The notes under the pieces: generated by a model | Seen by the model: only the letters and a program-made list of their open reading frames with translations | Told to the model about the DNA's origin: nothing | Databases searched by the model: none | Assembly: GCA_016930675.1 (NCBI GenBank) | Contig: JAFGGG010000042.1 | Coordinates: 16,423-80,422, forward strand | Source: Spirochaetales bacterium | Lineage (GTDB): Bacteria > Spirochaetota > Spirochaetia > SZUA-6 > RPPD01 | DNA: 64,000 nt | Direction of reading: 5' to 3' | Shown here: positions 1 through 64,000 of the stretch, piece after piece | How positions within the stretch are numbered: the first letter of the stretch is position 1 | Layout: each line of letters begins with the position of its first letter | Program-made: the position numbers and the translations under genes

Positions 1-1
1 T

Positions 2-223
2 AACGATTTCGGAAGTTCGGAGGCCGGAATCTGGATGGCTGAAAATGCGTACAAGTACGGTTTTGTCATGTCATATCCTGAAGGCAGCGAGCTTTTAACC
101 GGTTATAAGTATGAACCGTGGCATTTCCGCTATGTGGGTAAAAAAGTAGCCAAAGCGATTTTTGAAAACAATCTCATCCCCTGCAATTATTTATTATTTT
201 TAGCTACTAAAAACAAGAAATAG
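2..223 (+). CDS. D-alanyl-D-alanine carboxypeptidase (VanY / peptidase M15-like) C-terminal fragment; 5' end lies outside the window
   Basis: ORF open to the window edge. The C-terminal sequence ...YGFVMSYPEGSELLTGYKYEPWHFRYVG is typical of VanY/M15 C-termini. Confidence 0.5.
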   Translation, partial: NDFGSSEAGIWMAENAYKYGFVMSYPEGSELLTGYKYEPWHFRYVGKKVAKAIFENNLIPCNYLLFLATKNKK

Positions 224-281
224 CTTTGTTCTTGACTTTTCGCCTTGCAGAGACTAAGGTGATTACAAGAGGAGAAATGTT

Positions 282-926
282 ATGAAATTACGCTATAATG
301 CGCCTGTTATCCTTACCTATGCTCTTATCTGCACCGGAATAATGGTGGTATGGCAGATTCTGGGGGGAGAAGGAGGACCTGGAATTGATACTTTAGGAGA
401 TAAGTTTGTGGCCGGTTATTTCAGCGTCCCCAGCAATACCATGGGATTTAACTTTCTTTCTTTGGATATTTACAAGTTGTTTTCCCATGCTTTGGGGCAT
501 GGAAACTGGATGCATTTACTCAGTAATTTCACTTTTATTCTATTAATCGGTCCGATTACCGAAGAGAAGTATGGTTCGGGCAGGCTTTTATTCATGATGA
601 TAATCACGGCAGGTGTTTCAGGGCTTATTAATGTATTGTTTTTTGCTACTTCTTCCTTGGGAGCGAGCGGGATTGTGTTTATGCTTATTCTGCTTGTTTC
701 TATAACAAATGTAAGATCAGGTGAGATCCCTTTAACTTTCATCGCGATTGTGCTTATCTACCTTACGGGAGAAATTATTAATATGTTTGCGGAAAATAAC
801 ATTAACGAAGCCGCCCATTTATTAGGCGGACTCTGCGGCAGTATTTTCGGATTCACTATGCTTAAAGGGAAAACAGAAAAGAATGGTGACGCGTCGGGCA
901 CAACAGACAATCCTCTAGGCCTTTAA
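282..926 (+). CDS. Rhomboid-family intramembrane serine protease
   Basis: Multi-TM 214-aa protein. Candidate catalytic Ser in GASG (TM4) and His in AHLLGGLCG (last TM). RBS GAGGAGAAATG upstream. Confidence 0.6.
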   Translation: MKLRYNAPVILTYALICTGIMVVWQILGGEGGPGIDTLGDKFVAGYFSVPSNTMGFNFLSLDIYKLFSHALGHGNWMHLLSNFTFILLIGPITEEKYGSGRLLFMMIITAGVSGLINVLFFATSSLGASGIVFMLILLVSITNVRSGEIPLTFIAIVLIYLTGEIINMFAENNINEAAHLLGGLCGSIFGFTMLKGKTEKNGDASGTTDNPLGL

Positions 927-927
927 A

Positions 928-1290
928 ATGGAAACATTTCAGAATGACTTTATTCACATGCTGCAGACAGAACTGGAAGATCTGATTAAAGATATAGAAC
1001 TGTTAATGGAGGTGCAGAAGCAAAGATTGGAAAAAAGTGAGATTACCAATTATGTGTATCTGGAAAATACCGCGCTTTTTAAAAACGAAATCGCCTGTCT
1101 TAAGAATTTTCTAAAATTTTCCTCACAGCTTGATCTTGATGGTTTTCAGACCCATGATGAGTTGGGAGACTATATCAAACAGGAATTTAAAAATCAATTG
1201 GAAGAACATTGCTATGCGCAGGCAATCGAGAGCTTTGTGGACAGGAAATTAAAAAAGATTATCGATTACATAAAAAGGATAGAGTCCTGA
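928..1290 (+). CDS. Hypothetical protein (charged, coiled-coil-like)
   Basis: 120-aa ORF immediately following the rhomboid gene (1-bp gap). No recognisable motif. Confidence 0.4.
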   Translation: METFQNDFIHMLQTELEDLIKDIELLMEVQKQRLEKSEITNYVYLENTALFKNEIACLKNFLKFSSQLDLDGFQTHDELGDYIKQEFKNQLEEHCYAQAIESFVDRKLKKIIDYIKRIES

Positions 1291-1352
1291 TTAGTTGTTT
1301 TCACAGGTAGTTATTGATTTAGACGGTCTGCTATGTTATTTTAAATATTAGT

Positions 1353-1751
1353 ATGAGACATCCGAACCTCATTCAATGGGAAACTCAGCTTAAAGCCATA
1401 TTCGATCAAATTGACGATTATGTGGAGGATAAATACGGAAAGCTCTTCCCGCTCCATCCTTCACGCGCACCGCGCGGTTCCACTTCAAATAAGGAACATG
1501 ACGGATTATTTAATATCGGGGCCAGTTTTTCAGCAGGATTCGGCTCAGAGCACGGCGCGGGATATATTGTTGAGATTCGCATGGCGACCCTTTCACATGT
1601 ACCGTTGGAGGTACGCAAACAAATTGAGAAAGATGTGATAGAAATTCTGAATCGCGAGCTGGAGCTTAAGTTTCCCGATAAAATACTTGATGTTACCAAA
1701 GACGGGGATGTTTATAAAATTCACGGTGATTTGAGTTTAGGGCATATATAA
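1353..1751 (+). CDS. Hypothetical protein
   Basis: 132-aa ORF, no recognisable motif. Confidence 0.4.
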   Translation: MRHPNLIQWETQLKAIFDQIDDYVEDKYGKLFPLHPSRAPRGSTSNKEHDGLFNIGASFSAGFGSEHGAGYIVEIRMATLSHVPLEVRKQIEKDVIEILNRELELKFPDKILDVTKDGDVYKIHGDLSLGHI

Positions 1752-1850
1752 ATGCTTGAATTTTTGCTTGTTGTTAATTATTTTTAATAGTAAAATTAAT
1801 ACTGCTTTTATAAAATCTTAGACAGATTATTAACTAGTGAAGAGGAAAAT

Positions 1851-2474
1851 ATGGAAGTGCAACTGCAGGACTTAATTGACAAGATAAAAACTAAAGGTAT
1901 TAAACAGGCTGAGGCTGAAGCAGATAAAATTAGATCTTCAGCTTTGGCAGAAGCAAAAAAAATTACCAATCAAGCTAAAAAAGACGCGGAACAGCTTTTG
2001 GATAAAACCAAACAAGAGATAGCTTCTTTTAAGCAGTCTGCCGATCAGGCGCTGCAGCAGGCGGGACGGGATCTTATTCTCGCGTTAAAAGCAGAGATAC
2101 AGACATTATTTGATACGGTACTGAAAGCTGAAGTAAAAGCGGTGTTGCAAAGCAAAGTATTGGAAGATGTCCTGCTGTTAGTTGTAAAAGAGTGGGTTAA
2201 AAAAGGTATTAGTGATATCAGCCTCATGGTGTCAGCTGAAGATTTAAAAAAGCTTGAAAAATTTCTTTTAACCAAATGTGCGTCTGAAATGAAAAAAGGA
2301 ATTGTTATAAAAGCGCTTCCTGATATTAAAGCCGGCTTTCGCATTATGGAAAAAGACGGTACGGCTTATTACAACATAACCGAGGAAGGTATCGCCGAGT
2401 TTTTAGGTGAATACTTAAATCCCAAGCTGGCGGATCTTTTTAAGCAAACCTCGAAAAAGGGGAGTGAGACTTGA
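1851..2474 (+). CDS. atpE: V-type ATP synthase subunit E
   Basis: 207 aa, Ala/Lys/Glu-rich helical N-terminus (AEAEADKIRSSALAEAKKI...) typical of V/A-ATPase E. First gene of the V-ATPase operon. RBS GAGGAAAATATG. Confidence 0.7.
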   Translation: MEVQLQDLIDKIKTKGIKQAEAEADKIRSSALAEAKKITNQAKKDAEQLLDKTKQEIASFKQSADQALQQAGRDLILALKAEIQTLFDTVLKAEVKAVLQSKVLEDVLLLVVKEWVKKGISDISLMVSAEDLKKLEKFLLTKCASEMKKGIVIKALPDIKAGFRIMEKDGTAYYNITEEGIAEFLGEYLNPKLADLFKQTSKKGSET

Positions 2475-3034
2475 GTAATTATTACTATGTAGTGGCTGCT
2501 CTTCCCCTGCTTTATTTTGATAAAGAGGCCCCTGTTAGTCTGGAATACTTTTTGGATTTCTGCTGCGGTCAACTTAAACCTGATGATTATAAGCTGGTCA
2601 TCGGTGCGGATTTTCAAAATTTCAACGGGTCTTTTCCTCAAGCCAGAGTATACGGGCAGTACCGGGCGTGGGAAATTGCCCTGCGCAACGAGCTTGTACG
2701 TTTAAGAGCCTTTAAAAAGGAACAGGACGCTGCACCTTATCTAAGGCAAGGTTCCGAAATAATCGGCTTAAAACTATTGGTCAGAAAAGCATTTGAGGAT
2801 TCTTCCCCATTACTAGCCGAAGCGATTTTGAACAAAGCTCGTTGGGATTACTTGGAAGAATTGGAAGTCGGACATTTTTTCGATGTACAAAAAATCGTAA
2901 TCTATTATCTTAAATTACAGCTTCTTAACAGAAAGGCTTATTTTCAAGATGAACTGGGAAAAGACAATTACACTGCTTTACTAAGGCACATATTCGAAGA
3001 ATTAAAAACCGGAGTGGAAGTATATGAAAAATAA
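2471..3034 (+). CDS. V-ATPase operon-associated protein (occupies the position of the small 'hypothetical/C-like' ORF between E and A in spirochaete/Chlamydia/Bacteroidetes-type operons)
   Basis: 187-aa ORF overlapping atpE stop by 4 bp and the atpA start. Called from operon position only. Confidence 0.45.
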   Translation: MSNYYYVVAALPLLYFDKEAPVSLEYFLDFCCGQLKPDDYKLVIGADFQNFNGSFPQARVYGQYRAWEIALRNELVRLRAFKKEQDAAPYLRQGSEIIGLKLLVRKAFEDSSPLLAEAILNKARWDYLEELEVGHFFDVQKIVIYYLKLQLLNRKAYFQDELGKDNYTALLRHIFEELKTGVEVYEK

Positions 3035-4796
3035 GTTTGGTAAAGTAATCGGTATTAACGGCAATATGATCTCCGTGGCCTATGAGGGTAATGCGATTAT
3101 GAATGAGGTCGGATACGTGCACGTAAACGACAAAAAGTTGAAATCAGAAGTAATTCGTATTCGGGGTAATAGAGCCGAGCTGCAGGTGTTTGAACGTACC
3201 AGCGGTATCGGCATCGGTGATAAAGTGGATTTTACAGGCGAGCTTTTGACCGTTCAGTTGGGTCCGGGGCTTTTGGGCCAGATTTTTGACGGCCTGCAGA
3301 ATCCTTTGCCTGAGTTGGCCAGGCAGTGCGGCTTTTTTTTAGAGCGGGGTGTGTATTTGTCGGCTCTGCCAAAGGAAATGAAATATGAATTTAATCCACG
3401 AGTAAAAGCGGGCCAAACCGTTAAGCGGGCGGATATCCTGGGCACTGTAGCGGAAGGTCTTTTTACCCATCGTATAATGGTGCCCTTTTATCTGTACGAT
3501 ACCTATACGGTTGATTCAATAGCAAAGAAAGGTGTTTTCAGTATACGAGATGAGATCGCGGTTATAAAGGATTCTCATGGCAAAAAAATATCTCTTTCAA
3601 TGGTGTTCAGCTGGCCTGTAAAGCGTCCGATCGATGCTTATGCTCAGCGCCTAAAACCTTCAGAGCCTTTGATTACCAAGGTCAGGATTGTAGACACTCT
3701 GGTGCCGGTGGCAAGAGGAGGCACGTACTGCATCCCCGGTCCCTTCGGAGCAGGTAAAACCGTACTGCAGCAGATAACAAGCCGTCACGCTGAAGTTGAT
3801 ATTGTAGTTATTACCGCCTGCGGTGAGCGGGCCGGAGAAGTGGTTGAAACATTAAGAGAGTTCCCGGAGCTTATCGATCCGCGTACGGGAAAATCGCTTA
3901 TGGAACGCACAATCATAATCTGTAATACAAGCTCTATGCCTGTAGCTGCCAGAGAAGCCTCTGTATATACAGGTGTGACGTTGGCGGAATACTACCGTCA
4001 GATGGGTCTGAATGTACTGTTACTCGCGGATTCTACTTCACGCTGGGCCCAGGCCATGCGGGAAATGTCGGGCCGCCTGGAAGAAATACCGGGCGAGGAG
4101 GCTTTCCCTGCGTATCTGGAATCGGTTATCGCCAGTTTTTATGAAAGAGCGGGAGTGGTGCGTTTAAAAGACGGCACAACAGGATCCGTAACCATCGGAG
4201 GCACTGTAAGCCCGGCGGGAGGAAATTTTGAAGAACCGGTTACTCAGAGTACCTTGAAGGTTGTGGGTTCCTTTCACGGATTATCAAGGGAACGTTCGGA
4301 TGCCAGGCGTTATCCCGCTATTCATCCTTTGGAAAGCTGGAGCAAATACCAAGGACCGGTGAACAAGCGCAAAACCGACTGGGTACGTGAGCTGTTGTTT
4401 CACGGTAATGAAGTAGATCAGATGATGAAAGTAGTGGGTGAAGAAGGCACAAGTCTTGAAGACTATATTGTCCATTTGAAAGCCGAGTTTTTTGATTCTG
4501 TTTATCTGCAGCAGAATGCGTTTGATCCCGTGGATGCGGCGACTACTGCGGAGAGACAGCGCTATGTATTCGATATTCTCTTGAAGATACTGATTGCCGA
4601 CTATAAGTTAAATGATAATGATGATGCCAGATCCTTTATAAACCAGCTGCGGCAGAAGTTTTTGGATTGGAACGGAGCTGAGTGGAAGTCGCAAGAATTT
4701 TTAAAAATCGAAAAAGAGTTTTTAAACTTTGTTTTTGAAAAGAGTACTCAATCAGAGGATGATGTTGATGAGCGTTTACAAAAGATGTTTAGTTAA
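3024..4796 (+). CDS. atpA: V-type ATP synthase catalytic subunit A
   Basis: 590 aa. Walker A GPFGAGKT and extensive A-subunit-like sequence (e.g. PAYLESVIASFYERAG). Confidence 0.9.
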   Translation: MKNKFGKVIGINGNMISVAYEGNAIMNEVGYVHVNDKKLKSEVIRIRGNRAELQVFERTSGIGIGDKVDFTGELLTVQLGPGLLGQIFDGLQNPLPELARQCGFFLERGVYLSALPKEMKYEFNPRVKAGQTVKRADILGTVAEGLFTHRIMVPFYLYDTYTVDSIAKKGVFSIRDEIAVIKDSHGKKISLSMVFSWPVKRPIDAYAQRLKPSEPLITKVRIVDTLVPVARGGTYCIPGPFGAGKTVLQQITSRHAEVDIVVITACGERAGEVVETLREFPELIDPRTGKSLMERTIIICNTSSMPVAAREASVYTGVTLAEYYRQMGLNVLLLADSTSRWAQAMREMSGRLEEIPGEEAFPAYLESVIASFYERAGVVRLKDGTTGSVTIGGTVSPAGGNFEEPVTQSTLKVVGSFHGLSRERSDARRYPAIHPLESWSKYQGPVNKRKTDWVRELLFHGNEVDQMMKVVGEEGTSLEDYIVHLKAEFFDSVYLQQNAFDPVDAATTAERQRYVFDILLKILIADYKLNDNDDARSFINQLRQKFLDWNGAEWKSQEFLKIEKEFLNFVFEKSTQSEDDVDERLQKMFS

Positions 4797-4847
4797 CAAC
4801 CAAGGACACGAAGTTTTTTAGTCAGTAATAGATGAAGGAGCAGGGTA

Positions 4848-6179
4848 GTGCGTAAGGTGTACAGTAAAATTGAACAGATTGTCGGGAATGTCATTACAGT
4901 TAAGGCCAGCGAAATAAAGTATGGTGAACTTGCGGAGGTTCATTCCGCTCACGGTATGTCTCTTGCAGAAGTAATACGGATGAATGAGGATCTGGTCTCC
5001 TTGCAGGTATTTTCGGGCAGCAGAGGGATCTCTACCGGTGATGAGGTACGCTTTTTGGGTAATCCGATGAGGGTGAGTTTTTCAGATAATTTATTGGGCC
5101 GTATATTTACAGGCGGAGGAAAGCCGCGCGATAAAGGTCCGGAGCTTTTAGAAAATATGATTGAGATCGGCGGGCCTTCCGTAAATCCTGCCAAACGCAT
5201 CATCCCGCGTAATATGATCCGCACAGGTATTCCCATGATAGATGTGTTTAACTCTTTGGTCGAATCGCAGAAGCTGCCCATTTTCTCAGTTTCAGGAGAA
5301 CCTTATAATGAGCTGTTGGCCAGGATCGCCATGCAGGCGGAAGTTGATATTATTATATTGGGAGGATGCGGACTCAAATACGATGATTATCTGTTCTTTA
5401 AGGAAACCTTGGAAGAGGGCGGCGCCATGAGCAGGGCGATTTTCTTTATTCATACGGCAGCCGATCCGGTGGTGGAATGTCTGCAGGTGCCTGATCTTTC
5501 ATTAGCTGTGGCCGAACAGTTTGGTCTGCAGGGCAAGAGAGTTCTGGTACTGCTGAGCGATATGACTAATTTTGCCGATGCGCTGAAAGAAATAGCCATT
5601 ACCATGGAACAGGTTCCCTCAAACCGCGGCTACCCGGGGGATCTCTACAGCCAGCTGGCGGCTCGCTATGAAAAGGCGGTCGATTTTGAAGGAGCGGGTT
5701 CGGTAACGGTACTGGCTGTAACCACCATGCCCGGAGACGATGTGACACATCCTGTACCGGATAATACCGGTTATATCACGGAGGGTCAGTTTTATTTACG
5801 CAATGGAAGGATTGAACCTTTCGGTTCGCTTTCACGACTTAAACAATTGGTAAACAAAAATTCACGGGAAGATCACCGCGCCCTTATGGACGGCATGATA
5901 AAACTCTATGCTCTCTATCAGGAGACTTTGGAAAAAAAGGCAATGGGTTTTCGTATGTCCGAATGGGACAAAAAACTGCTTAAGTATGGAGAGCAATTTG
6001 AAAGCGGACTCATGCATCTGTCGGTAAACATACCGCTTGAAAGTGCTTTAGACCGCGGCTGGCAAATTCTGGCGGAGTGTTTGACGCCGGAGGAAACGGG
6101 CCTGAGAACCGAACTGATTAAGAAATTTTGGCCAAAGCAGGAGTTGAGTGCTACAGATGGCAAAGATCAAACTAAGTAA
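4848..6179 (+). CDS. atpB: V-type ATP synthase subunit B
   Basis: 443 aa, A/B ATPase-family fold without an intact P-loop, immediately downstream of atpA. Confidence 0.85.
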
Positions 6180-6759
6180 AACGGAATTAAAAAAGCAAAA
6201 GGATGCGCTCAAGCGTTTTTTGCGTTATCTGCCAACTTTAGTTCTTAAAAAGCAGCAGCTACAGATGGAAATGCGTAAAATTGAAGCTTTGCTGGAGAAA
6301 AAGCAGGAACTTTATACGGATAAAAATCAGGCACTGCTAAAATGGATCGCTGTTTTCGGTGAGCCCGTGGAATTGGAAAAGCTTGTAGCAGTAAAAAACG
6401 TGGAAACCGAAACCAATAATGTGGCCGGTATAGATATTCCTGTTTTTATACGGGCTGATTTTGAACAGATCCGGTATGATCTGTTTACTCAACCACTTTG
6501 GGTCGATAAAGCGGTTGAGGCGGTTAAGGAGTTGTCGGTATTGAAGTTGGAATTGGATATTCTGCATTTTCAAAAATTATTGTTAGGTGAAGAGTTGCGC
6601 ATTACAAGCCAGCGGATAAACCTCTTTGAAAAAGTAAAAATACCCGATACCCGGGAGAACATACGTGTGATTCAAATTTATTTGGGAGATCAACAGATAG
6701 CTGCTGTGGTAAGAGGTAAAATCTCAAAGAACAAAATCATGAGGAGCCTGGTGTCATGA
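6148..6759 (+). CDS. atpD: V-type ATP synthase subunit D
   Basis: 203-aa helical, Lys/Glu-rich protein in the conserved position after B. Overlaps atpB 3' end. Confidence 0.7.
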
Positions 6760-8552
6760 TTGTACCTATGAAGAAGATCACACTTATTGTTTTGGATGAA
6801 GAAAGGCAAAAATCTTTAAAAGAGCTGGCCCGGATCGGTGTGCTTGACATTAAGGCAAGCACCGCGGTCCATGCAGAATCCGAAGAGTTGGAAGCACTTA
6901 AGGCAAAACAGGATATGCTACACAAGGCGTTGGTTTTACTTGCCAAACCCAAGAGCAGCGCTAAAACGCAAAAAATACACGCTTTGGAATCAAGACTGGA
7001 AGTAGCAAAGGATGTTTTAGCGATTGAAGATCAAATACACAAAGCGGAAGAACAACAGCATAAGTTGAAATCTATTGTCGAGCGAATCTCTCCATGGGGG
7101 AATTTTATTCCTGACCATATTGTCAGTTTGAGGCAGTCCGGTCTTCATCTTAAGTTTTATGAAGTTGAACTCAAAGCACTTGATTCGATTCCCCGGGAAA
7201 TAAATTATATAATACTCGCTAAGACTAAAAAAACAGCACAGATTGTCTGTATTATGGAAGATCCCACATCTGGCTTGGAATTTAAAGAGTTGCAAATTCC
7301 GGAGAAAAGCCTTTCCGAACTGCGTAAAGAGATAAATGCGCTTGAGAAACAAATATCCGGTTTAAAGAGAAAGCTCGCGGAAAAAAATAAATATTATGAA
7401 GTACTTGGAGATGCTGTAAACACTATAGGCAAAAGAATAGAATTTGAAGAGGCATATTCAAGTGTGCTGACAGAGGGGGAGCTTTCCCATATTTCGGGAT
7501 TTGCTCCGGGCACTGAAATATCTCGTTTGAAACAGGCTGCCGCCAAGCATGGCTGGGCACTGCTTATCGAAGATCCCGATGAACATGATCCTGTGCCCAC
7601 TCTGGTAAAGAATCCCAAATGGATCCGGATAATAAAACCGGTTTTTGATTTTTTGGGTACGGTTCCGGGATACCGTGAATATGATATCAGTTTATGGTTT
7701 TTACTCTTTTTCAGCATCTTTTTTGGAATTCTCATAGGTGATGCCGGATATGGGGCGGTTTTTTTTGTACTGACACTCATTATTCGTCTTGTGGCCAGAA
7801 AAGCACCGGCGGAACCATTTGCCCTCATGTTTGTGACAAGTATCGTCACCATAATCTGGGGAGGAATAAGCGGCACCTGGTTCGGTTCGGAAAGCATTGC
7901 CAGGAGTCCTTTGGTGTCCTGGATGATTATTCCTGAGATTTACAGCTTTAAGGATGGCGATACAAGCGCTGTGCTCATGCAGTTCTGTTTTATCTTGGGA
8001 GCCGTGCATCTGGGAATAGCGCGTATCAAAAGTTTTATCCGCCAGCTGCCGAAATTGAAGGCGTTCACCGAATTAGGCTGGTTATGCATTATTGTCAGTA
8101 TGTATTTTATCGTTCTGTTTCTAATTTTAAAGCAGGATTTTAATCCCTTGATTAGCTATTTGCTTGTCGGAGGTATAGTATTAGTAATTTTGTTTAGTGA
8201 GCAGCAAGGTAAATTTATAAAAGGTGCATTAATGGGGCTGGTTAAACTACCCTTAAATGTGTTATCCGTTATAAGCACGTTTGCCGATGTGGTATCATAT
8301 GTGAGACTTTTCGCTGTCGGTCTTTCAGCTTTGGAAATAGCCAAAGCCTTTAACGGTATGGCGGCTAATGTGGGTTTTGAAGGAGCAGCATTAATCGGCG
8401 CGATTATCATCCTTTTTTTAGGGCACCTTTTAAATATTGTATTGGGAATAATGGCGGTTGTGGTTCATGGAGTAAGACTCAATATGCTGGAATTTTCAGG
8501 GCATTTGGGTATGGAGTGGACGGGAAGGCCGTATGAGCCGTTTACGGATTAA
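6756..8552 (+). CDS. atpI: V-type ATP synthase subunit I (a-subunit)
   Basis: 598 aa. Hydrophilic N-terminal half, polytopic C-terminal half with the conserved Arg-containing helix (VSYVRLFAVGLSA). Confidence 0.8.
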   Translation: MIVPMKKITLIVLDEERQKSLKELARIGVLDIKASTAVHAESEELEALKAKQDMLHKALVLLAKPKSSAKTQKIHALESRLEVAKDVLAIEDQIHKAEEQQHKLKSIVERISPWGNFIPDHIVSLRQSGLHLKFYEVELKALDSIPREINYIILAKTKKTAQIVCIMEDPTSGLEFKELQIPEKSLSELRKEINALEKQISGLKRKLAEKNKYYEVLGDAVNTIGKRIEFEEAYSSVLTEGELSHISGFAPGTEISRLKQAAAKHGWALLIEDPDEHDPVPTLVKNPKWIRIIKPVFDFLGTVPGYREYDISLWFLLFFSIFFGILIGDAGYGAVFFVLTLIIRLVARKAPAEPFALMFVTSIVTIIWGGISGTWFGSESIARSPLVSWMIIPEIYSFKDGDTSAVLMQFCFILGAVHLGIARIKSFIRQLPKLKAFTELGWLCIIVSMYFIVLFLILKQDFNPLISYLLVGGIVLVILFSEQQGKFIKGALMGLVKLPLNVLSVISTFADVVSYVRLFAVGLSALEIAKAFNGMAANVGFEGAALIGAIIILFLGHLLNIVLGIMAVVVHGVRLNMLEFSGHLGMEWTGRPYEPFTD

Positions 8553-8562
8553 AGAGAATGTT

Positions 8563-8673
8563 TCACACAGAGCACGCGGTCCGGATAAAAAATAAAATAT
8601 CTCTTACGGAGTACACTGAGAACACAGAGGTATTTATATATTTTTCTCCGCGGACTCCGTGAACTCTGTGAGA
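8563..8673. repeat. Three imperfect copies of a ~22-28-nt motif (cacagag...cggagtccgcgg-like) in mixed orientation in the atpI-atpK intergenic region
   Basis: Copy 1 8563-8584 (tcacacagagcacgcggtccgg). Copy 2 8601-8629. Copy 3 8646-8673 (ctccgcggactccgtgaactctgtgaga) is an approximate reverse complement of copy 1. AT-rich spacer between them. Confidence 0.4.
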
Positions 8674-8723
8674 GATTTTATTAAAATCGATTTAGAAGTA
8701 CGTATGAAACGAAAGGAGATAAT

Positions 8724-9155
8724 ATGGATTTAGGAGGTATAGGTGTTGCTGCGGCGTTTACCTTGGCTGCTTTAGGATCAGCCTTGGGGACCGGAACGGC
8801 GGGGATGGCTGCGATCGGCGCTTGGAAGAAGTGTTTCGCCCAGAATAAAGCAGCACCCTTTATTCTGCTGGCGTTTGTAGGCGCGCCATTATCACAGACT
8901 TTTTACGGATTCATTTTAATGAGTACTATGATAACCAGTGAGGCGGGAGATTTCGCGAAATTGGGTATAGGTGTTCTAAGCGGGATCGCGATCGGTTTTT
9001 CCGCCTGGTTTCAAGGAAAAGCCGGTGCCTCGGCTTCGGACGCTATCGGTGAAACCGGTAAGGGCTTCGCCAATTATATCGCGGTTGTCGGTGTTATTGA
9101 ATCGGTGGCCCTGTTTGTAATGGTACTCATGCTGATATCCGTCAACAGTATTTAA
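8724..9155 (+). CDS. atpK: V-type ATP synthase subunit K (proteolipid)
   Basis: 143-aa Gly/Ala-rich double-hairpin proteolipid. Strong RBS AAGGAGATAATATGG. Confidence 0.8.
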   Translation: MDLGGIGVAAAFTLAALGSALGTGTAGMAAIGAWKKCFAQNKAAPFILLAFVGAPLSQTFYGFILMSTMITSEAGDFAKLGIGVLSGIAIGFSAWFQGKAGASASDAIGETGKGFANYIAVVGVIESVALFVMVLMLISVNSI

Positions 9156-9161
9156 GCTGTA

Positions 9162-10229
9162 ATGAATGAAAAAGGGCTTAAGCGAAAATATACACATCCT
9201 GTTAAGGTAGGCGACATCTCAATAGGAGGAAACTTTCCCATAGCGGTTCAAACTATGTGGAAGCAGCCATTACAGGAAGTAGACCGTAAGCTTATAAACA
9301 GAATTAAGAAACTAAAGGATTTGGGCTGCGATATTCTACGCTTCGCGGTTCCTGATGAGCAAGCTGCCCATCTTCTAGGTGAACTTTCAAAAATAAGCAC
9401 TAGTGCTTTGGTGGCGGATGTTCATTTTGATTATAAGTTGGCGCTTATCGCTCTTGACTATCCTGTAGCAAAAATCAGAATTAATCCGGGCAACATCGGA
9501 GCCAAATGGAAGGTGAAAGAGGTAATCCTTAAGGCAAAGGACAGAGAGGTTCCGATCAGAGTTGGAGTCAATTCAGGCTCCCTGCCTTTTAAGCTGCGAC
9601 AGCTAAAAAATACAGCTCATGCCATGCTTGAAGCGGCAGAACAGGAGCTTGAAATTTGTGAACAATATAATTTCAAGCATATTATTTTTTCGCTTAAATC
9701 TTCGGACGCCCATACCACGATAAAAGCGAACACACTTTTTTCCGAACGATATGATTATCCTCTGCATTTGGGAGTAACCGAAGCCGGACCGCTGATTCCC
9801 GGTATAATTAAAAATACCGCCGCCCTGTATACGCTTCTGCGCATGGGAATAGGTGATACGATTAGGGTTTCATTATCCTCCGATTCGGTTACGGAGATTG
9901 AGGCTGCCAAAGCCATCATCAAGACAGTAGGCTACCAAACCGCAGAACCTAATATAATTTCTTGTCCGACCTGCGGCAGGACGATTTTTCCGGTTAAGGA
10001 CTTTTATGAAAAAATTAAAGGAAATATAGAAAAACTGCATAAAGATGTTACCATTGCTATTATGGGTTGTCCGGTAAACGGTCCGGGGGAAGCAAGAGCA
10101 GCTGATTTGGGAATCACAGGCACGCAAAAGCATGTAATAATCTTTAAGCAAGGTAAAGTAATTAGACGAGAATTAATAAAGAACGCATTATCCGTTTTTC
10201 TGGAGGAATTGGACAGGATACATGAATAA
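9162..10229 (+). CDS. ispG: 4-hydroxy-3-methylbut-2-en-1-yl diphosphate synthase (MEP pathway)
   Basis: 355 aa. GcpE-type Cys motifs CPTCGRT and GCPVNGPGE. Starts 7 bp after atpK. Confidence 0.85.
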   Translation: MNEKGLKRKYTHPVKVGDISIGGNFPIAVQTMWKQPLQEVDRKLINRIKKLKDLGCDILRFAVPDEQAAHLLGELSKISTSALVADVHFDYKLALIALDYPVAKIRINPGNIGAKWKVKEVILKAKDREVPIRVGVNSGSLPFKLRQLKNTAHAMLEAAEQELEICEQYNFKHIIFSLKSSDAHTTIKANTLFSERYDYPLHLGVTEAGPLIPGIIKNTAALYTLLRMGIGDTIRVSLSSDSVTEIEAAKAIIKTVGYQTAEPNIISCPTCGRTIFPVKDFYEKIKGNIEKLHKDVTIAIMGCPVNGPGEARAADLGITGTQKHVIIFKQGKVIRRELIKNALSVFLEELDRIHE

Positions 10230-11160
10230 TTTTTTAAGAAAATGTTTAACTCTTACCGTGTTCATCGTTTTAGCAGTATTCTGCTCGGCGGAATCTTTGG
10301 AAGGTAATGCCAACGAACCGGCCTGGATTTCTTATCAAAAAGGTTTATATGAATATTCACGTGGAGAATACGGTAAAGCATTATACTATTTCAGAGAGGC
10401 TCTGGATAGGGCAACCGTCATGCCGGAGGCCGAAATGGCCATTGGCGATGTATATATGACGCAGGGAGAGTATGTGCTGGCGGAAAAGCAATATGAAAAA
10501 GCTTACGACCAGAATAGAGTTTTTTCAATTCCCGATCAAAAATACACCGTGCTCTACAGAATGGTGGAACTGTACGACCGCTGGAATAGATATGATAAAA
10601 TGGAGCAAAAACTGCTTGCAATAGTAAAGGACAGTGAAGTATTTTCCGGTGAAAAATATACATTTTTCAAGCAGAAACTCCAGGAATCATACCTTGCCAA
10701 AGGAATCAACCGGATGGTAAAACTCTATCGTCTGGAAGACGCGTTTGCCACTTCGGCACACCTCAAACTGGCCGTATTTTATTATCGAACAGGCAGATAT
10801 TACACGGCATTCGAAAACTCGATCTTCGGAGTTCTCATTATCATTTCTGAGGGGATTAATGAGTTGCGGCGTTGGATCCCCGATTATCCTGAGAGCACTG
10901 TTTATCCGGAATTTGATCTCAAAGAATTTTTAGAACTGGCATACAATTATCAGTCGGTAAGAGATTATTTAGAGCAGATGCATATTTTTGAGCATCTCTA
11001 TTATTTAGCGGCAATCTCTTATGTTCTTGAAAAATATACTCATGCCACATATATTTGGAGTATTATTGCAGAACATCCGCATGCCGGTTATGCCGGGAAT
11101 ATTGCCTTGAATCAAATAAAAAATCCGCGCGTGGCGCCGCTTATCCCGGTCGAGGATTAA
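10222..11160 (+). CDS. Secreted/lipoprotein-like TPR-repeat hypothetical protein
   Basis: N-terminal signal peptide. Tyr/Ala-rich helical repeats (YQKGLYEYSRGEYGKALYYFREAL...). Overlaps ispG stop. Confidence 0.4.
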   Translation: MNNFLRKCLTLTVFIVLAVFCSAESLEGNANEPAWISYQKGLYEYSRGEYGKALYYFREALDRATVMPEAEMAIGDVYMTQGEYVLAEKQYEKAYDQNRVFSIPDQKYTVLYRMVELYDRWNRYDKMEQKLLAIVKDSEVFSGEKYTFFKQKLQESYLAKGINRMVKLYRLEDAFATSAHLKLAVFYYRTGRYYTAFENSIFGVLIIISEGINELRRWIPDYPESTVYPEFDLKEFLELAYNYQSVRDYLEQMHIFEHLYYLAAISYVLEKYTHATYIWSIIAEHPHAGYAGNIALNQIKNPRVAPLIPVED

Positions 11161-11193
11161 AAAATCAGAAGTTGTTTTGCACAAATTTATTAA

Positions 11194-13422
11194 TTGTATA
11201 AAACTGGAATAATGATGGAAAAAATAAAAGTAGCCAACGGCATTTATTGGGTTGAAGTACCGGAAGCAGACATGTATATTCTCTGCGGCTGTCCGGCTGA
11301 CGCGGTTAAACACCTCATGAAGCGCGGTTTGATTATCCCCAAATCAAAAGACGGTATTAGCTATGAAAGCGGACCCAATGCCATTTTACTTTCAGATGTG
11401 TCTATTCAAAACAGTAGTTTTTCGAATCTGGCGGAATTTCCTGTGCTGCAGATGCTTTACAGGCAAGGTATGATTATTCCGCAACATCCCAATAATACAG
11501 GGAATAAACCTATTCTCATCGGAACTTCGTATCAAATCGCGGCACAAAGTCAGTACATCTACCGGGGCAACTTCGGCCTTACGAGCGTGAAGGAGATCAA
11601 GGATACGGGTATCCCCGAAGCAATAGCTAAGGAAATGCTCCGCATAAAGCGCCGCTTTGCCTTTAATAAAATATCAAAGACTGAAGACATTTTAGATTTC
11701 TGTATTGTGGACCAAAAGGCCGTTGAAATTCGAAACGGTGTGTTCATAAAACGCAAAGAATTAAATATATATGAGTTTAAGTATAATGGCGAAGCAGTAG
11801 AAGTCAATCTTAATCTGGCTTCACATGAAGATTTTGAACCCACGACCCAACTTGGTTTTCATAAAATAAAAAGAGAGTATTTCTCGGTTATTCATATCGG
11901 CGAAGGAGACGGCTGGGATGCAAACCGTCCCTGTATGTCCAGTATTATAACTTTTCAGGGGAAGATTTACCTTATTGATACGGGACCGCACATTCTCCAT
12001 TCACTTACCGCGCTTGGGATAAGTGTAAATGAGATTGAAGGAATCTTTCACACACATGGTCATGACGACCATTTTGCCGGATTAACAAGTTTGGTGCGGT
12101 CGGATCACCTGATTAAATACTTTGCACCTGCAGTAGTACGTGCTTCGGTCGTGAAAAAACTTGCAGCATTGATGTCTATCTCGGAGGAGAGATTTAAAAG
12201 GCTGTTTGAAATCCATACTCTGCATTTCAACCGCTGGAATAACATCGACGGACTCGAAGTGAAACCGATCTATTCACCGCATCCTGTTGAAGATGCCTTT
12301 CTTATTTTCAGAACCTATTGGGAAGGCGGATACAAGACATATGCTCATTTGTCGGATATCACTTCGATGGGTGTGCTGCAGAAGTATCTCATTGATGACA
12401 AAGAGTCCAATGAGATATCTAAAAAGATTTTTAATAACCTTAATAAAAATTATTTTTATCCAACTGATATCAAAAAAATAGATATTGGAGGAGGTATGAT
12501 TCATGGAAGAGCGCTTGATTTCGTGAAAGACAAATCCTCTAAAATCATATTGAGTCATACGTCACGAAGCTTAAGCATTGCTGAAAAGGAAATCGGATCC
12601 AACGCCACCTTCGGCATGGAGGATGTATTAATCACCGCTCATCAAGATTATTGTATGAGATCCGCCTACAGGTATTTAAGAGCATATTTTCCTTTGGCAC
12701 CGGATCATGATCTGGCCATGCTGTTGAACTGCCCGGTTCAGGAACTAAATGTAGGGCTTATTTTACTTAAAAAAGGTGTAATAAATACTCATGTGTATCT
12801 CATTATCACGGGCGGCGTAGAATATATAGATGCAAAAACAAAAACCCGCAACGTACTCTCCGCCGGTTCAATTATCGGAGAGGATGCTGTATTAAGCGGA
12901 GAAGCTCCGCAACGCACTTGTCGCGCCATGAGTTATATTAAAGTCCTAACAATACCCTGTGAACTTTATAAAGTCTTTTTGAACAGAAACTTTATGAGTG
13001 AGGATATCAAACGCATCTTTGAGAACAAACTTTTTTTACAGAACACATGGCTGTTCGGAGAGATGGTATCGAGTGTTATTCTAAACTCGATTGCCAAACT
13101 AATGCGGTTAAAAGTGATCAAAAAAGGTGAGGAATTAACTTCTGCCAGAACTCCGACGATTTATATGCTTAAAACCGGGGAAGTGCAGGTGTTTTTTGAA
13201 GACAAGCAGGTTGACACCTTAACATCCGGAGGCTTTTTCGGTGAAGAGAGTATTTTTCTGAAACAGGCTAATCTCTTTACAGCTTCCGCTGCAAAAGACT
13301 CGTCGGTATATGTTATTTTAGGAGATATTCTCCAATTTAAACCAATTATCGAATGGAAGCTGCTTGAAACATTTGAGAAGCGTTTACGTACATTCGGCAC
13401 TCAATTAGAAAAAAGCATATAA
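11194..13422 (+). CDS. Metallo-beta-lactamase-fold hydrolase fused to two C-terminal cyclic-nucleotide-binding (CAP/Crp-like) domains
   Basis: MBL motif HTHGHDDH plus IDTGP. Two cNMP-like beta-barrel segments (...GEDAVLSGEAPQRTCRA... and ...SGGFFGEESIFLKQANLFTASAA...). An alternative start at 11215 (MMEKIK) is possible. Confidence 0.6.
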   Translation: MYKTGIMMEKIKVANGIYWVEVPEADMYILCGCPADAVKHLMKRGLIIPKSKDGISYESGPNAILLSDVSIQNSSFSNLAEFPVLQMLYRQGMIIPQHPNNTGNKPILIGTSYQIAAQSQYIYRGNFGLTSVKEIKDTGIPEAIAKEMLRIKRRFAFNKISKTEDILDFCIVDQKAVEIRNGVFIKRKELNIYEFKYNGEAVEVNLNLASHEDFEPTTQLGFHKIKREYFSVIHIGEGDGWDANRPCMSSIITFQGKIYLIDTGPHILHSLTALGISVNEIEGIFHTHGHDDHFAGLTSLVRSDHLIKYFAPAVVRASVVKKLAALMSISEERFKRLFEIHTLHFNRWNNIDGLEVKPIYSPHPVEDAFLIFRTYWEGGYKTYAHLSDITSMGVLQKYLIDDKESNEISKKIFNNLNKNYFYPTDIKKIDIGGGMIHGRALDFVKDKSSKIILSHTSRSLSIAEKEIGSNATFGMEDVLITAHQDYCMRSAYRYLRAYFPLAPDHDLAMLLNCPVQELNVGLILLKKGVINTHVYLIITGGVEYIDAKTKTRNVLSAGSIIGEDAVLSGEAPQRTCRAMSYIKVLTIPCELYKVFLNRNFMSEDIKRIFENKLFLQNTWLFGEMVSSVILNSIAKLMRLKVIKKGEELTSARTPTIYMLKTGEVQVFFEDKQVDTLTSGGFFGEESIFLKQANLFTASAAKDSSVYVILGDILQFKPIIEWKLLETFEKRLRTFGTQLEKSI

Positions 13423-13425
13423 CAT

Positions 13426-14253
13426 TTAGGACTGACAGTGAGGACAAAAAAAGGTCGATCGCTGTGCCTGTTTGATTTTTTGAATGGAAGCTTGGCCGCA
13501 GGTTTTACAGAGCTTCCCGGCCCGCTGGTACACTCGGAGCAACTGTTGAAAACGGCCGCTTTTATTATCTACACCGTTAAAATCTCTTATTGTTGTACCG
13601 TTATATTTCAACGCGAGCTTTAGCACTTTGCGCATACTGTTTATAATTTTCTGAGCCTGCCCACGTGTTATTTTATATGCAGTTAGACGAGGATCAATCC
13701 CCGCTTTATGTAAAATTTCACATACATAAATATTACCCAGACCGCTGATCACATGTTGATCAAGCAGGGCCGACTTTAATGCTATTTTACGATTTTTTAC
13801 CACATCTATAAACCAGGGTGCGGTGATCTGTCGCGCAAAAGGATCAGGCCCCAGATTTTGTTTTTCCCTGATTGTGTGATGCGGCGGGTAGAGAGAAAAA
13901 GTGGCGAACAGACGCATGTCCTGAAAGTAGAGTGCGCTTTTGTCGTTAAAAGTGAAGATAATACGAATATGTGCTGCCGGCTGCGGACTGCCGGAGTTTG
14001 AACGATATACAAATTTTCCTGTCATCCTTAGATGAACTATCATGCTTTTACCGCTCGTAAAAGAGAAGTGAATATATTTACCCCAACGCTCAATATTCTG
14101 CACGATTTCCCTGCGAAAAAAATTCTTGAACTCTTGTTCGTGTAGGTTGCCCAAAGGCTTTTTATGACGAACCTGGACTGAAATGATTTGTTTAGCGAGT
14201 ATGCAATGGCGGAGTCCTTGTACGATTGTTTCGACTTCAGGGAGTTCTGGCAT
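13426..14253 (-). CDS. mutM: Formamidopyrimidine-DNA glycosylase
   Basis: N-terminal MPELPEVE (catalytic Pro2/Glu3). C-terminal zinc finger CKTCG...CPHCQ. 275 aa. Confidence 0.85.
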   Translation of the reverse strand: MPELPEVETIVQGLRHCILAKQIISVQVRHKKPLGNLHEQEFKNFFRREIVQNIERWGKYIHFSFTSGKSMIVHLRMTGKFVYRSNSGSPQPAAHIRIIFTFNDKSALYFQDMRLFATFSLYPPHHTIREKQNLGPDPFARQITAPWFIDVVKNRKIALKSALLDQHVISGLGNIYVCEILHKAGIDPRLTAYKITRGQAQKIINSMRKVLKLALKYNGTTIRDFNGVDNKSGRFQQLLRVYQRAGKLCKTCGQASIQKIKQAQRSTFFCPHCQS

Positions 14254-14264
14254 GGAATATGGAA

Positions 14265-14885
14265 TTACTGTGATTGCAATTTATCAAGATCCCACATGCA
14301 GATTTCACCATATATACCGGCAATGATTTTTCTGCCATCCGGAGAAATCGCAATAGAAGTTATTCTTTTTTTTAAGTAGGGTGTTCCAAATGATAATATT
14401 TTGTTTTGGTCGAGATCCCACATGACGACCTGTCCGTAAAGAGCGGCAATGATTTTTCTGCCGTCAGGGGAGAAGGCTACCGCGGTAGGCGCTTGATTGC
14501 GAATCGGTGTTTTAAAAGATAGAGTTGCACCGGTTTCTAAATTCCACATATAGACTTCACCGTAGAGACCGGCGATTATTTTTTTGCCGTCGGGGGAAAA
14601 AGCAACTGATGTAGGTCTTTGGGTTTTAAGAGGTGTGGCAAATGATCTGGTTTTGCCTGTCTCTATGTTCCATAAATAAACCTGGCCGTAAACACCGGCG
14701 ATTATTTTTCTGCCGTCGGGAGAAAAGGCAACCGAAGTAGGTGTTTCATTGACCAGTGGTGTCTTAAATGACCGGCTGGTATCAAATTCAATCACTGTTG
14801 TACCAATACTGTAATCAATGGAGGGGCCGCATGAAACAAAAAGTAGGATAATAAAGATAAGACTTACACAAAATTTGTGAACCAT
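14265..14885 (-). CDS. Tandem-repeat beta-propeller (WD40/PD40-like) lipoprotein
   Basis: Signal peptide plus Cys (LLFVSCGPS). Five ~41-aa near-identical repeats (SFKTPL..PTSVAFSPDG(R/K)KIIAG.YG.V.MW.LE.G). Confidence 0.6.
   Translation of the reverse strand: MVHKFCVSLIFIILLFVSCGPSIDYSIGTTVIEFDTSRSFKTPLVNETPTSVAFSPDGRKIIAGVYGQVYLWNIETGKTRSFATPLKTQRPTSVAFSPDGKKIIAGLYGEVYMWNLETGATLSFKTPIRNQAPTAVAFSPDGRKIIAALYGQVVMWDLDQNKILSFGTPYLKKRITSIAISPDGRKIIAGIYGEICMWDLDKLQSQ
14300..14780. repeat. ~123-bp tandem DNA repeats (4-5 copies, roughly 75-85% identical) inside the beta-propeller lipoprotein gene
   Basis: Recurring blocks ccggc(a/g)at(g/t)atttttctgcc(a/g)tc(c/a/g)gg(a/g)ga(a/g)aa(g/a)gc..., with cores at ~14318, ~14443, ~14566, ~14691. 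Confidence 0.6.
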
Positions 14886-15133
14886 GGTGCTTCTCCTGCT
14901 ATAGCATATTATTCTTTCCCACCACTAATTATATAGTAATTATTAATTCTTTCAAATTATAATTAGCCTTTTTATGAATATATATGATATCTATATTCCG
15001 GTGTCTAAAGAATATTTTTTAGAGCTATATATGTATTGTTCACATCCTTACCACTTTTTTAAATAAAGCACTTCTATAATTATAATAAGCCGTAAATCGC
15101 TTAGGCAAATATTATGTCGTAGACAAGGAAACG

Positions 15134-15538
15134 TTATTCCCTTCTTGGTGCGTTTACCATACCGACAATTCCACCCGCTACTAAGAAAATAATTGCTATC
15201 AGAGTGATTGGATTAAAGGCAACTGTGATAAATGCGACTATTACGGCATTTAAAATAAGAGCTTTACCGAAACCGTGGGGAAACCATAATGATAAAATCG
15301 CGGAGGCAAGACCAATTACGACTGTTACAAATCCAACCGTAATCCATAAATTACGGATATCGTCGTTTTGCTGCTCCGGTGAATAAAATTCTGCAGTGAA
15401 ACCAGGCGCATAATTCTTTATTTGCTCATATGCAACATTGCCGGCAACAAATGAACCCGGAATCATCAGGATAGCGCCTGCCAAACCTAAGATAACCGGT
15501 AACAGTTTTATAATGTCTATTTTGGGTGCCATAGCCAA
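15134..15538 (-). CDS. Small polytopic membrane protein (hypothetical)
   Basis: 134 aa, 3-4 hydrophobic helices. RBS AGGAGG 7 nt upstream of ATG. Confidence 0.5.
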   Translation of the reverse strand: MAMAPKIDIIKLLPVILGLAGAILMIPGSFVAGNVAYEQIKNYAPGFTAEFYSPEQQNDDIRNLWITVGFVTVVIGLASAILSLWFPHGFGKALILNAVIVAFITVAFNPITLIAIIFLVAGGIVGMVNAPRRE

Positions 15539-15562
15539 AGCCTCCTAAAGTATTATATTAAT

Positions 15563-15591
15563 TTTATAATTAATACCCTTAAAGGTGTCAA
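15563..15591 (-). promoter_or_regulatory. Putative sigma70-type promoter for the 15134-15538 membrane-protein gene
   Basis: On the minus strand: TTGACA, 17-nt spacer, TATAAA, then ~20 nt to AGGAGG and ATG. Confidence 0.35.
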
Positions 15592-15607
15592 GGTGGTTGA
15601 CACCTTT
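15581..15607. promoter_or_regulatory. Perfect 11-bp inverted repeat (AAAGGTGTCAA-N5-TTGACACCTTT), candidate operator overlapping the -35 element
   Basis: Palindrome read directly from the sequence. Each arm contains TTGACA. Confidence 0.5.
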
Positions 15608-16022
15608 TATGTGTATTTTTTTGTATTTAGATACTGTATCAAAATACAGATATATCATGTGTAATTGCTGATAATCCTGCCTGAAGCTTTTTATCTCCCT
15701 GCGTAATTCCATATTGCAAAAAAAACATCCTTGTGAGTCAGGAAATCTTCCGCCGCCCTTCGGATAAAGGCATGAGGCAAGAGATCCATGGCCGGTTGTC
15801 CTATGGAAAGGTCTATGGTTCCGGCGGGAATGTTGAATCGCGCTGTATCAAGGACAGTATGTTCCATCTCTCTGTCTTGTTTCCTGTCTTATATTATTAT
15901 AATGTTCGTTTTTGTAAAAAACGTATTATCCGCGAGTAATTGGATAAAAGAATTTATTTCATTTCCGTCACATCTGGCCAGTTTGGTTTGTATAAATAGA
16001 TAAAAGATAAAAAGGAGGATAT

Positions 16023-16967
16023 ATGTGTAGAACAAGATATAACAGATGTATCGTGGGTATGAGTTTAATGATTTTACTTTTTCAATTTATAGCGGGTTGT
16101 GAACAGGAGGAAGTAATGGAAAATCCATGGGAAGTCATTATCGACACGCAGGTAAAGCAGCCGGTGCGAATGGCAGCCTTTCTTGATGAAAGCTTCGGTA
16201 TTACCGGCGGTTTCAGCGGAGCGGGAAAAACCAATCGCACTCTGGACGGCGGGAAAACCTGGAATATTTCGGAAGCGAGCGGCGGTTGTCTGTTCGGAAT
16301 CGAAATCATTGACAGCAATACTGTGTGGGTGGCCGGCAAAATGTCGGGTATGAGTTTTGATACGCCGGGCGGTTTACGCTTAAGTAAAGACGGAGGCCTT
16401 ACCTTTGAGGAGTCTGCGACTATCCGTACTCTTCCTCGTGAATGTCCTATGAGTTTTATGGATGAGAACTCAGGCTGGTTTTATCAGAATGAAAAACTCA
16501 GACGCACGGCTGACGGCGGGAAAAATTGGAAAGAAACAGCCTTGCCGGTCGACGCCGCTATTATCAAAGCAGTTCAGCTGCGAACAAAAACCGACGGTTA
16601 TCTGTTGGATATAACCGGGAACCTCTTTACGACTAATGATGGAGGAAATACCTGGAGTAAAACGCAGCTTCCTCTGCAAAAATATCACTGTCTTGAAATA
16701 ATGGAATTTGAAAGTGTTGCAGCTGCCATACGTTTTTTCGATAAAAACAATGGAGTTGTTGTTGCGAGTCTTCTTGCCGAGGGGGAGAGAAAAGACTGCG
16801 TGCTGGCTTTCAGGACAAAAGACGGCGGACAAAACTGGCGGAGTGAGCTTGTCAGCTATGGATGCGGGATCATCTTTCTTTCACCGGACGGCCGCTATGT
16901 GACCATACAGCTGATGGGAAAAATCGCAGTATTGCGATATACGGGAGAAGAGTGGACGAACTTATGA
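16023..16967 (+). CDS. BNR/Asp-box repeat lipoprotein (Ycf48-like beta-propeller)
   Basis: Five S/T-x-D-G-G-x-T/N-W Asp-box repeats (DGGKTW, DGGLTF, DGGKNW, DGGNTW, DGGQNW). Lipobox FIAGC. RBS GGAGGATATATG. Confidence 0.6.
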   Translation: MCRTRYNRCIVGMSLMILLFQFIAGCEQEEVMENPWEVIIDTQVKQPVRMAAFLDESFGITGGFSGAGKTNRTLDGGKTWNISEASGGCLFGIEIIDSNTVWVAGKMSGMSFDTPGGLRLSKDGGLTFEESATIRTLPRECPMSFMDENSGWFYQNEKLRRTADGGKNWKETALPVDAAIIKAVQLRTKTDGYLLDITGNLFTTNDGGNTWSKTQLPLQKYHCLEIMEFESVAAAIRFFDKNNGVVVASLLAEGERKDCVLAFRTKDGGQNWRSELVSYGCGIIFLSPDGRYVTIQLMGKIAVLRYTGEEWTNL

Positions 16968-18088
16968 GCACTAGGCTTTCTGAGTTTATAAAAGCTAATT
17001 GGGGCATTATCCTGGCCGGAATCATCATCGGTATTCTGGCCCCTCTTTTACAAAAACTGGGAAATCCGGCGCAGACCGGGCTTTGTATCGCCTGTTTCGA
17101 GCGCGATTTGGCCGGTGCGCTGGGTTTCCACAGGGCGGAAGGGGGTCAGTATATTCGACCGGAGATCATCGGTCTGGTTTTGGGTTCGACTCTCGCGGCC
17201 TTGATTTTCGGTGAGTTCAAAACCAGGGGAGGTTCTGGAAGCATGATCCGATTTTTCCTCGGAATGTTCGCTATGATCGGCTGTTTGTCTTTTTTGGGAT
17301 GTCCTGTCGGCGTGCTGCTCCGTTTGGGCACGGGAAATTTGAATGCAGTCCCTGCGCTGCTGGGTATTGTCTGCGGTATTTTTATCGGGATACGCTTTAT
17401 AAAAGCGGGATTTTTTATCGGACGGTCACGCAAACTCTCTTCGACAGCGGGCTGGATTATGCCGGTTTTCATGATCGCTCTGTTTGTTTTTCTTTTTTTC
17501 GATTTCAGATCGAATGATTGGAGTGCCCCCTTTTCTTCATGGCTCCCGCCGGCCGCGATTCATGCTCCTCTTTTTGTGTCGTTGGCTATTGGTCTTATTA
17601 TCGGTTTTTTTGCGCAAAGAACACGTTTCTGCGCGATCGGTGCTTTCCGTGATCTTATTATAGTTAGAAACTCCCATTACATGTACGGAATTATCGCGAT
17701 GGTCGTTTCATCCTTTCTAACCAATCTTTTACTGGGACAGGTGAATATTTATTTCGGTTCACAGGAACAAGGTCATTCCCTGACCTTGTTTACTTATTTC
17801 TGGCCGTTTCTGGGAATGGTCCTGGCAGGTCTTTGTTTTTCTCTAGTGGAAGGCTGCGCGGCCCGGCAGCTTTTTTTAACGGGAGAGGGAGATAGCGACG
17901 CCGGATTTTTTATTCTTGGAATGTTTGCAGGCGCAGCGCTTACCCATAATTTCGGTTTTATCGGAAGGCCGGTCTGCGCGCAGGTAATGGATATAAGCTC
18001 TTTGGGAATCGGCACCATCATAATCGGCTTGATTTTTTGCATTACTATAGGATTTACCATGCGCATTAAAAATGGAGGAGGAGAATAA
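16964..18088 (+). CDS. YedE/YeeE-family membrane protein (selenium/sulfur-compound transport family)
   Basis: Polytopic protein with internal duplication, each half carrying a Cys motif (GLCIACFERDLAG and RFCAIGAFRDL). ATGA start/stop overlap with the upstream gene. The in-frame ATG at 16862 was rejected in favour of 16964. Confidence 0.65.
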   Translation: MSTRLSEFIKANWGIILAGIIIGILAPLLQKLGNPAQTGLCIACFERDLAGALGFHRAEGGQYIRPEIIGLVLGSTLAALIFGEFKTRGGSGSMIRFFLGMFAMIGCLSFLGCPVGVLLRLGTGNLNAVPALLGIVCGIFIGIRFIKAGFFIGRSRKLSSTAGWIMPVFMIALFVFLFFDFRSNDWSAPFSSWLPPAAIHAPLFVSLAIGLIIGFFAQRTRFCAIGAFRDLIIVRNSHYMYGIIAMVVSSFLTNLLLGQVNIYFGSQEQGHSLTLFTYFWPFLGMVLAGLCFSLVEGCAARQLFLTGEGDSDAGFFILGMFAGAALTHNFGFIGRPVCAQVMDISSLGIGTIIIGLIFCITIGFTMRIKNGGGE

Positions 18089-18090
18089 TT
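18074..18090 (+). promoter_or_regulatory. Strong RBS (GGAGGAGGAG) followed by candidate non-ATG start (ATA 18085 / ATT 18088) for the cysteine desulfurase-like gene
   Basis: Conserved IYFDNAATSW N-terminus is in frame upstream of the first ATG. The only in-frame stop is at 18067-18069. Confidence 0.4.
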
Positions 18091-19239
18091 TATTTTGACA
18101 ACGCCGCCACGTCATGGCCCAAACCTCCGCAAGTAATTGAAGCCATGGTCAACTTTATAAATTTCGTTGGTGCCAATCCGGGACGCTCCGGTCACCGCAG
18201 GGCCGTAGCCGCGGGGCGGATCGTGTACGACACTCGCCGGGCGGTCGCGGAATTGGTCGGCGCCGATGATCCTTTGCGTATTATTTTTACCTATAATGTC
18301 ACGCATGCTCTCAATCTTTGCCTGCATGGATTGCTGGCGCCTGGTGATCATGTGATCACCAGCAGTATGGAACATAACTCGGTAATGCGTCCTTTGCGTA
18401 TGCTGGAAAAAAAAGGAGTAAAACTCTCGATTGTCAGATGCGCGAACAATGGTAGTCTTGAACCCAGTGCAGTCGAAGCTTTGATAGGTACTGGTACCAA
18501 GCTTGTGGTTCTCAATCATGCTTCCAATGTTACGGGCACACTACTCCCGATCAAAGCCGTTGGCGCAATCTGCCGCAAACACAATCTTCTGTTTTTAGTC
18601 GATACGGCACAAACTGCCGGCTGCTATCCGATTGCTATGCAGTCCGATTGTATTGATCTTCTTGCCTTTACAGGACATAAGGCCTTGCACGGACCCATGG
18701 GTACCGGAGGACTGGTAATCGGCGGCAGGGTTGATGAAAAATCTCTCAATCCGTTACTGCAGGGAGGCACAGGAAGCAACTCCCAATATGAAGAACAGCC
18801 TGATTTTTTACCGGATGCCCTGGAAGCAGGCACGGTTAATGCAGTGGGTTTGGCGGGGTTGGCAGCCGGGATTAACTGGATAAATGATATTGGACTTGAA
18901 ACAATCCGCTCGCATGAGGAGCATCTAACCAAACTTTTAATCGAGGGCTTAACAGGGATTGGCGGTGTCACTGTGTACGGAGATCACTGCGCTGCTGACA
19001 GGACCGCCACTGTTTCATTTACTATTGAGCATATCCCTGTGTCTGAAATAGGCCTGAAGCTTGATGAGGAATTCGGGATTCTCTGCCGCGTGGGGTTGCA
19101 CTGTGCACCTATGGCCCATAAAACCTTGGAAACATTTCCCCATGGAACCGTGCGTTTCGGGTTCAGTAGCTTTAACACGGAAGATGAAGTAGAGAAAGCC
19201 ATTGCTGCCGTTAAAGAGCTTTCTGCGGGGGTTTTATGA
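18088..19239 (+). CDS. Class V aminotransferase-fold cysteine desulfurase / selenocysteine lyase-like protein
   Basis: Conserved N-terminus IYFDNAATSWPKPP lies upstream of the first ATG (18145). Frame opens after the TAA at 18067-18069, so the start is a non-ATG (ATT 18088 or ATA 18085) behind RBS GGAGGAGGAG. PLP-Lys region TGHKALHGPMGTGGL. Confidence 0.7.
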   Translation: MYFDNAATSWPKPPQVIEAMVNFINFVGANPGRSGHRRAVAAGRIVYDTRRAVAELVGADDPLRIIFTYNVTHALNLCLHGLLAPGDHVITSSMEHNSVMRPLRMLEKKGVKLSIVRCANNGSLEPSAVEALIGTGTKLVVLNHASNVTGTLLPIKAVGAICRKHNLLFLVDTAQTAGCYPIAMQSDCIDLLAFTGHKALHGPMGTGGLVIGGRVDEKSLNPLLQGGTGSNSQYEEQPDFLPDALEAGTVNAVGLAGLAAGINWINDIGLETIRSHEEHLTKLLIEGLTGIGGVTVYGDHCAADRTATVSFTIEHIPVSEIGLKLDEEFGILCRVGLHCAPMAHKTLETFPHGTVRFGFSSFNTEDEVEKAIAAVKELSAGVL

Positions 19240-19469
19240 AAAGTACAAGCTCAACTGTGATCCTTGTATGTTCCACAAGCTACGCCCTGCATATTGAAAA
19301 AACTCTCAAGGATTCCGGTATCCCATGCACCCTCATACCCGTGCCGCGTCATCTAAGCTCAGACTGCGGTGTATGTGTACGTATCGCATCCCATTGCAAA
19401 GCTAAAACCATAAAAATGCTGGAAACAACCAAAATTCCTTTTGAAGGAATTTTTGATCTTATTCAGTAA
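19236..19469 (+). CDS. DUF3343-like small protein (putative Se/S carrier-like)
   Basis: 77 aa. Conserved-looking core IPCTLIPVPRHLSSDCGVCVRI. Overlaps the desulfurase stop by 4 bp. Confidence 0.55.
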   Translation: MKSTSSTVILVCSTSYALHIEKTLKDSGIPCTLIPVPRHLSSDCGVCVRIASHCKAKTIKMLETTKIPFEGIFDLIQ

Positions 19470-19586
19470 TAAAAATTTTCTTTTTTTAATCAAAATTATT
19501 TAGAATATAATTATCTGTGGAGGTGAGTATGGATATTGATGTAATTCTTCTAACAACTGTAGACATAATAATCCGCATTTTTTAAA

Positions 19587-20639
19587 TCAGTTATTATCTG
19601 TTATATTTAAGAATTCTCGGATTTCCGCTATAGTTTCGGCCTGAGCTTCGTCATGATTAAATAAAGTATGACCGCGATCAGAGAGGATTTTTATGGTTGC
19701 ATCAGGTATTTTATGTTTTAACAGATTCATGCCTTTCTTCCAGTCAAGCGTTTTATCGGCATCTCCCTGCACGATAAGTACGGGGATGGTAATGAGCGGC
19801 CGGTCTTTTAGTATTTTTCTCCAATTGGAGAGAGCTTTAACCCACGTGAAAGGCATTACCTCAGGGCTTAAATATCCCTGCTTGGGGCCGACCATTGGAC
19901 CTGCATACATGAACGGTGATAAAAAACTGGCTATACAGGAAGTATATTCAAAATTTCTGGGTTCGATAAGCGGAGCCAGGAGTATCGCCATATCTATATC
20001 GGCCGGATATTCCCAAAGTGCTTCCAAGACCGCGGAACCTCCGGTACTGTGTCCTAATAAGATAAAGGGTTTTGGCAAAGTGTAGGTATGTTGATTTTTT
20101 ATCCAGGCTATGATATCGGAAATACACACGCCGTATTGACTAAACTCGCGAATATCACCCGGATAACCGTTGGAAAATCCGTGTCCGGGCAAATCAACGG
20201 CTAAAACCGCCCAACCATCCTCAGCCAGCTGGTACAAAGCCGGAAGGTTAAAGGCACTGTATGCAGCATATCCGTGAAAAGCGATTATTGTTCCCAGTAC
20301 CTGCTGATGTGGAGGAAGCAGCAGCACAACTCCGAGCCGATAATCGGTCGTGTTGATATAGCCCATGATGCGGCTTCCCGGAAAATGATAATCGGGGTTG
20401 TAGCTGTCCGCTTTAATGAAATATTCAGTGACAAAAGGACCGCTTTGCGGCAGCACGGCGGACTCTAAAGGACCGGCCTCTTGCGCTAGAGACTCACGAA
20501 GTGAAAAAAGCTTGTCGGGAGGCTGCTCGAAAACAGCACAGCCTGTGAGTGCACCCTGCAGGCATACCAGAAAAAATAATAAAACTGTGGAATATGTTTT
20601 TCCCACTATCATAGTAAACAGTATAAGGAAATTTTTCAT
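19587..20639 (-). CDS. Alpha/beta-hydrolase-fold lipoprotein (esterase/lipase-like)
   Basis: Signal peptide with lipobox LTGC. Nucleophile elbow GHSTGG. Acid/His region near the C-terminus (QGDADK...RGHTLF). Confidence 0.6.
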   Translation of the reverse strand: MKNFLILFTMIVGKTYSTVLLFFLVCLQGALTGCAVFEQPPDKLFSLRESLAQEAGPLESAVLPQSGPFVTEYFIKADSYNPDYHFPGSRIMGYINTTDYRLGVVLLLPPHQQVLGTIIAFHGYAAYSAFNLPALYQLAEDGWAVLAVDLPGHGFSNGYPGDIREFSQYGVCISDIIAWIKNQHTYTLPKPFILLGHSTGGSAVLEALWEYPADIDMAILLAPLIEPRNFEYTSCIASFLSPFMYAGPMVGPKQGYLSPEVMPFTWVKALSNWRKILKDRPLITIPVLIVQGDADKTLDWKKGMNLLKHKIPDATIKILSDRGHTLFNHDEAQAETIAEIREFLNITDNN

Positions 20640-20801
20640 TAAAACTATTGTTTTTTTTTATAATTATAATCTAAAATAGGAAAACTGTGAACATGCTTCT
20701 AATAATCGGCTAACTGAATTTTGTTGTTCCGGACCTTGTCCGAACATTCCATTTTTGTTATAGTTTGAACAAATAATTACTTAAACGGTAGGAGGAATAG
20801 T

Positions 20802-21200
20802 ATGATTAAAAAATATGTATTAATCCTTGTCTTATTGGCTCTTGTATTCTCATGTAAAAGTCTAGCCAATTTTGAGAGTGAGTACCAAGGACATGAGCTG
20901 ACAAAACCCATCGATATCGCGAAACTAAAAATAGCTATACGGATGAGTCTGATCAATTATAACTGGAATATACTGTCAGAATCAGAAGGAAAATTTTTAG
21001 CCAAGTATGAAAAAAGCCACGGCACAATCAATGCGACCATACAAGTAAATTATTCGCGAGACGGGTATACTATTAAGTATATAGACAGTAAAAATCTTGA
21101 TGCAGATACCGATAACATGAAAATCCATCCCAATTTTGTACGCTGGATAAACAATTTAAATAAAGCAATCTCGCAAAGTTATTACCAAGCAACTTTGTAA
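20802..21200 (+). CDS. Small lipoprotein (hypothetical)
   Basis: Lipobox VFSC. RBS AGGAGGAATAGTATG. 132 aa. Confidence 0.4.
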   Translation: MIKKYVLILVLLALVFSCKSLANFESEYQGHELTKPIDIAKLKIAIRMSLINYNWNILSESEGKFLAKYEKSHGTINATIQVNYSRDGYTIKYIDSKNLDADTDNMKIHPNFVRWINNLNKAISQSYYQATL

Positions 21201-21275
21201 ATTGAGGTGCTGGAAATTGTTGAAAAAGTTGGTATATAAAACGCAATGAAGGACCACAGATAGCAAAAACAGCAG

Positions 21276-21305
21276 CGAGGGGAACATTTGTTTCCCTCGT
21301 TTTTT
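21276..21305. terminator. Bidirectional rho-independent terminator between the convergent 20802-21200 (+) gene and the ape-like cluster (-)
   Basis: Stem cgaggg(g)aa / ttccctcg with 7-nt loop followed by TTTTTT. Reverse complement also ends in a T-run. Confidence 0.6.
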
Positions 21306-21310
21306 AATCC

Positions 21311-22543
21311 TCAGGATTGCTCAAGTCCCCAACGCCGAAAAACCAATGAGGTATTGATTCCGCCAAAAGCAAAATTATTGCACATAATGTATCGTGCTTC
21401 CATGACTCTCCCTTGTCCGGTGATATAATCTATTTGTGCGCAGGCAGGATCGACGTTTTCCAGATTGAGATTAGGCGCGAACCAGTTATCATTCATCATA
21501 TTAATAGCCAGCCAGCTTTCTATGGCCCCACAGGCACCCAAAGTATGGCCCATATAGCTTTTTTGGGTACTTATGGGAACGGCTCTTTGAAAGCAATTAT
21601 ATGTTGCATGACTTTCTGCGATATCTCCGTGATGGGTGGCTGTTCCGTGGCCGTTAACGTAAGCTATCTGGTCGGGATCTATTTCAGCGCTTTTTAAGGC
21701 TTCCCGCATTGCCTTCTCCATAGTATTTTTATCCGGCTGTGTGATATGCTTACCGTCGGTATTTGTTCCAAAGCCGACAAGTTCGGCATAGATATGAGAT
21801 TTTCTCTGCAATGCATGTTCAAGTTCTTCCAGGATAATTGTTCCGGCTCCTTCTCCGATAACCAGACCGTCTCTGTCCTTGTCAAAAGGTCTGGGAGTGA
21901 GATGCGGCGTGTCGTTTTTTATGCTTGTGGCGTACAGGGTGTCAAATACGGCCGATCCTGTGGGATTCAGCTCTTCCGCGCCTCCGCACACCATCACCTT
22001 TTGGTGACCGAATTTAATGGCTTCAAAACCTAAGCCGATGGCCAGGCTTCCCGCAGTGCACGCGGTATTTGAAGTAAGCAGCCGACCGGTTAATCCGAAA
22101 AATAAAGCAATATTTACAGCACACGTCTGAGGCATGGAGCGAATATATGTGGTAGCCGTGATGCCTTGAATATCATTGGTAGTGAGCATGGAGTAGAAAT
22201 CAAGAAGCGCATTCACGTTACCGGTTGAGGATCCGAAAGAGACTCCTGAATCACCGTTTGTCAGAACGGGTGAGTCCAATAATCCGGCGCACTTTAATGC
22301 CATCTCGCTGGCATGCACCGCCATGAGTGCGACTTTGCCCATACCGCGAGTTACTTTTCTGGGATAATCAGGCGGTGTCCACTCTACAGGGGCCGCCAGT
22401 TTGGTATGTAATCGTTTATATTTCTCCCATTCATCCATTCTGGTTATTCCGCTTTTTTTCTGTTTCAGCCGTTTTTTTATCGTAGGCCAGTCATGTCCGA
22501 TCGGAGTTATTACCGAGCCCCCAGTTACGACTACTCTGTTCAT
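21311..22543 (-). CDS. Beta-ketoacyl-ACP synthase (KAS I/II-type; ApeR-like position)
   Basis: 410 aa. Active-site Cys in NTACTAGS. His motifs VNGHGTATHHGD and MGHTLGACG. Confidence 0.8.
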   Translation of the reverse strand: MNRVVVTGGSVITPIGHDWPTIKKRLKQKKSGITRMDEWEKYKRLHTKLAAPVEWTPPDYPRKVTRGMGKVALMAVHASEMALKCAGLLDSPVLTNGDSGVSFGSSTGNVNALLDFYSMLTTNDIQGITATTYIRSMPQTCAVNIALFFGLTGRLLTSNTACTAGSLAIGLGFEAIKFGHQKVMVCGGAEELNPTGSAVFDTLYATSIKNDTPHLTPRPFDKDRDGLVIGEGAGTIILEELEHALQRKSHIYAELVGFGTNTDGKHITQPDKNTMEKAMREALKSAEIDPDQIAYVNGHGTATHHGDIAESHATYNCFQRAVPISTQKSYMGHTLGACGAIESWLAINMMNDNWFAPNLNLENVDPACAQIDYITGQGRVMEARYIMCNNFAFGGINTSLVFRRWGLEQS

Positions 22544-23277
22544 TATATCATTCCTCCATTGACTGAAATCACCTGCCGGGTTATATACGCTGCGGAATCG
22601 GATAAGAGGAAAATTGCCAATGCCGCTACTTCTTCCGGTTTCCCCATCCGCCTGAGAGGAATCATGGTACGAATATGATCCCAGGGAATTTCTTTACTCA
22701 TAGCCGTTTCAATGATACCCGGCGCTATGCAGTTAACCGTAATATTCCGTTTGCCCATCTCAATGGCCAGGGCCTTTGTGGCACCGATAATACCCGCTTT
22801 GGCCGCACTGTAGTTTACCTGTCCGCGGTTTCCCACAAGACCGGATATGGATGAGATAGTAATAATCCGGCCGGGTTTGCGGGTCTGCACCATCGGCATG
22901 ATAAGGGGATGGAGCACATTGTAAAAACTGTCAAGATCAGTGTGGATAACTTTATCCCAATCCTGTTCACTGATAGAGGGAAATGCGTTGTCGGCGGAAA
23001 CTCCTGCGTTACAAACAACACCGTAATAAACTCCATTATGTTCGATATCCTGTTCAAGAACCTGTCTTGTTCGTGCCCTGTCTGTAATGTCAAATTGGAG
23101 AAGACGCCCGCTGTTTCCGCTTTTTAACAGGGATTTTTTTACCTCTGCGGCTCCTTCCGCATCGCTTCGATAGTGAATGATTGCCTCATAACCTGCCGCG
23201 CCCGCGGCCAGGGCAATAGCTTTGCCTATACCCTTGCTGGCTCCTGTTACGAGTACGGATTTTTTTTCTTTATTCAT
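22543..23277 (-). CDS. 3-oxoacyl-ACP reductase (SDR; FabG/ApeQ-like)
   Basis: TGASKGIGKAIA Rossmann motif. Catalytic YSAAK. 244 aa. Confidence 0.8.
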   Translation of the reverse strand: MNKEKKSVLVTGASKGIGKAIALAAGAAGYEAIIHYRSDAEGAAEVKKSLLKSGNSGRLLQFDITDRARTRQVLEQDIEHNGVYYGVVCNAGVSADNAFPSISEQDWDKVIHTDLDSFYNVLHPLIMPMVQTRKPGRIITISSISGLVGNRGQVNYSAAKAGIIGATKALAIEMGKRNITVNCIAPGIIETAMSKEIPWDHIRTMIPLRRMGKPEEVAALAIFLLSDSAAYITRQVISVNGGMI

Positions 23278-23752
23278 TTTGTGCGCCTGTCATTTTTTTT
23301 ATTAGTGTATCATTCGCGGATATGGTGCTTAGAGTGCCTGCCGCGAATTCCTTTTTGGATATTGAAGCCTTTCCTTCGAATACCGCGACATCGCCGTCCC
23401 TGAATACCTGCTTTACAAGAATGGTTACCCTGCTGCCGGGGGCAAAACCCTTCTGGTATGTGATAAAATCGCGTATTGCCATAATAAATCCGATCTTTGG
23501 TCGCTGTGCCTTTAGTATGCTGCTGATACCGGACAGAAGTGCAATGTTTTGCGCCATATATTCAAAGGCAATCCAACAGGGGATGATCCCCGATTCAGCG
23601 TCAAAAAATATACTCTGTTCTGTTACATCGACAGAGGACTTGAGAAAAGCGTGCTCTAAGGAATAATCTTCCAGCCGGTCGATGAGCAGCATGAGGTTTT
23701 TATGAGGAGAGTATTTGAAAAGCTCCGGTTTGGTTACAGGTGTATTAATCAT
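23270..23752 (-). CDS. Hotdog-fold dehydratase (ApeP/FabZ-like)
   Basis: 160-aa protein in the conserved DH slot between KR and KS. Hotdog-like central helix segment (IPCWIAFEYMAQNIALL). Confidence 0.55.
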   Translation of the reverse strand: MINTPVTKPELFKYSPHKNLMLLIDRLEDYSLEHAFLKSSVDVTEQSIFFDAESGIIPCWIAFEYMAQNIALLSGISSILKAQRPKIGFIMAIRDFITYQKGFAPGSRVTILVKQVFRDGDVAVFEGKASISKKEFAAGTLSTISANDTLIKKMTGAQNE

Positions 23753-24940
23753 TTAACCCTCCTCGCGAGTAATGATAAGACTGACATTGCATCCGCCGAA
23801 AGCATAGGAATTACTCATGCAATTATATATTCTTTTCGTCTTATAGCCAACCGGAATAAAATTAAGAACAGGCAGACCCTCTTCAGGCTCTTCGTCCCAA
23901 ATATGAGGCGGGAGCAGGATTTCATCGTCATTTTGAGACAAAACAAGCCAACAGAAAGCCAACTCCATAGCTCCGGCAGCTCCCAGAGTGTGGCCGATCA
24001 TGGTTTTTGTACTGCTGCAGGGAGGAATATTTTTAAAAACACGACCGGTAGCCTTACATTCCATTCTGTCATTCAACATGGTTCCTGTTCCGTGCAGGTT
24101 GATGTAATTAATATCTTCAGCTGCAAGCCCGGCATCCTTAAGAGCTCTACGCATTGATTCCGAGGCCCCAATTCCTTCCGGGTCCGGGGCAGTTATATGA
24201 TAGGCGTCTGAGCTTTCACCGCAGCCTGTCAGGCTGATATTGCACTGTGCAGTCTGATCTTTGGTAACAATAAAGAGAGCAGCTCCTTCACCCAGGTTGG
24301 TTCCCTTGCGGTTTTTACTGAAAGGCTTGCACGGTTCCCTATCTACGGCCTCCAATGAATGGAAGCCGAGGAGAATCGGATCGGATACAATATCCGCGCC
24401 GCCGGTTATTACAGCGTCACAGACTCCCGAATTGAGCAGGCTGCGGGCAAAAATAAAAGCGCGCGCACTGGAAGTACAGGCAGTCGATATATTGCAGGCT
24501 ATACTTTTTAGATTTAGATATTCTTTAACAAAGCAGGAGCTGTTGTGAGCTTCTTGTTTGTGAAAGCTGTAATCTTCCGGAAAAGATCCGCTCTCCTGAT
24601 ATATTCTTAACGCCTGGAGGGATTCCTCCGATCCGTTATCTGTGGAACCTATCACTACACCTATGCGCTGAGACCCGAACCGAGAAATAAGCTTGTCAAC
24701 TGCCGGTCGAATTTGATCACAAGCATAAGCAAGCAGGCGGTTAAGGCGATTATCATAGACACGTGGCAGTTTCCGGGTTTGCTTCGGGCTCACTGCAGCG
24801 ACAGTAAAGGTTCCCTGTGTGTTTGTTTGCCGCTTAAGCCCCTCTCTGCTTCCCCGAAGGAGGTTGTCCAATATCATATGCTTATTATATCCCAAGGCGT
24901 TTATGATCCCCAGATTGTTCAGGTAAATTTTGCTTTTCAC
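23753..24940 (-). CDS. Beta-ketoacyl synthase (ApeO-like position)
   Basis: 395 aa. Active-site Cys in STACTSSARA. His motifs NLHGTGT and IGHTLGAAG. Confidence 0.75.
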   Translation of the reverse strand: MKSKIYLNNLGIINALGYNKHMILDNLLRGSREGLKRQTNTQGTFTVAAVSPKQTRKLPRVYDNRLNRLLAYACDQIRPAVDKLISRFGSQRIGVVIGSTDNGSEESLQALRIYQESGSFPEDYSFHKQEAHNSSCFVKEYLNLKSIACNISTACTSSARAFIFARSLLNSGVCDAVITGGADIVSDPILLGFHSLEAVDREPCKPFSKNRKGTNLGEGAALFIVTKDQTAQCNISLTGCGESSDAYHITAPDPEGIGASESMRRALKDAGLAAEDINYINLHGTGTMLNDRMECKATGRVFKNIPPCSSTKTMIGHTLGAAGAMELAFCWLVLSQNDDEILLPPHIWDEEPEEGLPVLNFIPVGYKTKRIYNCMSNSYAFGGCNVSLIITREEG

Positions 24941-25581
24941 GGTATGGATTCCTCCCGAATAGTATATCCATACTCTCTGAGGTGATTTTTGTAGTTCAGA
25001 TCATTGCCTTTTCGCTGTATATGGATAATGAGTTGTGCTCCGTCTAGTATTCTGCGCACCCAGCCATCGGGCTGCGGGATTTCCTCAAAAATCAGACCGG
25101 CTTCCCGGATCATGGATTCCACGGCAGAGCGCGGAAAATAACATAGCTGAAAATCCGCGACGATATATTCGGGCTTAATATCGGCTGTTGCCTGCGGGCT
25201 GTGAAAAACCATATCGGAATTTTTATATGCCAGATCATAAACTTGGGTGCCGAGGTTGTTGAAACTGATAATATTGATTTCTTCAAGATTGGTTTGAACC
25301 AGGGCTTCAATGGAGTAGGTCCGGGATTTATAATAGCCGTCAATTATCTGATAGATCTCAAACTCATTCTCCACAGCCTGTGTAGGCAACAGGGTAATAT
25401 GTTTTTCGTCGGTAAGGTAAACGGGAGCAGGTATGTGCGTCCCAGGCGGAGAACCGGCGCATGCAGCAGTCATAATGGATACCGTTATCACCATTTTTAA
25501 AATCAGGAGGAGTTGAAATAAAAAAGTTTTATTCTTGATGAAATTGCTATATAATTTCAACACGGATGAGAAAAAAAACAT
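24937..25581 (-). CDS. DUF3261-like lipoprotein (ApeN-like position)
   Basis: Hypothetical secreted protein in the slot between MMPL and KS. Probable true start at the internal Met (MVITVSIMTAACAGS, ~25494), giving a signal peptide with Cys. Confidence 0.4.
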   Translation of the reverse strand: MFFFSSVLKLYSNFIKNKTFLFQLLLILKMVITVSIMTAACAGSPPGTHIPAPVYLTDEKHITLLPTQAVENEFEIYQIIDGYYKSRTYSIEALVQTNLEEINIISFNNLGTQVYDLAYKNSDMVFHSPQATADIKPEYIVADFQLCYFPRSAVESMIREAGLIFEEIPQPDGWVRRILDGAQLIIHIQRKGNDLNYKNHLREYGYTIREESIP

Positions 25582-26221
25582 GGGTATAATTTACTTGGGA
25601 TTAATAAATGTTTCAATACTAAATAGCGATAGATTCAAGGTAAAAGAAGCCACAAAAAATCTCTTTCATACTATGATACGCCGGTTGCATCCTGCTTCAG
25701 CAATTGATCTGGAGGTAAAAACGGGGCCACATGGAAAACCTTATCTTCCCCGACATCCTTCCTGGTACTTCAATGTAAGTCATGCCGGCAGGATGGGAGC
25801 ATGCGCCATAGCACGAATTCCCTTGGGAATTGATATTGAACTGATTGATGAACGGCGGCATTGGAAAACGATCGCGGAGCATTTTTATCATAACCGGGAG
25901 ATCGCCTATCTTTCGAACCAGGCAGGCAACAGCTGCGCAGTATTTTACCATCTATGGACTCGTAAAGAGTCTTGGCTGAAACTCCATGACATGACGATCT
26001 GGCAGACAAGTCAAGCACCGTGCTGCTTGGATTTATCCGACACAGAGACTGATGTATGGACGTGGCAGGGAAGCGGATGTGCTTCGTTCTCCTTATCTCT
26101 TCGGATTAACAGCGATGAAAAAAAATATTCGGTTCGATTTATTGAGGAGTTTATACCTGAAGGAATACACCTGCAGCAGGTTAGTCTGAAGGGGGGCTCT
26201 CTTTTTTGCCGATCAGAATAG
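25535..26221 (+). CDS. 4'-phosphopantetheinyl transferase (Sfp/EntD-type), encoded antisense within the cluster
   Basis: Motifs FNVSHAG, GIDIE, WTRKESWLK. A start at the second in-frame Met (~25580) is possible. 3' end overlaps the MMPL 3' end by 41 bp (convergent). Confidence 0.7.
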   Translation: MMKLLYNFNTDEKKNMGIIYLGLINVSILNSDRFKVKEATKNLFHTMIRRLHPASAIDLEVKTGPHGKPYLPRHPSWYFNVSHAGRMGACAIARIPLGIDIELIDERRHWKTIAEHFYHNREIAYLSNQAGNSCAVFYHLWTRKESWLKLHDMTIWQTSQAPCCLDLSDTETDVWTWQGSGCASFSLSLRINSDEKKYSVRFIEEFIPEGIHLQQVSLKGGSLFCRSE

Positions 26222-28580
26222 GTGTGAGTAAAAACGACAGCAACACGCCCAGAGCAACCGTCAAACCGAAAACAGCGGCCAAAGACGTAAAACCCAGCAT
26301 GCCGAAGCTGAGGATGGTTGTAAGCATACTCAGTGTAATTGCCAGAAGGGTGGGCCGTGGGTGTGATTTTCCTTCGGAAAAAAAGATCACGTAATCCGTG
26401 CCCATGCCCGGAACAAGAATAAGTCCCATTACAGAAAATACATTAAAGGGCAGTCCCGCCAGATTTAGAAAAGAGATCACAATACAACTGGCCAGGCAGG
26501 GAATAATAATTATTTTGAAACCTCTCAGCCATTTATAGCGGAAGACGAGTCCGCCAAAAATCAAAACATACGAGATGCATAAAATAATGAGAGCCAAAAC
26601 ACTGAGACTGTGCAAGGTGGAATTAATTTCGCTGATCCTATTAATGAAATATCTGGAAGAAGAGCTGTTTACAATGGATTTCACTCCTTCAATATTGGTT
26701 ATGTTAAAAAGCATTACCATCGAATAATATTTGTCGTTTGCCTGTCCCAACCAGAGCATAGCAAAAAGATCTCCTATTGGAAAATCTTCCAGGATTTTTA
26801 AATCCACCCACTGGTCCTTTTTCTCACGATAATCAGTTTCCCAACTTTGGATTTCCGCCTTTCCGAAACCCAGCGACTCCAGTTGTGCGGGGATCGCGTT
26901 TTTTAAGTATTTCCCGATCAGTTCATAATTCTCCGCTTGGCGCCCGCGGGAAGGAATGAAAAAAGTCGATCCGAGATATGACTCTATAAAACCATTTTCG
27001 CGTGCTTGTGACAGATCCGAAATAAGCTGTTCTTCCTTTGTTCTGAGGGCTTCGGGGTTATCACCTTCCACTAAAACATATACGCACGAGGAGCCGTGTT
27101 TTAAAATCGAAGACATCAAAGTTTCACTTTTTTTCAATGCCGGACTCATCTGATATAGTGTTCGCACATCACTATTCAACTGTAGCTGAGACAAGCCTGC
27201 GCAGGTTATTCCTAAAAAAAGAATTCCGAAAAAGAATTTTAATAAAAAGGGCAGCTCCTGCAGGTTTTTGAACGCTGTATAAAAAAAAGATCCTGCTTTG
27301 TTGGAAATCCGGCCGGTTTTTTCGCCGGCCCTTTTAAATTTCGGAAAAATAAAAATTACACTCAGATAACTACTCATCAGTCCAATAATAGAAAAAAGAG
27401 CCATTTGTTGAAGAAGGGGAAAAGCGGTAAACACAAACGCCAGGTAGCTGGCTAATGTGGTAAGCAGTCCCAAGCTTATTCCGGGAAGAATAAAACGAAT
27501 AATCCGGGCAACGGATTTTTCACCGGGTAGCGTGGCCCAATGAGCAAAGAAATGCAGAGCATAGTCCAGACTTATACCGATGAGACTCGTTCCAAAAACG
27601 ATTGTGAAAATATGAACATCATGGAAGATCAAAAGGGTGGCTGCAAGACCCGTGACCATTCCTACGATTATAGCTCCGACAGTGGCAAGCAGAGGCTTGA
27701 TGGATCGAAAGACAATCAGAATCATCAGAATGATAAAGAGTATGGAAACCGTACTTAAGAAAGATATCTCTGTTCTGGATGCGCGGGAGCTTTCGTAAGA
27801 GTGAAAGGGTGCGCCGGAAAAAACCAATTCCAAATCAGGCTCCACGGATGAAATTTGCTCTGCTGTACTGTAAATTAAGGAAATCGGACTGTCTTCAACC
27901 TGTACCGAAAAACCGGATCCTGCTGTTCTCGCGGAAATCAGAACCCATGATTTACCTTCATAATCAGTACTTAAAACACCGTCTCGCAGTCCGACGGACA
28001 TGTTTGTAAGAATACCCGAGTTCAGGTAGTACTGGAGACTGGAATTAACCAATAAAAAGGGATCGAGATCCAAATGATCCAGACTGCCCAAACTCAAAGG
28101 ACTTGCCACCGCCATATAAGCATTTTCTGCCAGTTCTTGTATTCTTCCGTTAAGGAGAATTGCTCGGATTTCGGGAGTCAGTAACTGGTAGCGGTAAATA
28201 AAAAGAAAGTCCTGTAGCTGTTTGAGATTTGTTTTGTCAATTTCCAATCGCACATTTTGGAATCCGCTGTGAGTTCGCATACGCGAAACCATTTTTACAG
28301 CGTACGAGCGAGCGGTGGTAAAATCCTTATGTCCGATAAGGAGATAAACAGCACTGTTAAACCTCTGATTGATGACCTTCTCCACATTGGAGACGGCTTT
28401 TACGGGACTGGTATGTGGCAGGAGAGAGGTAAGGTCGCTGTTCACGGAATAGTTACCGCTTAAAAGCAAACAAAGGAAAATGAACACATGGAAACAAATC
28501 CAAATGAGGAGATGAAATTTCCTGCTATTCTGCCAGCACTTAAAAAAAAGATTAAAAGAAGGCTTTTTCATCAGCAGCAC
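26181..28580 (-). CDS. MMPL/RND-superfamily exporter (ApeM-like)
   Basis: 799 aa. Two blocks of ~6 TM helices separated by large soluble loops. Confidence 0.7.
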   Translation of the reverse strand: MLLMKKPSFNLFFKCWQNSRKFHLLIWICFHVFIFLCLLLSGNYSVNSDLTSLLPHTSPVKAVSNVEKVINQRFNSAVYLLIGHKDFTTARSYAVKMVSRMRTHSGFQNVRLEIDKTNLKQLQDFLFIYRYQLLTPEIRAILLNGRIQELAENAYMAVASPLSLGSLDHLDLDPFLLVNSSLQYYLNSGILTNMSVGLRDGVLSTDYEGKSWVLISARTAGSGFSVQVEDSPISLIYSTAEQISSVEPDLELVFSGAPFHSYESSRASRTEISFLSTVSILFIILMILIVFRSIKPLLATVGAIIVGMVTGLAATLLIFHDVHIFTIVFGTSLIGISLDYALHFFAHWATLPGEKSVARIIRFILPGISLGLLTTLASYLAFVFTAFPLLQQMALFSIIGLMSSYLSVIFIFPKFKRAGEKTGRISNKAGSFFYTAFKNLQELPFLLKFFFGILFLGITCAGLSQLQLNSDVRTLYQMSPALKKSETLMSSILKHGSSCVYVLVEGDNPEALRTKEEQLISDLSQARENGFIESYLGSTFFIPSRGRQAENYELIGKYLKNAIPAQLESLGFGKAEIQSWETDYREKKDQWVDLKILEDFPIGDLFAMLWLGQANDKYYSMVMLFNITNIEGVKSIVNSSSSRYFINRISEINSTLHSLSVLALIILCISYVLIFGGLVFRYKWLRGFKIIIIPCLASCIVISFLNLAGLPFNVFSVMGLILVPGMGTDYVIFFSEGKSHPRPTLLAITLSMLTTILSFGMLGFTSLAAVFGLTVALGVLLSFLLTPILIGKKESPPSD

Positions 28581-29196
28581 TCAATTCAACAGGGTAGGTA
28601 ATATCCGCAAACTCATAAGATACTGTATCGCCGTTTGCTTCAGTTAATATGAATTTTTCAAGATCGACCGCACCGTGTATTTCTATAGAAGAAATAATAT
28701 CACGCAGTGTTCTGTCCCGGGGTTTCAGACCGATAGTCCAGGTGCTTGGGGTATCTTTATAATAGTAAATTTCAAAATCGCGTTCCAATTCAGGAAGATT
28801 CCCTTTAAATATCGCCTGAATGGTAGAGGAAAAGCGCTTGAAAGTATCATTATCACGTGCGGAAAGCGTGCTTATTTTGCCGCTCGCGCTTTTTTGCACC
28901 AGCCTATCGCTTGTTATTATCGTAACACTCGGAAACGGGCTTATTACTTCCCACAGCAGACCGCGATCCACGACAAAGATCATTTTCCCGGTAGAGTTTA
29001 AAGTTCGGGACAAGCGGGAGATCTTTTTGGTTTGGGTGAAAGAGGCTTTAATCAGTTTGTGTGATGCAATCCTTGCTGAAATCGCTTTGACTTCCGGACG
29101 TGAACTGTCCGTTAACGGGTATGAGAACACATTCTGGGCATCCCCGGGAAAAGTAGATAAGAAGAAGATAAGCAAAGAAAAAATCGCGGATTTCAC
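28552..29196 (-). CDS. LolA-like outer-membrane lipoprotein carrier protein (ApeL-like)
   Basis: Signal peptide. ~190-aa mature beta-barrel-like protein in the conserved slot between thioesterase and MMPL. Confidence 0.55.
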   Translation of the reverse strand: MKSAIFSLLIFFLSTFPGDAQNVFSYPLTDSSRPEVKAISARIASHKLIKASFTQTKKISRLSRTLNSTGKMIFVVDRGLLWEVISPFPSVTIITSDRLVQKSASGKISTLSARDNDTFKRFSSTIQAIFKGNLPELERDFEIYYYKDTPSTWTIGLKPRDRTLRDIISSIEIHGAVDLEKFILTEANGDTVSYEFADITYPVELSAADEKAFF

Positions 29197-29633
29197 TATG
29201 ATTTTTCCTCCTGTTTTATTTTTGTTTTTACCGCGTTCACCAAGCAGGGAGGAGAGACTAAGAGGCTGTTTCCCGTGCTGAGATCAACCGCCATCTGTAC
29301 TGTTTCAGCTTTATTGAACATCGCTTTGGAGCCGGGATCGATTATCACATAACCGATTCTGATACGATGCTTATACTCCAACAGCGTGGCACGAATAATG
29401 AATTCCTGATTGTAGAAAATCGGTTTGATATACTTCAGTTTCATGCTTACTATGGGCCATATGTACCCACTGTCTTCCATCTCTTGATAGTTAAAGCCGA
29501 TTGTATCCAGCAGAGCGCACCGCGCTTTTTCCATATATTTCACATAATTACCATGCCAAACTACTTTCATTGCATCCACATCATAATATTCAGATTTCAA
29601 CCTGACTTCGGCAAACAAAAGCTTAGCTGTCAT
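29196..29633 (-). CDS. 4HBT-family (hotdog) acyl thioesterase (ApeK-like)
   Basis: YYDVDAMKVVWHGNYVKYME motif typical of 4HBT thioesterases. The longest ORF extends to 29711 but overlaps the lyase gene by 89 bp, so the start is more likely the internal Met (~29633). Confidence 0.55.
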   Translation of the reverse strand: MTAKLLFAEVRLKSEYYDVDAMKVVWHGNYVKYMEKARCALLDTIGFNYQEMEDSGYIWPIVSMKLKYIKPIFYNQEFIIRATLLEYKHRIRIGYVIIDPGSKAMFNKAETVQMAVDLSTGNSLLVSPPCLVNAVKTKIKQEEKS

Positions 29634-31158
29634 AATTAAGGCTCCAATGACGACTTCTGATGAGAGTAACGATTTCTCGTAATTCTTTTTCCAAAGGCCG
29701 GTCTTCATCAATAAATGTAAAAACTTCGTATATTTGATCTAGAGTATCTGCAACAGGTTCGAGCATTTCCGTTTTCAGTTCACCGGCTTTTTTTCGCAGC
29801 TCTATGGCTTGAGCCACGGCAAGCAGACAGGCGGCGGTTACCTGTTCCGTCAGTTCAAGAACGCGAATACAGTCCCGCGCGGAAATCGTACCCATACTCA
29901 CCTTATCCTGGTTGTGGCATTCCGTGGATCTGGAGAAGACGCTTGCGGGCATAGTGTTCTTGAGAGCTTCCGCAGTCCAGGCTGACACACCGATCTGTAC
30001 AGCCTTGAACCCATGGTTGTAGGAGTGGTCTTTGCTCCCGGAAAGATTGGGAGGAAGACCTCGATTGTATTTTTCATCAACCAAGACAGCCAGCTGTCGG
30101 TCCAGCAGGTCTGCGATATTGGCAATAATATTCTTTAAAGAGTCCATTACAAATGCGATATGACCGCCGTAAAAATGTCCTCCGTGCATAATTGAACGGC
30201 TTTTCGGATCTATAATGGGATTATCATTCGCGCTATTCAATTCGTTTTCGATCATTTGTCTGAACAGAGCGGCTGAATCATAGAAGATCCCGATTATGTG
30301 CGGAGCGCAGCGAAGTGAATAAGGATCCTGGATTCGTTCGGCCGTAATTCCCATTTTTGCATAACATTCCAAATCCTTAAGGATTCTACTTGCTGACAGA
30401 TTTTGCCCGGGATGGTTCTTAACCGCGAAAAGTTTTTCATCAAAATGATGCGCGTTGCCTTTAAGCGCCAGTACAATCATGGCGGTGATGCGGCAGGATA
30501 AATCAGCGAGGTATTCAGCTCGTTTGAAGGCGAAACAGGCTATGGCTGTCATCACCGCTGTTCCGTTCATTATGGCTAAACCTTCCTTGGGACGGAGTTT
30601 GACCAAAGGAAGATCGAGTTTATCCAAAATGTCTTTTGCCGATCGCTTTTCCCCTTTATACAGTACGTCCCGTTCTCCTATGAGAACTGCTGCGACATAG
30701 GAGAGTGGCGTGAGATCGCCGCTGGCTCCGACGGAACCTTCCTGGGGGATAAGGGGCAGAATGTCGTGGTGCAGCAGTTCTGCCAAACCCTGGAGAAGCT
30801 CGTAACTTACACCGGAAAAACCCAGACAGAGAGATTGAAGCCGAGTCGCGATAATAGCTCTGGTGGTCTCTTCATCAAAATAATCGCCAAGGCCGCAGCC
30901 GTGAAAGCGAGTCAGATTAACGGGGAGATTGTGATACCGCTTATCTGGTACGGTTTTGCTGCAGGAATCACCAAATCCTGTGGTTACTCCGTAAATATTT
31001 CCATTGGCGGCCAGGACCTCATCAAGGAACTGAGCGCCGCTGTTGATTTTTTTCTTGAAAGATTCGTCTTTTGCCAACACGGCGGCAAGCTGTTGTTTGG
31101 ACAGTCCTATGATATTTTCAATAGTCAGTCGTTCTCCGTTAAATTCTACATGGTTCAT
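29623..31158 (-). CDS. MIO-dependent aromatic amino-acid ammonia-lyase (HAL/PAL/TAL family; context suggests tyrosine/phenylalanine ammonia-lyase)
   Basis: 511 aa. MIO-forming triad Ala-Ser-Gly in GSVGASGDLTPLSYVA. FHGCGLG segment places His at the expected selectivity-switch position. No hut genes nearby. Confidence 0.8.
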   Translation of the reverse strand: MNHVEFNGERLTIENIIGLSKQQLAAVLAKDESFKKKINSGAQFLDEVLAANGNIYGVTTGFGDSCSKTVPDKRYHNLPVNLTRFHGCGLGDYFDEETTRAIIATRLQSLCLGFSGVSYELLQGLAELLHHDILPLIPQEGSVGASGDLTPLSYVAAVLIGERDVLYKGEKRSAKDILDKLDLPLVKLRPKEGLAIMNGTAVMTAIACFAFKRAEYLADLSCRITAMIVLALKGNAHHFDEKLFAVKNHPGQNLSASRILKDLECYAKMGITAERIQDPYSLRCAPHIIGIFYDSAALFRQMIENELNSANDNPIIDPKSRSIMHGGHFYGGHIAFVMDSLKNIIANIADLLDRQLAVLVDEKYNRGLPPNLSGSKDHSYNHGFKAVQIGVSAWTAEALKNTMPASVFSRSTECHNQDKVSMGTISARDCIRVLELTEQVTAACLLAVAQAIELRKKAGELKTEMLEPVADTLDQIYEVFTFIDEDRPLEKELREIVTLIRSRHWSLNYDS

Positions 31159-32141
31159 TTAGATGCTCCCTTATTGTTGTTTTTTAAGGTCTGAGGAGTT
31201 TTCCAGAAATCAAAAAAATTATACCATTGATAAGGATGCTTGCGGCATAGATCTTCCAGATAGTGGATATATTCTTCCATTAAACCCTTAATTTTAGCCA
31301 TGCGTTCCTTTCGTGATCCGGAAAGATCAAATTTGGATTTATAGACATGGAATTCATAGGGACTCTTCAGATCTAGATCATGTTTGCGAACTGCGAACAT
31401 ATGATAAAGCGGTGCGTCCAGAAGACTGGCAAGAATAAATGCGCCTATTGGCAAATGCGCCTCTTTACCGAGAAATTTAAGAACTATGGTTTTTGATTGG
31501 TTTTTAGCGGCCGTTCTGTCCGCGGCAATGATTACAAGTTCACCTTGATTAAGCCGGTTTGAAAGATCGATAATGGTATCGGCTCCGATCGCCGAAGCAC
31601 TGATGAGCCGCAACATTGAAGCAGGATTTATTTCTGAAAGCAGTCTGTTAAATTTGCTTGTACCGGAAAAGTCTACGATTGAGTTAATACCGAATGGCGG
31701 AAGAGATGTGCCGGCTTCAAGACTGGCGAGCGCGCGCAGCATCTCCGTATTGCCTAAATGTGAACAGAGAATAACGGCACCTTTTCCATCTATAAGCTGT
31801 TTGACCAGCAGGTCGATATCCGAACTCTTTAACAAGAGATCTTTAACGGTAATCTGTTGTGACCAGGCAGCGAGTTTTTCTAAAAGCGCGTAGGCAAAAC
31901 AATAAAAGTGCCTGTACACGTTTTTCAATGTGACGGAAGGCAGATGCTCAAGACGGGCTACTGCGCTCAGGAAGTTTCTGCTTACTCTCCGGGAACCCGG
32001 TGAAAAGAGAAAGAAAAAAAATACAATAAAATGCAGAAGGGTTCTCATCGTATGCAGACCAAGGTTGCGGTAGAGATTGAAGACTAATTTCATTTGCCAG
32101 ACGCTGCCGGCCATCTCTTTCTGTTTCGACCAATGAGTCAT
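31155..32141 (-). CDS. LpxL/HtrB-like lysophospholipid (lipid A-type) acyltransferase (ApeJ-like)
   Basis: N-terminal TM helix. H-x4-acid segment (CSHLGNTE). 328 aa. Family assignment from overall pattern and position. Confidence 0.55.
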   Translation of the reverse strand: MTHWSKQKEMAGSVWQMKLVFNLYRNLGLHTMRTLLHFIVFFFFLFSPGSRRVSRNFLSAVARLEHLPSVTLKNVYRHFYCFAYALLEKLAAWSQQITVKDLLLKSSDIDLLVKQLIDGKGAVILCSHLGNTEMLRALASLEAGTSLPPFGINSIVDFSGTSKFNRLLSEINPASMLRLISASAIGADTIIDLSNRLNQGELVIIAADRTAAKNQSKTIVLKFLGKEAHLPIGAFILASLLDAPLYHMFAVRKHDLDLKSPYEFHVYKSKFDLSGSRKERMAKIKGLMEEYIHYLEDLCRKHPYQWYNFFDFWKTPQTLKNNNKGASK

Positions 32142-32914
32142 CGGCTTTCTCCTTTTTTTAAATGCCGTTTTATTTTTTTTAAAATCAGATGGGGGAATTT
32201 TATCAGCATATTAAAAAAGAGAATTGTGTGAATCCGGCTGATCGCCAGATTGTCTCTGAATAAATGAAAATGAGATCTTCCTCCTTCGGGATAGATTATT
32301 TTAATGGGGAGAAATTTCATCCGTACTCCCATCCAGTAAAGACGTACGAGAATTTCAATATCGAATTCCATTCGGAGCGAGAGGCGTTTTGAGCTCAACA
32401 AACGGTGGCAGGCTGTGAGAGGATATACTCTGAATCCACACATCGCGTCCGGGATCTCTCTGGAAATAGTCTCCACCATCACCCAAAAATTTGTGATTTC
32501 TCGTCCGATTTTACGGGACGTGGGTGCTGAGTCGTCGTATATGGGTTGCCCGGCAATTAACATGTCGGGAACCTTGTGAGCCTGGTCTAAAAAAATAACA
32601 ATTTGTTCCAGATCATGCTGGCCGTCGGCATCTATCTGAAGAGCATGGGAAAATCCTGCTTCATATGCTTTTTTAAGGCCATAAGCCACGGCGCTGCCTT
32701 TACCGCGGTTGACCGGCAATGTATGGAGTGCGCAGTTATCCATGCGCCGTGTGATCGCTCGCAACTGTTTTTTTGTATCCGCGTTGCTCCCGTCGTCTAT
32801 AAGCATGACGGGCAGGCCGTGATCGGCACAGGCATCAACAACATCTCCGACAGTCGAGCCGTGATTATACACCGGTATAATCACGCAGGGTCTAAACTCA
32901 GAAGCAAAGCTCAT
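32138..32914 (-). CDS. Family 2 glycosyltransferase (DPM1-like)
   Basis: VMLIDDGS and QIDADGQHD (DxD) motifs. 258 aa. Confidence 0.7.
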   Translation of the reverse strand: MSFASEFRPCVIIPVYNHGSTVGDVVDACADHGLPVMLIDDGSNADTKKQLRAITRRMDNCALHTLPVNRGKGSAVAYGLKKAYEAGFSHALQIDADGQHDLEQIVIFLDQAHKVPDMLIAGQPIYDDSAPTSRKIGREITNFWVMVETISREIPDAMCGFRVYPLTACHRLLSSKRLSLRMEFDIEILVRLYWMGVRMKFLPIKIIYPEGGRSHFHLFRDNLAISRIHTILFFNMLIKFPHLILKKIKRHLKKGESR

Positions 32915-34641
32915 GTTGTTTCCTTAAATATGATTTTTCCTTGAGAATAAGCTGTTCCATCCTGAGGATTTTTATAACTGAATTTTATTTGCTTATTATC
33001 TAAATTTAAATGAATATCGAGGTTTACCGGTGTGTCGGGGAAAATAGGTTTCAGCAGTTTAAACAGGGGTATTTTTTGCATAGCAATGTTAAGTCCAGAC
33101 TTTTTTTGTAAAAACTTCATGACCCAGTCCACCTGCGCCACGGCCGGGAGGATTTTCATTTCCGGGAAATGCCCTTGAAAGTGAATATAATCCTCAGGAA
33201 AACTTAATGTGAGCAATATTCTATCAATTTTCTGCTTACTGTCAAGGATTACGGGTTCCAAACAGTAGGCTGAAGCTTCTTTGTTAAACAGCTCCTTTAT
33301 GATGTTAATATTGATCTTTCCCTGGGTATTTCGTGGTATGGATTCGAGAAAGCGCCATTTTTTGGGTATGACCGTAAGTTCAAAATACGGTCGTAAAAAA
33401 TATCTAAAAAAGTCGTTGAGGTCTTTTTTCTGTTTGCCCTTGAATTTTATGCTTCCTTTCCGGTTGAGCACTACAGCAGCCGCCAAAAATTGACGACCCT
33501 TTTCCAGGGCAAGAACAATTACATCTTCAACAAGTCCGGTTTGGATGATTCTGTTTTCAACGTCGTTAAGTGCCACCCTCTTTTCTTCAATTTTAACGAT
33601 GGAATCCGTTCTGCCGAACAAGCGCAAGGTACCGTCATCGAGAATTTCTACACGGTCATCGATTGTAAGGAAACCGGATTCGCTTAAATAAGGGGATGAA
33701 AGAGCTAGATGTATTCCATCCGGCGATTTTATTTTGATGCCGGGGAATGGAGTCCAGGATAGGTTTCCCGGAGAAATTCTCCAGGCAATGCCGCCTGTTT
33801 CCGTGCTTCCATAGATCTCAAACACATCGGTTCCCAGATAAGCCCGACTTTGGACGGCAGAGAAGTCAGGGAGGAATCCTCCGGAAGAAAAAACCTTCCT
33901 GGGGGATTTCTTAAGCAGGGGAAGAGAGTTTTTATCACTAAGGCGCTTTAAAAAGGCGGGACTGGTGACAAGGACTGTGTTTTGTTTACCCACATGCGTC
34001 AAGCTTTCGGGATAATGAACTCTCATGGGAGCTATAGAGGATCCCAGACAAAAAGGCAACAGCGCTGTAAAAAGAAATCCATAGTAATGTTGCGGACTTA
34101 CGGTGGAGTAGACTGTTGCGTTGTGGTAATCATTACTCCAAAGCTTGGCCAGGTTTTTTAGCTCGTTTTCTATTTGGATAAAGGTTTTTGGGACCTGTTT
34201 GGGTTTTCCCGTACTTCCGGATGTATGAAATGTAATTAGGATTTTTCCCGCGTCTAAAAGGGGAAAATCTTGAGGGGCAGTCTCTGAAAACGATTCTTCA
34301 CTGAAGCATAACTTCAATGTTGCGTTTTCTACAGAATCACTTAATAGAGGAGCATCTGCTTCAGGTGAGGAAACCGGAATAATAGGCGCGGTATGAGGCA
34401 GATGTACTTCTTTTCCGCATTGCAATAAGGCAAACAGGCCGAGGATAAAGAGACTATGATCTTCTGCGAACAGACTCCAGCGATCGTTAGGGGAGGATGC
34501 AATTTTTGATCTTAAAAATTCAAGCTCGCGGGTAAAGCGGTTCCAGGTTATCGCCTTTCTTCCTTGTTGAGATATTGAAAACAGATGATCCTGATTTCTG
34601 GAGGATGAAGAGAGTGATAAGAGGGAAATATAATCTGTCAT
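32911..34641 (-). CDS. AMP-dependent (acyl/aryl)-CoA/ACP ligase fused to a C-terminal FabZ-like hotdog dehydratase domain (ApeH+ApeI-like)
   Basis: AMP-binding motif TSGSTGKPK. C-terminal ~130 aa with FabA/Z-like HFQGHFPEMKILPAV motif. 576 aa. Confidence 0.7.
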   Translation of the reverse strand: MTDYISLLSLSSSSRNQDHLFSISQQGRKAITWNRFTRELEFLRSKIASSPNDRWSLFAEDHSLFILGLFALLQCGKEVHLPHTAPIIPVSSPEADAPLLSDSVENATLKLCFSEESFSETAPQDFPLLDAGKILITFHTSGSTGKPKQVPKTFIQIENELKNLAKLWSNDYHNATVYSTVSPQHYYGFLFTALLPFCLGSSIAPMRVHYPESLTHVGKQNTVLVTSPAFLKRLSDKNSLPLLKKSPRKVFSSGGFLPDFSAVQSRAYLGTDVFEIYGSTETGGIAWRISPGNLSWTPFPGIKIKSPDGIHLALSSPYLSESGFLTIDDRVEILDDGTLRLFGRTDSIVKIEEKRVALNDVENRIIQTGLVEDVIVLALEKGRQFLAAAVVLNRKGSIKFKGKQKKDLNDFFRYFLRPYFELTVIPKKWRFLESIPRNTQGKININIIKELFNKEASAYCLEPVILDSKQKIDRILLTLSFPEDYIHFQGHFPEMKILPAVAQVDWVMKFLQKKSGLNIAMQKIPLFKLLKPIFPDTPVNLDIHLNLDNKQIKFSYKNPQDGTAYSQGKIIFKETT

Positions 34642-35225
34642 CTGCTCAACTTTACTTTTCTATAAAGATATTCTCCTGCCAACAGTGCTCCAATGAAAAT
34701 GTAGGAGATGAAGCCATTATAAATTGCCCAGATAATTTCATCTGCCAGGAAAGCGGTGAGCGCGGAAACAGAGCCGTTGAAAATAAAAAAAATACACCAG
34801 ATTCGGGTTACGACCATGCAGTATGATTTGATGGCTTTATTGTCCGCTGAATCGGGGATGCTCTTATCTTTAAGAATCGCGAAACGGTAGATCATGGAGG
34901 GGCCGCGGAATAAGGTGAAACCAAAGCTTGCAAGCAAGGATATATTTATAATTACGGGGTAAAGTTTGAGAAGTCCTGCATTCTCGGTTAGAAATGTCAA
35001 AAACGCAAGCGCCGCAACCACAATGGTCATCACCCAGAATTGTATGCCGCGGAATCCTTTACTCTTTCCATCCCCGGAATAAGTGATAAAATACACGAGA
35101 CCGATGGCCACAAGGGCAAGCACTAACACTCTTGGACTTGCCTTGAACCAGAGAAATCCGATCAGAATTGTAAAAGGATATAGTACGGAAAGGATAAAAA
35201 GTACAATTTTTAGTACTCGATTCAC
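34638..35225 (-). CDS. Polytopic membrane protein (hypothetical; cluster-associated)
   Basis: 195 aa, 5-6 predicted TM helices. Confidence 0.45.
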   Translation of the reverse strand: MNRVLKIVLFILSVLYPFTILIGFLWFKASPRVLVLALVAIGLVYFITYSGDGKSKGFRGIQFWVMTIVVAALAFLTFLTENAGLLKLYPVIINISLLASFGFTLFRGPSMIYRFAILKDKSIPDSADNKAIKSYCMVVTRIWCIFFIFNGSVSALTAFLADEIIWAIYNGFISYIFIGALLAGEYLYRKVKLSR

Positions 35226-35488
35226 TAAACCGGTCCATTATTCTCTTTTATAAGCTGATGAACGGCATCCACGATATCTCCTACGTTCCGCACATTTTTA
35301 AATACTTCGGGAGCTATTTTGCGATCAGTGTAGTTTTGAAGTTTGACAATTAAATCCACAGCATCAATGCTGTCCAGATCCATGTCTTCAAAAAGCCGGG
35401 TCTCGGATTTGATATTTTCTTTTGGAATTTCAAAAGTTTCATTGAGTATGGTGGCGACCTCTTTGAATATGTTTTCTTTAGACATCAT
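35225..35488 (-). CDS. Acyl carrier protein
   Basis: 87 aa. Phosphopantetheine-attachment Ser in DLDSIDAVDL. Confidence 0.7.
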   Translation of the reverse strand: MMSKENIFKEVATILNETFEIPKENIKSETRLFEDMDLDSIDAVDLIVKLQNYTDRKIAPEVFKNVRNVGDIVDAVHQLIKENNGPV

Positions 35489-35500
35489 TTTTTTCTCCAG

Positions 35501-35785
35501 TTATTTATTACGTTCGCCCTCAGCTATAAAATTGGCAAGTGTGCGTACAGAATAAAAGTGTTTCTGATTATCTTTATCTTCAGCAGATAGATTTATATTA
35601 TACTTTTTTTTAATCGCTATGCCGAGTTCCAACGCGTCGATTGAATCCAAACCAAGGCCTTCTCCGAACAGGGGTGCCTCGGGATCAATATCTTCAGGAG
35701 TAATATCCTCTAAATCAAGCGAGTTGATGATTATTAATTTTATTTGCGCTTCGAGATTCTTCATTGAACTATGATTTTTATCCAT
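35501..35785 (-). CDS. Acyl carrier protein (second copy)
   Basis: 94 aa. GLGLDSIDALEL motif. Confidence 0.7.
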   Translation of the reverse strand: MDKNHSSMKNLEAQIKLIIINSLDLEDITPEDIDPEAPLFGEGLGLDSIDALELGIAIKKKYNINLSAEDKDNQKHFYSVRTLANFIAEGERNK

Positions 35786-36548
35786 TAATAATAGCTTTTT
35801 TCAAATCTTGCGTCAATAGTCTTGACGCTTTGGCTATGGACAAGTCAGTATATTTTTTGGGTTCTAAGAGGCTTTTTATCTTTAAATGATACCTCACAAT
35901 CCCGGAATCAGGTGATGAGAAAGCTGAATCACCTTTTGCAAGTCCTTTAGGGGAACCGGCAGAAATCTGAATCGGGAGGATGCTGAACCCTGTGCGGAGG
36001 GATATCTGCGCAGCACTTCGCTGCAGCCTGATATTCTGACTGTCCATAGTCCGCGTTCCTTCAGGAAAAATAATGAGATTATTCCCTTTCCTGAGTGAAC
36101 GGTCACATGCTTTTATGGTATCTTCCGCATTCAATGAATTGGGAATGTATACGCTTCTCACCACACCCTTGATGAAAATATTATTCCAGAGTTTGGCTTT
36201 GACAATACAATCAGCCTGGGGCACTAAACTCATAAGGATTACCACGTCAATAAGTGAGGGATGGTTTGCGCAGATTATCATGTGACGGAAATTTTTTATT
36301 ATTGTTACGTTATCGACTTTTAAACTTATAAGTCTTAAGAATCTCATTAGATAAACGAATATGCTAAAGCTGAAACGAATAATGCTGCGTTTGATATGAC
36401 TGAGGCGATCTCCGTGCTGGATAAAAATATTAATAACGGGAAATAAGATGTTCGCCAGAATAAGGCTGCCTATACCGAACCAAAAAAAAGCATAAAACTT
36501 GGCTATTACATGATATACCTGACGGATTTTTTTATAGACAAACATCAT
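35778..36548 (-). CDS. 1-acyl-sn-glycerol-3-phosphate acyltransferase-family protein (PlsC-like; ApeD-like)
   Basis: HX4D motif NHPSLIDV. FPEGTRT motif. N-terminal TM segment. Confidence 0.7.
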   Translation of the reverse strand: MMFVYKKIRQVYHVIAKFYAFFWFGIGSLILANILFPVINIFIQHGDRLSHIKRSIIRFSFSIFVYLMRFLRLISLKVDNVTIIKNFRHMIICANHPSLIDVVILMSLVPQADCIVKAKLWNNIFIKGVVRSVYIPNSLNAEDTIKACDRSLRKGNNLIIFPEGTRTMDSQNIRLQRSAAQISLRTGFSILPIQISAGSPKGLAKGDSAFSSPDSGIVRYHLKIKSLLEPKKYTDLSIAKASRLLTQDLKKAIING

Positions 36549-37285
36549 GAGGGATTAGTCCTTAACATCATTTTTATTCCGGAGGCATGACAGCTAAAGG
36601 GATCCTGGCTGTCCGTGGCAAGCCAGCGCAGAAAACAAAGAGGATGCTCAGGAGATGTATTGTTGGCAGAGCTATTAATCTCAATTGTACAGGCGCGTGA
36701 TCCGGGCAGTGATGTGGAAGAGAAAAGCACTCCCAAAGCATAAGGTTCCGGAATAGAACTAAACAGAGAATGATAAGCGGGGGGAATATTCTCATCGGCA
36801 AAAATAACCATGCAGTCCTTTCCCGTATTTGATTGAAGAAATCCTATCATTTCCAAAAAAGCCACAACGAGGCATTGGTCGCCTGAGTAGACCGCTGAAC
36901 TTGTTTCATTGTTTCCTTCGGCGATAGACAGGAGAAACGCCGGCGCGTTGAAAACAGAAAGACTAAAAACGGCCGGGCTTACCTCCTGGGTATCGATAAG
37001 CTGTTTTGAGATCTTGTACTGTTTATTGATTTCTCCGTAGTGCGACGCAAAAACACAGGGTGTCTGCTTCTCAGCCGGTATCAGAGTGTGCCCTATGTGC
37101 AGAACCATCTTGCTCAGCTGGCTAAGTCTGCGTCGGAAAAGAGACGGCAGAAATTCCAAAGCAGGTGTTTCTGATGTCTTGCGAATTTCCGTTTCCCCTC
37201 GCCCCCAGGATTGCACGGCTTGAACGGTTTCTAATCCCGGAGCCCAGGCTGTCCATCGGGATAGATACAGAGAAAAGCTTTTCAT
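36545..37285 (-). CDS. Beta-ketoacyl synthase-like N-terminal-domain protein (chain-length-factor-like partner; ApeC-like)
   Basis: 246 aa, no active-site Cys motif. Sits in the slot of the truncated KS-like protein of ape clusters. Assigned by position and weak thiolase-fold similarity. Confidence 0.4.
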   Translation of the reverse strand: MKSFSLYLSRWTAWAPGLETVQAVQSWGRGETEIRKTSETPALEFLPSLFRRRLSQLSKMVLHIGHTLIPAEKQTPCVFASHYGEINKQYKISKQLIDTQEVSPAVFSLSVFNAPAFLLSIAEGNNETSSAVYSGDQCLVVAFLEMIGFLQSNTGKDCMVIFADENIPPAYHSLFSSIPEPYALGVLFSSTSLPGSRACTIEINSSANNTSPEHPLCFLRWLATDSQDPFSCHASGIKMMLRTNPS

Positions 37286-38410
37286 TTAAGTTTTCCTGAA
37301 TCTGAGAATTGAGTAGTCGTGAGGACCTACGTCGTGTATTTCCCCCTGCAGAGCGAATCCCGCCCTGGTTATGGCGCGAATCAATTCATGGGATTTATAC
37401 ATTTTACTGTTTCCATTGGCCATGGTTGTGAAGTAAAGCGAGGTTGCGTGCAAAGAGTAGGTTGCGGCAGGATAGTGTTGTTTATCCCAAAAAGGTTCCA
37501 TTATAAATATATCACAGTTTATAGCTACGGCTTCCGCTACCTTGCTTAAAATTTGTGTTACTTGGTCCAGGGAAAAGCAGTCCAAGAACTGGCTCATCCA
37601 TACCGCATCGGCATTTTCCGGAAGTTCCGCTTCAGGATCAAGTACGTTTGCTTCATGAATAAAGATCCGTTCCGCGGCACCGGCTCGGGTTATATTCTGC
37701 CGGGCAAGATCGGCTTGCCCGGGAAGGTCCACGATGGTAATCTTCACGTCTGAGTTATAATTATAGCAGGTTAAAGCCCACTTGGCCGTGTTCCCTCCGA
37801 TATCCACAAGATGCCTTCTGGGCCGGGCAAAAACAAACTCCAAAGCCTCGGAAAAGGCTCTGTCGGAATAGAAATGGTCGAACCCGAACCAACTTTTTTG
37901 TACCTCTTGAGGAAGTGATGACAGTCCTTCATAGATGGTCTGCCAATCACCAAAGACTTTAAGCCCGGCCGGTTTTCCTTGTTTTAGGGCTTGTTCCGTG
38001 TAGAATCCTCCTTTATAACAGACATCATGCATGAAATCCATATTTACCCTGGTTAACGGATCATGGAGCAGGAAATAACCGGTTTTGCCTAATATGTATC
38101 GCCAAGGTCTGATGTGGGGTTTGATTTTTAGCATATCCATACTTAAACCTATTTCAAGCAGAACTCCGACGGCATAGTCACTTAGGTCCAAAGAGTCTGT
38201 TATCTGTTCTCGGGTTAATCCTTCATCCTTCGCACCGGAGAGGAGTTCAAGAACTCCCAAATCGCGTAAACTGCGCGCTGCCTGGAAGGTTAAAGGAGCA
38301 AAAGCAATTTTTTGGGCATTGAATTTTGCATGTACCGCTGCAATGTTATCCTCTGAGTACCATTTTTCCAGTATTGGATTATATTCATCATTCACGGCAC
38401 ATTTTACCAT
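37286..38410 (-). CDS. Class I SAM-dependent O-methyltransferase (dimerisation-domain type; ApeB-like)
   Basis: 374 aa. SAM-binding LVDIGGNTAKWAL. Acidic loop TIVDLPG. First gene of the cluster. Confidence 0.65.
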   Translation of the reverse strand: MVKCAVNDEYNPILEKWYSEDNIAAVHAKFNAQKIAFAPLTFQAARSLRDLGVLELLSGAKDEGLTREQITDSLDLSDYAVGVLLEIGLSMDMLKIKPHIRPWRYILGKTGYFLLHDPLTRVNMDFMHDVCYKGGFYTEQALKQGKPAGLKVFGDWQTIYEGLSSLPQEVQKSWFGFDHFYSDRAFSEALEFVFARPRRHLVDIGGNTAKWALTCYNYNSDVKITIVDLPGQADLARQNITRAGAAERIFIHEANVLDPEAELPENADAVWMSQFLDCFSLDQVTQILSKVAEAVAINCDIFIMEPFWDKQHYPAATYSLHATSLYFTTMANGNSKMYKSHELIRAITRAGFALQGEIHDVGPHDYSILRFRKT

Positions 38411-38525
38411 TTTAGAATTTATGTATGTTTAACTTATTCCTCTGCTCAAGGAATAATGTCTGTTATAGATAAACTATAATTTTATCCGTTTGTCAAGGAC
38501 TTATCGGTGCTCTGTGAATGCCTGT

Positions 38526-39170
38526 TTATTTTAAAGCCTTTAATACATCAGCCGAGTTTAATAAAATTTCCAGTTTGCTTTTATACGCTTCAGGGACAAC
38601 TTTTTTGGCGTGTCCGATAGGATCCATGGCACTGCCCTTCAAATCGTCTTCGCCCTTTACACTTGAGCGGGCCATTACCTTGCCCTGTTTATTCATAACG
38701 GATAGCTGCACATCATAGTGAAGCGCTGTATTAATGTAGGTATCTGAATACCATGCGGTTACAGTAACCAAGATCACCCGATCGGAGCCTGTAGCCAATA
38801 ATTTTTGAATAACCTGTTCATTCGCTTCACCGGCATTTACCAATATCGCTGTAACCTGATATCCTTTTTCCTTTAAAGAATCGCAAACCACATTCGTGAT
38901 ATCGTGTGCCAAAGGTTTTTTACTCTTTGTGAGTATGTCAAAGGCATTTCCAAATGTTGCCCTGGATTTGCCTATATATGCTGCTTGTTTTTCACCGCTT
39001 ATAATATCCGCGCGATTATCCAAAACCGATACGGCAATGGTGAATGTTCCGGAGCTTTTTAAGTCCAAAGCCACATTATCATACCTTATTTGCTGACCGA
39101 ACGCGCAGCCAAAGAAAAGACTTATTAACAGTACTCCGGCCATAGTAAGCATTACTTGTCTTCTAAACAT
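38526..39170 (-). CDS. Lipoprotein (hypothetical)
   Basis: Longest ORF extends to 39302. A start at the internal Met (MFRRQ..., RBS GGAGAAATGTATG) gives a signal peptide with lipobox FFGC. Confidence 0.4.
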   Translation of the reverse strand: MFRRQVMLTMAGVLLISLFFGCAFGQQIRYDNVALDLKSSGTFTIAVSVLDNRADIISGEKQAAYIGKSRATFGNAFDILTKSKKPLAHDITNVVCDSLKEKGYQVTAILVNAGEANEQVIQKLLATGSDRVILVTVTAWYSDTYINTALHYDVQLSVMNKQGKVMARSSVKGEDDLKGSAMDPIGHAKKVVPEAYKSKLEILLNSADVLKALK

Positions 39171-39316
39171 ACATTTCTCCTTTTCATTAGATATTTTATC
39201 GATTATAGGTTTATCTCGATTGGAAATATTATGAGCATAGAAAGGATATGTCAAGAATCGGAGTGATACTTCCACCATAAAGCACAATAGAAATGTCCTC
39301 AAAAGATTATTTAATC

Positions 39317-40528
39317 TTAATAACCCATTACCACGGAAAAACCCAGATAAAATTCTTTGGGTGTAAGGCCGTATTCCGTTCTATTTTTTCCCGCAAAGCA
39401 GCCGCCTTCCAAGCAGAAGATGCAGTTGCTTATGATAGCGCTCTCTATTTTGCCTGCAATAAAAAAGCTGCCGTCCATAAGGTTCATAAGCAGACTGGCG
39501 GAAAGTTCAAGGGTGTCGGTAAAGACGTTTGCTTGCCGGGTGAGCTGCGGCTGGGTAATGGAGAACATAAGATTATGTCTGCACATGAGTCCGGGCTCGT
39601 AAATTGCATCTGCTATAAATCCCCGGTCTATTATGGTATCTATTTCCGCAGGCAGGTAACCGCCGTCTATATAGTAATACTCGGCTGCGATTAACGTTTC
39701 CCACCCCGGAACAGTATACCTCAGACCGGCTAAAAAGTTTTTATAGAAATCGTCTCGGTCGGCTCTTTGCGTGAGTGTGCCTGTGTCACTGTCATATATT
39801 AATTGCTCCGATTTTTGGCTGAATCCCGCTTCGAAGTGCAGCGCCATATTTTGTAAAACAGGAATTTCAGCGAAAGGTGTGGTGTCACATGATGCTCCCA
39901 GATTTATTCCTGCGTTTTCGGAATAGTAAAAGATAATGTTTAGATCCAGAGCCGGTATAAGCGCGGAGGTGGATAATTTTGTCCCGTATCCGAAATATTC
40001 GAGGTTGTCATAGAGTACTGCCGCCTGAGTAATGCTCAACCATTCCGTGAAGAGTTCGAGCAGAGCGCTGTACACGCCTTGTCTTTCTTCATAAGGATGG
40101 AGCGGATCTTGAGGGGGGTTGATAAAATCACTGGGATTGTACGCCAAACCAGTTCCCCAGATCAGGCGTTTTTTACCAAGTGTGAAAAAAAGAAAATCGG
40201 CCAGCGGTACGCTTAAAAAGGCCTCGTTGAGTTCAAATGTGATGCTTTGCTTGGTTTCATCAGATTGGCTGGCGATGAGTTCTTGAATCAGAAGATCGGC
40301 GCTTAATTCGGCGAATACTCCCGGGTTTTCGTAAAACCGGGTATGGGTAGTGAGCAATAAATAATTATCGATATAGTATTGGCCCATAGCATTATTATAA
40401 AGCAATGAGTATTGGTCATAATAATCAAGAGCCAGATTCGCTTTCACCGTACCGAATACGGTAATGTTTTGCGCGGCAAGCGCTAAAAGCGGGGCCACTA
40501 AAAGGATGACAATGAGTGTTTTTCTCAT
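39317..40528 (-). CDS. Secreted outer-membrane beta-barrel-like protein (hypothetical)
   Basis: Signal peptide (LLALAAQN). Alternating aromatic/hydrophilic pattern. Ends ...VVMGY. Confidence 0.4.
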   Translation of the reverse strand: MRKTLIVILLVAPLLALAAQNITVFGTVKANLALDYYDQYSLLYNNAMGQYYIDNYLLLTTHTRFYENPGVFAELSADLLIQELIASQSDETKQSITFELNEAFLSVPLADFLFFTLGKKRLIWGTGLAYNPSDFINPPQDPLHPYEERQGVYSALLELFTEWLSITQAAVLYDNLEYFGYGTKLSTSALIPALDLNIIFYYSENAGINLGASCDTTPFAEIPVLQNMALHFEAGFSQKSEQLIYDSDTGTLTQRADRDDFYKNFLAGLRYTVPGWETLIAAEYYYIDGGYLPAEIDTIIDRGFIADAIYEPGLMCRHNLMFSITQPQLTRQANVFTDTLELSASLLMNLMDGSFFIAGKIESAIISNCIFCLEGGCFAGKNRTEYGLTPKEFYLGFSVVMGY

Positions 40529-40580
40529 AATGCGCTCTCTCCTCCCGTGAATTTTGATTCGGTTCAGAAGAAGCTGCCAC

Positions 40581-41924
40581 CTATGAAGGTGGTATGCGGG
40601 TTTTAAAAATATTTCTTAAAACCATAATTGTGAGAGGTCTTTTCTCCTGACGCTTTAAAAGCACATCGGCTATTTTCTGATAGCATAATTTTAATCCCGG
40701 TTTGAAAGGCGCCAAAAGCGACAGGATAAAAATGACCGCCAGGGCAAAGAGTACATCCTGGTATTCAAGCCTGGGGTACAGGTAATCACCGCCGAACAGC
40801 CAGCTTGCGGCCCCGCTTCCCACATAGATACCGGTTTGACTTGTAATAAGCACGATTACACTTGAAAGCAGGAAGGCGCATAGTAAGGAAAAAAACGCCA
40901 GTAAAAATATCTCGCAAAAAATAATAAAAAAGTTTTGTCTTCTATTATAGCCTATGGCGCGCAGGGTGCCGAACTCGCTCATGCGTTCGAACAGATTCAT
41001 GCGTACCGTGGCCCGGATACCGAATCCTATGATTATAAGTAAGAATGTGACAAAAAAGGCATACAGGCTTTTGAAGAACTCCGCCTGCTGGGTAAAAAAT
41101 ATGCCGGCCTCTTTACCCTCGAGTGCTCTTAACACGCCGCTTCCCTCGGTAAGAGAACTGTCGAGTTTCCGGGTAAAGGCCGCAGCCGTGTCCTTATTTT
41201 TCAGGTAGATACGCATGGAATCCAGGTCTTGCTTGTCGAAATCGTATAAAAGCCGGGCATCTTTGTCAGTCATATAAATATAGTCATTATTCCAGGGGAC
41301 TCCGTTTTTATAAATCGCGCTTATTTTATATTCCAAAGAGTTATTGGCGCCGTAGGCGCTGGTAACGTCCAGCGTAACCCAATCGCCCACCGCAAGATTA
41401 TTGGTGTCGGCGATCAGACGGCTTATGCTAATCGTAGAATCTGCCTGGGGATCGAACTGGCCCTGTTCAAGCTGAATGAGTTTTTTTTGCTTTAAAAAAA
41501 TCCATTCGCCTTCACTCATGCCGTACACATTTACATTTATTATATCCTCAGGCGTTACCAGCAGTGCGCCCCGTCTTACCACCTTAAAAGAGCGGTCGAT
41601 TTCAGATTCATGCTGCTTTAGAAAGGATTCCAGGCTTGCAAGCGCCTGCTTGTTATCTTTTGCCTTATCGGCTTCGAACTGAGAGAGGTAGATGCGCGAG
41701 GGGCTGTCTTTTTCGATCTCCAGCGCTTTTTCCCAGAGCAGGACAACATCGCCCGCCTGCTGATAGTAGTATTCGGCCAGGATCGCGTCCGCCGTGCCAT
41801 TGCCGACGGCGTTGCTTATAAGCAGGATAAAGCACGAGATAAAAATGGCCAGACCGATATACAGAGATCTTTTCTTGTTTTTAATGATATTGCGAAAGGC
41901 GATAGTTATGAGTTTGCTCATCAA
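40581..41924 (-). CDS. ABC transporter permease, FtsX/LolE/MacB-type
   Basis: N-terminal TM, large periplasmic domain, three C-terminal TM helices. 447 aa. Confidence 0.65.
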   Translation of the reverse strand: MMSKLITIAFRNIIKNKKRSLYIGLAIFISCFILLISNAVGNGTADAILAEYYYQQAGDVVLLWEKALEIEKDSPSRIYLSQFEADKAKDNKQALASLESFLKQHESEIDRSFKVVRRGALLVTPEDIINVNVYGMSEGEWIFLKQKKLIQLEQGQFDPQADSTISISRLIADTNNLAVGDWVTLDVTSAYGANNSLEYKISAIYKNGVPWNNDYIYMTDKDARLLYDFDKQDLDSMRIYLKNKDTAAAFTRKLDSSLTEGSGVLRALEGKEAGIFFTQQAEFFKSLYAFFVTFLLIIIGFGIRATVRMNLFERMSEFGTLRAIGYNRRQNFFIIFCEIFLLAFFSLLCAFLLSSVIVLITSQTGIYVGSGAASWLFGGDYLYPRLEYQDVLFALAVIFILSLLAPFKPGLKLCYQKIADVLLKRQEKRPLTIMVLRNIFKTRIPPS

Positions 41925-41945
41925 CAGCCTCCTTTATTTGTTGGT

Positions 41946-43238
41946 TTATGTTTCTTTCAGTGTTTCCACCGGCCTTAACGAACAGGCCTTATAGGCCGGG
42001 ATACATGAGGCAATAAAGCTAAAGCCGAAAAGCAGACCCATGGTTAAAACAATCTGAGAGTAATCAATCTGAAACACAAGTCTTTTGCCCATAATGAAAT
42101 CCATGGCCGGCGCGGGCGAGGGCATGCCCTGAATGCTGAAATAGAGATTGAGCGCGGTGCCTAATAGAATGCCCAGTCCGCCGAAAAAACCCGTAACACA
42201 GAATATTTCGGTCATAAAAATCCGCATGGCAGTAAACTTGGAAAAGCCTAGAGCCCGCAGTGTGCCGATCTCTTTATAGCGTTCGATTCCCATCATATAC
42301 ACAAGATTGAAAATGAGTATGCTCACAATAAGCAGCAGCAGAATAATCAAAAGATAAAATACTGCTATCATGGCGCCGATTGTACTTATAAAAAAATTGC
42401 CCATACTTTTATAGGTGGAAAGCTTTATTTTTTGGCCTGAGACCGGCTGTAAATCAATGGATTCCGTCGTGATGCCCGCGTCGCCGAATTCCTCAAGGAG
42501 AGTATTATACATACCCTCGGTCATATTTTTATCATGCAGATAAATAATTATATCCGACACCTCATTGTTGTAAAACCCGATTAATTCACGCGCGGTGTCG
42601 ATATCCGTATACACTCCGGAAAAACCGAACAGAGAAAGCATACGGTATTTAACAATCCCCACTACGGTCACGGCCAAATCCACAGGGTATTGGTCGCTGG
42701 TCTGGCTTAAAACCCCAAGCACCGAGCCTGTTTTTACCTTGAGATTTTCAGCCAAATTTTCGGTAATCACAATCTCATGGGTTTGTTCCGCATCGAGCAT
42801 CCGCCCCTGTGTCAATACAAAAGCATTCTGATAGTATGTACTGCGGGGATCAAGCCCGATAATCAGGCACGGTGCTTTGTCCGTATCCGAGATAAATAAA
42901 GCACCGTGCCTTACACAAGCGCCGGCTGCCAGAGAACCACTGTGTGTTTTAAGAACCGCTTGAATCCGCTTTTGAAGATCCGCATCCAGAAAGGACGCGC
43001 CTTTCCAGCGGCTTTTCATGTGTTCGGCAAAATCATCATCTTCCGCGGAAGCGGAACGTATCTGGATATGACCGCTTAATCCGTTAATAATCGCGTCCTC
43101 CATCTGATTCCGAATGGTAAGGCTGAACGAACCCATAAAGGTTACCATAAGGCCGATAAAAAAAATAAACAGACCTAAGATAAGGGTGCGCCACCAGCTT
43201 CTTATGGCATTTTTTAAGGAAAATAAAAACAGTTTCAT
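41946..43238 (-). CDS. ABC transporter permease, FtsX/LolC-type
   Basis: Same topology as the neighbouring permease. 430 aa. 4-bp overlap with the ATPase gene. Confidence 0.65.
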   Translation of the reverse strand: MKLFLFSLKNAIRSWWRTLILGLFIFFIGLMVTFMGSFSLTIRNQMEDAIINGLSGHIQIRSASAEDDDFAEHMKSRWKGASFLDADLQKRIQAVLKTHSGSLAAGACVRHGALFISDTDKAPCLIIGLDPRSTYYQNAFVLTQGRMLDAEQTHEIVITENLAENLKVKTGSVLGVLSQTSDQYPVDLAVTVVGIVKYRMLSLFGFSGVYTDIDTARELIGFYNNEVSDIIIYLHDKNMTEGMYNTLLEEFGDAGITTESIDLQPVSGQKIKLSTYKSMGNFFISTIGAMIAVFYLLIILLLLIVSILIFNLVYMMGIERYKEIGTLRALGFSKFTAMRIFMTEIFCVTGFFGGLGILLGTALNLYFSIQGMPSPAPAMDFIMGKRLVFQIDYSQIVLTMGLLFGFSFIASCIPAYKACSLRPVETLKET

Positions 43239-43924
43239 AAGGTGTGCTCCTGCTTAAGGTGTCCGTCCTCGAGGTAATGGATTTTATCCGCACGCCGGAT
43301 GATTTTCGGATCATGAGTGGAGAAAATAAATGATGTGGCCTGACTTTTATTTATTGTGTGCATGAGTTCGATTATTTCAATACCGGTTTTTGAGTCCAGA
43401 TTGGCCGTGGGTTCATCCGCCAGCACAATCGCCGGTCTGGTAACAAGAGCGCGGGCCACGGCCACCCGCTGACGCTGTCCTCCCGAAAGCTCAGCGGGTC
43501 TTTGTTTTTTTTGCCCTGCCAGACCGACCGCCGCAATGAGGTTTGTTACCCTTTTTTTACGTTCGCACGAATTCACGTCTTTGCGGATAAGCAGGGGCAG
43601 TTCTATATTTTCATACACATTAAGCACGGGAATGAGGTTAAAAGACTGAAAGATAAAACCGATCGTATGCAGCCGAATTTTGTTCAGTTTGCTTTCACCG
43701 AGGCTGCTTACCAGCACTCCGTCAATCCAAACTTCGCCTGCAGTGGGATAATCCAGGCAGCCGATGAGGTTTAGCAACGTTGATTTTCCGCTGCCCGAAG
43801 GGCCGGCCACGGCAATGAACTCTCCTTTGTCAATCGTCAGGTTTATGCCCTTGAGTGCGCGAACTTTGGTCTTACCCAAATCGTAATCTTTTTTTATTGC
43901 TTTTAATTCTACGGATACCATAAT
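43235..43924 (-). CDS. ABC transporter ATP-binding protein (LolD/MacB-type)
   Basis: Walker A GPSGSGKST, signature LSGGQRQR, Walker B VLADEP. Probable start at the internal Met (MVSVELKAIKKDY) rather than the 44008 ORF start. Confidence 0.8.
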   Translation of the reverse strand: MMVSVELKAIKKDYDLGKTKVRALKGINLTIDKGEFIAVAGPSGSGKSTLLNLIGCLDYPTAGEVWIDGVLVSSLGESKLNKIRLHTIGFIFQSFNLIPVLNVYENIELPLLIRKDVNSCERKKRVTNLIAAVGLAGQKKQRPAELSGGQRQRVAVARALVTRPAIVLADEPTANLDSKTGIEIIELMHTINKSQATSFIFSTHDPKIIRRADKIHYLEDGHLKQEHTL

Positions 43925-43940
43925 CTTTTCTCCTTGCTTG

Positions 43941-44687
43941 TTATTGTAAAGTTCCTCTCCGGGCATATGACGGGGTAAAGATGAAATCCCCCAGATTATT
44001 AACAGCAACCATCTCTTCCACTAGTATTTCAGTTTTATACTGTGTATTCTGTTCGTTCAGAATAAGCAGGAATGAAGGCCGCACCCGGCCATGGAAATTC
44101 TTTACATCCTTTAAATACATGGTTTTTAAGTGTTTTCCGGAAAGTGAATAATATTCTCTTTTTACCGGGAGCTCTTTTTCTTTGGATATCCAGTAGATGA
44201 CTTTATCGTATGCTATGGTACGGTCATTGGCCTTTAATTCCAGTTTATAACAGAGAGTACCGTCCACAGTCTCTTCTCCCACATAGGTTCCGGTATAGTC
44301 TTCAGCCAGATCCACGCGCAGGAGGTCGGTGTTGGAGGCTTCACCTCCCATGGACTGCTCCTTGGCGCCGATGCGCAGCACCTTGCCGGAGTTGGGCAGG
44401 TACATCCACATATCGTCGGCGTTTCTGATAATAGCCTGTCCCTTCTGGATTGCCGGGCTGGTTATCACAATCAGCACCTTGTCGTCCTTTCTGTACACAT
44501 GCGCCTTCTGTTCGGTAAAGCTGCCGCCTGGTTTATGGTTTTTTATGGACAAGTACGACTCATATTGGATGGGAGCTGAATTCGCATCTACACGTTTAAT
44601 GAGCGCGTGCACCTGTTCGGGGGACATGCCGAAGGCGCTGCACGCCGTTGCCGTAAAAAACAGCAGTGCAATTATCGTGGATTTCAT
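43941..44687 (-). CDS. LolA-like / outer-membrane lipoprotein-sorting-like protein
   Basis: Signal peptide with Cys (ATACSAFG). ~230-aa soluble beta-rich protein directly upstream of the ABC genes. Confidence 0.45.
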   Translation of the reverse strand: MKSTIIALLFFTATACSAFGMSPEQVHALIKRVDANSAPIQYESYLSIKNHKPGGSFTEQKAHVYRKDDKVLIVITSPAIQKGQAIIRNADDMWMYLPNSGKVLRIGAKEQSMGGEASNTDLLRVDLAEDYTGTYVGEETVDGTLCYKLELKANDRTIAYDKVIYWISKEKELPVKREYYSLSGKHLKTMYLKDVKNFHGRVRPSFLLILNEQNTQYKTEILVEEMVAVNNLGDFIFTPSYARRGTLQ

Positions 44688-44822
44688 GTGTTTCCTCCTG
44701 GCGTTTAAAATATCTTGGTTCTGTTTAATTGATACGCATAATTAATACATTTGTGAATAGAATGAATGTCACATTTTGAGGAATTAAGCGAAATGGTACT
44801 TTTGTTCTATTTAAAACCAGGC

Positions 44823-47800
44823 CTAATTAGAAATATTCCAGTATTTTATCCTGTTTCCGCTTGCAGTAATTAAAAACTTTTCATTATATGAGAAAATCGC
44901 TGAACCTAGATTCAACGCGCTTTCTATATGCAATACAGGATCTCCGTTCCAGGAATAAACCGTATTTTGCCCGATATAAACATCCGGATTTCCTTCATGA
45001 GATTTTGTGCTGTAACTGAAGATAAATTTTCCGGAAGGTGAAAGCATTATCGGATTTTTTAAGATATTGGCATTAACGGCTTTTGGCGTAGAAACAGCAT
45101 AATATAAGGCATCGCTCATATTCACAGGAATAGCGGTTGGTATAAGATTTTTGGTTTTCATCATAAATAGATAAACCTTGTCAAAATTACTCACCAACAA
45201 AAGTTTTTCTGAATCATTCGAAAAAAATACCCTGCAGATATAGTCCTCGGATCTCAAATCCTCGACATATCCATTCTCGATTTTCTCAATAATGTAAGAA
45301 AAATCAGAGTCATCCAGCTTTTTAATTACGGGATGTACTGTACCTTTGATGACGTAATAGAGAGAATTATAATCCACCCCGGCTATTTTTTCTGATTTTT
45401 CTTTTGTTTCAAATGAAGTCAGAATATTTCCCATGATGTCACTTGCTATTATTTGATTGTGAGACCACATAACGAGTTCGGTGGAACTGTTATTAAAACC
45501 GATTCCTTGCGGAGATGTAATTTTCGGAAGAGTATATTTATTTATTTCGTTGCCGGTTATTTCCCACATAAATGCAGTACCTTCCGCATCCACAGCAGCG
45601 ATATGTCTTGAATCCGGAGCAATAGCCACATGACTTATATATGCACTCTGTTCCTCGCTAACATAAATCGGATCATATGTTGAATCCAATATAATTAATT
45701 TATTTTCCTGACCACATGCATAGAATGTTCCATCATTGCTAAGGGTAATTTGATTAAAACCATACCTATTATTCAGTATAATTTCTTTCTCCAACTGTTC
45801 GTGTTTTGACCAAAGAGTTACAGTCTGGTCCCAATTGTCTTTGCATATTATCCACGGTTTATTATGAAATGATGCCATGCTGCCGGTGGAGTCCAGAATT
45901 AAAAAAAGATCATAATAATTTTCCCAGATTGCTATCTCTGTTTCATCATCTGAAATTGAAAAATGGGTAATATTATAATTATGTTTACTATAAAGAGTAT
46001 GTATCAGCCGTCCTTTTAAATCGAATTTATGGATACCGATTTCTTCTTGAGCAATATATAATGCGTTTTTCCCGAATTCAAAATGAGCAAGTCGTTTATA
46101 TTTAATATCTTTGATTTCAAGATCGGAAATCTTAACGCCGCCTGTTTCCCATAATTGAGGAATATGATTTTTATAACCAATGAGGATATATTTCCCATCT
46201 TCTGATATATAGAAGCTATTAATATGTTCTGTAGATGCCTTAAATTCTGATAATTTATTTCCTTCCATATCCCAGAAAGTTACCGTGCCGTTTTTGGTGC
46301 CTGTAACAAAAAAATTATTTACAGGTGAAAAGACTGCCGTTGTGATGAGAGATAATTCCGGCTGCCAGCGCTTGATAATGTGTATCTCCTTTTTGTCTAA
46401 AAGCACGTTCCATAAGGACAACCGTCCGGCTTCTTCAATCGCCAATAAGTGAAGGCCGTCCGAAGATAAAAATGCCGCAGAAGTCGGTTCCGGCATGCTT
46501 GCGGACCAGAAATCAGCTTCCAATGTTTTAAAATTGATTATCTTATAGAATTCAAATTCCTGTTTAAAGAGTAAAAATCTATAAGCTAATGTCCCATTGC
46601 GGGCCATATTGTAGTGAGTCAGTTTTTCCAATTGCTTTTTATTTTCTTCTTTTGGATTGTCTTTGCCTGACAAATATGTCCTGACTATTTCATCATAAGG
46701 ATAAACCAGCAAATAACCTTCATTTAAGAGGTTATAGCAAACAAAACAGGCGCCGTAATCATCATGATATAAAAATTCTCCGCGTACATATTCCGACGCC
46801 CTTGCAGGATCTGAAAATGAACCGTCATCAATTTTCTCTTCCAAACTCTTTGTGGCAAAAGTACCGCCATAAACAGGCATGCTTATTTTTTGAGGATGTT
46901 CATCACCCACAAGATGGAAATATAATTCAGGTACATAATCCCTGTAATTTTTATCAAAGCTCGATGCCTCCCACTTTGCCCAGTTACCGTCCGCGGAGAA
47001 AATAAAGCGATCTAAAACCTGTAAATCACCTGCGCGCTGCTTATACACAGGTTCAATCCGGACATTATTTATGCTGTCATCCCAATAAATGGAGACAAAA
47101 GTAGGATGAGTCCATGATAAGTCGCGGCGTTCACCGAACATCATTCTTTTTTCTATATTTAAGGTATTGTCCTGTATCGGTTCGTTTATAAAGGATAGAT
47201 CAAATAAATCACTTTGACTTAATTCATCCCACATATCAGGCGAGAGATGACGGACTTCTCGTTTACCGGATATTCTTATAATCTGTCGTGTAAGCTCATC
47301 TGTCAATTTATTGGTAGTTTTAGCTATTAATTCATAATCAGAAAAATACCAGCTCCCCGTTTTATCCATGACAAGCATCTTCCCGGGTTCAAAGGGAATA
47401 AACCTTATAGGGTCATCAATTATTTTGCTGACTATGTTCTTATCTTTATTAAAATCATAGATTACATATTCGGTATCACTATTCACTGTTTCATATGATT
47501 GTATAAAGAGGATATTGTTTTCTTTGTCTGCCAGGTAAACGCTAACTAATAGAGTGTTAAAATCATAGCCTATTTCAGGTTCTTTTCTCCGGCCGGTTTC
47601 CCTGTCGATAACCGTTAATCCTCTGTATCCTATTGGAAACCAATTAAGGGAGCTGTCTTCATTATAAGAAAAATCCTTTAACTTCTTGGCATCCAAAACA
47701 ATCGGCTTAATAGTCGGAGTGTTTGTTTCTTTTAAATGGAATCCTTCAAGCGTGTCTATGAGGTTGGAATGAGATTTCCCTGTGGTGCAGGCAAAAATAT

Positions 47801-47864
47801 TGAGCAATAAGAAAATTACTAATAAAACAAAGTGCCAATTTTTCATGTTCATTCTGTTCCTCAA
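44823..47864 (-). CDS. Large (1013-aa) WD40/beta-propeller repeat lipoprotein
   Basis: Signal peptide plus Cys (NIFACTTG). Multiple WD-like repeats (e.g. GTKNGTVTFWDMEGNKL). Confidence 0.5.
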   Translation of the reverse strand: MRNRMNMKNWHFVLLVIFLLLNIFACTTGKSHSNLIDTLEGFHLKETNTPTIKPIVLDAKKLKDFSYNEDSSLNWFPIGYRGLTVIDRETGRRKEPEIGYDFNTLLVSVYLADKENNILFIQSYETVNSDTEYVIYDFNKDKNIVSKIIDDPIRFIPFEPGKMLVMDKTGSWYFSDYELIAKTTNKLTDELTRQIIRISGKREVRHLSPDMWDELSQSDLFDLSFINEPIQDNTLNIEKRMMFGERRDLSWTHPTFVSIYWDDSINNVRIEPVYKQRAGDLQVLDRFIFSADGNWAKWEASSFDKNYRDYVPELYFHLVGDEHPQKISMPVYGGTFATKSLEEKIDDGSFSDPARASEYVRGEFLYHDDYGACFVCYNLLNEGYLLVYPYDEIVRTYLSGKDNPKEENKKQLEKLTHYNMARNGTLAYRFLLFKQEFEFYKIINFKTLEADFWSASMPEPTSAAFLSSDGLHLLAIEEAGRLSLWNVLLDKKEIHIIKRWQPELSLITTAVFSPVNNFFVTGTKNGTVTFWDMEGNKLSEFKASTEHINSFYISEDGKYILIGYKNHIPQLWETGGVKISDLEIKDIKYKRLAHFEFGKNALYIAQEEIGIHKFDLKGRLIHTLYSKHNYNITHFSISDDETEIAIWENYYDLFLILDSTGSMASFHNKPWIICKDNWDQTVTLWSKHEQLEKEIILNNRYGFNQITLSNDGTFYACGQENKLIILDSTYDPIYVSEEQSAYISHVAIAPDSRHIAAVDAEGTAFMWEITGNEINKYTLPKITSPQGIGFNNSSTELVMWSHNQIIASDIMGNILTSFETKEKSEKIAGVDYNSLYYVIKGTVHPVIKKLDDSDFSYIIEKIENGYVEDLRSEDYICRVFFSNDSEKLLLVSNFDKVYLFMMKTKNLIPTAIPVNMSDALYYAVSTPKAVNANILKNPIMLSPSGKFIFSYSTKSHEGNPDVYIGQNTVYSWNGDPVLHIESALNLGSAIFSYNEKFLITASGNRIKYWNISN

Positions 47865-47890
47865 GTTTTCCGTTATTGAATAGGGTATTG

Positions 47891-49627
47891 TTATTTTACA
47901 ATTTTCCCCTGATCGTACCTCAAAGCCGCACCGCTGTGGGTGGTCTGGTAAAGAGAAATCACGGACTGCCCTGAAGTAATGAGGCTGCCGTTTATCGCAG
48001 ATTGTTTAAAAACCATCCGTGAATCTTCTTGCGCCAGCACCATGCAGTTTATTTCGCTGTCAGTGATAATTGTTTGAGACCGGCCGCTTGCTCCCAGGTA
48101 GCCGCCGCTGCCGTCGCAGACCGATTTATTTATATTTATGACAGAGTCCTTCATGGAAATTGATTCTCCGTATTCACAGTTTTCGATCGTAAGCCGGGCC
48201 GTGTCTTCCGTATAGAAGTTCCAGCTTTGAACTGAGGAATTAGTGAAGTACAGCGTATGTACTTTGGTTTTAAGCGGATAATCGACAAAGGAAGCCTGGT
48301 TTTTCAGATCGGATATGCGGTCTTGGGTAGAGCCTTTAAAAAGAAAGCCGAGCGCGCGAATTTTTGAATCTTTCAGAGTAATATTGCAGCCCGGTTTGGC
48401 GATAAATCCGTATAACAAGCCGGAACAGTTGTTCACGGTTATATTATTTGTCAGCGCGGGCGGAGTCTGCCAGCGGTCAACTGTATCTCCGGCCGGATAG
48501 ACAAGCGGTTCGTACAGTTCTTGCGCCGTGCAGATCCAGAAAATGATACCGCTGCTGTTTTTTAGAGTGCATGCGGAATTTTCAAAGATTATGAACTCTC
48601 CTCCGTGTGAGACATGATCTGCAAGTAATGTCGAGTTTGCGAGTGTGGAAAAACTGAAACCTGACATAAGCATATCCACATGAGCCAGGGTAAACTGTGA
48701 TTGCTCTATGGCCGCGCCGCAGATGTCGTATTCTGAAAGCAGCTCGCTGTGGGTAATGGTAATGGCCCCGTTTTTAATTACCACTATGTGTTCTCCGCGG
48801 TAATTCTGTTTGATGTGTAAAAATCCGTTTTTAAAGCTTAACCTGCCGTTATCAATGCCGATTTCACCGTCTACAATCAGGCGCGTGCTTGACACTTCCA
48901 GTTCTGCATTATTTATAAGATAAAGATTGCCCTGAATATACGTCGGTTCTGAAATCGTTTTTAATTCCCCGTTTAAGAGATAATCTCCTTTGATAATATG
49001 ATAATCCGATCTTATAATATTGATATCATCCAGGCAGACTGTGTTTTCAGCTCCGCCGCCCCAAAGAGTCTGAAGATCAAATGCCGCGTATCCGTAGGTT
49101 ATGCATGAAGCATCGAGCTTTGCTTTTTTGACAGGGGAGTCTTCGGTGCACTGGAAATCATCCGGTGTAAGCTCTACCTTCTGCCACGTGGCTTGGGCAC
49201 ACTCAACAAACGCGGCAAACACCGCTTTATCATTGTCTTCAAAAGCCAGAACCCAGGTGGTACTGGCTTCAGATTTTATCCAGAAGCTGATGCGTTTAAA
49301 ATCTCGTAAAAGAACAAGATGAAAAAGGGCGGGTGCCGGTGTGCCCTGTTTTGTATATTTGAAGGCCAGGACAGTGGTATTCTTGCCTGTGGGTCCTGTG
49401 GTGTTTGTTCTGGTAAACTGCGCATCGCCCGCAGGTCCGTCGGGTATTCCCACGACACTCCAGTGTGAAAGAGATTCCGTATTTTCAAAATCCTCTTTTT
49501 CCTGATCCGTAAAGAGTGCTGTAGCAGCTGAAAAAATCTGATCGGCTGTCTTGGAATCCTTATTGCACATTGAGAAAAAGCAGCTCAATATAAGTAATAC
49601 TATGAGAAGCTCGGAACGGTTTTTCAT
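47891..49627 (-). CDS. Lipoprotein with probable parallel beta-helix repeats (hypothetical)
   Basis: Start chosen at the internal Met (MKNRSELLIVLLILSCFFSMC), giving a lipobox. Repetitive N/S/G/T-rich segments. The longest ORF (to 49741) would overlap the next gene. Confidence 0.4.
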   Translation of the reverse strand: MKNRSELLIVLLILSCFFSMCNKDSKTADQIFSAATALFTDQEKEDFENTESLSHWSVVGIPDGPAGDAQFTRTNTTGPTGKNTTVLAFKYTKQGTPAPALFHLVLLRDFKRISFWIKSEASTTWVLAFEDNDKAVFAAFVECAQATWQKVELTPDDFQCTEDSPVKKAKLDASCITYGYAAFDLQTLWGGGAENTVCLDDINIIRSDYHIIKGDYLLNGELKTISEPTYIQGNLYLINNAELEVSSTRLIVDGEIGIDNGRLSFKNGFLHIKQNYRGEHIVVIKNGAITITHSELLSEYDICGAAIEQSQFTLAHVDMLMSGFSFSTLANSTLLADHVSHGGEFIIFENSACTLKNSSGIIFWICTAQELYEPLVYPAGDTVDRWQTPPALTNNITVNNCSGLLYGFIAKPGCNITLKDSKIRALGFLFKGSTQDRISDLKNQASFVDYPLKTKVHTLYFTNSSVQSWNFYTEDTARLTIENCEYGESISMKDSVININKSVCDGSGGYLGASGRSQTIITDSEINCMVLAQEDSRMVFKQSAINGSLITSGQSVISLYQTTHSGAALRYDQGKIVK

Positions 49628-49676
49628 ATTTGGATTGTATGTTTGAAATGTCGTGTGTGTCAAGAAAATGATTGAT

Positions 49677-50801
49677 TTAAAAATGAAATATAAACGCAAA
49701 CAGCAATGGTGTCCATGCGTCACCGGTAGTACGGGTTTCATTCAGTAAAAATGCGGTATAGAAATTAAGGGCAAAAGCGTTAAAAAGGGAGAGATAAACT
49801 CCTGCTCCGGCAGAAAAGACAAATCCGGATTCATTGTAATCTAGATAATCATAATATGCTCCGTCCAGAAAAACCGTAATTCCGGGGATGATATCGGCTG
49901 AACCCACTGCCGGCAGATTGGTGCGAATTTCTAGATTGCCCACAATTTTTAACGGTGTGTCAAAGCGGCAGTCCTCAATACCGCGTACAGCATACCCCAC
50001 AGCTTTACGCGGGGTTTTGCCGCCCATGGATTCGCGAATTGAAAGCGGAACATACTTTCCCCAGGCATAATCCAAGCCGAGAAATACTCCCAAATAAGAA
50101 CTCAATATGTTTAAATTGGAATCAGGTGCAAGATCAAATAGGGGGACAAAGGCACGTGTCGAGAGATTAAATCGCAGGTAATCCGACCTTCCCACTGTTA
50201 AGTTAAAAAGCCACTGCGGACCATACTCCAAAGATATTTCAGCCTGAGTGCCTGCCGGCAGCTGGTGTGGACTGTTATAATCGATATCTTTCCATTCAAG
50301 GCCAACCATAACGGAATTTTGAAGCTGATGCTCTCTGTCCGGCAGACAACCGGCAAATAGCAGCTGATTTGTATTTGCATCGTCAAAGTTAAGATAGTAA
50401 TGCGATTTTAAACACGCAAACAGCTCCAGGAGGTTGTGCATCTCTTTTAAGTTCCATAACAGTCCTTGAGTCAAGGAAAGAGAAAGTTTAAAACCTGCTC
50501 TTGCATATACCGGACCTGATTCGGGATCAAAACCGGCAACAGAACCATCAAAAGGCTCATCGTCAGGAGTGCGGTAGTAACCGAACCAATCGTAGCCTCC
50601 GCCTACTCCGATTGCAAAAATAGTATCCACCTCAGGAAAAAATCCTAAATCTTTAAAACCAAGAATCAGGGTCGCCCCGATAAAATCAGGTTCAATATCA
50701 AAGAACATCGGGCTTTGCTCACCTGTTGCATATTGAGCGTATAAATCGCTTGGGATTATCATTACATAAAGTATCAATAAATATAAGTATTGTTTCTTCA
50801 T
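49677..50801 (-). CDS. Outer-membrane beta-barrel protein (hypothetical)
   Basis: Signal peptide. Alternating amphipathic beta-strand pattern. C-terminal aromatic signature ...FIFHF. Confidence 0.5.
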   Translation of the reverse strand: MKKQYLYLLILYVMIIPSDLYAQYATGEQSPMFFDIEPDFIGATLILGFKDLGFFPEVDTIFAIGVGGGYDWFGYYRTPDDEPFDGSVAGFDPESGPVYARAGFKLSLSLTQGLLWNLKEMHNLLELFACLKSHYYLNFDDANTNQLLFAGCLPDREHQLQNSVMVGLEWKDIDYNSPHQLPAGTQAEISLEYGPQWLFNLTVGRSDYLRFNLSTRAFVPLFDLAPDSNLNILSSYLGVFLGLDYAWGKYVPLSIRESMGGKTPRKAVGYAVRGIEDCRFDTPLKIVGNLEIRTNLPAVGSADIIPGITVFLDGAYYDYLDYNESGFVFSAGAGVYLSLFNAFALNFYTAFLLNETRTTGDAWTPLLFAFIFHF

Positions 50802-50892
50802 TTATAGCCTCAGCTTCTATAACACGTGTAAAAAAGTTTTATGTTACTTTTTTTGACGATTACTTGAAGAAGTTTTAAAATCATGAGAGGGT

Positions 50893-51600
50893 ATGAGTAC
50901 AATAATGCAGCCTTGGTATTATGATGAATTCCAGCAGACAGGACTCGATTACTCAGATGCGCTTAATGTTGAAACCTACGACAAACAGATGCAGAGGTTT
51001 CGTGATTATAAAAAAGAAGCTGAAACTATAATGAAATTTTTGGATCTTACTCCTAAGGCGCATGTCCTGGAAATAGGCACCGGCACCGGCCATTTTGCCA
51101 TTGAGGCAGCCGGTGTATATAAAATGGTAACTGCTTTTGACACATCCAAAGGTATGCTTGAATACGCAAAGCAAAAAGCCAAACAGTATGCTCGTACCAA
51201 TATCAAATGGATAAACAAGGGATTTTTAAGCCTTGATGATACTAAAAAATATGATGCAGTTGTCACAAATATGGCGCTGCACCATCTGCCTGATTTTTGG
51301 AAGGCAGTGGCATTCAACAACATTTATCGTAGCCTTAAACAAAAGGGAAAACTCTATTTGGGTGATGTAATTTTTTCGTTTGATCCTTCATGTTATCGGG
51401 AAAAGATAGAAGTATGGATGAAAGACATTACCGAACTTCTGGGCGGTAAGAAAATGAAGAAAGAAGCCGTTATGCATATCAGCGAGGAATACTCTACCTA
51501 CGATTGGGTGATTGAAAAGCTTTTGCATATTTCAGGTTTTAGGTATAAGATTATTCATAAGGATAATTTTAAAGCAGTATATCTGGCCGTAAAGGATTGA
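50893..51600 (+). CDS. Class I SAM-dependent methyltransferase
   Basis: Motif I VLEIGTGTGHFA. Motif II-like DAVVTNMALHH. 235 aa. Confidence 0.7.
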   Translation: MSTIMQPWYYDEFQQTGLDYSDALNVETYDKQMQRFRDYKKEAETIMKFLDLTPKAHVLEIGTGTGHFAIEAAGVYKMVTAFDTSKGMLEYAKQKAKQYARTNIKWINKGFLSLDDTKKYDAVVTNMALHHLPDFWKAVAFNNIYRSLKQKGKLYLGDVIFSFDPSCYREKIEVWMKDITELLGGKKMKKEAVMHISEEYSTYDWVIEKLLHISGFRYKIIHKDNFKAVYLAVKD

Positions 51601-51621
51601 TTTCTGGAGGATTATACCAAA

Positions 51622-52044
51622 GTGGTTGCAGTAAAAAAATATTTTGTGTGCCTTATTCTTATCTCGCTAATAGGATTCCCCGTTTTTTCAGATGAAGTTG
51701 AAGGTCTCGGATTCATAATGAAACATAATACAATAACGTCCACTATTGCGGATTCACATGCTCATTCACCCGATTTTGATTTTTTTGCCGAAGAAACCAG
51801 CGAGGTTAAACTACTCCTGCTCAGTTTACTCAAGTTTTATCAGCTCGTTATCTCTTCTCAGGACAAGCCGGCGTGTATGTTTACTCCCACCTGCTCCGAA
51901 TACACCCGGCTGGCTATCCAGAAGCACGGTTTTATAGCGGGTATTGTCATGGGCGCGGCGCGTATTTTGCGCTGCAATGGCACGGGCCGTAAGTATTATA
52001 CTGTTGACGAAGAAACGGGTCGGCTTTCAGATCCGGTTGAGTAA
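51622..52044 (+). CDS. YidD-like membrane protein insertion efficiency factor domain protein with N-terminal extension
   Basis: C-terminal ~70 aa carry the YidD signature (CMFTPTCSEYTRLAIQKHG...AARILRCN). The N-terminal ~65 aa with a signal/TM segment are additional. Confidence 0.6.
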   Translation: MVAVKKYFVCLILISLIGFPVFSDEVEGLGFIMKHNTITSTIADSHAHSPDFDFFAEETSEVKLLLLSLLKFYQLVISSQDKPACMFTPTCSEYTRLAIQKHGFIAGIVMGAARILRCNGTGRKYYTVDEETGRLSDPVE

Positions 52045-52164
52045 AGCAGTTCCCGGAAGCAATTAACAAGAAGCTACTACCCAAAAAAGTATTAATTCTA
52101 TCGCAAAATTACCATTCTCTTTTCGTTATTATATACAGATTGACGTTTATGGAAGGAGAATGAC

Positions 52165-54213
52165 ATGAAAGGATTTGTAAAAATAGTAATCGCAGTACTG
52201 TTAATGACTGCACTCTTCACCTGTCAGGTGACTGTGGCCAATGGTCCACCTACAGGCCCACCTGGATCGCAATTGTCGGGCAGTGTGGTTTTTGTGATAG
52301 GTTCTTCCAATATGAGGGCTGCCCTATCTTTAGATGATGTTGCTGCTCTGGTTGTTACCATAGAAAATAGTAACGGCCAAGTGCCTTACTCTACAAAAAA
52401 GGTTGAGTTGTATGGGTATAACGGTGAGTTTTACAGCCAAGAACTTCAGTTGCCAGTAGGTGACTATGAACTGACACGTTTTTTGGTTGTAGATAACGAA
52501 AATAATATCTTATTTCTCACGCCGCTTGAAGGTTCTTTAAAGGACTACGCAGTTAGCGAGCCTTTACCGCTTCTGTTTTCCGTAACGGAAGAGAGCGCTG
52601 TAACCGTGGAACCTGAGGTAATGGAAATTAACGGGCCGCTGGCAGATTACGGTTATGCCGGCTTCGATATTAATGTGGTGTCCGATACTATGCTTAAAAA
52701 CGGCAACTTTAACAGTGAAAGTTCGGATTGGGCTTTTTGGACAAACGACACCGGTGTGGGCTCTATGGTCATTGAAAACGGTGAGATGCTGGTGCTGATA
52801 ACCGATCCCGGTTCTTACCCCTGGTCGGCCGCGGTAAGCCAGTCTGGATTAACCATTGAGGATGGTGCCGGCTATTCTGTTACATTTCAGGCGCGGGCGG
52901 ATGTGCCTACTACCATTTCTTTATCCTTGCAAATGGACCAGGATCCCTGGACCCAGTACTCGGGGAATAACTTTTTCAATCTTACAACAGAGATGAACGA
53001 TTTCAGTTACAGTTTCACGATGTGGGAACCAACGGATACGGCAGCAGGATTTCAGTTAAGATTCGGAGGACCACATCAGAATGCTTCGAATATTTATATT
53101 GATAATGTGGTGATGCAGAAGACGAGTAATGCTCCTGAAGGTATACCGGCATCGGATGGACTGTTGGATCCCTTTACCCAGAATCAACTGCTCAGCAAAT
53201 GTATGAATATGGGAAATTATCTGGAATCACCTCCGCCGGAAGGTTCATGGTACAATGGCGACGGTCAGGAACATTTAATGGAAGAGTACTTTTTCAATGT
53301 ACTCAAGCAAAAGGGATTCACCGCCGTGCGTATTCCCATCCGCTTTTCCGCTTATGCCGCAAATGATTATCCCTATACCATTCAAACAAACCTCCTGGAA
53401 CGGGTAGATGAAGTAGTGAACTGGGCTTTACATTATGACCTCGCCGTAATAATTGATATGCACCATTATTTGGAGATAATGGAAAATCCTTCTGAACATA
53501 AAGCGCGTTTTATCGCCATGTGGAAACAGATAGCCGAGCGCTATAAGAATTATTCCGACAATGTATTTTTTGAACTGCTTAACGAACCAATGGGTAATCT
53601 GAATGCAAATCGCTGGAATGAGTATCTGTATGATTGTCTGTTTGAAGTAAGGAAGATCGATAACCATCATACAGTGATTATAGATTCCGCGGACTGGGCC
53701 AGTGTTGATGCTTTGGGTATGTTGCATGTTCCGGAGTCGGAGACCAATACCATAATCAGTTTTCACTATTATCATCCTATGATTTTCACCACCCAGGGGG
53801 CCTCCTGGGTTCCTTACCTTACTAATATTACCGGGATCATTTTCCCCGGACCGCCCAGTGAACCCTATGTGCCGCCTGCAGATACTGTGCAGTGGGTGAA
53901 AGATTGGATTAATGAATATAATACAGTAAGCGATCCTGATCTCAATCCCAGTGGGTATAAGCTGATTCGAGACCATATGGATTATGCTTATCAGTGGAGC
54001 ATTAATAATAACAGACCTTTGTTCATGGGAGAATTCGGGGTCATATCGCATGTGGATATACAGTCACAGGTTAATTGGCTGGTATATATGCGTACTCAAA
54101 TGGAAGCAAAAGGTATCGCTTGGGCATACTGGAATTTCAGTTCCAGCCACAGAATATATGATATTGAGAACCAAGTCTGGATAGAGGAACTGACTCAAGC
54201 TTTGGGTTTATAA
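52165..54213 (+). CDS. Glycoside hydrolase family 5 endoglucanase with N-terminal carbohydrate-binding-like domains
   Basis: GH5 acid/base FELLNEP and nucleophile FMGEFGV. Signal peptide. ~330-aa N-terminal beta-rich region. RBS GGAAGGAGAATGACATG. Confidence 0.75.
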   Translation: MKGFVKIVIAVLLMTALFTCQVTVANGPPTGPPGSQLSGSVVFVIGSSNMRAALSLDDVAALVVTIENSNGQVPYSTKKVELYGYNGEFYSQELQLPVGDYELTRFLVVDNENNILFLTPLEGSLKDYAVSEPLPLLFSVTEESAVTVEPEVMEINGPLADYGYAGFDINVVSDTMLKNGNFNSESSDWAFWTNDTGVGSMVIENGEMLVLITDPGSYPWSAAVSQSGLTIEDGAGYSVTFQARADVPTTISLSLQMDQDPWTQYSGNNFFNLTTEMNDFSYSFTMWEPTDTAAGFQLRFGGPHQNASNIYIDNVVMQKTSNAPEGIPASDGLLDPFTQNQLLSKCMNMGNYLESPPPEGSWYNGDGQEHLMEEYFFNVLKQKGFTAVRIPIRFSAYAANDYPYTIQTNLLERVDEVVNWALHYDLAVIIDMHHYLEIMENPSEHKARFIAMWKQIAERYKNYSDNVFFELLNEPMGNLNANRWNEYLYDCLFEVRKIDNHHTVIIDSADWASVDALGMLHVPESETNTIISFHYYHPMIFTTQGASWVPYLTNITGIIFPGPPSEPYVPPADTVQWVKDWINEYNTVSDPDLNPSGYKLIRDHMDYAYQWSINNNRPLFMGEFGVISHVDIQSQVNWLVYMRTQMEAKGIAWAYWNFSSSHRIYDIENQVWIEELTQALGL

Positions 54214-54228
54214 ATATACGGCAAACCT

Positions 54229-54273
54229 GGATAGTGGTCCAAGGAAAACCTGGACTGCTATCCATTTTTTTCT
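54229..54273 (+). terminator. Rho-independent terminator downstream of the GH5 gene
   Basis: Imperfect 13-bp stem ggatagtggtcca / tggactgctatcc followed by ATTTTTTTCT. Confidence 0.6.
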
Positions 54274-54356
54274 ATAAAGTATTGGTATAATTAAAAGTAG
54301 AGCGTAATCCGCAAATTTTATTACGTTCATTCGTTATTAATAATGTACAAACCGCT

Positions 54357-55133
54357 ATGAAGGAGTTGGTAATGAAAATAGCCGTAATGGTACCTATCGG
54401 TACAGATAGAAATTATTTACATTTTTCCGAACAGTGTGTGCGTTCCGGTTTTTCATTTGTCTCTGTGATTGGTACAATGAAAGCTGATACTCACATTCAA
54501 CAGATAATTGAGCACCTGGATGCGTGTAATATCAGCCGCGATCACCTTTATTTTATTCCCGGATACACCTCTTTGAATGATATATTTTCCTGTATCCCGA
54601 GTGAACCCCAATGTACTGATGAGGATGACAAGAGTAAGTTAGCTTTACACTACAACCTGGGACCCAAGGATTGGTTTTTTATCAATCGACATGACCTGGC
54701 CGTTGTTTCATACAAGGACGGTAACTTTAAAGAGTTGTTAAAGAACAAGAAAGATGCATTAGTACTGGCAGTCGATTTCTTGGATGTAACGGCTTATTAC
54801 GAAATAATGAATTTCATGCCGCAGTGCGCTGTTTCTTTTCTAGACGGAGATAGCGAAACCGTGGGTTTTTTCTTGGATTACTCTAACTATCTGCCCGGAC
54901 CTATTGTAATAAACTCACGATCACAGGGACCCGTTATTCTCTATAAAGGTAAGCATTACACATATCCGATATCTCAAACAGAGCCGCACATGGATTCGGA
55001 TCTGTATACAGATTCATACCAGGCTGCATTCATTTATTCGTGGTTTAAAACAAAAGATGTCCGGAAAGCTATGAGATCTGCGGCCAAGGCAGCTGTTAGG
55101 CTTCCTGTACACGCAGCAGTGATGAATACTTAG
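54357..55133 (+). CDS. Hypothetical protein
   Basis: 258-aa ORF with no recognisable motif. Confidence 0.35.
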   Translation: MKELVMKIAVMVPIGTDRNYLHFSEQCVRSGFSFVSVIGTMKADTHIQQIIEHLDACNISRDHLYFIPGYTSLNDIFSCIPSEPQCTDEDDKSKLALHYNLGPKDWFFINRHDLAVVSYKDGNFKELLKNKKDALVLAVDFLDVTAYYEIMNFMPQCAVSFLDGDSETVGFFLDYSNYLPGPIVINSRSQGPVILYKGKHYTYPISQTEPHMDSDLYTDSYQAAFIYSWFKTKDVRKAMRSAAKAAVRLPVHAAVMNT

Positions 55134-55189
55134 GAAATTTGTTTTTATTTCTCATCGAATAGTCTTAGAATTAATAGTAGGAAACTGCT

Positions 55190-57568
55190 ATGGTCTCAAA
55201 AAAACGTCTATCCGATCGTATTACCATAGGAATGCTTATAAACCAGCTGGACGGTCTGTATCAAACCCCCCTCTGGCGGGGAGTAGCGGAAACCGCAGAA
55301 ATCAATGATATTAATCTTATTATTTACACCGGTAAATCGATCAGGTCCCCGATAGGATATGAAGCCCAGGAAAATATCGTATATCAGCTGATAAATGTTA
55401 GACATCTCGACGGCATTGTAGTCACGTCGAGTAGTATTGGCAATGATATCGGGGTTAAGCAATTACTGGAATTTTATAAACCATTCCGCTCCATACCTAT
55501 GGTAAGTATCGCACTAGCGATAAAGGGAATGCCCAGTCTGTTGACTGAGAATGAACTGGGAATGCAGGAGATTGTGAACCATTTGGTTGAGGTTCACGGA
55601 TATAAAAAAATTGCCATTATAAAAGGTCCGGAGACCAATACCGAAGCCCGCATACGGTATAAGGCATATGAGTATGTGTTGAAAAAACACAATATAGCCA
55701 TCGATCCCGAACTGATTCTGCCGGGTGATTTCCGCTACGAGTCGGGCAGGGAGGCGGTGCGCATTCTGCTGGATGAAAGAAAAAGGCGTGATGTGGAAGC
55801 AATTGTGTCCTCAAATGACGATATGGCGACTTTTGCCTATGATGAATTAAAGAAGCGTGGAATAAGGATTCCTCAGGATATTGCGGTAACCGGGTTTGAT
55901 GATATTGAGGATGTACAGTTTTATTCACCGCCCCTGACCACGGTAAAACAGGATCTCAATGAGCAGGGGAGAAGAGCCTGCCGGGTGCTGCTTGACATGA
56001 TTCAGGGGAGAGATGTGGAGGAGATTATTAAAATACCTGCGAAGCTTGTTATCCGTCAATCATGCGGCTGCATCCCGATGATTGACTATACAAAAACCAT
56101 AGAACAGGATGGAAATCAGTATGCAGTGAAAATAGGAAAGAATGAAAATCGGAAGGTATCTGCTCATCGCACGCAAAAGCTGCTCTTTGATCGGAAATAT
56201 AAAGAATACATTATTAAAACAATGCTTCGTTTGTTGAAAGCTTCTGATGCAGAAAAAAGCACGTGTAGAACGGGGTTAGGTAAGCTTATAGACTGTATAA
56301 ACAGTGTTCAGAATATTCCTGAAGCGCGGCAGGATTTTATAAAGCAGTTAATTAGTATTCTTAATAAAAATAGTTTGACAGAAGCCGCGAGTTTTGATTG
56401 GCGGAAAGCGATTGCCTTTTTACGATCCGAAACCCTGTCATCTCTTGGCGATCATGAACGCGAGCAGCTTTATGAAAATTTATTTCATAATGCCCAGGAT
56501 ATACCGTCCGGCGTTCTGTTGCGGCAGGAGGCTTTTCACAAACTGAATTTGAACCGCGCCAATGAGATCCTAAGAGGGATCATGCAGAATGCCAACACGA
56601 TTTTTACAATCGAAGATTTGATGAAAGCACTGGCAGACGAGATGCCGCGTGCAGGAATACCTCGCTGCATAATAGCACTTTACAACACCGAACTTGAATG
56701 CAGAGAAGACAACAGATGGATACTGCCCAAGAATTCAAAATTAGTTATGGCGTACAATGAAAACGGCCCTGTTGATATCAAAGAAAGAGATCAGTATTTT
56801 AATACCGAGAAGTTGTTTCCTGATTTTGTGATCCCAAAAAACCGAAGATTTACTTTCATTCTGAACGCACTGTTCAATTGCAGGGAACATTTTGGATACA
56901 TACTCTATGAACCCCACACACATGAAGAAGTTGTATATATTATGCTGAGATTGATTATTAGTACCGCCATTCAGCGAGTACAAATTTTTGAAAAGCAAAG
57001 ACTTTCTGAAAAAAAGTTGAAGATTACGCTGAATGAGCTGGAAGAGTTGAATAAAGAATTGCATAATATTTCCATTAAAGATGAACTGACCGGTTTGTAT
57101 AATCGTAGAGGTTTTTTTATTTTAGGGGAACAGCACCTTAATCTTACCGGCCGCACAAATGCGAAATTCCTCATTATATTTGTCGACTTTGACGGACTCA
57201 AAAAAATTAATGATAAGTACGGACACCTGGAAGGCGATTATGCTCTTGTTATAGCGGCAAAAATATTGCTCAAAACATTCAGAAAATCGGATATCGTTGC
57301 CAGGTTCGGTGGGGATGAGTTTACGATTATCGCGGCAAATGATTCCATGCAGCAGTATAAGAGTATGATCACGCGTCTGCAGCATAATACCATCGGTTAT
57401 AACAAACAGATCAAAAAGCCTTATCGTATTTCCTTAAGTTACGGTGTTATTGAATATGATCCCGCCCGCTCCAAAAGAGAATCACAGACTCCTTCACTTG
57501 AAGATCTCATTTCTATGGCGGACAGAGAGCTTTATAAACAAAAGAAAAGCAAAAAAAAGCATAGATAA
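55190..57568 (+). CDS. Diguanylate cyclase: periplasmic-binding-protein (LacI/sugar-binding) fold sensor domain + helical linker + GGDEF domain
   Basis: C-terminal GGDEF with intact RFGGDEFTII and upstream ELTGLYNRRGF. N-terminal ~300 aa resemble LacI-family ligand-binding core (TGFDDIE...) without an HTH. No TM segments. Confidence 0.75.
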   Translation: MVSKKRLSDRITIGMLINQLDGLYQTPLWRGVAETAEINDINLIIYTGKSIRSPIGYEAQENIVYQLINVRHLDGIVVTSSSIGNDIGVKQLLEFYKPFRSIPMVSIALAIKGMPSLLTENELGMQEIVNHLVEVHGYKKIAIIKGPETNTEARIRYKAYEYVLKKHNIAIDPELILPGDFRYESGREAVRILLDERKRRDVEAIVSSNDDMATFAYDELKKRGIRIPQDIAVTGFDDIEDVQFYSPPLTTVKQDLNEQGRRACRVLLDMIQGRDVEEIIKIPAKLVIRQSCGCIPMIDYTKTIEQDGNQYAVKIGKNENRKVSAHRTQKLLFDRKYKEYIIKTMLRLLKASDAEKSTCRTGLGKLIDCINSVQNIPEARQDFIKQLISILNKNSLTEAASFDWRKAIAFLRSETLSSLGDHEREQLYENLFHNAQDIPSGVLLRQEAFHKLNLNRANEILRGIMQNANTIFTIEDLMKALADEMPRAGIPRCIIALYNTELECREDNRWILPKNSKLVMAYNENGPVDIKERDQYFNTEKLFPDFVIPKNRRFTFILNALFNCREHFGYILYEPHTHEEVVYIMLRLIISTAIQRVQIFEKQRLSEKKLKITLNELEELNKELHNISIKDELTGLYNRRGFFILGEQHLNLTGRTNAKFLIIFVDFDGLKKINDKYGHLEGDYALVIAAKILLKTFRKSDIVARFGGDEFTIIAANDSMQQYKSMITRLQHNTIGYNKQIKKPYRISLSYGVIEYDPARSKRESQTPSLEDLISMADRELYKQKKSKKKHR

Positions 57569-57574
57569 CTACAT

Positions 57575-58957
57575 CTATGGTGTTCGCTTCGGGGAGGATT
57601 GCGCGCTGATTTTTTGTTCCACCTGTCGTACATACTCTGTCATGGGGAACTTGCGTTCCAGCCCTGCCGAGCTCATATACCTGATTTTTCCGAATATGGC
57701 CCGTTCCTTCCATGGACGATCATGCAAGCCAAAGCACCAGGCAATACCCGCAAAGCTGTTGGCATCTCTTCCGTCGAGTGAGTATTTGTTGTTAAGGTAT
57801 ACAAGCTGATTAAAAGACGCTTCGGGATTCCGGCTCCATTCCAGTACTTTCTTGGCCCAGTACATGCGCATATAACCGTGTATACTGCCTGTTGCTACCA
57901 TTTCCGATTGCGCCGCGTTCCAGTAGGGGTCATGTGTTTTTGCTTTTTCCAGCTCCTGCAGACTGTAGACATGATCGCGTTTATCGGTGATGTGATCGCC
58001 CAAGGTAGCTTTTGCCCAGGCGGGCAGGCAGTTAAAGCTGTCATAAGAGGAATTATAGTAAACGAAGTTCATGCTGAGTTCCCTGCGGATAATGAGTTCA
58101 TCCAAAAAAACGTCCGTACCCTCATAGTCTGTATTGTAAACAGCAAGAGCTATGGCCAGCGGTGAAATTTGACCGAAATGCAGGTAGGGACTGAGGCGGG
58201 ATTGCGCATCCTCCGCAGGATTATTCTTGAATTCTGCATAAATTTTCAGTTTTTTTTCTATAAACTCGTTAAGCAGATACTCCGCATGCGAACTGCCGCC
58301 TTCAAGCTGTTGAACCGGATCTGCTTCTCGATTAATGGGCAGCTGCCGCAGAAGATTGCATGCCTTTTCTATTTTTAACGAAGGTTGTACTTTAAGACTC
58401 AATGAATCTATGTTTACCTGCCGCCTGGCAAGGGGCACAAGATATGTATGCAGCTGTTTTTTTAATTTGGGACGCAGGGTAGCGGCGCTGTACTCTTGTT
58501 TTTGAGATACGTGCTCTATGGGCACGATGACGTCGCTTTCCACCTGGATCAACGGGCAGGTAATCCGCTCAGCCACCGCTTTGCGCCAGCCCCGCTGTAT
58601 CTTCAGATATCCGCGGTCCGTTACCACCAGGGCGGCCTGCTTTGACAGTTCTATGGCGCCTTTTTCCGGTGATACGGTGCGAATAATGCACTGGATGCCT
58701 CGCCGGTATAAGGTGCGTACCACTTCCTTAAGTCCCTGCAGCATAAATGCATAATGCCTCAGGTTCGCTTCAGGGTAGTCCGCGGTAAGACCGAAGAATA
58801 CCAGAAGAGGCAGCCCGTTCTCATTTGCCTTTTGCACTGCGTATTCAAGAGCATGATTATAGTCGGAGCGCTGGGCCTGCTGCATCCAGTAAAGCACATA
58901 TTTCCCCTGCTGTTGAGGCTTTTTACTCAGCAGTTGTATCCGCTCCGGCTGAATCAA
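57575..58957 (-). CDS. phr: Deoxyribodipyrimidine photolyase, class II CPD type
   Basis: 460 aa. N-terminal GKYVLYWMQQAQRSDYNHALEYA typical of class II photolyases. Trp-rich C-terminal FAD domain. Confidence 0.75.
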   Translation of the reverse strand: MIQPERIQLLSKKPQQQGKYVLYWMQQAQRSDYNHALEYAVQKANENGLPLLVFFGLTADYPEANLRHYAFMLQGLKEVVRTLYRRGIQCIIRTVSPEKGAIELSKQAALVVTDRGYLKIQRGWRKAVAERITCPLIQVESDVIVPIEHVSQKQEYSAATLRPKLKKQLHTYLVPLARRQVNIDSLSLKVQPSLKIEKACNLLRQLPINREADPVQQLEGGSSHAEYLLNEFIEKKLKIYAEFKNNPAEDAQSRLSPYLHFGQISPLAIALAVYNTDYEGTDVFLDELIIRRELSMNFVYYNSSYDSFNCLPAWAKATLGDHITDKRDHVYSLQELEKAKTHDPYWNAAQSEMVATGSIHGYMRMYWAKKVLEWSRNPEASFNQLVYLNNKYSLDGRDANSFAGIAWCFGLHDRPWKERAIFGKIRYMSSAGLERKFPMTEYVRQVEQKISAQSSPKRTP

Positions 58958-59925
58958 TGGTTTCTCCCCTTACCCGAATCGGTAATTTCCGTCAGATCGT
59001 GTGGGTAGGGTGAAAAATAGGTCTGAGTCCGCAGATATTTGTTTGAAAACCGTACGATCCATGAATAAAGTAATGTGGTGCATGTGCTGAGGGGCTGTCT
59101 GTTGGATCGGTAGGACTCCAAGGTTTCCAAAAAGAAAGCCTTTTCTTGGGCAGTCAATCGGGGTGAGAAATATCCGAATGCATGTAGAAGAACATTAATA
59201 TGACCCTTAAATGAGGGTGCAGTTGATAAAGCTTTAATGAGTTCCTTTCCATATTCGGATATTACGAGCTGAAGCGGTTTTTTATCATGGTTGGCTACAA
59301 GTGAGCCCAATCGTTTTAATTGCGTTTGATTATATGCCATAAGCAGGTATTTGTGCGCCGCATGAAACTCAATTAAATCTCGTATAGCCTTGGTATGGGT
59401 AATCTTTCTGAAACGGGCAAGGGTGAATAGTCTGGTGAGAAAATGCTCCCGCAGTCTGAAATTATTAAGTCTCCCCTCGGTTTCCAGCGCTTTGTTGGGA
59501 AAACGCTCTGCAGCGGTAAGGCCGAAGAAACCGCTGCCCTTGGTTGTGATCGGTGAAACCTTCTGTCCCGGAGGATAAATTTTAACATCTCTATAGCCGC
59601 ACGAGGGTGAGCGCTCTTTAAGGAGAAAACCGTCAATAGCTGGAAGGCGGGCTAAAAAAACATCGATAAACTCATGCATTATTCTGCTTATGTCTTTTCC
59701 GGTTTCGGATTGAATAAGCCTGTTTTCATTCTGCTGCTTAACAATACGAATAGGTTTACGGGGTACACCCAGTCCTATTTCCACCTCGGGACAGACGGGA
59801 ATAAAATCTACATGCGGTTTCATGCGGCGAATGGTAATACTATTAATCATAAGTCCGTTCCAGCGGCAGGCATCGTGTTCCAGGCACTTGCTTATGACTA
59901 CTACGGGTTTTACATCATCATGCAT
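58954..59925 (-). CDS. YbgA-like protein (DUF523 + DUF1722)
   Basis: N-terminal DUF523-like Cys-rich segment (VVISKCLEHDACRWNG...PVCPEV). 4-bp overlap with the photolyase gene, as in the E. coli ybgA-phr arrangement. Confidence 0.6.
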   Translation of the reverse strand: MHDDVKPVVVISKCLEHDACRWNGLMINSITIRRMKPHVDFIPVCPEVEIGLGVPRKPIRIVKQQNENRLIQSETGKDISRIMHEFIDVFLARLPAIDGFLLKERSPSCGYRDVKIYPPGQKVSPITTKGSGFFGLTAAERFPNKALETEGRLNNFRLREHFLTRLFTLARFRKITHTKAIRDLIEFHAAHKYLLMAYNQTQLKRLGSLVANHDKKPLQLVISEYGKELIKALSTAPSFKGHINVLLHAFGYFSPRLTAQEKAFFLETLESYRSNRQPLSTCTTLLYSWIVRFSNKYLRTQTYFSPYPHDLTEITDSGKGRNH

Positions 59926-60088
59926 CAGTTATAAGTATGGGTAATTATAAAACTACGTCAACAGTAATTAATTGATTGTTGCATGACAATGTGATACGGT
60001 AAAGATCATGTTTTTGGATTCATCCCGGCGTCACCTGCATGTCGGGTTAAACCGGAAATCCACATTTTTTTAAACTGGAGGGAAAACA

Positions 60089-61144
60089 ATGTATAAAATC
60101 GGAGTATACGGAGCCTCCGGCTATATGGGCGGAGAAGCGGTTAAACTTATTTTAGAGCATCCGCAGTTTGAGCTGGCCTGGGCCACGAGCAGAAGCAAAA
60201 AACCGATTGCCTATTTTCACAGGAATCTTTTGGGTTCGCGACTCCGTTTGGTTCATCCGGATGAGATCGGTCATTGCGACGCGGTTCTGTTTTCACTTCC
60301 TTCGGGCAATGTCATGCAGCTGGCCCCCGGTTTTATAAAACAGGGAACAAAGGTTATAGACTTGGGCGCGGATTTCCGTTTGAAAGATAAAGCCGACTGG
60401 GAGCGGGTATACGGAAAAAAACACAGCTCCTGGGAAATGACAGAGCAGGCAGTATACGGTATTGCCGAACTTTACCGGAATGAAATAAAACAGGCTAAGC
60501 TTATCGCCAACCCTGGTTGTTTTTCTTCAAGTGTTATCCTGGCTTTGGCACCGCTTATCAAACATGATGTAATTGAAACAGAAACCATAGTGGTTGACGG
60601 ATTGTCGGGAACTGCCGGCGCGGGCGCGGAACTGGATAGGGCTTTGCACCATCCGGAACTGGGTAACAATATCCTTCCCTATAACGTGGTTGACCATCGT
60701 CATATCTATGAAATGGAACAGGAACTGGGATATCTTACGTGTGAGAAAGTATGTATACACTTTACACCGGCCTATGTGCCGATTACACGCGGAATACTGT
60801 GCGTGATTCATGTTTTTCCCAAAAAAAACATAGAACCAACCATGCTTTTCGATCTCTATCAAGAGCTATATAAAGATGAGTATTTTATTAAAATAATGGA
60901 TATGGAAAAACAAGATAAGGCAAGCTGGCAGTACCTTCCGTATCCGTGGGTGGCGGCGGTATCCGGTACCAACTACTGTCACATCGGATTCGATATTGAT
61001 CAGCGCAGAAACAGCCTTGTCATTTTCAGCGTGCTGGACAGTGTGGGCAAGGGAGGAGCGCATGCCGCCGTGCAGAATCTCAACATCATGTTCGGCTTGG
61101 ATGAAACACTGGGATTAACCAGATACGGATCGCATCCGTATTAA
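60089..61144 (+). CDS. argC: N-acetyl-gamma-glutamyl-phosphate reductase family (ArgC/LysY-type)
   Basis: N-terminal Rossmann IGVYGASGYMGGE. Active-site Cys region IANPGCFSS. 351 aa. Confidence 0.7.
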   Translation: MYKIGVYGASGYMGGEAVKLILEHPQFELAWATSRSKKPIAYFHRNLLGSRLRLVHPDEIGHCDAVLFSLPSGNVMQLAPGFIKQGTKVIDLGADFRLKDKADWERVYGKKHSSWEMTEQAVYGIAELYRNEIKQAKLIANPGCFSSSVILALAPLIKHDVIETETIVVDGLSGTAGAGAELDRALHHPELGNNILPYNVVDHRHIYEMEQELGYLTCEKVCIHFTPAYVPITRGILCVIHVFPKKNIEPTMLFDLYQELYKDEYFIKIMDMEKQDKASWQYLPYPWVAAVSGTNYCHIGFDIDQRRNSLVIFSVLDSVGKGGAHAAVQNLNIMFGLDETLGLTRYGSHPY

Positions 61145-61169
61145 TTTCAGAGGGTAAAGTGCTGTTTTT

Positions 61170-62261
61170 ATGAATTTAAAATTTATTCCGGGGTTAGAGT
61201 TAAATCAGGGTTTTTATACGGAGGTGATAGCACCTTTGTGTAAACAATACCATCCGCGTTTAGTATATTCAGCTGCGTTGATCGGTTACGGTTCGGATGT
61301 GATGGGAGTGGACACCGCGGTTTCCATGGATCACAACTGGGGGCCGCGTCTGCAGCTGTTTTTAAGTGAGAGTGATCATAAGCAGCATGAAAAAGCTTTA
61401 AGTGAATATTTTAGCATGAACCTTCCTTTTTCCTACAAGGGTTTTCCTGTTAATTTCTCAGATCCTCGTTATGATAACACTCAAACCATGACACCTGTAA
61501 CCACGTATCCGGTGAATCATCTGATTGAGATTCACGCCCTAAGCAGGTATCTGGATATGCAGATTGGAGTAAACAGTACCGCCAACCTGTCTTCGCAAGA
61601 CTGGTTACGCTTTCTTGATCAAAACCTCATTGAATTAACCACGGGCAGGGTGTTCCATGACGGTCTGGGAAGTTTACAGGCCATGCGTGAAACTCTTGCG
61701 TTCTATCCCCGTGATATCAGGCTGCTCCGTCTGGCCGCACTCTGGCAGTGTGTTTGGAATGAAGAGCCCTTTATCGGCCGCTGCAGGGATATTAAGGATA
61801 TACTCGGAATAAAAACCATAAGCGCGCGGCTGGTTGATCTGCTTGTTAAAATTGTATTTTATATTGAAGCACAATATATTCCATACAGCAAATGGCGGGG
61901 CCTTTTTTTTAGAAGCTTAAAATCACATCATGTTTTAAATCCGATTTTCGGTAAGGTCTTGAATGAATCGGATCCTAAACTGATTGAAAATTCTCTGGTA
62001 GATGCCTGCGCGAAAGTAGTTGCTTTGCATAATGCGCAAGCGGATCTTCCCGCCTTGGGCAATACTCCGCGTAATTTTTTCGGGCGTCCCTATAAAGTGA
62101 TCTTTGCGGAAAGCATTGTTAAAGTCCTTGTGGACGCTATTCGGGATGATACCTTTAAAAAACTGCCTTTAGCGGGAGTGGGTTTGGATATAAAAGTCGA
62201 CGGTTCGGATTTTAGGAGTACCGGTGTTATTAGAAAGCTGATATTCAATTCAGAAGAATAA
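61170..62261 (+). CDS. Hypothetical protein
   Basis: 363-aa ORF 25 bp downstream of argC. No motif recognised. Confidence 0.35.
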   Translation: MNLKFIPGLELNQGFYTEVIAPLCKQYHPRLVYSAALIGYGSDVMGVDTAVSMDHNWGPRLQLFLSESDHKQHEKALSEYFSMNLPFSYKGFPVNFSDPRYDNTQTMTPVTTYPVNHLIEIHALSRYLDMQIGVNSTANLSSQDWLRFLDQNLIELTTGRVFHDGLGSLQAMRETLAFYPRDIRLLRLAALWQCVWNEEPFIGRCRDIKDILGIKTISARLVDLLVKIVFYIEAQYIPYSKWRGLFFRSLKSHHVLNPIFGKVLNESDPKLIENSLVDACAKVVALHNAQADLPALGNTPRNFFGRPYKVIFAESIVKVLVDAIRDDTFKKLPLAGVGLDIKVDGSDFRSTGVIRKLIFNSEE

Positions 62262-62347
62262 TATTTACCTCATGGCTAAACCCATAAGTCTATAATCCAT
62301 AGCATTAAAACTAAAGGCAATATAATCGTTTGATCCGTCCTTTTCCA

Positions 62348-62779
62348 TTACATGTATATCCAGTCTGTGTCCTGCTTGTATATCCATTCTTTGTATCGCG
62401 TATAAGAAGCTGTTGCCACATCCGAATCCAAATATCCGGAGCGGTATGCATATGCTCGGAGAGTTGTACTAGTAGAAAGTGTGGGAGGGGTGATTGAATT
62501 ATAAGATTCGGCTGTCGGGCTTGTTCTAGGATCAGTACCATCACGTGTGTATTTTATAATCGCGCCGATTGTATCAGTTGTTATTGTTACTTCAATCGGT
62601 GCATAAGTAGTGTTTCCCGATTCAGGAGTGAAACAAGGCAAACTTATCTGTTCTTCAGTTCCGTTTCCGGGATTGGGATTTTCTTTATTAACACCGCCTA
62701 GTTCACAACCAAAAGAAGTTAGTATAATTAATAATAGTAAAATAAGAATACTTACCCGATTCATAATTATCCTAAGCAA
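62348..62779 (-). CDS. Small lipoprotein with chitobiase/hexosaminidase-C-terminal-like (Ig-like) domain
   Basis: Lipobox SFGC. Segment ...IKYTRDGTDPRTSPT...TLRAYAYRSGY resembles the FN3-like 'chitobiase C-terminal' domain. Confidence 0.4.
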   Translation of the reverse strand: MLRIIMNRVSILILLLLIILTSFGCELGGVNKENPNPGNGTEEQISLPCFTPESGNTTYAPIEVTITTDTIGAIIKYTRDGTDPRTSPTAESYNSITPPTLSTSTTLRAYAYRSGYLDSDVATASYTRYKEWIYKQDTDWIYM

Positions 62780-62839
62780 TTATTTTATTTAAGTATTTAA
62801 CTTTAGTCAACTTATTTATATGGTTTGGTTTTGTGAACA

Positions 62840-63805
62840 CTATTCCGTACACAGTCTGAGAAGCTCAACTCGGTTACTAACATGGGTTTTTTCGAATATA
62901 TTGTGCAGATGGTTGCGGACCGTGGCGCTGGAAATGAAAAGCTTCTCCGCGATTTCCCGGTTGCTCAACCCTTCAAACACCAATGTGATGATTTCTGTTT
63001 CCCGATCGGTAATACGGTAATGGGAGATGAAGTCCTTATTGACAGTCCGTAAACCGGTGTTTAATTTTTGTTTTACAATCAGATTTTTAAAACCCTGGTA
63101 CAAAAGCATAAGGTATAAAAACAGATAATAGATAGGGAAAAATTTTAACTCGATCGTAACTGATCCGACTTCAACATTAAGAGTGTCGAGCAGATCTTCA
63201 ATAATAAAAAAGGGATACAGACAGAGAATACCCAGGATGAAAGTTCTGGTTGTTTTATAGAGGGTGGCGTTCCTTATGTTGCGGGAGAAAATAAGCCAGA
63301 AAATGATCGGATATAGAAACAGGATAAAAAACAAAAAGTCGACGGGTGAGAAATAATTAAGTGTTTGGGCTGACGGAAGCGCGTGGAGATGTGATAGGAT
63401 AAACTGAATAATAAAGAACAAGGTAAGCGAGCCTGAAATACTGAACAGGATGATATAAGCCCTGCGGGATTGCGCTTTGCCCACAAGCTTGTGGATGAAG
63501 AGTGTGAGGAAGAAAAGTGCGCCGCAGAGGGTAATTCTACCGAAGAGCATGAGTATGTAATATAAGAGATTAGGACTTGCAATGAGCGGAGCAATGTAGA
63601 ACTGAAGAGTATCGGAGATCATGCGCAGGGTAAAAAATGTGAGAAAAAGCAGGAAGAATAGTTCCAGCAGTGTTTTTTTTCTGAAAAAGAGGGCAAAGGC
63701 TAAAATATACGTTATTACACCTACGGAAAGAGATGAGATAAGCATGAAGAAAAATAAGTAGTTCATGTACCCACAATAATAGTCAGCGCGGATTATGAGT
63801 GTCAA
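62840..63805 (-). CDS. Membrane-anchored LuxR/GerE-family transcriptional regulator
   Basis: ~7 N-terminal TM helices followed by C-terminal HTH (LSNREIAEKLFISSATVRNHLHNIFEKTHVSNRVELL). Confidence 0.6.
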   Translation of the reverse strand: MTLIIRADYYCGYMNYLFFFMLISSLSVGVITYILAFALFFRKKTLLELFFLLFLTFFTLRMISDTLQFYIAPLIASPNLLYYILMLFGRITLCGALFFLTLFIHKLVGKAQSRRAYIILFSISGSLTLFFIIQFILSHLHALPSAQTLNYFSPVDFLFFILFLYPIIFWLIFSRNIRNATLYKTTRTFILGILCLYPFFIIEDLLDTLNVEVGSVTIELKFFPIYYLFLYLMLLYQGFKNLIVKQKLNTGLRTVNKDFISHYRITDRETEIITLVFEGLSNREIAEKLFISSATVRNHLHNIFEKTHVSNRVELLRLCTE

Positions 63806-63854
63806 TATAAGATATTAAATTCCTAAAAACAGGGGCGGGTATTTTAGAACAAAA

Positions 63855-64000
63855 TCACTTGTCCTGTTCCGCATATTCTTTTACAGCCTTTTCATAAGCA
63901 TACCATTTTATCACCGACTTTTTTGTATTGATTTGATGCCCGCCCTGATTCTTGGCCTGATACAGCAGCTCGTCCGCTTTTTGAAGCAGCTTTTGCATCA
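63855..64000 (-). CDS. C-terminal fragment of a GGDEF-domain protein (5' end outside window)
   Basis: Reverse-strand translation from the window edge: ...QKADELLYQAKNQGGHQI...* matches the conserved GGDEF C-terminal helix (AD.ALY.AK..G). Confidence 0.4.
   Translation of the reverse strand, partial: MQKLLQKADELLYQAKNQGGHQINTKKSVIKWYAYEKAVKEYAEQDK

Follow-up and report, generated by a model that had tools for sequence, protein, structure and literature searches.

Since 2015, YedE has been the leading candidate for a selenium-specific transporter, as its observed occurrence was confined to SelD-containing organisms (PMC5322559), and the same co-occurrence with SelD is the basis of the selenium label carried by the family model TIGR04112 (PMC5322559). 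For no prokaryote, however, is there proof of such a transporter (PMC11097638, PMC13188914). The neighbourhood of YedE in selenium users includes a lyase-like enzyme and a DUF3343 protein (Lin et al. 2015, PMC5322559), and yedE of Methanococcus maripaludis is upregulated about 5 log2-fold under selenium starvation (PMC11097638). YedE1E2, of the same superfamily, imports rather than exports zero-valent sulfur by way of essential cysteines (PMC10812762). SclA, the only characterised member of TIGR01977, is selenocysteine-specific (bioRxiv 10.1101/2020.02.07.939272).

The locus described here occupies nt 16023–19469 on the + strand of the window (the whole 64,000 nt stretch of DNA that was analysed). 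It comprises four tightly coupled genes, encoding in order a Ycf48-like BNR lipoprotein, YedE, a TIGR01977 desulfurase and DUF3343:

15627..16022, + strand: upstream region, module-specific, presumed to bear the promoter
16023..16967, + strand: BNR/Asp-box beta-propeller lipoprotein, Ycf48-like, exported, 314 aa (lipobox, PF14870, PF02012, PF15902)
16964..18088, + strand: YedE-family membrane channel, 374 aa, about 10 TM segments (TIGR04112; divergent BNR-linked subclade)
18085..19239, + strand: group II class V PLP enzyme, cysteine desulfurase/selenocysteine-lyase-like (TIGR01977)
19236..19469, + strand: DUF3343 small carrier-like protein, 77 aa, invariant CGxC loop (PF11823)

This gene order, with the ATGA overlap that joins the first two genes, had been proposed in an earlier note on this DNA and was confirmed. 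The neighbours on either side are unrelated and are oriented divergently or convergently, so the module is a four-gene operon. A strong Shine-Dalgarno sequence (AGGAGGA) lies directly 5' of the BNR start codon (ATG at 16023). YedE begins with the ATG at 16964, within the ATGA overlap with the BNR stop codon, and the start at 16862 given in the ORF list was rejected as an over-extension. The stop codon of the desulfurase and the start codon of DUF3343 likewise share an ATGA. Comparison with homologues shows that the conserved N-terminus of the desulfurase reaches upstream of its first ATG, to a homologous start codon ATA (nt 18085, overlapping the YedE stop); ATT comes next at 18088, where the PF00266 match begins. 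Having no canonical start codon, the window desulfurase may be poorly expressed. The upstream region (15627..16022) holds no regulator gene, a search of nt 15000-20000 against Rfam found no riboswitch or other RNA family, and promoter-like and terminator-like sites were at consensus level and no commoner than in shuffled sequence. There is no gene for a TusA-like or TsuB-type partner in the operon, and no selenium-resistance genes were seen near it.

The module lies in a variable segment: homology to the congeners (three genomes) stops at about nt 15616-15626, and these lack the module at the corresponding place. Its GC content (47.8% compared with 42.9% for the genome, the 92nd percentile) is mildly deviant, which alone is weak evidence for transfer. 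The module looks horizontally acquired. Contamination by a Bacillota contig was considered and rejected, as the sequence on both sides of the module is 68-80% identical at the DNA level to congener spirochaete genomes.

The family assignments suggested in the earlier note for the last three proteins were all borne out by HMM searches. YedE scores 375 bits against TIGR04112 (cut-off 200), the lowest of 90 Spirochaetota matches, ordinary YedE proteins scoring 420-540 bits. Like other members it has about ten hydropathic segments and an internal duplication, and the cysteine motifs previously noticed in each half (CIACFERDL and CAIGAFRDL) are both present. Five cysteines (C75, C78, C147, C257 and C332) are invariant in 30/30 sequences drawn from the module and ordinary clades; the module clade has two additional invariant cysteines and about 30 clade-specific positions. 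In a phylogenetic tree, the module YedEs branch outside the ordinary clade (95% support), and their own monophyly is weakly supported (68). The match to the TsuA/YeeE uptake model NF041049 was far below threshold (30.8 bits; cut-off 645). The earlier note had named two results that would speak against its selenium reading, a thiosulfate-type membrane protein and a genome lacking selenium-utilisation genes; such genes were indeed not found (see below), while the membrane protein is not a YeeE/TsuA of the thiosulfate type.

The desulfurase belongs to TIGR01977 (428.7 bits, cut-off 377) and falls short of the SclA-level model NF040779 (369 bits, cut-off 525). Its PLP lysine (K179), catalytic cysteine (C320) and H77-N78 (P0003 numbering) are invariant in the module clade. 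The module desulfurases, including the window copy, form one clade (SH-aLRT 99) lying outside the ordinary clades. That the window copy might be the housekeeping desulfurase was rejected, since no fewer than two other class V enzymes are encoded in the genome. DUF3343 scores 67 bits against PF11823 (gathering cut-off 25) and carries an invariant motif, PxPRxxSSxCGxCxR, that is common to the DUF3343 genes beside ordinary YedE; its CGxC is conserved in 12/12 sequences. In the structural model (pLDDT 88) the elements follow the order beta-alpha-beta-beta-alpha-beta, the CGxC lying in the loop between beta2 and beta3, and no PDB entry matched it at E 0.001 or better. A TusA-like fold was not borne out, the model being ferredoxin-like.

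The first protein of the operon is a predicted lipoprotein. It has a signal peptide with a positively charged N-region, a hydrophobic core and a lipobox (IAGC) at residues 23-26, assigned by inspection with the motif [LVI][ASTVI][GAS]C; signal peptide and lipobox together are those of a bacterial lipoprotein, and the family consensus likewise ends in GC. Five to six Asp-box motifs are present, PF14870 matches at 43.6 bits (cut-off 27), and PF02012 and PF15902 match as well. The AlphaFold model (pLDDT 90) finds Ycf48 as its best PDB matches (E 8e-12, TM ~0.5), although the protein scores only 57 bits against the Ycf48 equivalog model NF010237 (cut-off 326). The family has 540 homologues. Within it, C89 (in SGGC) and C141 (in ECP) are invariant in 12/12 YedE-linked copies and could form a structural disulfide.

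Besides the window copy, a scan for BNR loci, built on an alignment of 12 sequences (one of 31 was too diverse), recovered the order BNR, YedE, desulfurase, DUF3343 in seven metagenome contigs and in the species-representative genomes of four Bacillota, one of them an isolate. It is complete in L017-L020, L061, L063, L065 and L071, and partial in L016, L060, L062 and L069, where contigs end early. The BNR protein is 45-77% identical to its counterparts in these relatives, YedE 52-75%, the desulfurase 58-66% and DUF3343 40-48%. No fewer than 12 loci, from two phyla, preserve the BNR-YedE junction, with overlaps or with gaps of no more than about 45 nt. Because the order recurs in Bacillota genomes and metagenome contigs, the propeller-YedE link is real and not a local chance arrangement, and the four genes are a conserved, co-inherited unit. 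A MalT-like activator lies upstream of BNR in most lineages, and the spirochaete copies keep BNR-YedE without it. Mobilitalea sibirica DSM 26468, a cultured isolate, has both the complete module and the regulator.

Ordinary YedE loci have the lyase (26/53) or DUF3343 (35/53) within 1.5 kb, in agreement with the earlier description of the trio as a usual neighbourhood of selenium users, and it is from this trio that the module derives. The coupling to a BNR gene, which had been thought unusual, is real and conserved in the module, and was found at 0/53 ordinary loci.

The module occurs in genomes in which selD was not found. No selD scored over cut-off in the source genome or in four other module genomes (0/5; one is an isolate, and four are MAGs of partial or unstated completeness), so the occurrence in SelD-containing organisms that otherwise marks the YedE family does not hold for the module. 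In the source genome, a MAG 78.4% complete, selA, selU, yqeB and tRNA-Sec were not found either, and yqeB was found in none of the five. Nor was selD found in a congener (G002) that carries just a BNR-gene fragment at a contig end, or in seven relatives of the same family that are 87-95% complete, while other families of the same order do carry it. By the same search, 102/103 genomes with an ordinary YedE have selD (22/23 Clostridia and 80/80 Spirochaetota). Weak selD-like matches proved to be HypE in the source genome (G000), ThiL in G002 and, in Mobilitalea, an unassigned AIR-synthase-like protein below every cut-off that has no counterpart found in G000. The proposal in the earlier note that the operon feeds a selenium cofactor or selenoprotein system encoded in the same genome thus finds no support in the source genome, the seven family relatives or the four other module genomes.

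Since the module version recurs only in bacteria without a detected SelD, it probably has a self-contained role in sulfur or selenium handling, whatever its purpose. The reading we favour, with moderate confidence, is a SelD-independent Cys-to-Cys relay that would pass a chalcogen across the cytoplasmic membrane, most likely for the uptake of sulfane sulfur. Such a relay would move a sulfur or selenium atom without selenophosphate. Outside, the lipid-anchored Ycf48-like propeller would present its conserved cysteine pair; in the membrane, the YedE channel would be lined by its five family-wide and two clade-specific cysteines; inside, DUF3343, with its CGxC loop, and the PLP desulfurase/selenocysteine lyase would load or unload the same carrier. 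Most likely, the system would take up zero-valent (sulfane) sulfur or polysulfide on the outside and import it to the cytoplasmic carrier, with Se(0) or a selenotrisulfide as alternative substrates. Invariant cysteines are present at every one of these stations, and we infer that they carry the atom and that YedE has the propeller as its partner on the extracytoplasmic side. Two observations sit uneasily with sulfur as the substrate. YedE, the lyase and DUF3343 are all closest to selenium-linked versions, SclA itself preferring selenocysteine (bioRxiv 10.1101/2020.02.07.939272), and it is not evident why a sulfur importer would need a desulfurase.

It is possible, though doubtful, that the module is instead a dedicated trans-envelope handler of selenium operating without selenophosphate, either as an export or detoxification chain or in SelD-independent use. 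The main rival to sulfur uptake is selenium disposal, which we regard as unlikely. Free selenocysteine, arising accidentally from selenide, would be cleaved by the lyase and its selenium passed via DUF3343 to YedE for export and for deposition on or by the outer propeller, protecting organisms that have no use for the element. This linear chain employs all four proteins, has no missing acceptor and suits selD-less genomes; the relatedness of its parts to selenium-linked families, the selenocysteine specificity of SclA (10.1101/2020.02.07.939272) and the inducible MalT-like activator upstream in most lineages agree with it, and YedE as a selenium exporter is an idea already raised by Lin et al. 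2015 (PMC5322559). However, the relatives that have been tested import and do not export (PMC10812762), yedE of M. maripaludis is induced by starvation for selenium (PMC11097638), and the operon has no selenium-resistance genes in sight.

The propeller may alternatively have nothing to do with the trio, being a MalT-regulated surface protein (acting, for example, on polysaccharide or the envelope) downstream of which YedE, the lyase and DUF3343 happened to land. MalT regulators frequently control sugar use, glycoside hydrolases often contain BNR propellers, GH74 is among the fold matches of the BNR model, and the pair of MalT-like regulator and BNR is found without YedE as well. We nevertheless consider this improbable, given a junction maintained in at least 12 loci of two phyla (with an ATGA overlap in the window), spirochaete copies that retain BNR-YedE and lack the regulator, and HMM searches in which no glycosidase family exceeded its cut-off for the BNR protein. 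On Chloroflexi-type contigs, moreover, paralogous BNR genes adjoin instead a gene whose product combines two thioredoxin/glutaredoxin-like CxxC domains with what looks like a CcdA/DsbD-type membrane domain; this alternative partner is another Cys-rich thiol-redox membrane protein.

Use of selenium by a route that bypasses selenophosphate, with the lyase and DUF3343 delivering it straight to an uncharacterised cofactor or small molecule, would explain why selenium-type parts with invariant catalytic residues persist, apparently under purifying selection, in genomes that yielded no selD. It appears very improbable: no candidate acceptor gene is conserved next to the module, and we know of no selenium acceptor independent of selenophosphate that has ever been described. 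All selenium traits known from bacteria depend on SelD or on an enzyme like it (PMC5322559). Lastly, ordinary selenium supply (uptake and recycling for SelD, selenoproteins, selenouridine or a Se-molybdenum cofactor, with selD simply missed) could appeal to the TIGR04112, TIGR01977 and PF11823 matches, to the incomplete MAG and to the selD of other families in the order, but is scarcely tenable and already largely refuted by the failure to find selD in the five module genomes, the isolate included, in G002 or in the seven family relatives when the same search finds it in 102/103 ordinary-YedE genomes, and by the lack of selA, selU, tRNA-Sec and yqeB matches given above.

The module subclade either breaks the rule that YedE signifies selenium use or points to selenium handling free of selenophosphate, and TIGR04112 matches should be checked for selD before being annotated as selenium transporters. 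If selenium is the substrate, the module would be the first defined bacterial chain for selenium export or detoxification, or a SelD-independent use of the element, and the propeller with its cysteine pair would be the first extracytoplasmic receptor for selenium known to serve a YedE channel. With this locus, a family of more than 500 Ycf48-like propellers from non-photosynthetic bacteria also acquires its first functional context. A clean test organism is available in Mobilitalea sibirica DSM 26468, which is cultured, has the full module and regulator, and in which no selD or yqeB was found.

Among the known systems close to the module is the ordinary YedE neighbourhood (Lin et al. 2015), with which it shares three protein families, the five YedE cysteines and the DUF3343 CGxC. 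The module differs in that a BNR gene always precedes YedE and in that its genes are co-directional, whereas the lyase of ordinary YedE loci is mostly on the opposite strand. YeeE/TsuA with TsuB (structure 6LEO) and the PmpAB-type YedE1E2 belong with the module YedE to superfamily PF04143, and all have an internal duplication and essential pore cysteines, transport by cysteine chemistry being the working model. The relationship to TsuA is remote (E 0.0023 to 6LEO), there is no TusA/TsuB-type partner gene, and the predicted ferredoxin-like fold of DUF3343 is unlike that type. SclA (EF2568 of Enterococcus faecalis) is of the same TIGR01977 subfamily as the module enzyme and has the PLP lysine and catalytic cysteine in common with it, but carries H99-H100 where the module enzyme has His-Asn, and the latter lies outside any selD operon. 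For the propeller, the best structural and Pfam match is Ycf48/HCF136 (PDB 2XBG, 5OJR). Each is a small BNR-type propeller that stands alone, has about 300 aa and is lipid-anchored outside the cytoplasm; the two share ~17% identity and the TM of ~0.5 noted above. Unlike Ycf48, the BNR proteins of the module are found in non-photosynthetic, fermentative anaerobes, and their family has a conserved cysteine pair and adjoins chalcogen or thiol-redox membrane proteins.

The module occupies window positions 16,023–19,469 and consists of four + strand genes with no space between them:

16,023–16,967, + strand: gene 1, BNR propeller lipoprotein of 314 aa (PF14870, 43.6 bits, cut-off 27; PF02012)
16,964–18,088, + strand: gene 2, YedE (TIGR04112, 375 bits, cut-off 200)
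18,085 (start region) to a 3' end overlapped by gene 4, + strand: gene 3, desulfurase, a group II class V PLP enzyme (TIGR01977, 428.7 bits, cut-off 377)
19,236–19,469, + strand: gene 4, DUF3343 protein (PF11823, 67 bits)

YedE begins at the ATG at 16,964, within an ATGA overlap with the stop codon of gene 1, and a second ATGA overlaps the DUF3343 start with the desulfurase stop. The flanking genes are unrelated and in other orientations (a small unknown ORF, a WD40 protein and fpg on one side, an alpha/beta hydrolase on the other). Coordinates, HMM matches, overlaps and neighbours bear out the earlier note's four-gene arrangement in every detail, including its family assignments for genes 2–4. 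Against the TsuA/YeeE thiosulfate model YedE reached only 31 bits, and against the model for the selenocysteine lyase SclA the desulfurase reached 369 bits (cut-off 525). At its N-terminus the BNR protein has positive charge, a hydrophobic core and then the lipobox IAGC; five to six Asp-box repeats (DGGxTW) follow. PF14870 describes Ycf48-type BNR proteins. A confident AlphaFold model built from 31 homologues (pLDDT 90) returned Ycf48 structures as its top PDB matches (E about 1e-11), though at a TM of only about 0.5 and 17% identity.

The start of the desulfurase gene is unusual. The codon matching the ATG or GTG start of its relatives is ATA (18,085), followed by ATT (18,088); it overlaps the YedE stop codon TAA (18,086–18,088) and lies just downstream of a strong Shine-Dalgarno sequence, GGAGGAGGAG (18,074–18,083). 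Starting at the first ATG (18,145) would drop a conserved N-terminal segment. One relative (L017, from a Bacillota MAG) likewise lacks a standard start and has CTG at that position. The ATA may serve as a weak non-canonical start, or it may reflect either recent loss of the start codon or an error in the assembly.

None of the 540 homologues of the BNR protein has a named function. Scanning species-representative genomes and metagenome contigs for the BNR gene revealed two kinds of locus. In the first, the BNR gene is directly followed by YedE, desulfurase and DUF3343 genes in the order and direction seen in the window. Complete examples are found in Mobilitalea sibirica DSM 26468 (L018), in Bacillota/Clostridiales MAGs (L017, L019, L020) and on metagenome contigs (L061, L063, L065, L071), and the first two genes are visible on contigs that end early (L016, L060, L062, L069). 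Identities to the window proteins are 45–77% (BNR), 52–75% (YedE), 58–66% (desulfurase) and 40–48% (DUF3343). L016 and L017 are two contigs of one Bacillota MAG (DUNX01), each with BNR-YedE; one stops inside YedE and the other begins just upstream of the BNR match, so the MAG has either two copies or a single locus split by a strain-level assembly break.

The second kind, mostly on Chloroflexi-type contigs, has two or three tandem BNR paralogues without YedE. Downstream lies a gene for a protein of ~650 aa. The protein has two CxxC domains resembling thioredoxin/glutaredoxin and, at its C-terminus, a multi-pass membrane domain, which the protein atlas and a weak ArsG-type match tentatively liken to CcdA/DsbD. 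In both kinds, nearly every non-spirochaete locus encodes a full-length MalT-like STAND/LuxR activator immediately upstream of the BNR gene; none was found at that position in the window or in its closest relative (L060), nor in the source MAG (G000). Activator, tandem Ycf48-like BNR genes and ~650-aa protein form a second conserved cassette (L066–L079, L021–L025; e.g., L078:1296-8883 and L074:1289-8808).

At 53 ordinary YedE loci of Clostridia and Spirochaetota, no BNR gene was found within 1.5 kb, while a TIGR01977-like enzyme was present at 26 (41–49% identical, mostly on the strand opposite YedE) and DUF3343 at 35. The trio is thus the known selenium-associated neighbourhood, as the earlier note had it, and the propeller marks a distinct variant; the BNR coupling regarded there as unusual is real, since the same gene order recurs in Bacillota and metagenome contigs and is absent from the ordinary loci.

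The proteins themselves also set the module apart. Ordinary YedEs score 420–540 bits on TIGR04112 and those of the module type about 370–378 bits. In a tree reconstruction, 21 of 22 ordinary Clostridial YedEs form one clade (95% support) with all eight module YedEs outside it, the monophyly of these eight being weakly supported (68). The eight module desulfurases form a single clade (SH-aLRT 99), in which the spirochaete sequence is nested among Bacillota and metagenome sequences. Five cysteines (C75, C78, C147, C257 and C332, numbered as in P0002) are invariant in both YedE groups. Module YedEs have two more invariant ones (C372, C393) and also differ by a short insertion and some 30 substitutions specific to the clade.

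Comparison with three congeners places the module at the edge of a segment arranged differently within the genus. In G002 and G003, the homologues of DNA at window 15.6 kb and 39.35 kb are joined directly, and homology to G001 stops at 15,626. The intervening 23.7 kb (15,627–39,344) are absent from that place in G002 and G003. A right-side part (19.6–23.3 kb) is found on another contig of G003, which argues for a rearrangement hotspot rather than a simple island. A BNR fragment (82% amino-acid identity) lies at the end of another G002 contig in a different context, and the GC content of the module is 47.8% vs 42.9% for the genome. Judged from these comparisons, the variable segment, the G002 fragment, the GC content and the Bacillota-like relatives together indicate horizontal acquisition of the entire four-gene unit. 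Coinciding with the synteny break, right at the end of the congener-shared region, is a perfect 11-bp inverted repeat (AAAGGTGTCAA / TTGACACCTTT) with a T-rich tail (15,581–15,607), which resembles a terminator serving the upstream + strand. Elsewhere in the window, genes for two ketoacyl synthases, an SDR ketoreductase and an ApeP-like dehydratase lie in a row (21,311–24,940, − strand) and resemble an aryl-polyene or specialised lipid biosynthesis cluster, and a metallo-beta-lactamase-fold domain is joined to a C-terminal cyclic-nucleotide-binding domain in a 742-aa protein (11,194–13,422, + strand).

A partner selenium system, for which the earlier note suggested searching the genome, did not emerge from the source MAG (3.23 Mb, 46 contigs, 78.4% complete). 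Because the whole-genome six-frame search did not end translation at stop codons, it would also have detected a SelD with selenocysteine; selD was not found, the best match being HypE. Whole-genome searches likewise did not find selA, selU or yqeB, and tRNA-Sec was not among the 34 tRNAs reported by ARAGORN. Neither selD nor YedE was found in any of seven same-family relatives (87–95% complete); elsewhere in the order, several families do have selD. In the four other module genomes, including the cultured isolate Mob. sibirica, no selD match passed the cut-off, and their best matches were ThiL-like or unassigned AIR-synthase-like proteins. One of the latter (Mob. sibirica L029:1477-2472, ~331 aa) falls under every NCBIfam cut-off (HypE 113, ThiL 105, SelD 90 bits). 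Similar matches occur in the Bacillota module carriers G031, G033 and G034, but the source MAG yielded no counterpart; in G033, two genes for class V aminotransferases lie no more than 6 kb away.

The selD search has high power. YedE was present in 24 of 300 sampled Clostridia; 22 of the 23 with ordinary YedE carry a selenocysteine-containing selD, and the 24th is Mobilitalea, with the module type and no selD. Besides the source MAG, 89 of 400 sampled Spirochaetota have ordinary YedE, with selD in all 80 tested (both sets are samples, not censuses). Overall, selD was detected in 0/5 module genomes, four of them MAGs, vs 102/103 genomes with ordinary YedE (nominal Fisher P 5e-8, overstated because kin genomes are not independent).

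Conserved cysteines occur at every station of the module. C89 (SGGC) and C141 (ECP) of the propeller are invariant in 12/12 YedE-linked copies, and about 10 of 28 tandem paralogues have lost both; in the model each lies just before the first strand of adjacent blades, from which we infer that they may sit close together at one propeller mouth and might take part in a relay. A CxxC is among the pore cysteines of YedE, the β2–β3 loop of DUF3343, in a predicted ferredoxin-like fold, carries an invariant CGxC, and the desulfurase retains the PLP lysine and catalytic cysteine. TsuA/YeeE, whose structure (6LEO) is a remote match of the module YedE, moves sulfur species inward by cysteine chemistry. 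Given these cysteines and the inward transport by relatives, the operon probably encodes a transmembrane relay that passes a chalcogen from Cys to Cys without feeding it into selenophosphate synthesis.

The main alternative is a linear disposal of selenium, from a selenocysteine lyase through DUF3343 and YedE to the propeller. Such a chain agrees with the selenium-type ancestry of its components and calls for no missing acceptor. Import of sulfane sulfur or polysulfide seems most likely: the propeller would capture it outside the cell, YedE would import it, and the desulfurase would be a second source loading the same carrier. Import is favoured because it has precedent in the family and because we know of no use for imported selenium in genomes without selD. 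YedE1E2, also by cysteine chemistry, carries zero-valent sulfur into the cell but not out of it (PMC10812762), and yedE of M. maripaludis is induced by selenium starvation, its deletion giving no clear phenotype (PMC11097638).

The module is a real variant of the YedE/lyase/DUF3343 neighbourhood and is conserved. Its defining marks are an exported Ycf48-like propeller, in most cases accompanied by a MalT-like activator, and occurrence in genomes without detected selD; no description of it was found in the papers searchable for this analysis. Lin et al. 2015 (PMC5322559) linked YedE to selenium on the strength of its near-exclusive occurrence in organisms that contain SelD; the module YedE subclade breaks this rule.

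Follow-up and report, generated by a model that had tools for sequence, protein, structure and literature searches.

A predicted aryl-polyene (ape) cluster of the lyase-containing APE_Vf type in an uncultured member of the Spirochaetales

An NCBI MAG of an uncultured spirochaete (Spirochaetales) very probably carries an aryl-polyene (ape) cluster that is complete, looks functional and belongs to the APE_Vf type, which includes a lyase. The window, i.e. the whole stretch of 64,000 nucleotides analysed, contains it as a densely packed minus-strand region (21311-38410; Table 1), and its gene content marks it as an intact but ordinary cluster for a yellow membrane pigment (aryl polyene). Cluster membership and gene identities were read from the sequence; enzyme functions were transferred from the E. 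coli and Xenorhabdus homologues. The host is a spirochaete, and the V-ATPase context described in an earlier note on this DNA was confirmed (A, B and I subunits at 3024-8552 of the same window). Arylpolyene clusters in Spirochaetota have already appeared in antiSMASH surveys (PMC10904984, PMC9177762).

Searches with Pfam and NCBIfam recovered all domains named in the earlier note, and 19 of its 19 ORFs were found with these domains at the same coordinates. None of the 20 genes of the cluster contains a frameshift or internal stop codon, and every catalytic motif is preserved in the KS (Cys-His-His), the CLF (no Cys), the ACPs (serines), the DH (GHF), the MIO lyase (ASG triad) and the PPTase. 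An apeA homologue, convergent with apeR, stretches the cluster past the range reported originally. Its product has a signal peptide and the lipobox VFSC, and the gene is preceded by an AGGAGG Shine-Dalgarno motif; apeA also adjoins the ape cluster in the retrieved loci L001 and L005-L007 and in Vibrio loci.

Table 1. Features of the spirochaete ape cluster, with model scores (cut-offs in brackets) and matches to the Ape proteins of E. coli CFT073.
Feature	Coordinates	Strand	Family match or character	E. coli match; motifs
apeA-like lipoprotein gene	20802..21200	+	convergent with apeR; outside originally reported range	26% identity, 124 aa, E 1e-9 (BLASTP)
Likely terminator	21274..21301	+	12-pair hairpin, then T-run, between convergent apeA and apeR	
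apeR, initiation ketosynthase	21311..22543	-	NF006587/PRK09116, 645 bits (470)	52%; Cys/His/His intact
apeQ, ketoreductase (FabG2 type)	22543..23277	-	TIGR01831, 376 bits (339)	61%
apeP, dehydratase	23270..23752	-	ApeP-like PF22817, 40.1 bits (27)	28%
apeO, elongation ketosynthase	23753..24940	-	NF006618/PRK09185, 422 bits (407)	39%; Cys/His/His intact
apeN, DUF3261 LolB-like lipoprotein	24937..25494	-	PF11659, 52 bits	lipobox MTAAC
Sfp/AcpT-type phosphopantetheinyl transferase (PPTase)	25580..26221	+	PF01648, 45.5 bits; antisense to operon	GIDIE, WxxKEsxxK
apeM, RND/MMPL exporter	26181..28580	-	PF03176	27%, 792 aa, E 5e-64
apeL, LolA-like carrier	28552..29196	-	PF03548	27%, E 8e-22
apeK, 4HBT thioesterase	29196..29633	-	PF13279/PF03061	40%, match beginning at query residue 34
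MIO-dependent aromatic amino acid ammonia-lyase	29623..31158	-	PF00221, 523 bits	ASG triad
apeJ C-terminal half, LpxL-type acyltransferase	31155..32141	-	PF03279	ApeJ residues 248-553, E 2e-51
apeJ N-terminal half, GT2 glycosyltransferase	32138..32914	-	PF00535	ApeJ residues 4-252, 46%
apeH-apeI fusion, aryl-acid:ACP ligase + ApeI dehydratase, single ORF	32911..34641	-	PF00501 (residues ~1-455) + PF22818 (~474-570)	ApeH 30%, E 1e-55; ApeI 35%, E 7e-11 (BLASTP); GHF
apeG, integral membrane protein (COG4648 type)	34638..35225	-	zero matches in Pfam or NCBIfam	37%, E 1e-26
apeF, acyl carrier protein	35225..35488	-	NF003757/PRK05350, 114.5 bits (65)	52%; DLDSID
apeE, acyl carrier protein	35501..35785	-	NF006617/PRK09184, 101.7 bits (70)	62%; LGLDSID
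apeD, PlsC-type lysophospholipid acyltransferase	35778..36548	-	PF01553	41% (BLASTP)
apeC, chain-length factor (KS-N/CLF, KS-like)	36545..37285	-	PF13723, 140 bits	29%; no Cys at KS active-site position
apeB, SAM-dependent ring methyltransferase	37286..38410	-	PF21212 + PF00891	48% (BLASTP)

The ape-type gene order apeB..apeR proposed in the earlier note was confirmed by comparison with APE_Ec of E. coli CFT073 (apeA-apeR, c1204-c1186). The two clusters are collinear from apeB to apeR. One-to-one, collinear BLASTP partners (26-62% identity) exist for 17 of the 18 Ape proteins of E. coli; the counterpart of ApeN was recognised via Pfam DUF3261, not by BLASTP. APE_Ec, and with it APE_Xd of Xenorhabdus doucetiae, counts among the nearest described clusters; the NCBIfam and Pfam families agree, and overlapping reading frames occur on both sides. 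APE_Ec differs in having neither a lyase, its starter being 4-HBA from UbiC, nor a PPTase in the cluster. Further, E. coli encodes ApeH and ApeI as two proteins that are fused in the spirochaete, whereas E. coli ApeJ is one GT-AT fusion that is split here into two ORFs; by alignment, the GT2 and the LpxL-type acyltransferase listed separately in the earlier note jointly represent this single ApeJ.

The earlier note had named placement of ketosynthases, ketoreductase and dehydratases in ordinary fatty acid synthase clades as the outcome speaking against an ape cluster; the profile matches do not bear this out. The ApeI-like and ApeP-like Pfam models scored above threshold and both ketosynthases passed their models (NF006587, NF006618), while the NCBIfam models for FabF and FabB stayed below cut-off (ApeR on FabF: 344 bits). 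The experimentally studied ApeR, ApeO, ApeQ, ApeE and ApeF of E. coli match the same NCBIfam models as their counterparts in the cluster.

When each gene is taken from its longest-ORF start, one of the 16 same-strand junctions leaves a gap (apeE|apeF, 12 nt); at the other 15 the genes abut or overlap. Thirteen of these 15 lie at 0-8 nt, and two, lyase|apeK (89 nt) and apeL|apeM (29 nt), are longer. With refined starts, the overlaps become 11 nt for lyase|apeK and 20-29 nt for apeL|apeM, and a 13-nt gap may separate apeD from apeE (alternative apeE start possibly ATG 35764). For apeK, ATG 29633 with a GGAG motif is the likely start (longest ORF to 29711); for apeN it is ATG 25494, i.e. codon 30 of an ORF extending to 25581, according to homologue alignment and lipobox. 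As to Shine-Dalgarno usage, described as clear in the earlier note, GGAG-type motifs precede 9 of the 20 chosen starts and weaker AGGA/GGA motifs 4 further ones; no motif was recognisable upstream of the chosen starts of apeB and several other genes. Since most genes abut or overlap, the cluster is probably transcribed as one or two polycistronic units. Two units would be apeB-apeM and apeN-apeR, with the antisense PPTase between them; the apeM-apeN interval housing this gene is the sole long break in the operon. A promoter and terminator scan of the region revealed no convincing promoter for apeN-apeR, and the hairpin between apeA and apeR was the best terminator-like site, as a consensus match alone.

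The following pathway is proposed, based on the functions reported for ApeH, ApeR, ApeO:C, ApeD, ApeJ, ApeM/L/N and AcpT (PMC8253772; bioRxiv 10.1101/2020.12.19.423268). The lyase would act first, deaminating an aromatic amino acid to an aryl-acrylic acid; the most probable substrate is tyrosine, which would give 4-coumarate. Once the PPTase of the cluster has turned ApeE and ApeF into holo-ACPs, the ApeH domain of the fusion would adenylate the aryl acid and load it directly onto the ACP ApeE; Xenorhabdus ApeH loads 4-hydroxybenzoate, not coumarate (PMC8253772). ApeR is predicted to catalyze the first condensation with malonyl-ACP, whereupon ApeO-ApeC (KS-CLF), ApeQ (KR) and ApeI/ApeP (DH) would iterate to give a conjugated polyene. 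Ring methylation is assigned to ApeB. ApeD, the split ApeJ and ApeK would link the polyene chromophore with its glyco-phospholipid anchor, and ApeG, ApeM, ApeL, ApeN and the lipoprotein ApeA may deliver the lipid to the outer membrane.

None of the three additions singled out in the earlier note is non-canonical. The lyase is widespread in related clusters. Orthologues sharing 57-64% identity with it are likewise flanked by the apeJ acyltransferase and apeK in 80 loci. By group, this arrangement was seen in about 60 gammaproteobacterial, about 11 Fibrobacter and about 12 Spirochaetota loci, with Vibrio, Aliivibrio, Photobacterium, Shewanella, Pseudomonas, Methylobacter, Fibrobacter and Treponema represented. 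Nearly all full-length gammaproteobacterial loci retrieved carry it there, including Aliivibrio, the APE_Vf reference genus, and a published APE cluster definition names an ammonia lyase as a characteristic gene (PMC8719888). APE_Vf-type clusters (Aliivibrio fischeri ES114, MIBiG BGC0000837; Vibrio, Photobacterium, Shewanella, Pseudomonas, Methylobacter) share the order C D E F G H(I) J-GT J-AT lyase K L M (N) O P Q R, and their lyases (57-62% identity) share the motifs [F/Y]HGCG, GASGD and TECHNQD. The ligase-dehydratase fusion, likewise listed as an addition, is present in 38 of 69 assessable loci, among them Pseudomonas, Methylobacter and Stenotrophomonas members, and in all of the 120 best homologues. 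The spirochaete cluster differs from the APE_Vf type in host phylum (Spirochaetota) and in having an antisense PPTase gene inserted between apeM and apeN. In Vibrionaceae, apeB is divergent with apeA adjoining, whereas here apeB is co-directional at the operon head and apeA lies at the opposite end; apeN, detectable here, mostly fails to reach the tblastn threshold in gammaproteobacterial loci.

By analogy, the lyase is probably a tyrosine ammonia-lyase (TAL) supplying a 4-coumarate starter. Its closest solved relative is the R. sphaeroides TAL (2o6y). Motif 2 contains Gln, in contrast to Glu in histidases, but the selectivity switch is Phe-His instead of the His-Leu of canonical TALs and no NCBIfam equivalog cut-off is reached, including that of the TAL model; tyrosine is therefore proposed from context and analogy. 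It is unlikely that within the same ape machinery the enzyme is a phenylalanine (or other aryl-alanine) ammonia-lyase, giving a cinnamate or substituted cinnamate starter and a head group unlike the 4-hydroxyphenyl of known APEs. Besides the sub-threshold TAL score, the PAL-type Phe at the first switch position would fit, as would the [F/Y]-H-G-C-G motif, which does not vary among 85 ape-embedded lyases and belongs to no canonical class. Against this, the second-position His could bind a phenol, lyases of the same subfamily occur in Aliivibrio loci of the same layout, and in FlxA, a proven TAL, motif 1 is HAL-like while motif 2 has Gln (PMC3992019), so TAL activity is compatible with a non-canonical motif 1. 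The uncharacterised Phe/Tyr-His lyase subfamily is one remaining point of interest.

The earlier note had suggested a new structural variant combining the ape scaffold with flexirubin-style chemistry, which is now very improbable. The flexirubin cluster of Chitinophaga pinensis and Flavobacterium johnsoniae likewise uses a lyase-derived aryl starter, assembles its polyene in a type II PKS-like manner and includes genes for ring methylation and for a LolA-like protein (PMC3992019), and the cluster proteins score on the models FlxJ (methyltransferase, 486 bits), LolA2_flexi (LolA protein, 80 bits), FlxB (KR, 270 bits) and FlxA (lyase, 356 bits). All four scores are below the model cut-offs, however. 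The E. coli cluster has no flexirubin chemistry, yet its ApeB and ApeQ score alike on FlxJ and FlxB (470 and 266 bits); the FlxJ-family match is therefore not flexirubin-specific. In place of a free FlxY 4-coumarate-CoA ligase there is an ApeH-like ligase fused to ApeI, and both sequence and position make the lyase an orthologue of those in Vibrio and Aliivibrio ape clusters. Profile searches found no DarA/DarB dialkylresorcinol genes in or beside the cluster, and the lipid-anchoring apeD and apeJ are present instead. The hybrid is thereby largely refuted. A specialised route to fatty acids or conjugated-acyl lipids that lack an aryl head group, for which the non-aryl C26:5 acyl chain proposed to be built on ApeF by the Xenorhabdus enzymes (bioRxiv 10.1101/2020.12.19.423268) is a precedent, or a decaying remnant making nothing, is extremely unlikely given the intact aryl-acid ligase, aromatic amino acid lyase and ring methyltransferase, the uninterrupted genes with conserved catalytic motifs, and a layout kept across phyla.

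Among the Spirochaetota and Fibrobacter ape clusters compared (L001, L005, and Treponema and Fibrobacter MAGs and isolates), L001 and L005 are the best match for almost all genes. These relatives are different genera, because protein identity is only 31-76%. L001 (cultured Oceanispirochaeta sp., GCA_003346715.1) and L005, from another genome, have an identical layout comprising H-I fusion, split ApeJ, lyase, antisense PPTase between apeM and apeN and its convergent 3' overlap. Fibrobacter ape clusters lack the PPTase, have apeB-C-D inverted and apeG fused to apeH-I.

The PPTase, the third supposed addition, thus recurs in other spirochaetes at the same position and strand (L001, L005), and PPTases recur across the ape clusters retrieved. 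AcpT is known as the dedicated PPTase for ApeE/F (PMC8253772), and AcpT is also the best NCBIfam model here (58 bits, below cut-off). According to the N-terminus aligned with L001/L005, the likely start is ATG 25580 (longest ORF from 25535); the 3' end overlaps that of apeM by 41 nt. The antisense gene interrupts the operon; like the lack of a convincing apeN-apeR promoter and of recognisable Shine-Dalgarno motifs at several genes, this counts against the reading as a functional ape cluster. Its conserved, nested position is the other remaining point of interest; in locus L007, the PPTase lies between apeD and apeE instead.

The six-frame ORF list contains an unbroken series of minus-strand ORFs from 38410 to 21311 with a single plus-strand ORF inside, and every domain which the earlier note had named here was confirmed at the cluster by Pfam and NCBIfam profile searches (see table); the membrane protein of the cluster received no annotation from Pfam or NCBIfam. 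The range of 21311-38410 proposed before is correct for these ORFs, but leaves out an ApeA-type lipoprotein gene on the plus strand. The encoded protein of 132 AA has a lipobox and is 26% identical to ApeA (E 1e-9); an ApeA-type protein adjoins the ape clusters of Vibrio loci and of further spirochaetes as well. The V-ATPase genomic context described for the cluster is real.

If each ORF is taken from its longest possible start, neighbouring genes touch or overlap at 15 of the 16 same-strand junctions, at 13 of these by 0-8 nt. Longer overlaps exist between lyase and apeK (89 nt, or 11 nt with a refined start) and between apeL and apeM (29 nt). The sole gap is that between apeE and apeF (12 nt); a 13-nt gap may separate apeD and apeE if apeE starts at 35764. 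The apeM-apeN interval, which holds the PPTase, is the only long break in the cluster. A consensus scan of the cluster for promoters and terminators gave a hairpin at 21274-21301 as the only notable site, and searches of the whole window for tRNA genes and Rfam families were negative.

Features of the ape cluster and of its surroundings, sorted by position where one is given
Feature	Position	Strand	Support or remark
742-AA protein, metallo-beta-lactamase fold and two cNMP-binding domains	11194-13422	+	
Alpha/beta hydrolase	19587-20639	-	adjoins apeA; phospholipase BipL 129 bits, under the cut-off of 450
ApeA-type lipoprotein	20802-21200	+	
KS, ApeP-like DH, KR, KS	in cluster	-	Pfam/NCBIfam
ACPS-type PPTase	25535-26221, inside cluster	+ (opposite)	Pfam
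4HBT thioesterase; LolA; MMPL; DUF3261	in cluster	-	Pfam/NCBIfam
MIO aromatic amino acid lyase	29623-31158	-	PF00221, 523 bits
LpxL-type acyltransferase	31155-32141	-	Pfam/NCBIfam
GT2	32138-32914	-	Pfam/NCBIfam
AMP-ligase and ApeI-like dehydratase, single ORF of 576 AA	in cluster	-	PF00501 and PF22818
O-methyltransferase; KS-N/CLF; PlsC acyltransferase; two ACPs	in cluster	-	Pfam/NCBIfam (KS-N/CLF: PF13723)
Secreted or lipoprotein-like protein, 258 AA	38526-39302	-	between ABC operon and apeB
Secreted or lipoprotein-like protein, 403 AA	39317-40528	-	between ABC operon and apeB
LolCDE-like ABC exporter and PF17131 LolA-like protein	40581-44687	-	two FtsX permeases; LolD-like ATPase, 234 bits
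WD40/beta-propeller protein, 1013 AA	44823-47864	-	
616-AA protein	47891-49741	-	no family match
374-AA protein	49677-50801	-	faint Omp85-family match
GH5 cellulase with CBM4_9 module	52165-54213	+	

The cluster had been correctly recognised as an ape cluster. All nine members of the ape core set according to Grammbitter et al. (KS apeO and apeR, CLF apeC, ACPs apeE and apeF, DHs apeI and apeP, KR apeQ and transporter apeM) occur in the cluster; each is supported by Pfam/NCBIfam and matches its E. coli counterpart in BLASTP. In NCBIfam, the KS scores were 645 for PRK09116 (NF006587, cut-off 470) and 422 for PRK09185 (NF006618, cut-off 407), and the KR scored 376 for FabG2/TIGR01831 (cut-off 339). 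In Pfam, the dehydratases scored 34 for the ApeI-like family (cut-off 28.5) and 40 for the ApeP-like family (cut-off 27). The FabF, FabB and FabZ models all stayed under cut-off. As a control, the KS, KR, ACP and methyltransferase proteins of E. coli (ApeR, ApeO, ApeQ, ApeE, ApeF and ApeB) were searched and gave the same best models as the window proteins. Hence, the KS, KR and DH proteins pass the models best matched by E. coli Ape proteins or Ape-specific Pfam families and FabF/FabB fall short, which decides between ape and housekeeping FAS in favour of ape; the refutation proposed in the earlier note thus fails. The ligase ApeH and the anchoring and export genes apeD, apeJ, apeK, apeG, apeL, apeM, apeN and apeA are present in collinear order, and motif inspection found the catalytic residues unbroken across the cluster. 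At the level of sequence, the assignment left no ambiguity.

The experimentally characterised ape cluster of E. coli CFT073 was compared protein by protein, using the gene table from PMC8253772. For E. coli ApeB, C, D, E, F, G, H, I, J, K, L, M, O, P, Q and R the best match is the collinear window gene with 27-62% identity; ApeN was recognised through Pfam DUF3261 alone. E. coli has a single ApeJ, whereas the window has two genes, GT2 and LpxL-type acyltransferase, which are its halves. Conversely, ApeH and ApeI are separate in E. coli, but form one fused ORF in the window. What the sequence shows directly is which genes are present, their order, their unbroken motifs and their conservation.

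The earlier note had counted the embedded MIO ammonia-lyase, the antisense PPTase and the ligase-dehydratase fusion as non-canonical additions; these supposed peculiarities are typical of the family or of the lineage. For the lyase, one genome per species was scanned and the best 80 of 591 relatives were taken (57-64% identity). These best 80 belong to Treponema and other Spirochaetota, Fibrobacter and many Gammaproteobacteria (Vibrio, Aliivibrio, Photobacterium, Shewanella, Pseudomonas, Pseudoalteromonas, Methylobacter and Stenotrophomonas). A tblastn search with all window proteins gave the order C D E F G H(I) J-GT J-AT lyase K L M (N) O P Q R in nearly all full-length loci, J-GT and J-AT being the two parts of apeJ. 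Essentially every full-length locus recovered via the lyase, including the Aliivibrio loci L053 and L055, has the lyase between the apeJ acyltransferase and apeK. Since this gene order including the lyase is shared by nearly all full-length loci, the embedded lyase is the hallmark of the APE_Vf-type subfamily, named after the Aliivibrio fischeri reference cluster. The ammonia lyase is also named among the characteristic aryl polyene genes in PMC8719888, referring to MIBiG BGC0000837 from A. fischeri. The lyase-containing APE_Vf layout, with the lyase in the same slot, spans Gammaproteobacteria, Fibrobacterota and Spirochaetota.

The closest solved relative of the lyase is the tyrosine ammonia-lyase of Rhodobacter sphaeroides (RsTAL, 2o6y). 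The MIO-forming Ala-Ser-Gly is present (GASGD, residues 144-148) and invariant in 85 sequences. At the selectivity switch, Phe-His of the window lyase aligns to His89-Leu90 of RsTAL and thus deviates from the His-Leu pair; PALs have Phe-Leu and HALs Ser-His at these residues. Motif 2 contains the Gln of the TAL/PAL type and not the Glu of histidases, HNQD being aligned with ANQD of RsTAL. The rule for motif 2 (Gln for TAL/PAL versus Glu for HAL) was taken from PMC3992019; according to the same paper FlxA, whose TAL activity is proven by experiment, likewise has Gln at motif 2, together with a motif 1 of the HAL type. The motifs [F/Y]HGCG, GASGD and TECHNQD are common to the lyases of all 85 related ape loci fetched from other genomes (L001-L085). 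Judged by their sequences, the ape-embedded lyases are a coherent subfamily with a distinct [F/Y]HGCG motif class outside the canonical TAL, PAL and HAL patterns; no assay of such a lyase was found in the literature. By analogy, tyrosine is the most likely substrate, because FlxA is a TAL despite its deviant motif 1 and because the APE_Vf product reportedly carries a 4-hydroxy-dimethylphenyl head, as Cimermancic et al. are said to have described in 2014.

The fusion of ligase and dehydratase is common, as both domains occur in 120 of the 120 best database homologues, and 38 of 69 fetched loci, including those of Pseudomonas, Methylobacter and Stenotrophomonas, encode ApeH and ApeI in a single frame with no stop between them. 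Many Fibrobacter proteins represent an ApeG-ApeH-ApeI fusion of ~780 AA, and one metagenomic protein of 836 AA is an ApeH-ApeI-GT2 fusion. Adjacent ape genes have been fused recurrently (H-I, G-H-I and H-I-J, with J either split or fused), examples being the database homologues P0004, P0036, P0040 and others as well as locus L004.

The PPTase has an ACPS domain (PF01648, 45.5 with a cut-off of 25) with the Mg-binding and W/FxxKE motifs (GIDIE and WTRKESWLK); its best NCBIfam model is AcpT (58, under the equivalog cut-off of 174). It is found at the same position and strand in Oceanispirochaeta sp. GCA_003346715.1 (L001) and in a 4.49-Mb genome (L005). The convergent 3' overlap with apeM is 41 nt in the window (26181-26221) and 55-57 nt in L001 and L005, and is thus conserved in three distant genomes. 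Elsewhere, a PPTase adjoins apeN (Treponema MAG), lies in the apeD-apeE interval (another Spirochaetota MAG) or upstream of apeC (two Cellvibrionales). PPTases have been recruited to ape clusters several times, and are on the opposite strand in every locus seen here. Besides this recurrence, a dedicated PPTase for ApeE/F is established: in E. coli O157:H7 both require the Sfp-type AcpT, as cited in a passage of PMC8253772.

With the likely starts after refinement, the divergent spacer between apeN and the PPTase is about 85 nt (25495-25579). Given this spacer and the convergent apeM/PPTase overlap, apeN-apeR should be read either through the PPTase gene or from a promoter within; the consensus promoter scan favours neither readthrough nor an internal promoter. 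It appears rather improbable that the Spirochaetota ape branch is self-sufficient in two respects, i.e., with the nested antisense PPTase as a regulatory device and a lyase starter other than 4-coumarate. In this case, the PPTase between apeM and apeN could gate the PKS genes apeN-apeR by transcriptional interference or antisense RNA. The other starter, formed by the [F/Y]-His lyase, would result in a head group new to aryl polyenes, made by ubiquinone-less anaerobes, where a ROS-protective pigment is unexpected.

A hybrid of ape and flexirubin biosynthesis, as suggested previously, is not supported. All flexirubin equivalogs are sub-threshold (FlxA 356, cut-off 700; FlxB 270, cut-off 340; FlxJ 486, cut-off 560; LolA2_flexi 80, cut-off 125), and on FlxJ and FlxB, similar sub-threshold scores were obtained with ApeB and ApeQ of E. 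coli, two proteins unrelated to flexirubin. The link based on FlxJ was dropped after the ApeB control. No DarA/DarB dialkylresorcinol genes were found among the cluster or flanking ORFs, the sole DarB match being 21 bits on apeR, and the cluster carries the lipid-anchoring genes apeD and apeJ known from the APE-lipid pathway.

For the pathway starting from 4-coumarate, functions were borrowed from the homologues in E. coli and Xenorhabdus; substrates, product and localisation are putative. The lyase would form 4-coumarate, which would be adenylated by the ApeH domain and loaded directly onto holo-ApeE. Initiation by ApeR is predicted to be followed by iteration through ApeO:ApeC, ApeQ and ApeI/ApeP, whereupon ApeB may methylate the ring. 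ApeD and the split ApeJ would then give a glyco-phospholipid conjugate, and ApeG, M, L, N and A probably export it to the outer membrane.

For nearly every gene, identity to the window genes decreases from Spirochaetota over Fibrobacter to Gammaproteobacteria, and this ranking argues that the cluster is part of a spirochaete/Fibrobacter branch and no recent import. The proteins from the source MAG (MBN1799469-MBN1799490) are labelled Spirochaetales bacterium. Aryl polyenes are the most widespread bacterial BGC family, to which the cluster adds a well-resolved spirochaete example; the current view of aryl polyene biosynthesis stays unaltered. Arylpolyene clusters in Spirochaetota (Treponema_D, rumen MAGs) are known from antiSMASH surveys (PMC10904984, PMC9177762), and no report on their aryl polyene chemistry was found in the literature. 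The same layout in the culturable Oceanispirochaeta and Fibrobacter offers a route to the role of an antioxidant membrane pigment in anaerobes.

Neighbouring genes were examined by tblastn against the 85 related loci with flanks of 10 kb. The alpha/beta hydrolase was rejected as a cluster member, since it is not conserved with the ape clusters of these loci. The 258-AA and 403-AA proteins have no Pfam/NCBIfam match; they were excluded as well, being absent from all 85 loci in the tblastn search and without likeness to DarA/DarB. The LolCDE/LolA operon is mostly outside the 10-kb flanks of the related loci and bears no likeness to DarA/DarB; it is a further system for the sorting of lipids or lipoproteins, located shortly upstream of the ape cluster.

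Follow-up and report, generated by a model that had tools for sequence, protein, structure and literature searches.

[quoted passage not shown] The window analysed here, a 64-kb stretch of DNA from a Spirochaetales bacterium, contains a tightly packed 18-gene APE operon, and inside this operon lies a gene for a MIO-dependent aromatic amino-acid ammonia-lyase. The question raised by this locus is which substrate the enzyme uses and whether it is an unusual addition to the cluster. With a probability of about 0.62, we consider it to be the dedicated lyase of a Vibrio-type (APE_Vf, 'subfamily 2') cluster, predicted to act as a tyrosine ammonia-lyase (TAL) that would make 4-coumarate as the starter unit. 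A role as starter-unit enzyme had already been suggested by a first-pass annotation of this DNA, and it appears to be the most reasonable function.

The complete APE_Vf core set, consisting of two KS plus a CLF, a KR, two DH, two ACPs, an ApeH-type ligase, a thioesterase, an LPLAT, a GT2/acyltransferase, a LolA-like protein, an MMPL protein, a DUF3261 protein and a methyltransferase, was found on one strand at 21311-38410 (Table 1), and the cluster is predicted to produce an aryl-polyene pigment of this type. Within the KS/DH/KR/KS segment, the NCBIfam models PRK09185 and PRK09116 scored above their cut-offs. The LpxL-like acyltransferase matched positions 11331-12251 of locus L081 by tblastn, within a 558-aa GT2 protein. 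The opposite-strand arrangement of the 4'-phosphopantetheinyl transferase (PPTase) gene was also present in loci L002 and L015. The best NCBIfam model for the ligase-dehydratase fusion, presumed to be the acceptor of the lyase product, was 4-coumarate-CoA ligase (102 bits versus a cut-off of 335); against this model, all ApeH-type ligases compared scored 85-110 bits, far below the cut-off, whether or not their cluster contains a lyase, and the two groups were not distinguished.

Table 1. Features of the APE operon and of the lyase gene (positions in the window)
Feature	Position	Strand	Basis or remark
KS (ApeO), DH (ApeP), KR (ApeQ), KS (ApeR)	21311..24940	-	Gene order and identity
DUF3261 protein (ApeN)	24937..25581	-	
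4'-Phosphopantetheinyl transferase, inside cluster, opposite strand	25580..26221	+	Pfam ACPS
MMPL/RND exporter (ApeM)	26181..28580	-	Pfam
LolA-like carrier (ApeL)	28552..29196	-	Pfam
ApeK-like thioesterase	29196..29633	-	Pfam 4HBT_2; listed ORF start is TTG at 29711
MIO-dependent aromatic amino-acid ammonia-lyase, APE_Vf-type	29623..31158	-	ATG-started ORF, 511 aa
E413-C-H-N-Q417-D	29905..29922	-	'Motif 2': Gln417 as in PAL/TAL, Glu414 in HAL
H325-G-G-H328-F-Y-G-G-H333	30160..30186	-	Alignment, clade conservation
Q277-D-P-Y280-S-L-R283, substrate carboxylate and amine binding	30310..30330	-	By alignment; equals RsTAL Y300, R303
Ala145-Ser146-Gly147, MIO cofactor precursor	30718..30726	-	Codons give ASG; invariant in 197 clade sequences
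Phe85-His86 switch dipeptide within RFHGCGLG	30901..30906	-	HMMER alignment to RsTAL/PcPAL, MAFFT
Y56-G-V-T-T-G-F-G-D-S-C66, catalytic Tyr loop, then clade-specific Asp-Ser-Cys	30961..30993	-	Alignment, clade conservation
LpxL-like acyltransferase, equivalent of C-terminal half of fused E. coli ApeJ	31155..32141	-	Pfam Lip_A_acyltrans
GT2 glycosyltransferase, equivalent of N-terminal half of ApeJ	32138..32914	-	Pfam, comparison with E. coli cluster
ApeH-like AMP ligase fused to ApeI-like dehydratase	32911..34641	-	Pfam AMP-binding and ApeI-like
ApeG-like membrane protein	34638..35225	-	Positional conservation in other loci; no Pfam hit
Two acyl carrier proteins	35225..35785	-	ApeF-like 35225-35488, ApeE-like 35501-35785
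ApeD-like lysophospholipid acyltransferase	35778..36548	-	Pfam Acyltransferase
ApeC-like chain-length factor	36545..37285	-	Pfam Ketoacyl-synt_2, 9e-41
ApeB/FlxJ-family methyltransferase	37286..38410	-	NCBIfam FlxJ_fam_MTase, 486 bits vs cut-off 560

With regard to the borders and the origin of the operon, terminator-like matches on both strands of the scanned cluster region were near chance (24, versus 18.5 +/- 3.5 in shuffles), and the GC content of the cluster (0.42-0.45) and its flanks (0.38-0.46) gave no sign of recent transfer. The upstream ABC, FtsX and LolA_like genes were considered as cluster members and rejected, as they are not conserved beside the cluster in other genomes.

Judged by its sequence, the lyase ORF is a genuine and intact MIO-type aromatic amino-acid ammonia-lyase gene with all catalytic residues; the first-pass annotation had already reported its 511-aa product and the GASGDL triad. 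Pfam family PF00221 (Lyase_aromatic) matched residues 11-467 over profile positions 1-462 of 466 (523 bits, E = 8.3e-157). In the MAFFT alignment the triad lies opposite residues 149-151 of RsTAL, 202-204 of PcPAL and 142-144 of HAL, and it is predicted to form the MIO cofactor. Together with the triad, Y56, N198, Q277, Y280, R283, F329, N416 and Q417 are the aligned counterparts of catalytic residues in RsTAL, PcPAL and HAL, and all of them are invariant across the 197 clade sequences. The best PDB match was RsTAL (9.7e-72). An AF2 monomer model (pTM 0.87, with pLDDT below 50 in the active-site loops) gave Foldseek TM scores of 0.84-0.87 to RsTAL, HAL, AvPAL and SgTAM; as TAL, PAL, HAL and TAM were alike (about 0.85 each), the fold is supported and the subtype is not discriminated.

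The annotation had also put the LpxL-like acyltransferase and thioesterase genes on either side of the lyase gene, with an overlap at each end, and this arrangement was confirmed. The lyase gene shares 4 nt (ATGA) with the upstream acyltransferase gene, and its overlap with the downstream thioesterase gene is 89 nt if the listed TTG is taken as the start and 11 nt with the ATG at 29633. This ATG has GGAG in front of it and is likely the true start, being more plausible than the TTG. Translational coupling of the lyase gene to both flanking genes was shown.

The distribution of close relatives indicates how ordinary this arrangement is. The lyase clade was identified in at least 590 species-representative genomes, and APE genes adjoin the lyase in 78 of the 80 fetched genome loci that carry it, the majority of which belong to Gammaproteobacteria with the gene order of the window. 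This recurrent order (CLF-LPLAT-ACP-ACP-membrane-ligase-GT2-LpxL-AL-TE-LolA-MMPL-KS-DH-KR-KS) was observed in Gammaproteobacteria, Fibrobacter and spirochaetes, and was repeated in loci L019-L080, including Vibrio (L029-L037) and Aliivibrio (L045/L046). Collinear clusters in which the lyase fills the slot between acyltransferase and thioesterase occur in Vibrio, Aliivibrio, Photobacterium, Shewanella, Pseudomonas, Methylobacter, Fibrobacter and Treponema. Identity among the lyases is 57-64% across phyla, a conservation equal to that of KR. The lyase was shown to belong to a discrete and very strongly conserved clade, essentially confined to APE clusters and always beside the acyltransferase and thioesterase genes.

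Two publications count an ammonia lyase among the genes that characterise the APE_Vf cluster of V. fischeri (PMC5851621, PMC8719888). The V. fischeri ES114 enzyme and its gammaproteobacterial orthologues occupy the same slot in a collinear cluster, are 58-62% identical to the window lyase and share all of its active-site and clade-specific residues (R-[F/Y]-H-G-C-G, TG[Y/F]GDSC, HGGHFYGGH and STECHNQDK). The window differs from the Vibrio APE_Vf clusters in its host, which is a Spirochaetales MAG, in the fusion of the ligase to the ApeI-like dehydratase, in the PPTase gene, which lies within the cluster but on the other strand, and in the methyltransferase gene, which is co-oriented with the cluster here and divergent in Vibrio. 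The lyase is the standard lyase of the already described Vibrio-type APE cluster, and not an unusual addition.

Two earlier statements about the cluster context have to be revised on this basis. The absence of an ammonia-lyase from proteobacterial ape clusters holds only for the E. coli/Xenorhabdus type (ApeA-R), such as the E. coli 042 cluster, which is collinear with the window gene for gene (26-61% identity) and is missing only the lyase; it does not apply to the mostly gammaproteobacterial loci described above or to the published Vibrio cluster. In E. coli, moreover, a single fused GT2-acyltransferase constitutes ApeJ, and ApeH and ApeI come from separate genes, whereas in the window ApeJ is split and the ApeH- and ApeI-like proteins are fused. 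The view that an ammonia-lyase-derived starter is a hallmark of flexirubin clusters could not be maintained either, since the clade of the window lyase is standard in Vibrio-type APE clusters and the window protein is not a FlxA equivalog (NF053541, 356 bits versus a cut-off of 700; a Flavobacterium control, P0161, scored 904 bits). Neither DarA nor DarB, which belong to the flexirubin context, was found in the cluster, the sole match being a 21-bit DarB hit on the ApeR-like KS.

The selectivity switch had been assigned by eye to a His, and this register was off by one: in both HMMER and MAFFT alignments it is F85, and not H86, that lies opposite His89 of RsTAL (2o6y) and Phe137 of PcPAL. H86 is opposite RsTAL Leu90, PcPAL Leu138, PpHAL His83 and FjTAL-family His80. 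It is present in 197 of 197 clade sequences, and position 85 is Phe in 154 of them and Tyr in 43 (22%). The Phe-His pair matches neither the His-Leu of RsTAL, the Phe-Leu of PAL nor the Ser-His of HAL. Specificity is not readable from the switch, as the first-pass annotation had also noted.

The residue at position 85 leads to the possibility that the lyase is a phenylalanine ammonia-lyase (PAL) supplying cinnamate, in which case the polyene head would be a plain phenyl or would be hydroxylated later. Phe or Tyr at the classical switch, as in PALs, argues against the TAL reading, as does the fact that the top PDB match is the RsTAL H89F mutant chain (2o78), slightly ahead of the wild type in HMMER (245.1 versus 241.9 bits). 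The H89F mutant of RsTAL is a PAL-like enzyme. Against TAL activity stand also the pocket residues K385, I389 and E413-x-H415, which copy K456, I460 and E484-x-H486 of PcPAL. However, the second switch residue, Leu in PALs, is the invariant His86, and the PAL model TIGR01226 gave 329 bits versus a cut-off of 519. In published accounts, APE biosynthesis elongates a 4-hydroxyphenyl starter and the head-group hydroxyl comes from the precursor; profile searches found no hydroxylase in the cluster. In FlxA, a proven TAL, a His at the second position goes together with a preference of about 1000-fold for Tyr over Phe (PMC3992019). On balance, a PAL appears rather unlikely.

Homologues of this protein are called 'histidine ammonia-lyase' in JGI and some NCBI records, and its best NCBIfam model is the HAL-subfamily model PRK09367 (402 bits); as His86 is opposite His83 of HAL, one could suppose a urocanate-forming enzyme whose location in the cluster is fortuitous. 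We regard this as very improbable. The bit scores fall below the cut-offs of both PRK09367 (524) and the hutH model TIGR01225 (380 versus 539), Gln417 takes the place of HAL Glu414, and Phe85-His86 has only the His in common with the Ser-His of HAL. Among all ORFs of the window with 170 aa or more, none matched a urocanase, imidazolonepropionase or formiminoglutamase domain, in line with the earlier remark that hutU, hutI and hutG are not nearby. Because of Gln417, the sub-threshold hutH score and the absence of hut genes from the window, the lyase is not taken as a HAL, and nearly all of the fetched loci are APE clusters.

Every NCBIfam equivalog cut-off was failed by the lyase, and these failures also weigh against the TAL reading, both TAL models being among them: the BagA/FevW TAL model NF041222, one of the top curated models, gave 393-426 bits for the lyase and its orthologues versus a cut-off of 1000. 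At 31-38% identity, the clade is about equally far from FlxA-type TAL, RsTAL, PAL and HAL; it falls within a large, uncharacterised [F/Y]-H superclade and has invariant substitutions at otherwise conserved positions, such as His328 in place of the Asn of the GGNF found in HAL, PAL and TAL (GGHF). These features would fit an enzyme acting on another substrate (ring-modified tyrosine, DOPA or meta-tyrosine), or a 2,3-aminomutase, with the polar pocket D64-S65-C66, C88, H328 and C414 serving a chemistry undescribed for MIO enzymes. Such an activity seems distinctly unlikely, as the known products of APE_Vf-type and related clusters require only a 4-hydroxyphenyl starter. Aminomutase models score under the lyase models for the window protein, and a nitrogen-containing aryl unit is not mentioned for APE products in the literature found. 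A broader proposal, which we also think unlikely, is that the APE [F/Y]-His clade is a distinct MIO lineage (invariant GDSC, GGHF and ECH-NQD) whose polar distal pocket may recognise a non-tyrosine substrate, or tyrosine in a manner unlike RsTAL His89 and the Ser-His of FlxA, and that it would then determine an alternative, UbiC-independent initiation route through which anaerobes, spirochaetes and Fibrobacter among them, could produce aryl polyenes.

It is most likely that the lyase is a TAL supplying 4-coumarate to the ApeH-like ligase. We infer a preference for Tyr because the starter is 4-hydroxyphenyl, because FlxA has the same His and motif-2 Gln, and because A. baumannii ApeH accepts p-coumarate: in vitro, both p-coumarate and 4-hydroxybenzoate (4-HBA) were loaded onto ApeE. 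The motif-2 rule for MIO lyases was set out by Schoener et al., who also considered that the specificity of these enzymes is not predictable from sequence (PMC3992019), a point that weighs against the TAL reading. FlxA/FjTAL (Chitinophaga pinensis and Flavobacterium johnsoniae) resembles the window lyase in being a MIO lyase in an aryl-polyene-type cluster with an aryl-acid ligase, and the two share His as the second switch residue as well as the motif-2 Gln. The two differ in the first switch residue (Phe/Tyr in the window clade, Ser in FlxA) and in the pocket (K385, I389 and E413-C-H in the window lyase versus Q, F and N-N-D in FlxA/FjTAL), and the window lyase is 38% identical to a FlxA-family protein. 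Among solved structures, the best match is RsTAL (2o6y; E ~1e-71, TM 0.85, 35% identity), a TAL whose structures include coumarate and caffeate complexes. It shares with the window lyase the MIO triad, the catalytic Tyr and Asn, the Tyr/Arg residues and the Asn-Gln; the changes from RsTAL are His89-Leu90 to Phe85-His86, Asn432 to Glu, Met405 to Lys and Val409 to Ile.

Under the TAL reading, the lyase would convert L-tyrosine to 4-coumarate, and the invariant His86 (the HAL/FlxA His position), rather than the residue opposite RsTAL His89, is the proposed recognition residue for the 4-hydroxyl. The ApeH-like ligase, fused to the ApeI-like dehydratase, would adenylate 4-coumarate and load the ApeE-like ACP, after which KS/CLF, KR and DH may extend the loaded starter to the polyene. 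The ring would be methylated by the ApeB/FlxJ-like methyltransferase, the product would be joined to a lipid anchor by ApeD together with the two parts of the split ApeJ (GT2 and LpxL-like), and the LolA-like and MMPL proteins could export the lipid-anchored product. The lyase would thus substitute for the chorismate-derived 4-HBA with which the E. coli/Xenorhabdus type starts; this 4-HBA is a product of UbiC, made in E. coli for ubiquinone synthesis. Vibrio and other aerobic hosts are presumably also capable of making 4-HBA, and the need for a lyase there is not explained by the TAL reading.

The window offers no new principle and represents a spirochaete with the ordinary Vibrio-type starter solution. 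The lyase clade is a clean and highly conserved marker that divides the two APE subtypes, and the database name 'histidine ammonia-lyase' is a routine mis-naming of its members. The interest that is left lies in the strong conservation of a clade for which, the Vibrio enzyme included, no biochemical characterisation was found in literature searches. The source of the aromatic starter in each APE subtype decides the head group of the pigment and its dependence on the 4-HBA made by UbiC, and the starter unit of hundreds of species hinges on the substrate of this clade.

The first-pass annotation had proposed an MIO-dependent ammonia-lyase gene that overlaps the genes on both sides, and the analysis bore this out. 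The ORF, located on the minus strand, is real and encodes an intact MIO enzyme, which is covered nearly end to end by Pfam Lyase_aromatic (E = 8.3e-157) and carries the Ala-Ser-Gly triad. The lyase start codon and the stop of the LpxL-like acyltransferase gene upstream overlap in an ATGA. The lyase stop lies 11 nt into the thioesterase gene if the latter begins at ATG 29633, which has a GGAG ahead of it; with the upstream TTG as thioesterase start, the overlap is 89 nt. The lyase is translationally coupled to its neighbour genes. The window belongs to a Spirochaetales MAG, and an identical protein is listed in NCBI under the name 'aromatic amino acid lyase [Spirochaetales bacterium]'.

Features of the lyase, the aryl-polyene (APE) cluster and its surroundings (window positions)
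Feature	Position	Strand	Description
Lyase ORF	29623..31158	-	ATG start, 511 aa
Ala145-Ser146-Gly147	30718-30726	-	MIO-forming triad, within GSVGASGDLTPLSY
R84-F85-H86-G-C-G-L-G segment	30901-30906	-	position of the F-H codons
APE genes 1-5	from 38410	-	FlxJ/ApeB-family methyltransferase, chain-length factor, lysophospholipid acyltransferase, ACP, ACP
APE genes 6-9		-	membrane protein, AMP-ligase fused to ApeI-like dehydratase, GT2, LpxL-like acyltransferase
APE genes 10-14		-	lyase, thioesterase, LolA-like protein, MMPL exporter, DUF3261 protein
APE genes 15-18	down to 21311	-	KS, DH, KR, KS
Ligase-dehydratase	32911-34641	-	ApeH-type AMP-ligase and ApeI-type dehydratase in one fused 576-aa protein
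Split ApeJ	31155-32914	-	GT2 gene and LpxL-like acyltransferase gene
PPTase	25580-26221	+	4'-phosphopantetheinyl transferase, Pfam ACPS; between DUF3261 and MMPL genes
Hairpin	21274-21301		strong, 12 bp, GC-rich, with T-run; 10 nt past last APE operon gene
Convergent ORF	20802-21200		132 aa
Hydrolase	19587-20639	-	alpha/beta-hydrolase (Hydrolase_4), hydrophobic N-terminus
Export-type genes	38526-44687	-	directly upstream of the cluster
WD40 protein	44823-47864	-	1013 aa
WD40 protein	14265-14885	-	206 aa
Two ORFs	47891-50801		616 and 374 aa, no Pfam matches
Photolyase and DUF1722 genes	57575-59925	-	DNA photolyase; DUF1722/2-thiouracil desulfurase type
V/A-type ATPase operon	2471-8552	+	A, B, D and I-like subunits, DUF2764 protein

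The APE genes all lie on one strand, with ends overlapping or almost touching, and terminator-like matches, counted over both strands of the cluster region that was scanned, were near chance (24 vs 18.5 +/- 3.5 in shuffles). The hairpin between the last APE gene and the convergent ORF is probably a bidirectional terminator closing the cluster. As had been claimed, hutU, hutI and hutG are missing nearby; no hut gene was found among window ORFs of 170 aa or more. The inverted PPTase gene and the MMPL gene overlap at their 3' ends by ~40 nt. The same inversion occurs in a Spirochaetota locus (L002) and a Treponema locus (L015); the E. coli PPTase gene (AcpT), by contrast, comes after the cluster and has the same orientation.

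Outside the cluster, the genes directly upstream code for an ABC ATPase, two FtsX/MacB-type permeases and a LolA_like protein, along with two proteins of 258 and 403 aa without Pfam match. As a set they resemble a LolCDE-like export system. In none of the other 80 loci compared did these genes turn up next to the APE cluster, nor was the hydrolase gene just downstream, on the same strand, conserved there. Two WD40 beta-propeller proteins are encoded in this bacterial genome, the larger followed by two ORFs, and a V/A-type ATPase operon is also present. The adjoining photolyase and DUF1722 genes, with the pigment cluster, hint at light exposure in the habitat.

A pattern scan (ECHNQDK and HGGHFYGG, one genome per species) found at least 590 species with confirmed relatives of the lyase among the matches listed. 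The best 80 of these relatives included Treponema, Fibrobacter and many Gammaproteobacteria, namely Vibrio, Aliivibrio, Photobacterium, Shewanella, Pseudoalteromonas, Pseudomonas, Methylobacter, Pseudoxanthomonas and Stenotrophomonas (lyases 57-64% identical). Searching these loci with the window cluster proteins (tblastn), we found APE genes adjoining the lyase in 78, the other two being 3-kb contigs; the window gene order, including acyltransferase-lyase-thioesterase, was exactly matched in most of the 80, and the lyase and KR were the best-conserved proteins. The lyase is essentially specific to APE clusters. An ammonia lyase is present in the APE_Vf cluster of V. fischeri ES114 (PMC5851621; PMC8719888), one of these papers regarding 'ammonia lyase and acyltransferase' as genes characteristic of APE clusters, and APE clusters have been noted in Treponema genomes (PMC8863827).

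A blastn search with the KR gene led to the E. coli 042 cluster, which is collinear with that of the window but lacks the lyase. It has separate ApeH and ApeI genes, which are fused in the window, and its ApeJ is one fused 558-aa GT2-acyltransferase (L081, 10590-12266), which is split in the window, as in every lyase-containing cluster, the lyase directly following the split-off acyltransferase. For the ligase-dehydratase, a single tblastn HSP spanned both parts in Fibrobacter (L008), Spirochaetota (L002) and one Pseudomonas MAG (L022), whereas Vibrio, Aliivibrio, Shewanella and E. coli gave two. E. coli-type clusters are described as using UbiC-derived 4-hydroxybenzoate as starter (PMC8253772). 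The earlier statements that APE clusters of proteobacteria have no lyase, and that the presence of one suggests flexirubin, hold for the E. coli subtype only. The window carries the Vibrio subtype, and its lyase is the ordinary, already catalogued ammonia-lyase of APE_Vf-type clusters.

No NCBIfam model scored the lyase above its curated cut-off: HAL subfamily PRK09367 (402 vs 524 bits), BagA/FevW TAL (393 vs 1000), hutH (380 vs 539), FlxA (356 vs 700) and PAL (329 vs 519). Identity was 38% to the FlxA family, 35% to RsTAL, 32% to PcPAL and 31% to PpHAL. The AlphaFold model (pLDDT 83, pTM 0.87) fits TAL, HAL, PAL and aminomutase structures alike (TM ~0.85), its active-site loops being poorly predicted in the monomer.

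The by-eye assignment of a His to the selectivity switch had to be revised. In HMMER alignments to the best-matching relatives of solved structure (Rhodobacter sphaeroides TAL, 2o6y; its H89F variant, 2o78, which slightly outscores the wild type; parsley PAL), F85 aligns with RsTAL His89 and PcPAL Phe137, and H86 with RsTAL Leu90 and PcPAL Leu138. MAFFT with four references (P. putida HAL, checked against chain 1gkm_B; the Flavobacterium johnsoniae FlxA-family TAL P0161, 904 bits on NCBIfam FlxA_rubin_TAL; RsTAL; PcPAL) gave the same register. The proposed His is therefore one residue off the Watts/Louie switch, although it matches the His of the HAL/FlxA Ser-His dipeptide (HAL His83, FlxA-family His80). 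Databases label the clade histidine ammonia-lyase, which is a mislabel: motif 2 (E413-C-H-N-Q-D) has Gln417, the PAL/TAL state, where HAL has Glu414 (rule of Schoener et al., PMC3992019), and in spite of the shared His a HAL is highly improbable.

The best 120 database homologues (59-79% identical) came from spirochaetes, Treponema and Fibrobacter. H86 was kept in all 197 clade sequences, with F (154) or Y (43) at position 85; also (near-)invariant were Y56, D64-S65-C66, C88, the ASG triad, N198, Q277, Y280, R283, K385, I389, E413-C-H-N-Q-D and H328, which replaces the Asn of GGNF in other MIO enzymes. The lyase is under strong purifying selection, and the pocket predicted from these residues is invariant and unusual (F/Y-H, GDSC, GGHF, ECH). 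When 50%-identity representatives were searched exhaustively, the group fell within a wider, unnamed MIO superclade extending down to ~35% identity, with the signature [F/Y]-H-G-C-G, GG[N/H]F[Y/F]GGH, Lys, Ile and E-x-x-N-Q-D, different from the HAL (S-H, ..QED), FlxA (S-H, N-x-D-N-Q-D) and RsTAL (H-L, N-A-N-N-Q-D) types. This large superclade includes the retrieved proteins P0241-P0300 (GGNF[Y/F]GGH; 35-60% identical to the window protein), among them the multidomain P0262 (2535 aa, lyase domain 623-1096) and P0269 (975 aa).

A starter-unit role is probable, and we put the probability that the lyase is a TAL at roughly 60%. The 4-coumarate that it would make from L-tyrosine would be loaded on the ApeE-like ACP by the ApeH-like ligase. 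APE chromophores are described as being built by extending a 4-hydroxyphenyl starter, with the hydroxyl supplied by the precursor, and A. baumannii ApeH accepts both p-coumarate and 4-HBA in vitro (PMC12624758). In the proven TAL FlxA, too, the second switch residue is His and motif 2 carries Gln; despite its mix of a HAL-like motif 1 with a TAL/PAL-like motif 2, FlxA is reported to prefer Tyr over Phe ~1000-fold (Schoener et al., PMC3992019). On the other hand, the classical switch position holds Phe or Tyr, and the rest of the pocket is PAL-like (K385, I389 and E413 correspond to PcPAL K456, I460 and E484 in the MAFFT alignment); we consider a PAL unlikely, if less so than a mutase or another substrate. 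Also against a TAL, the 4-coumarate ligase model does not separate ligases from clusters with and without the lyase, and our literature search found no biochemical study or assay of any clade member. The interest left is modest, and lies in this gap, in the database label and in the unusual invariant pocket of the clade.
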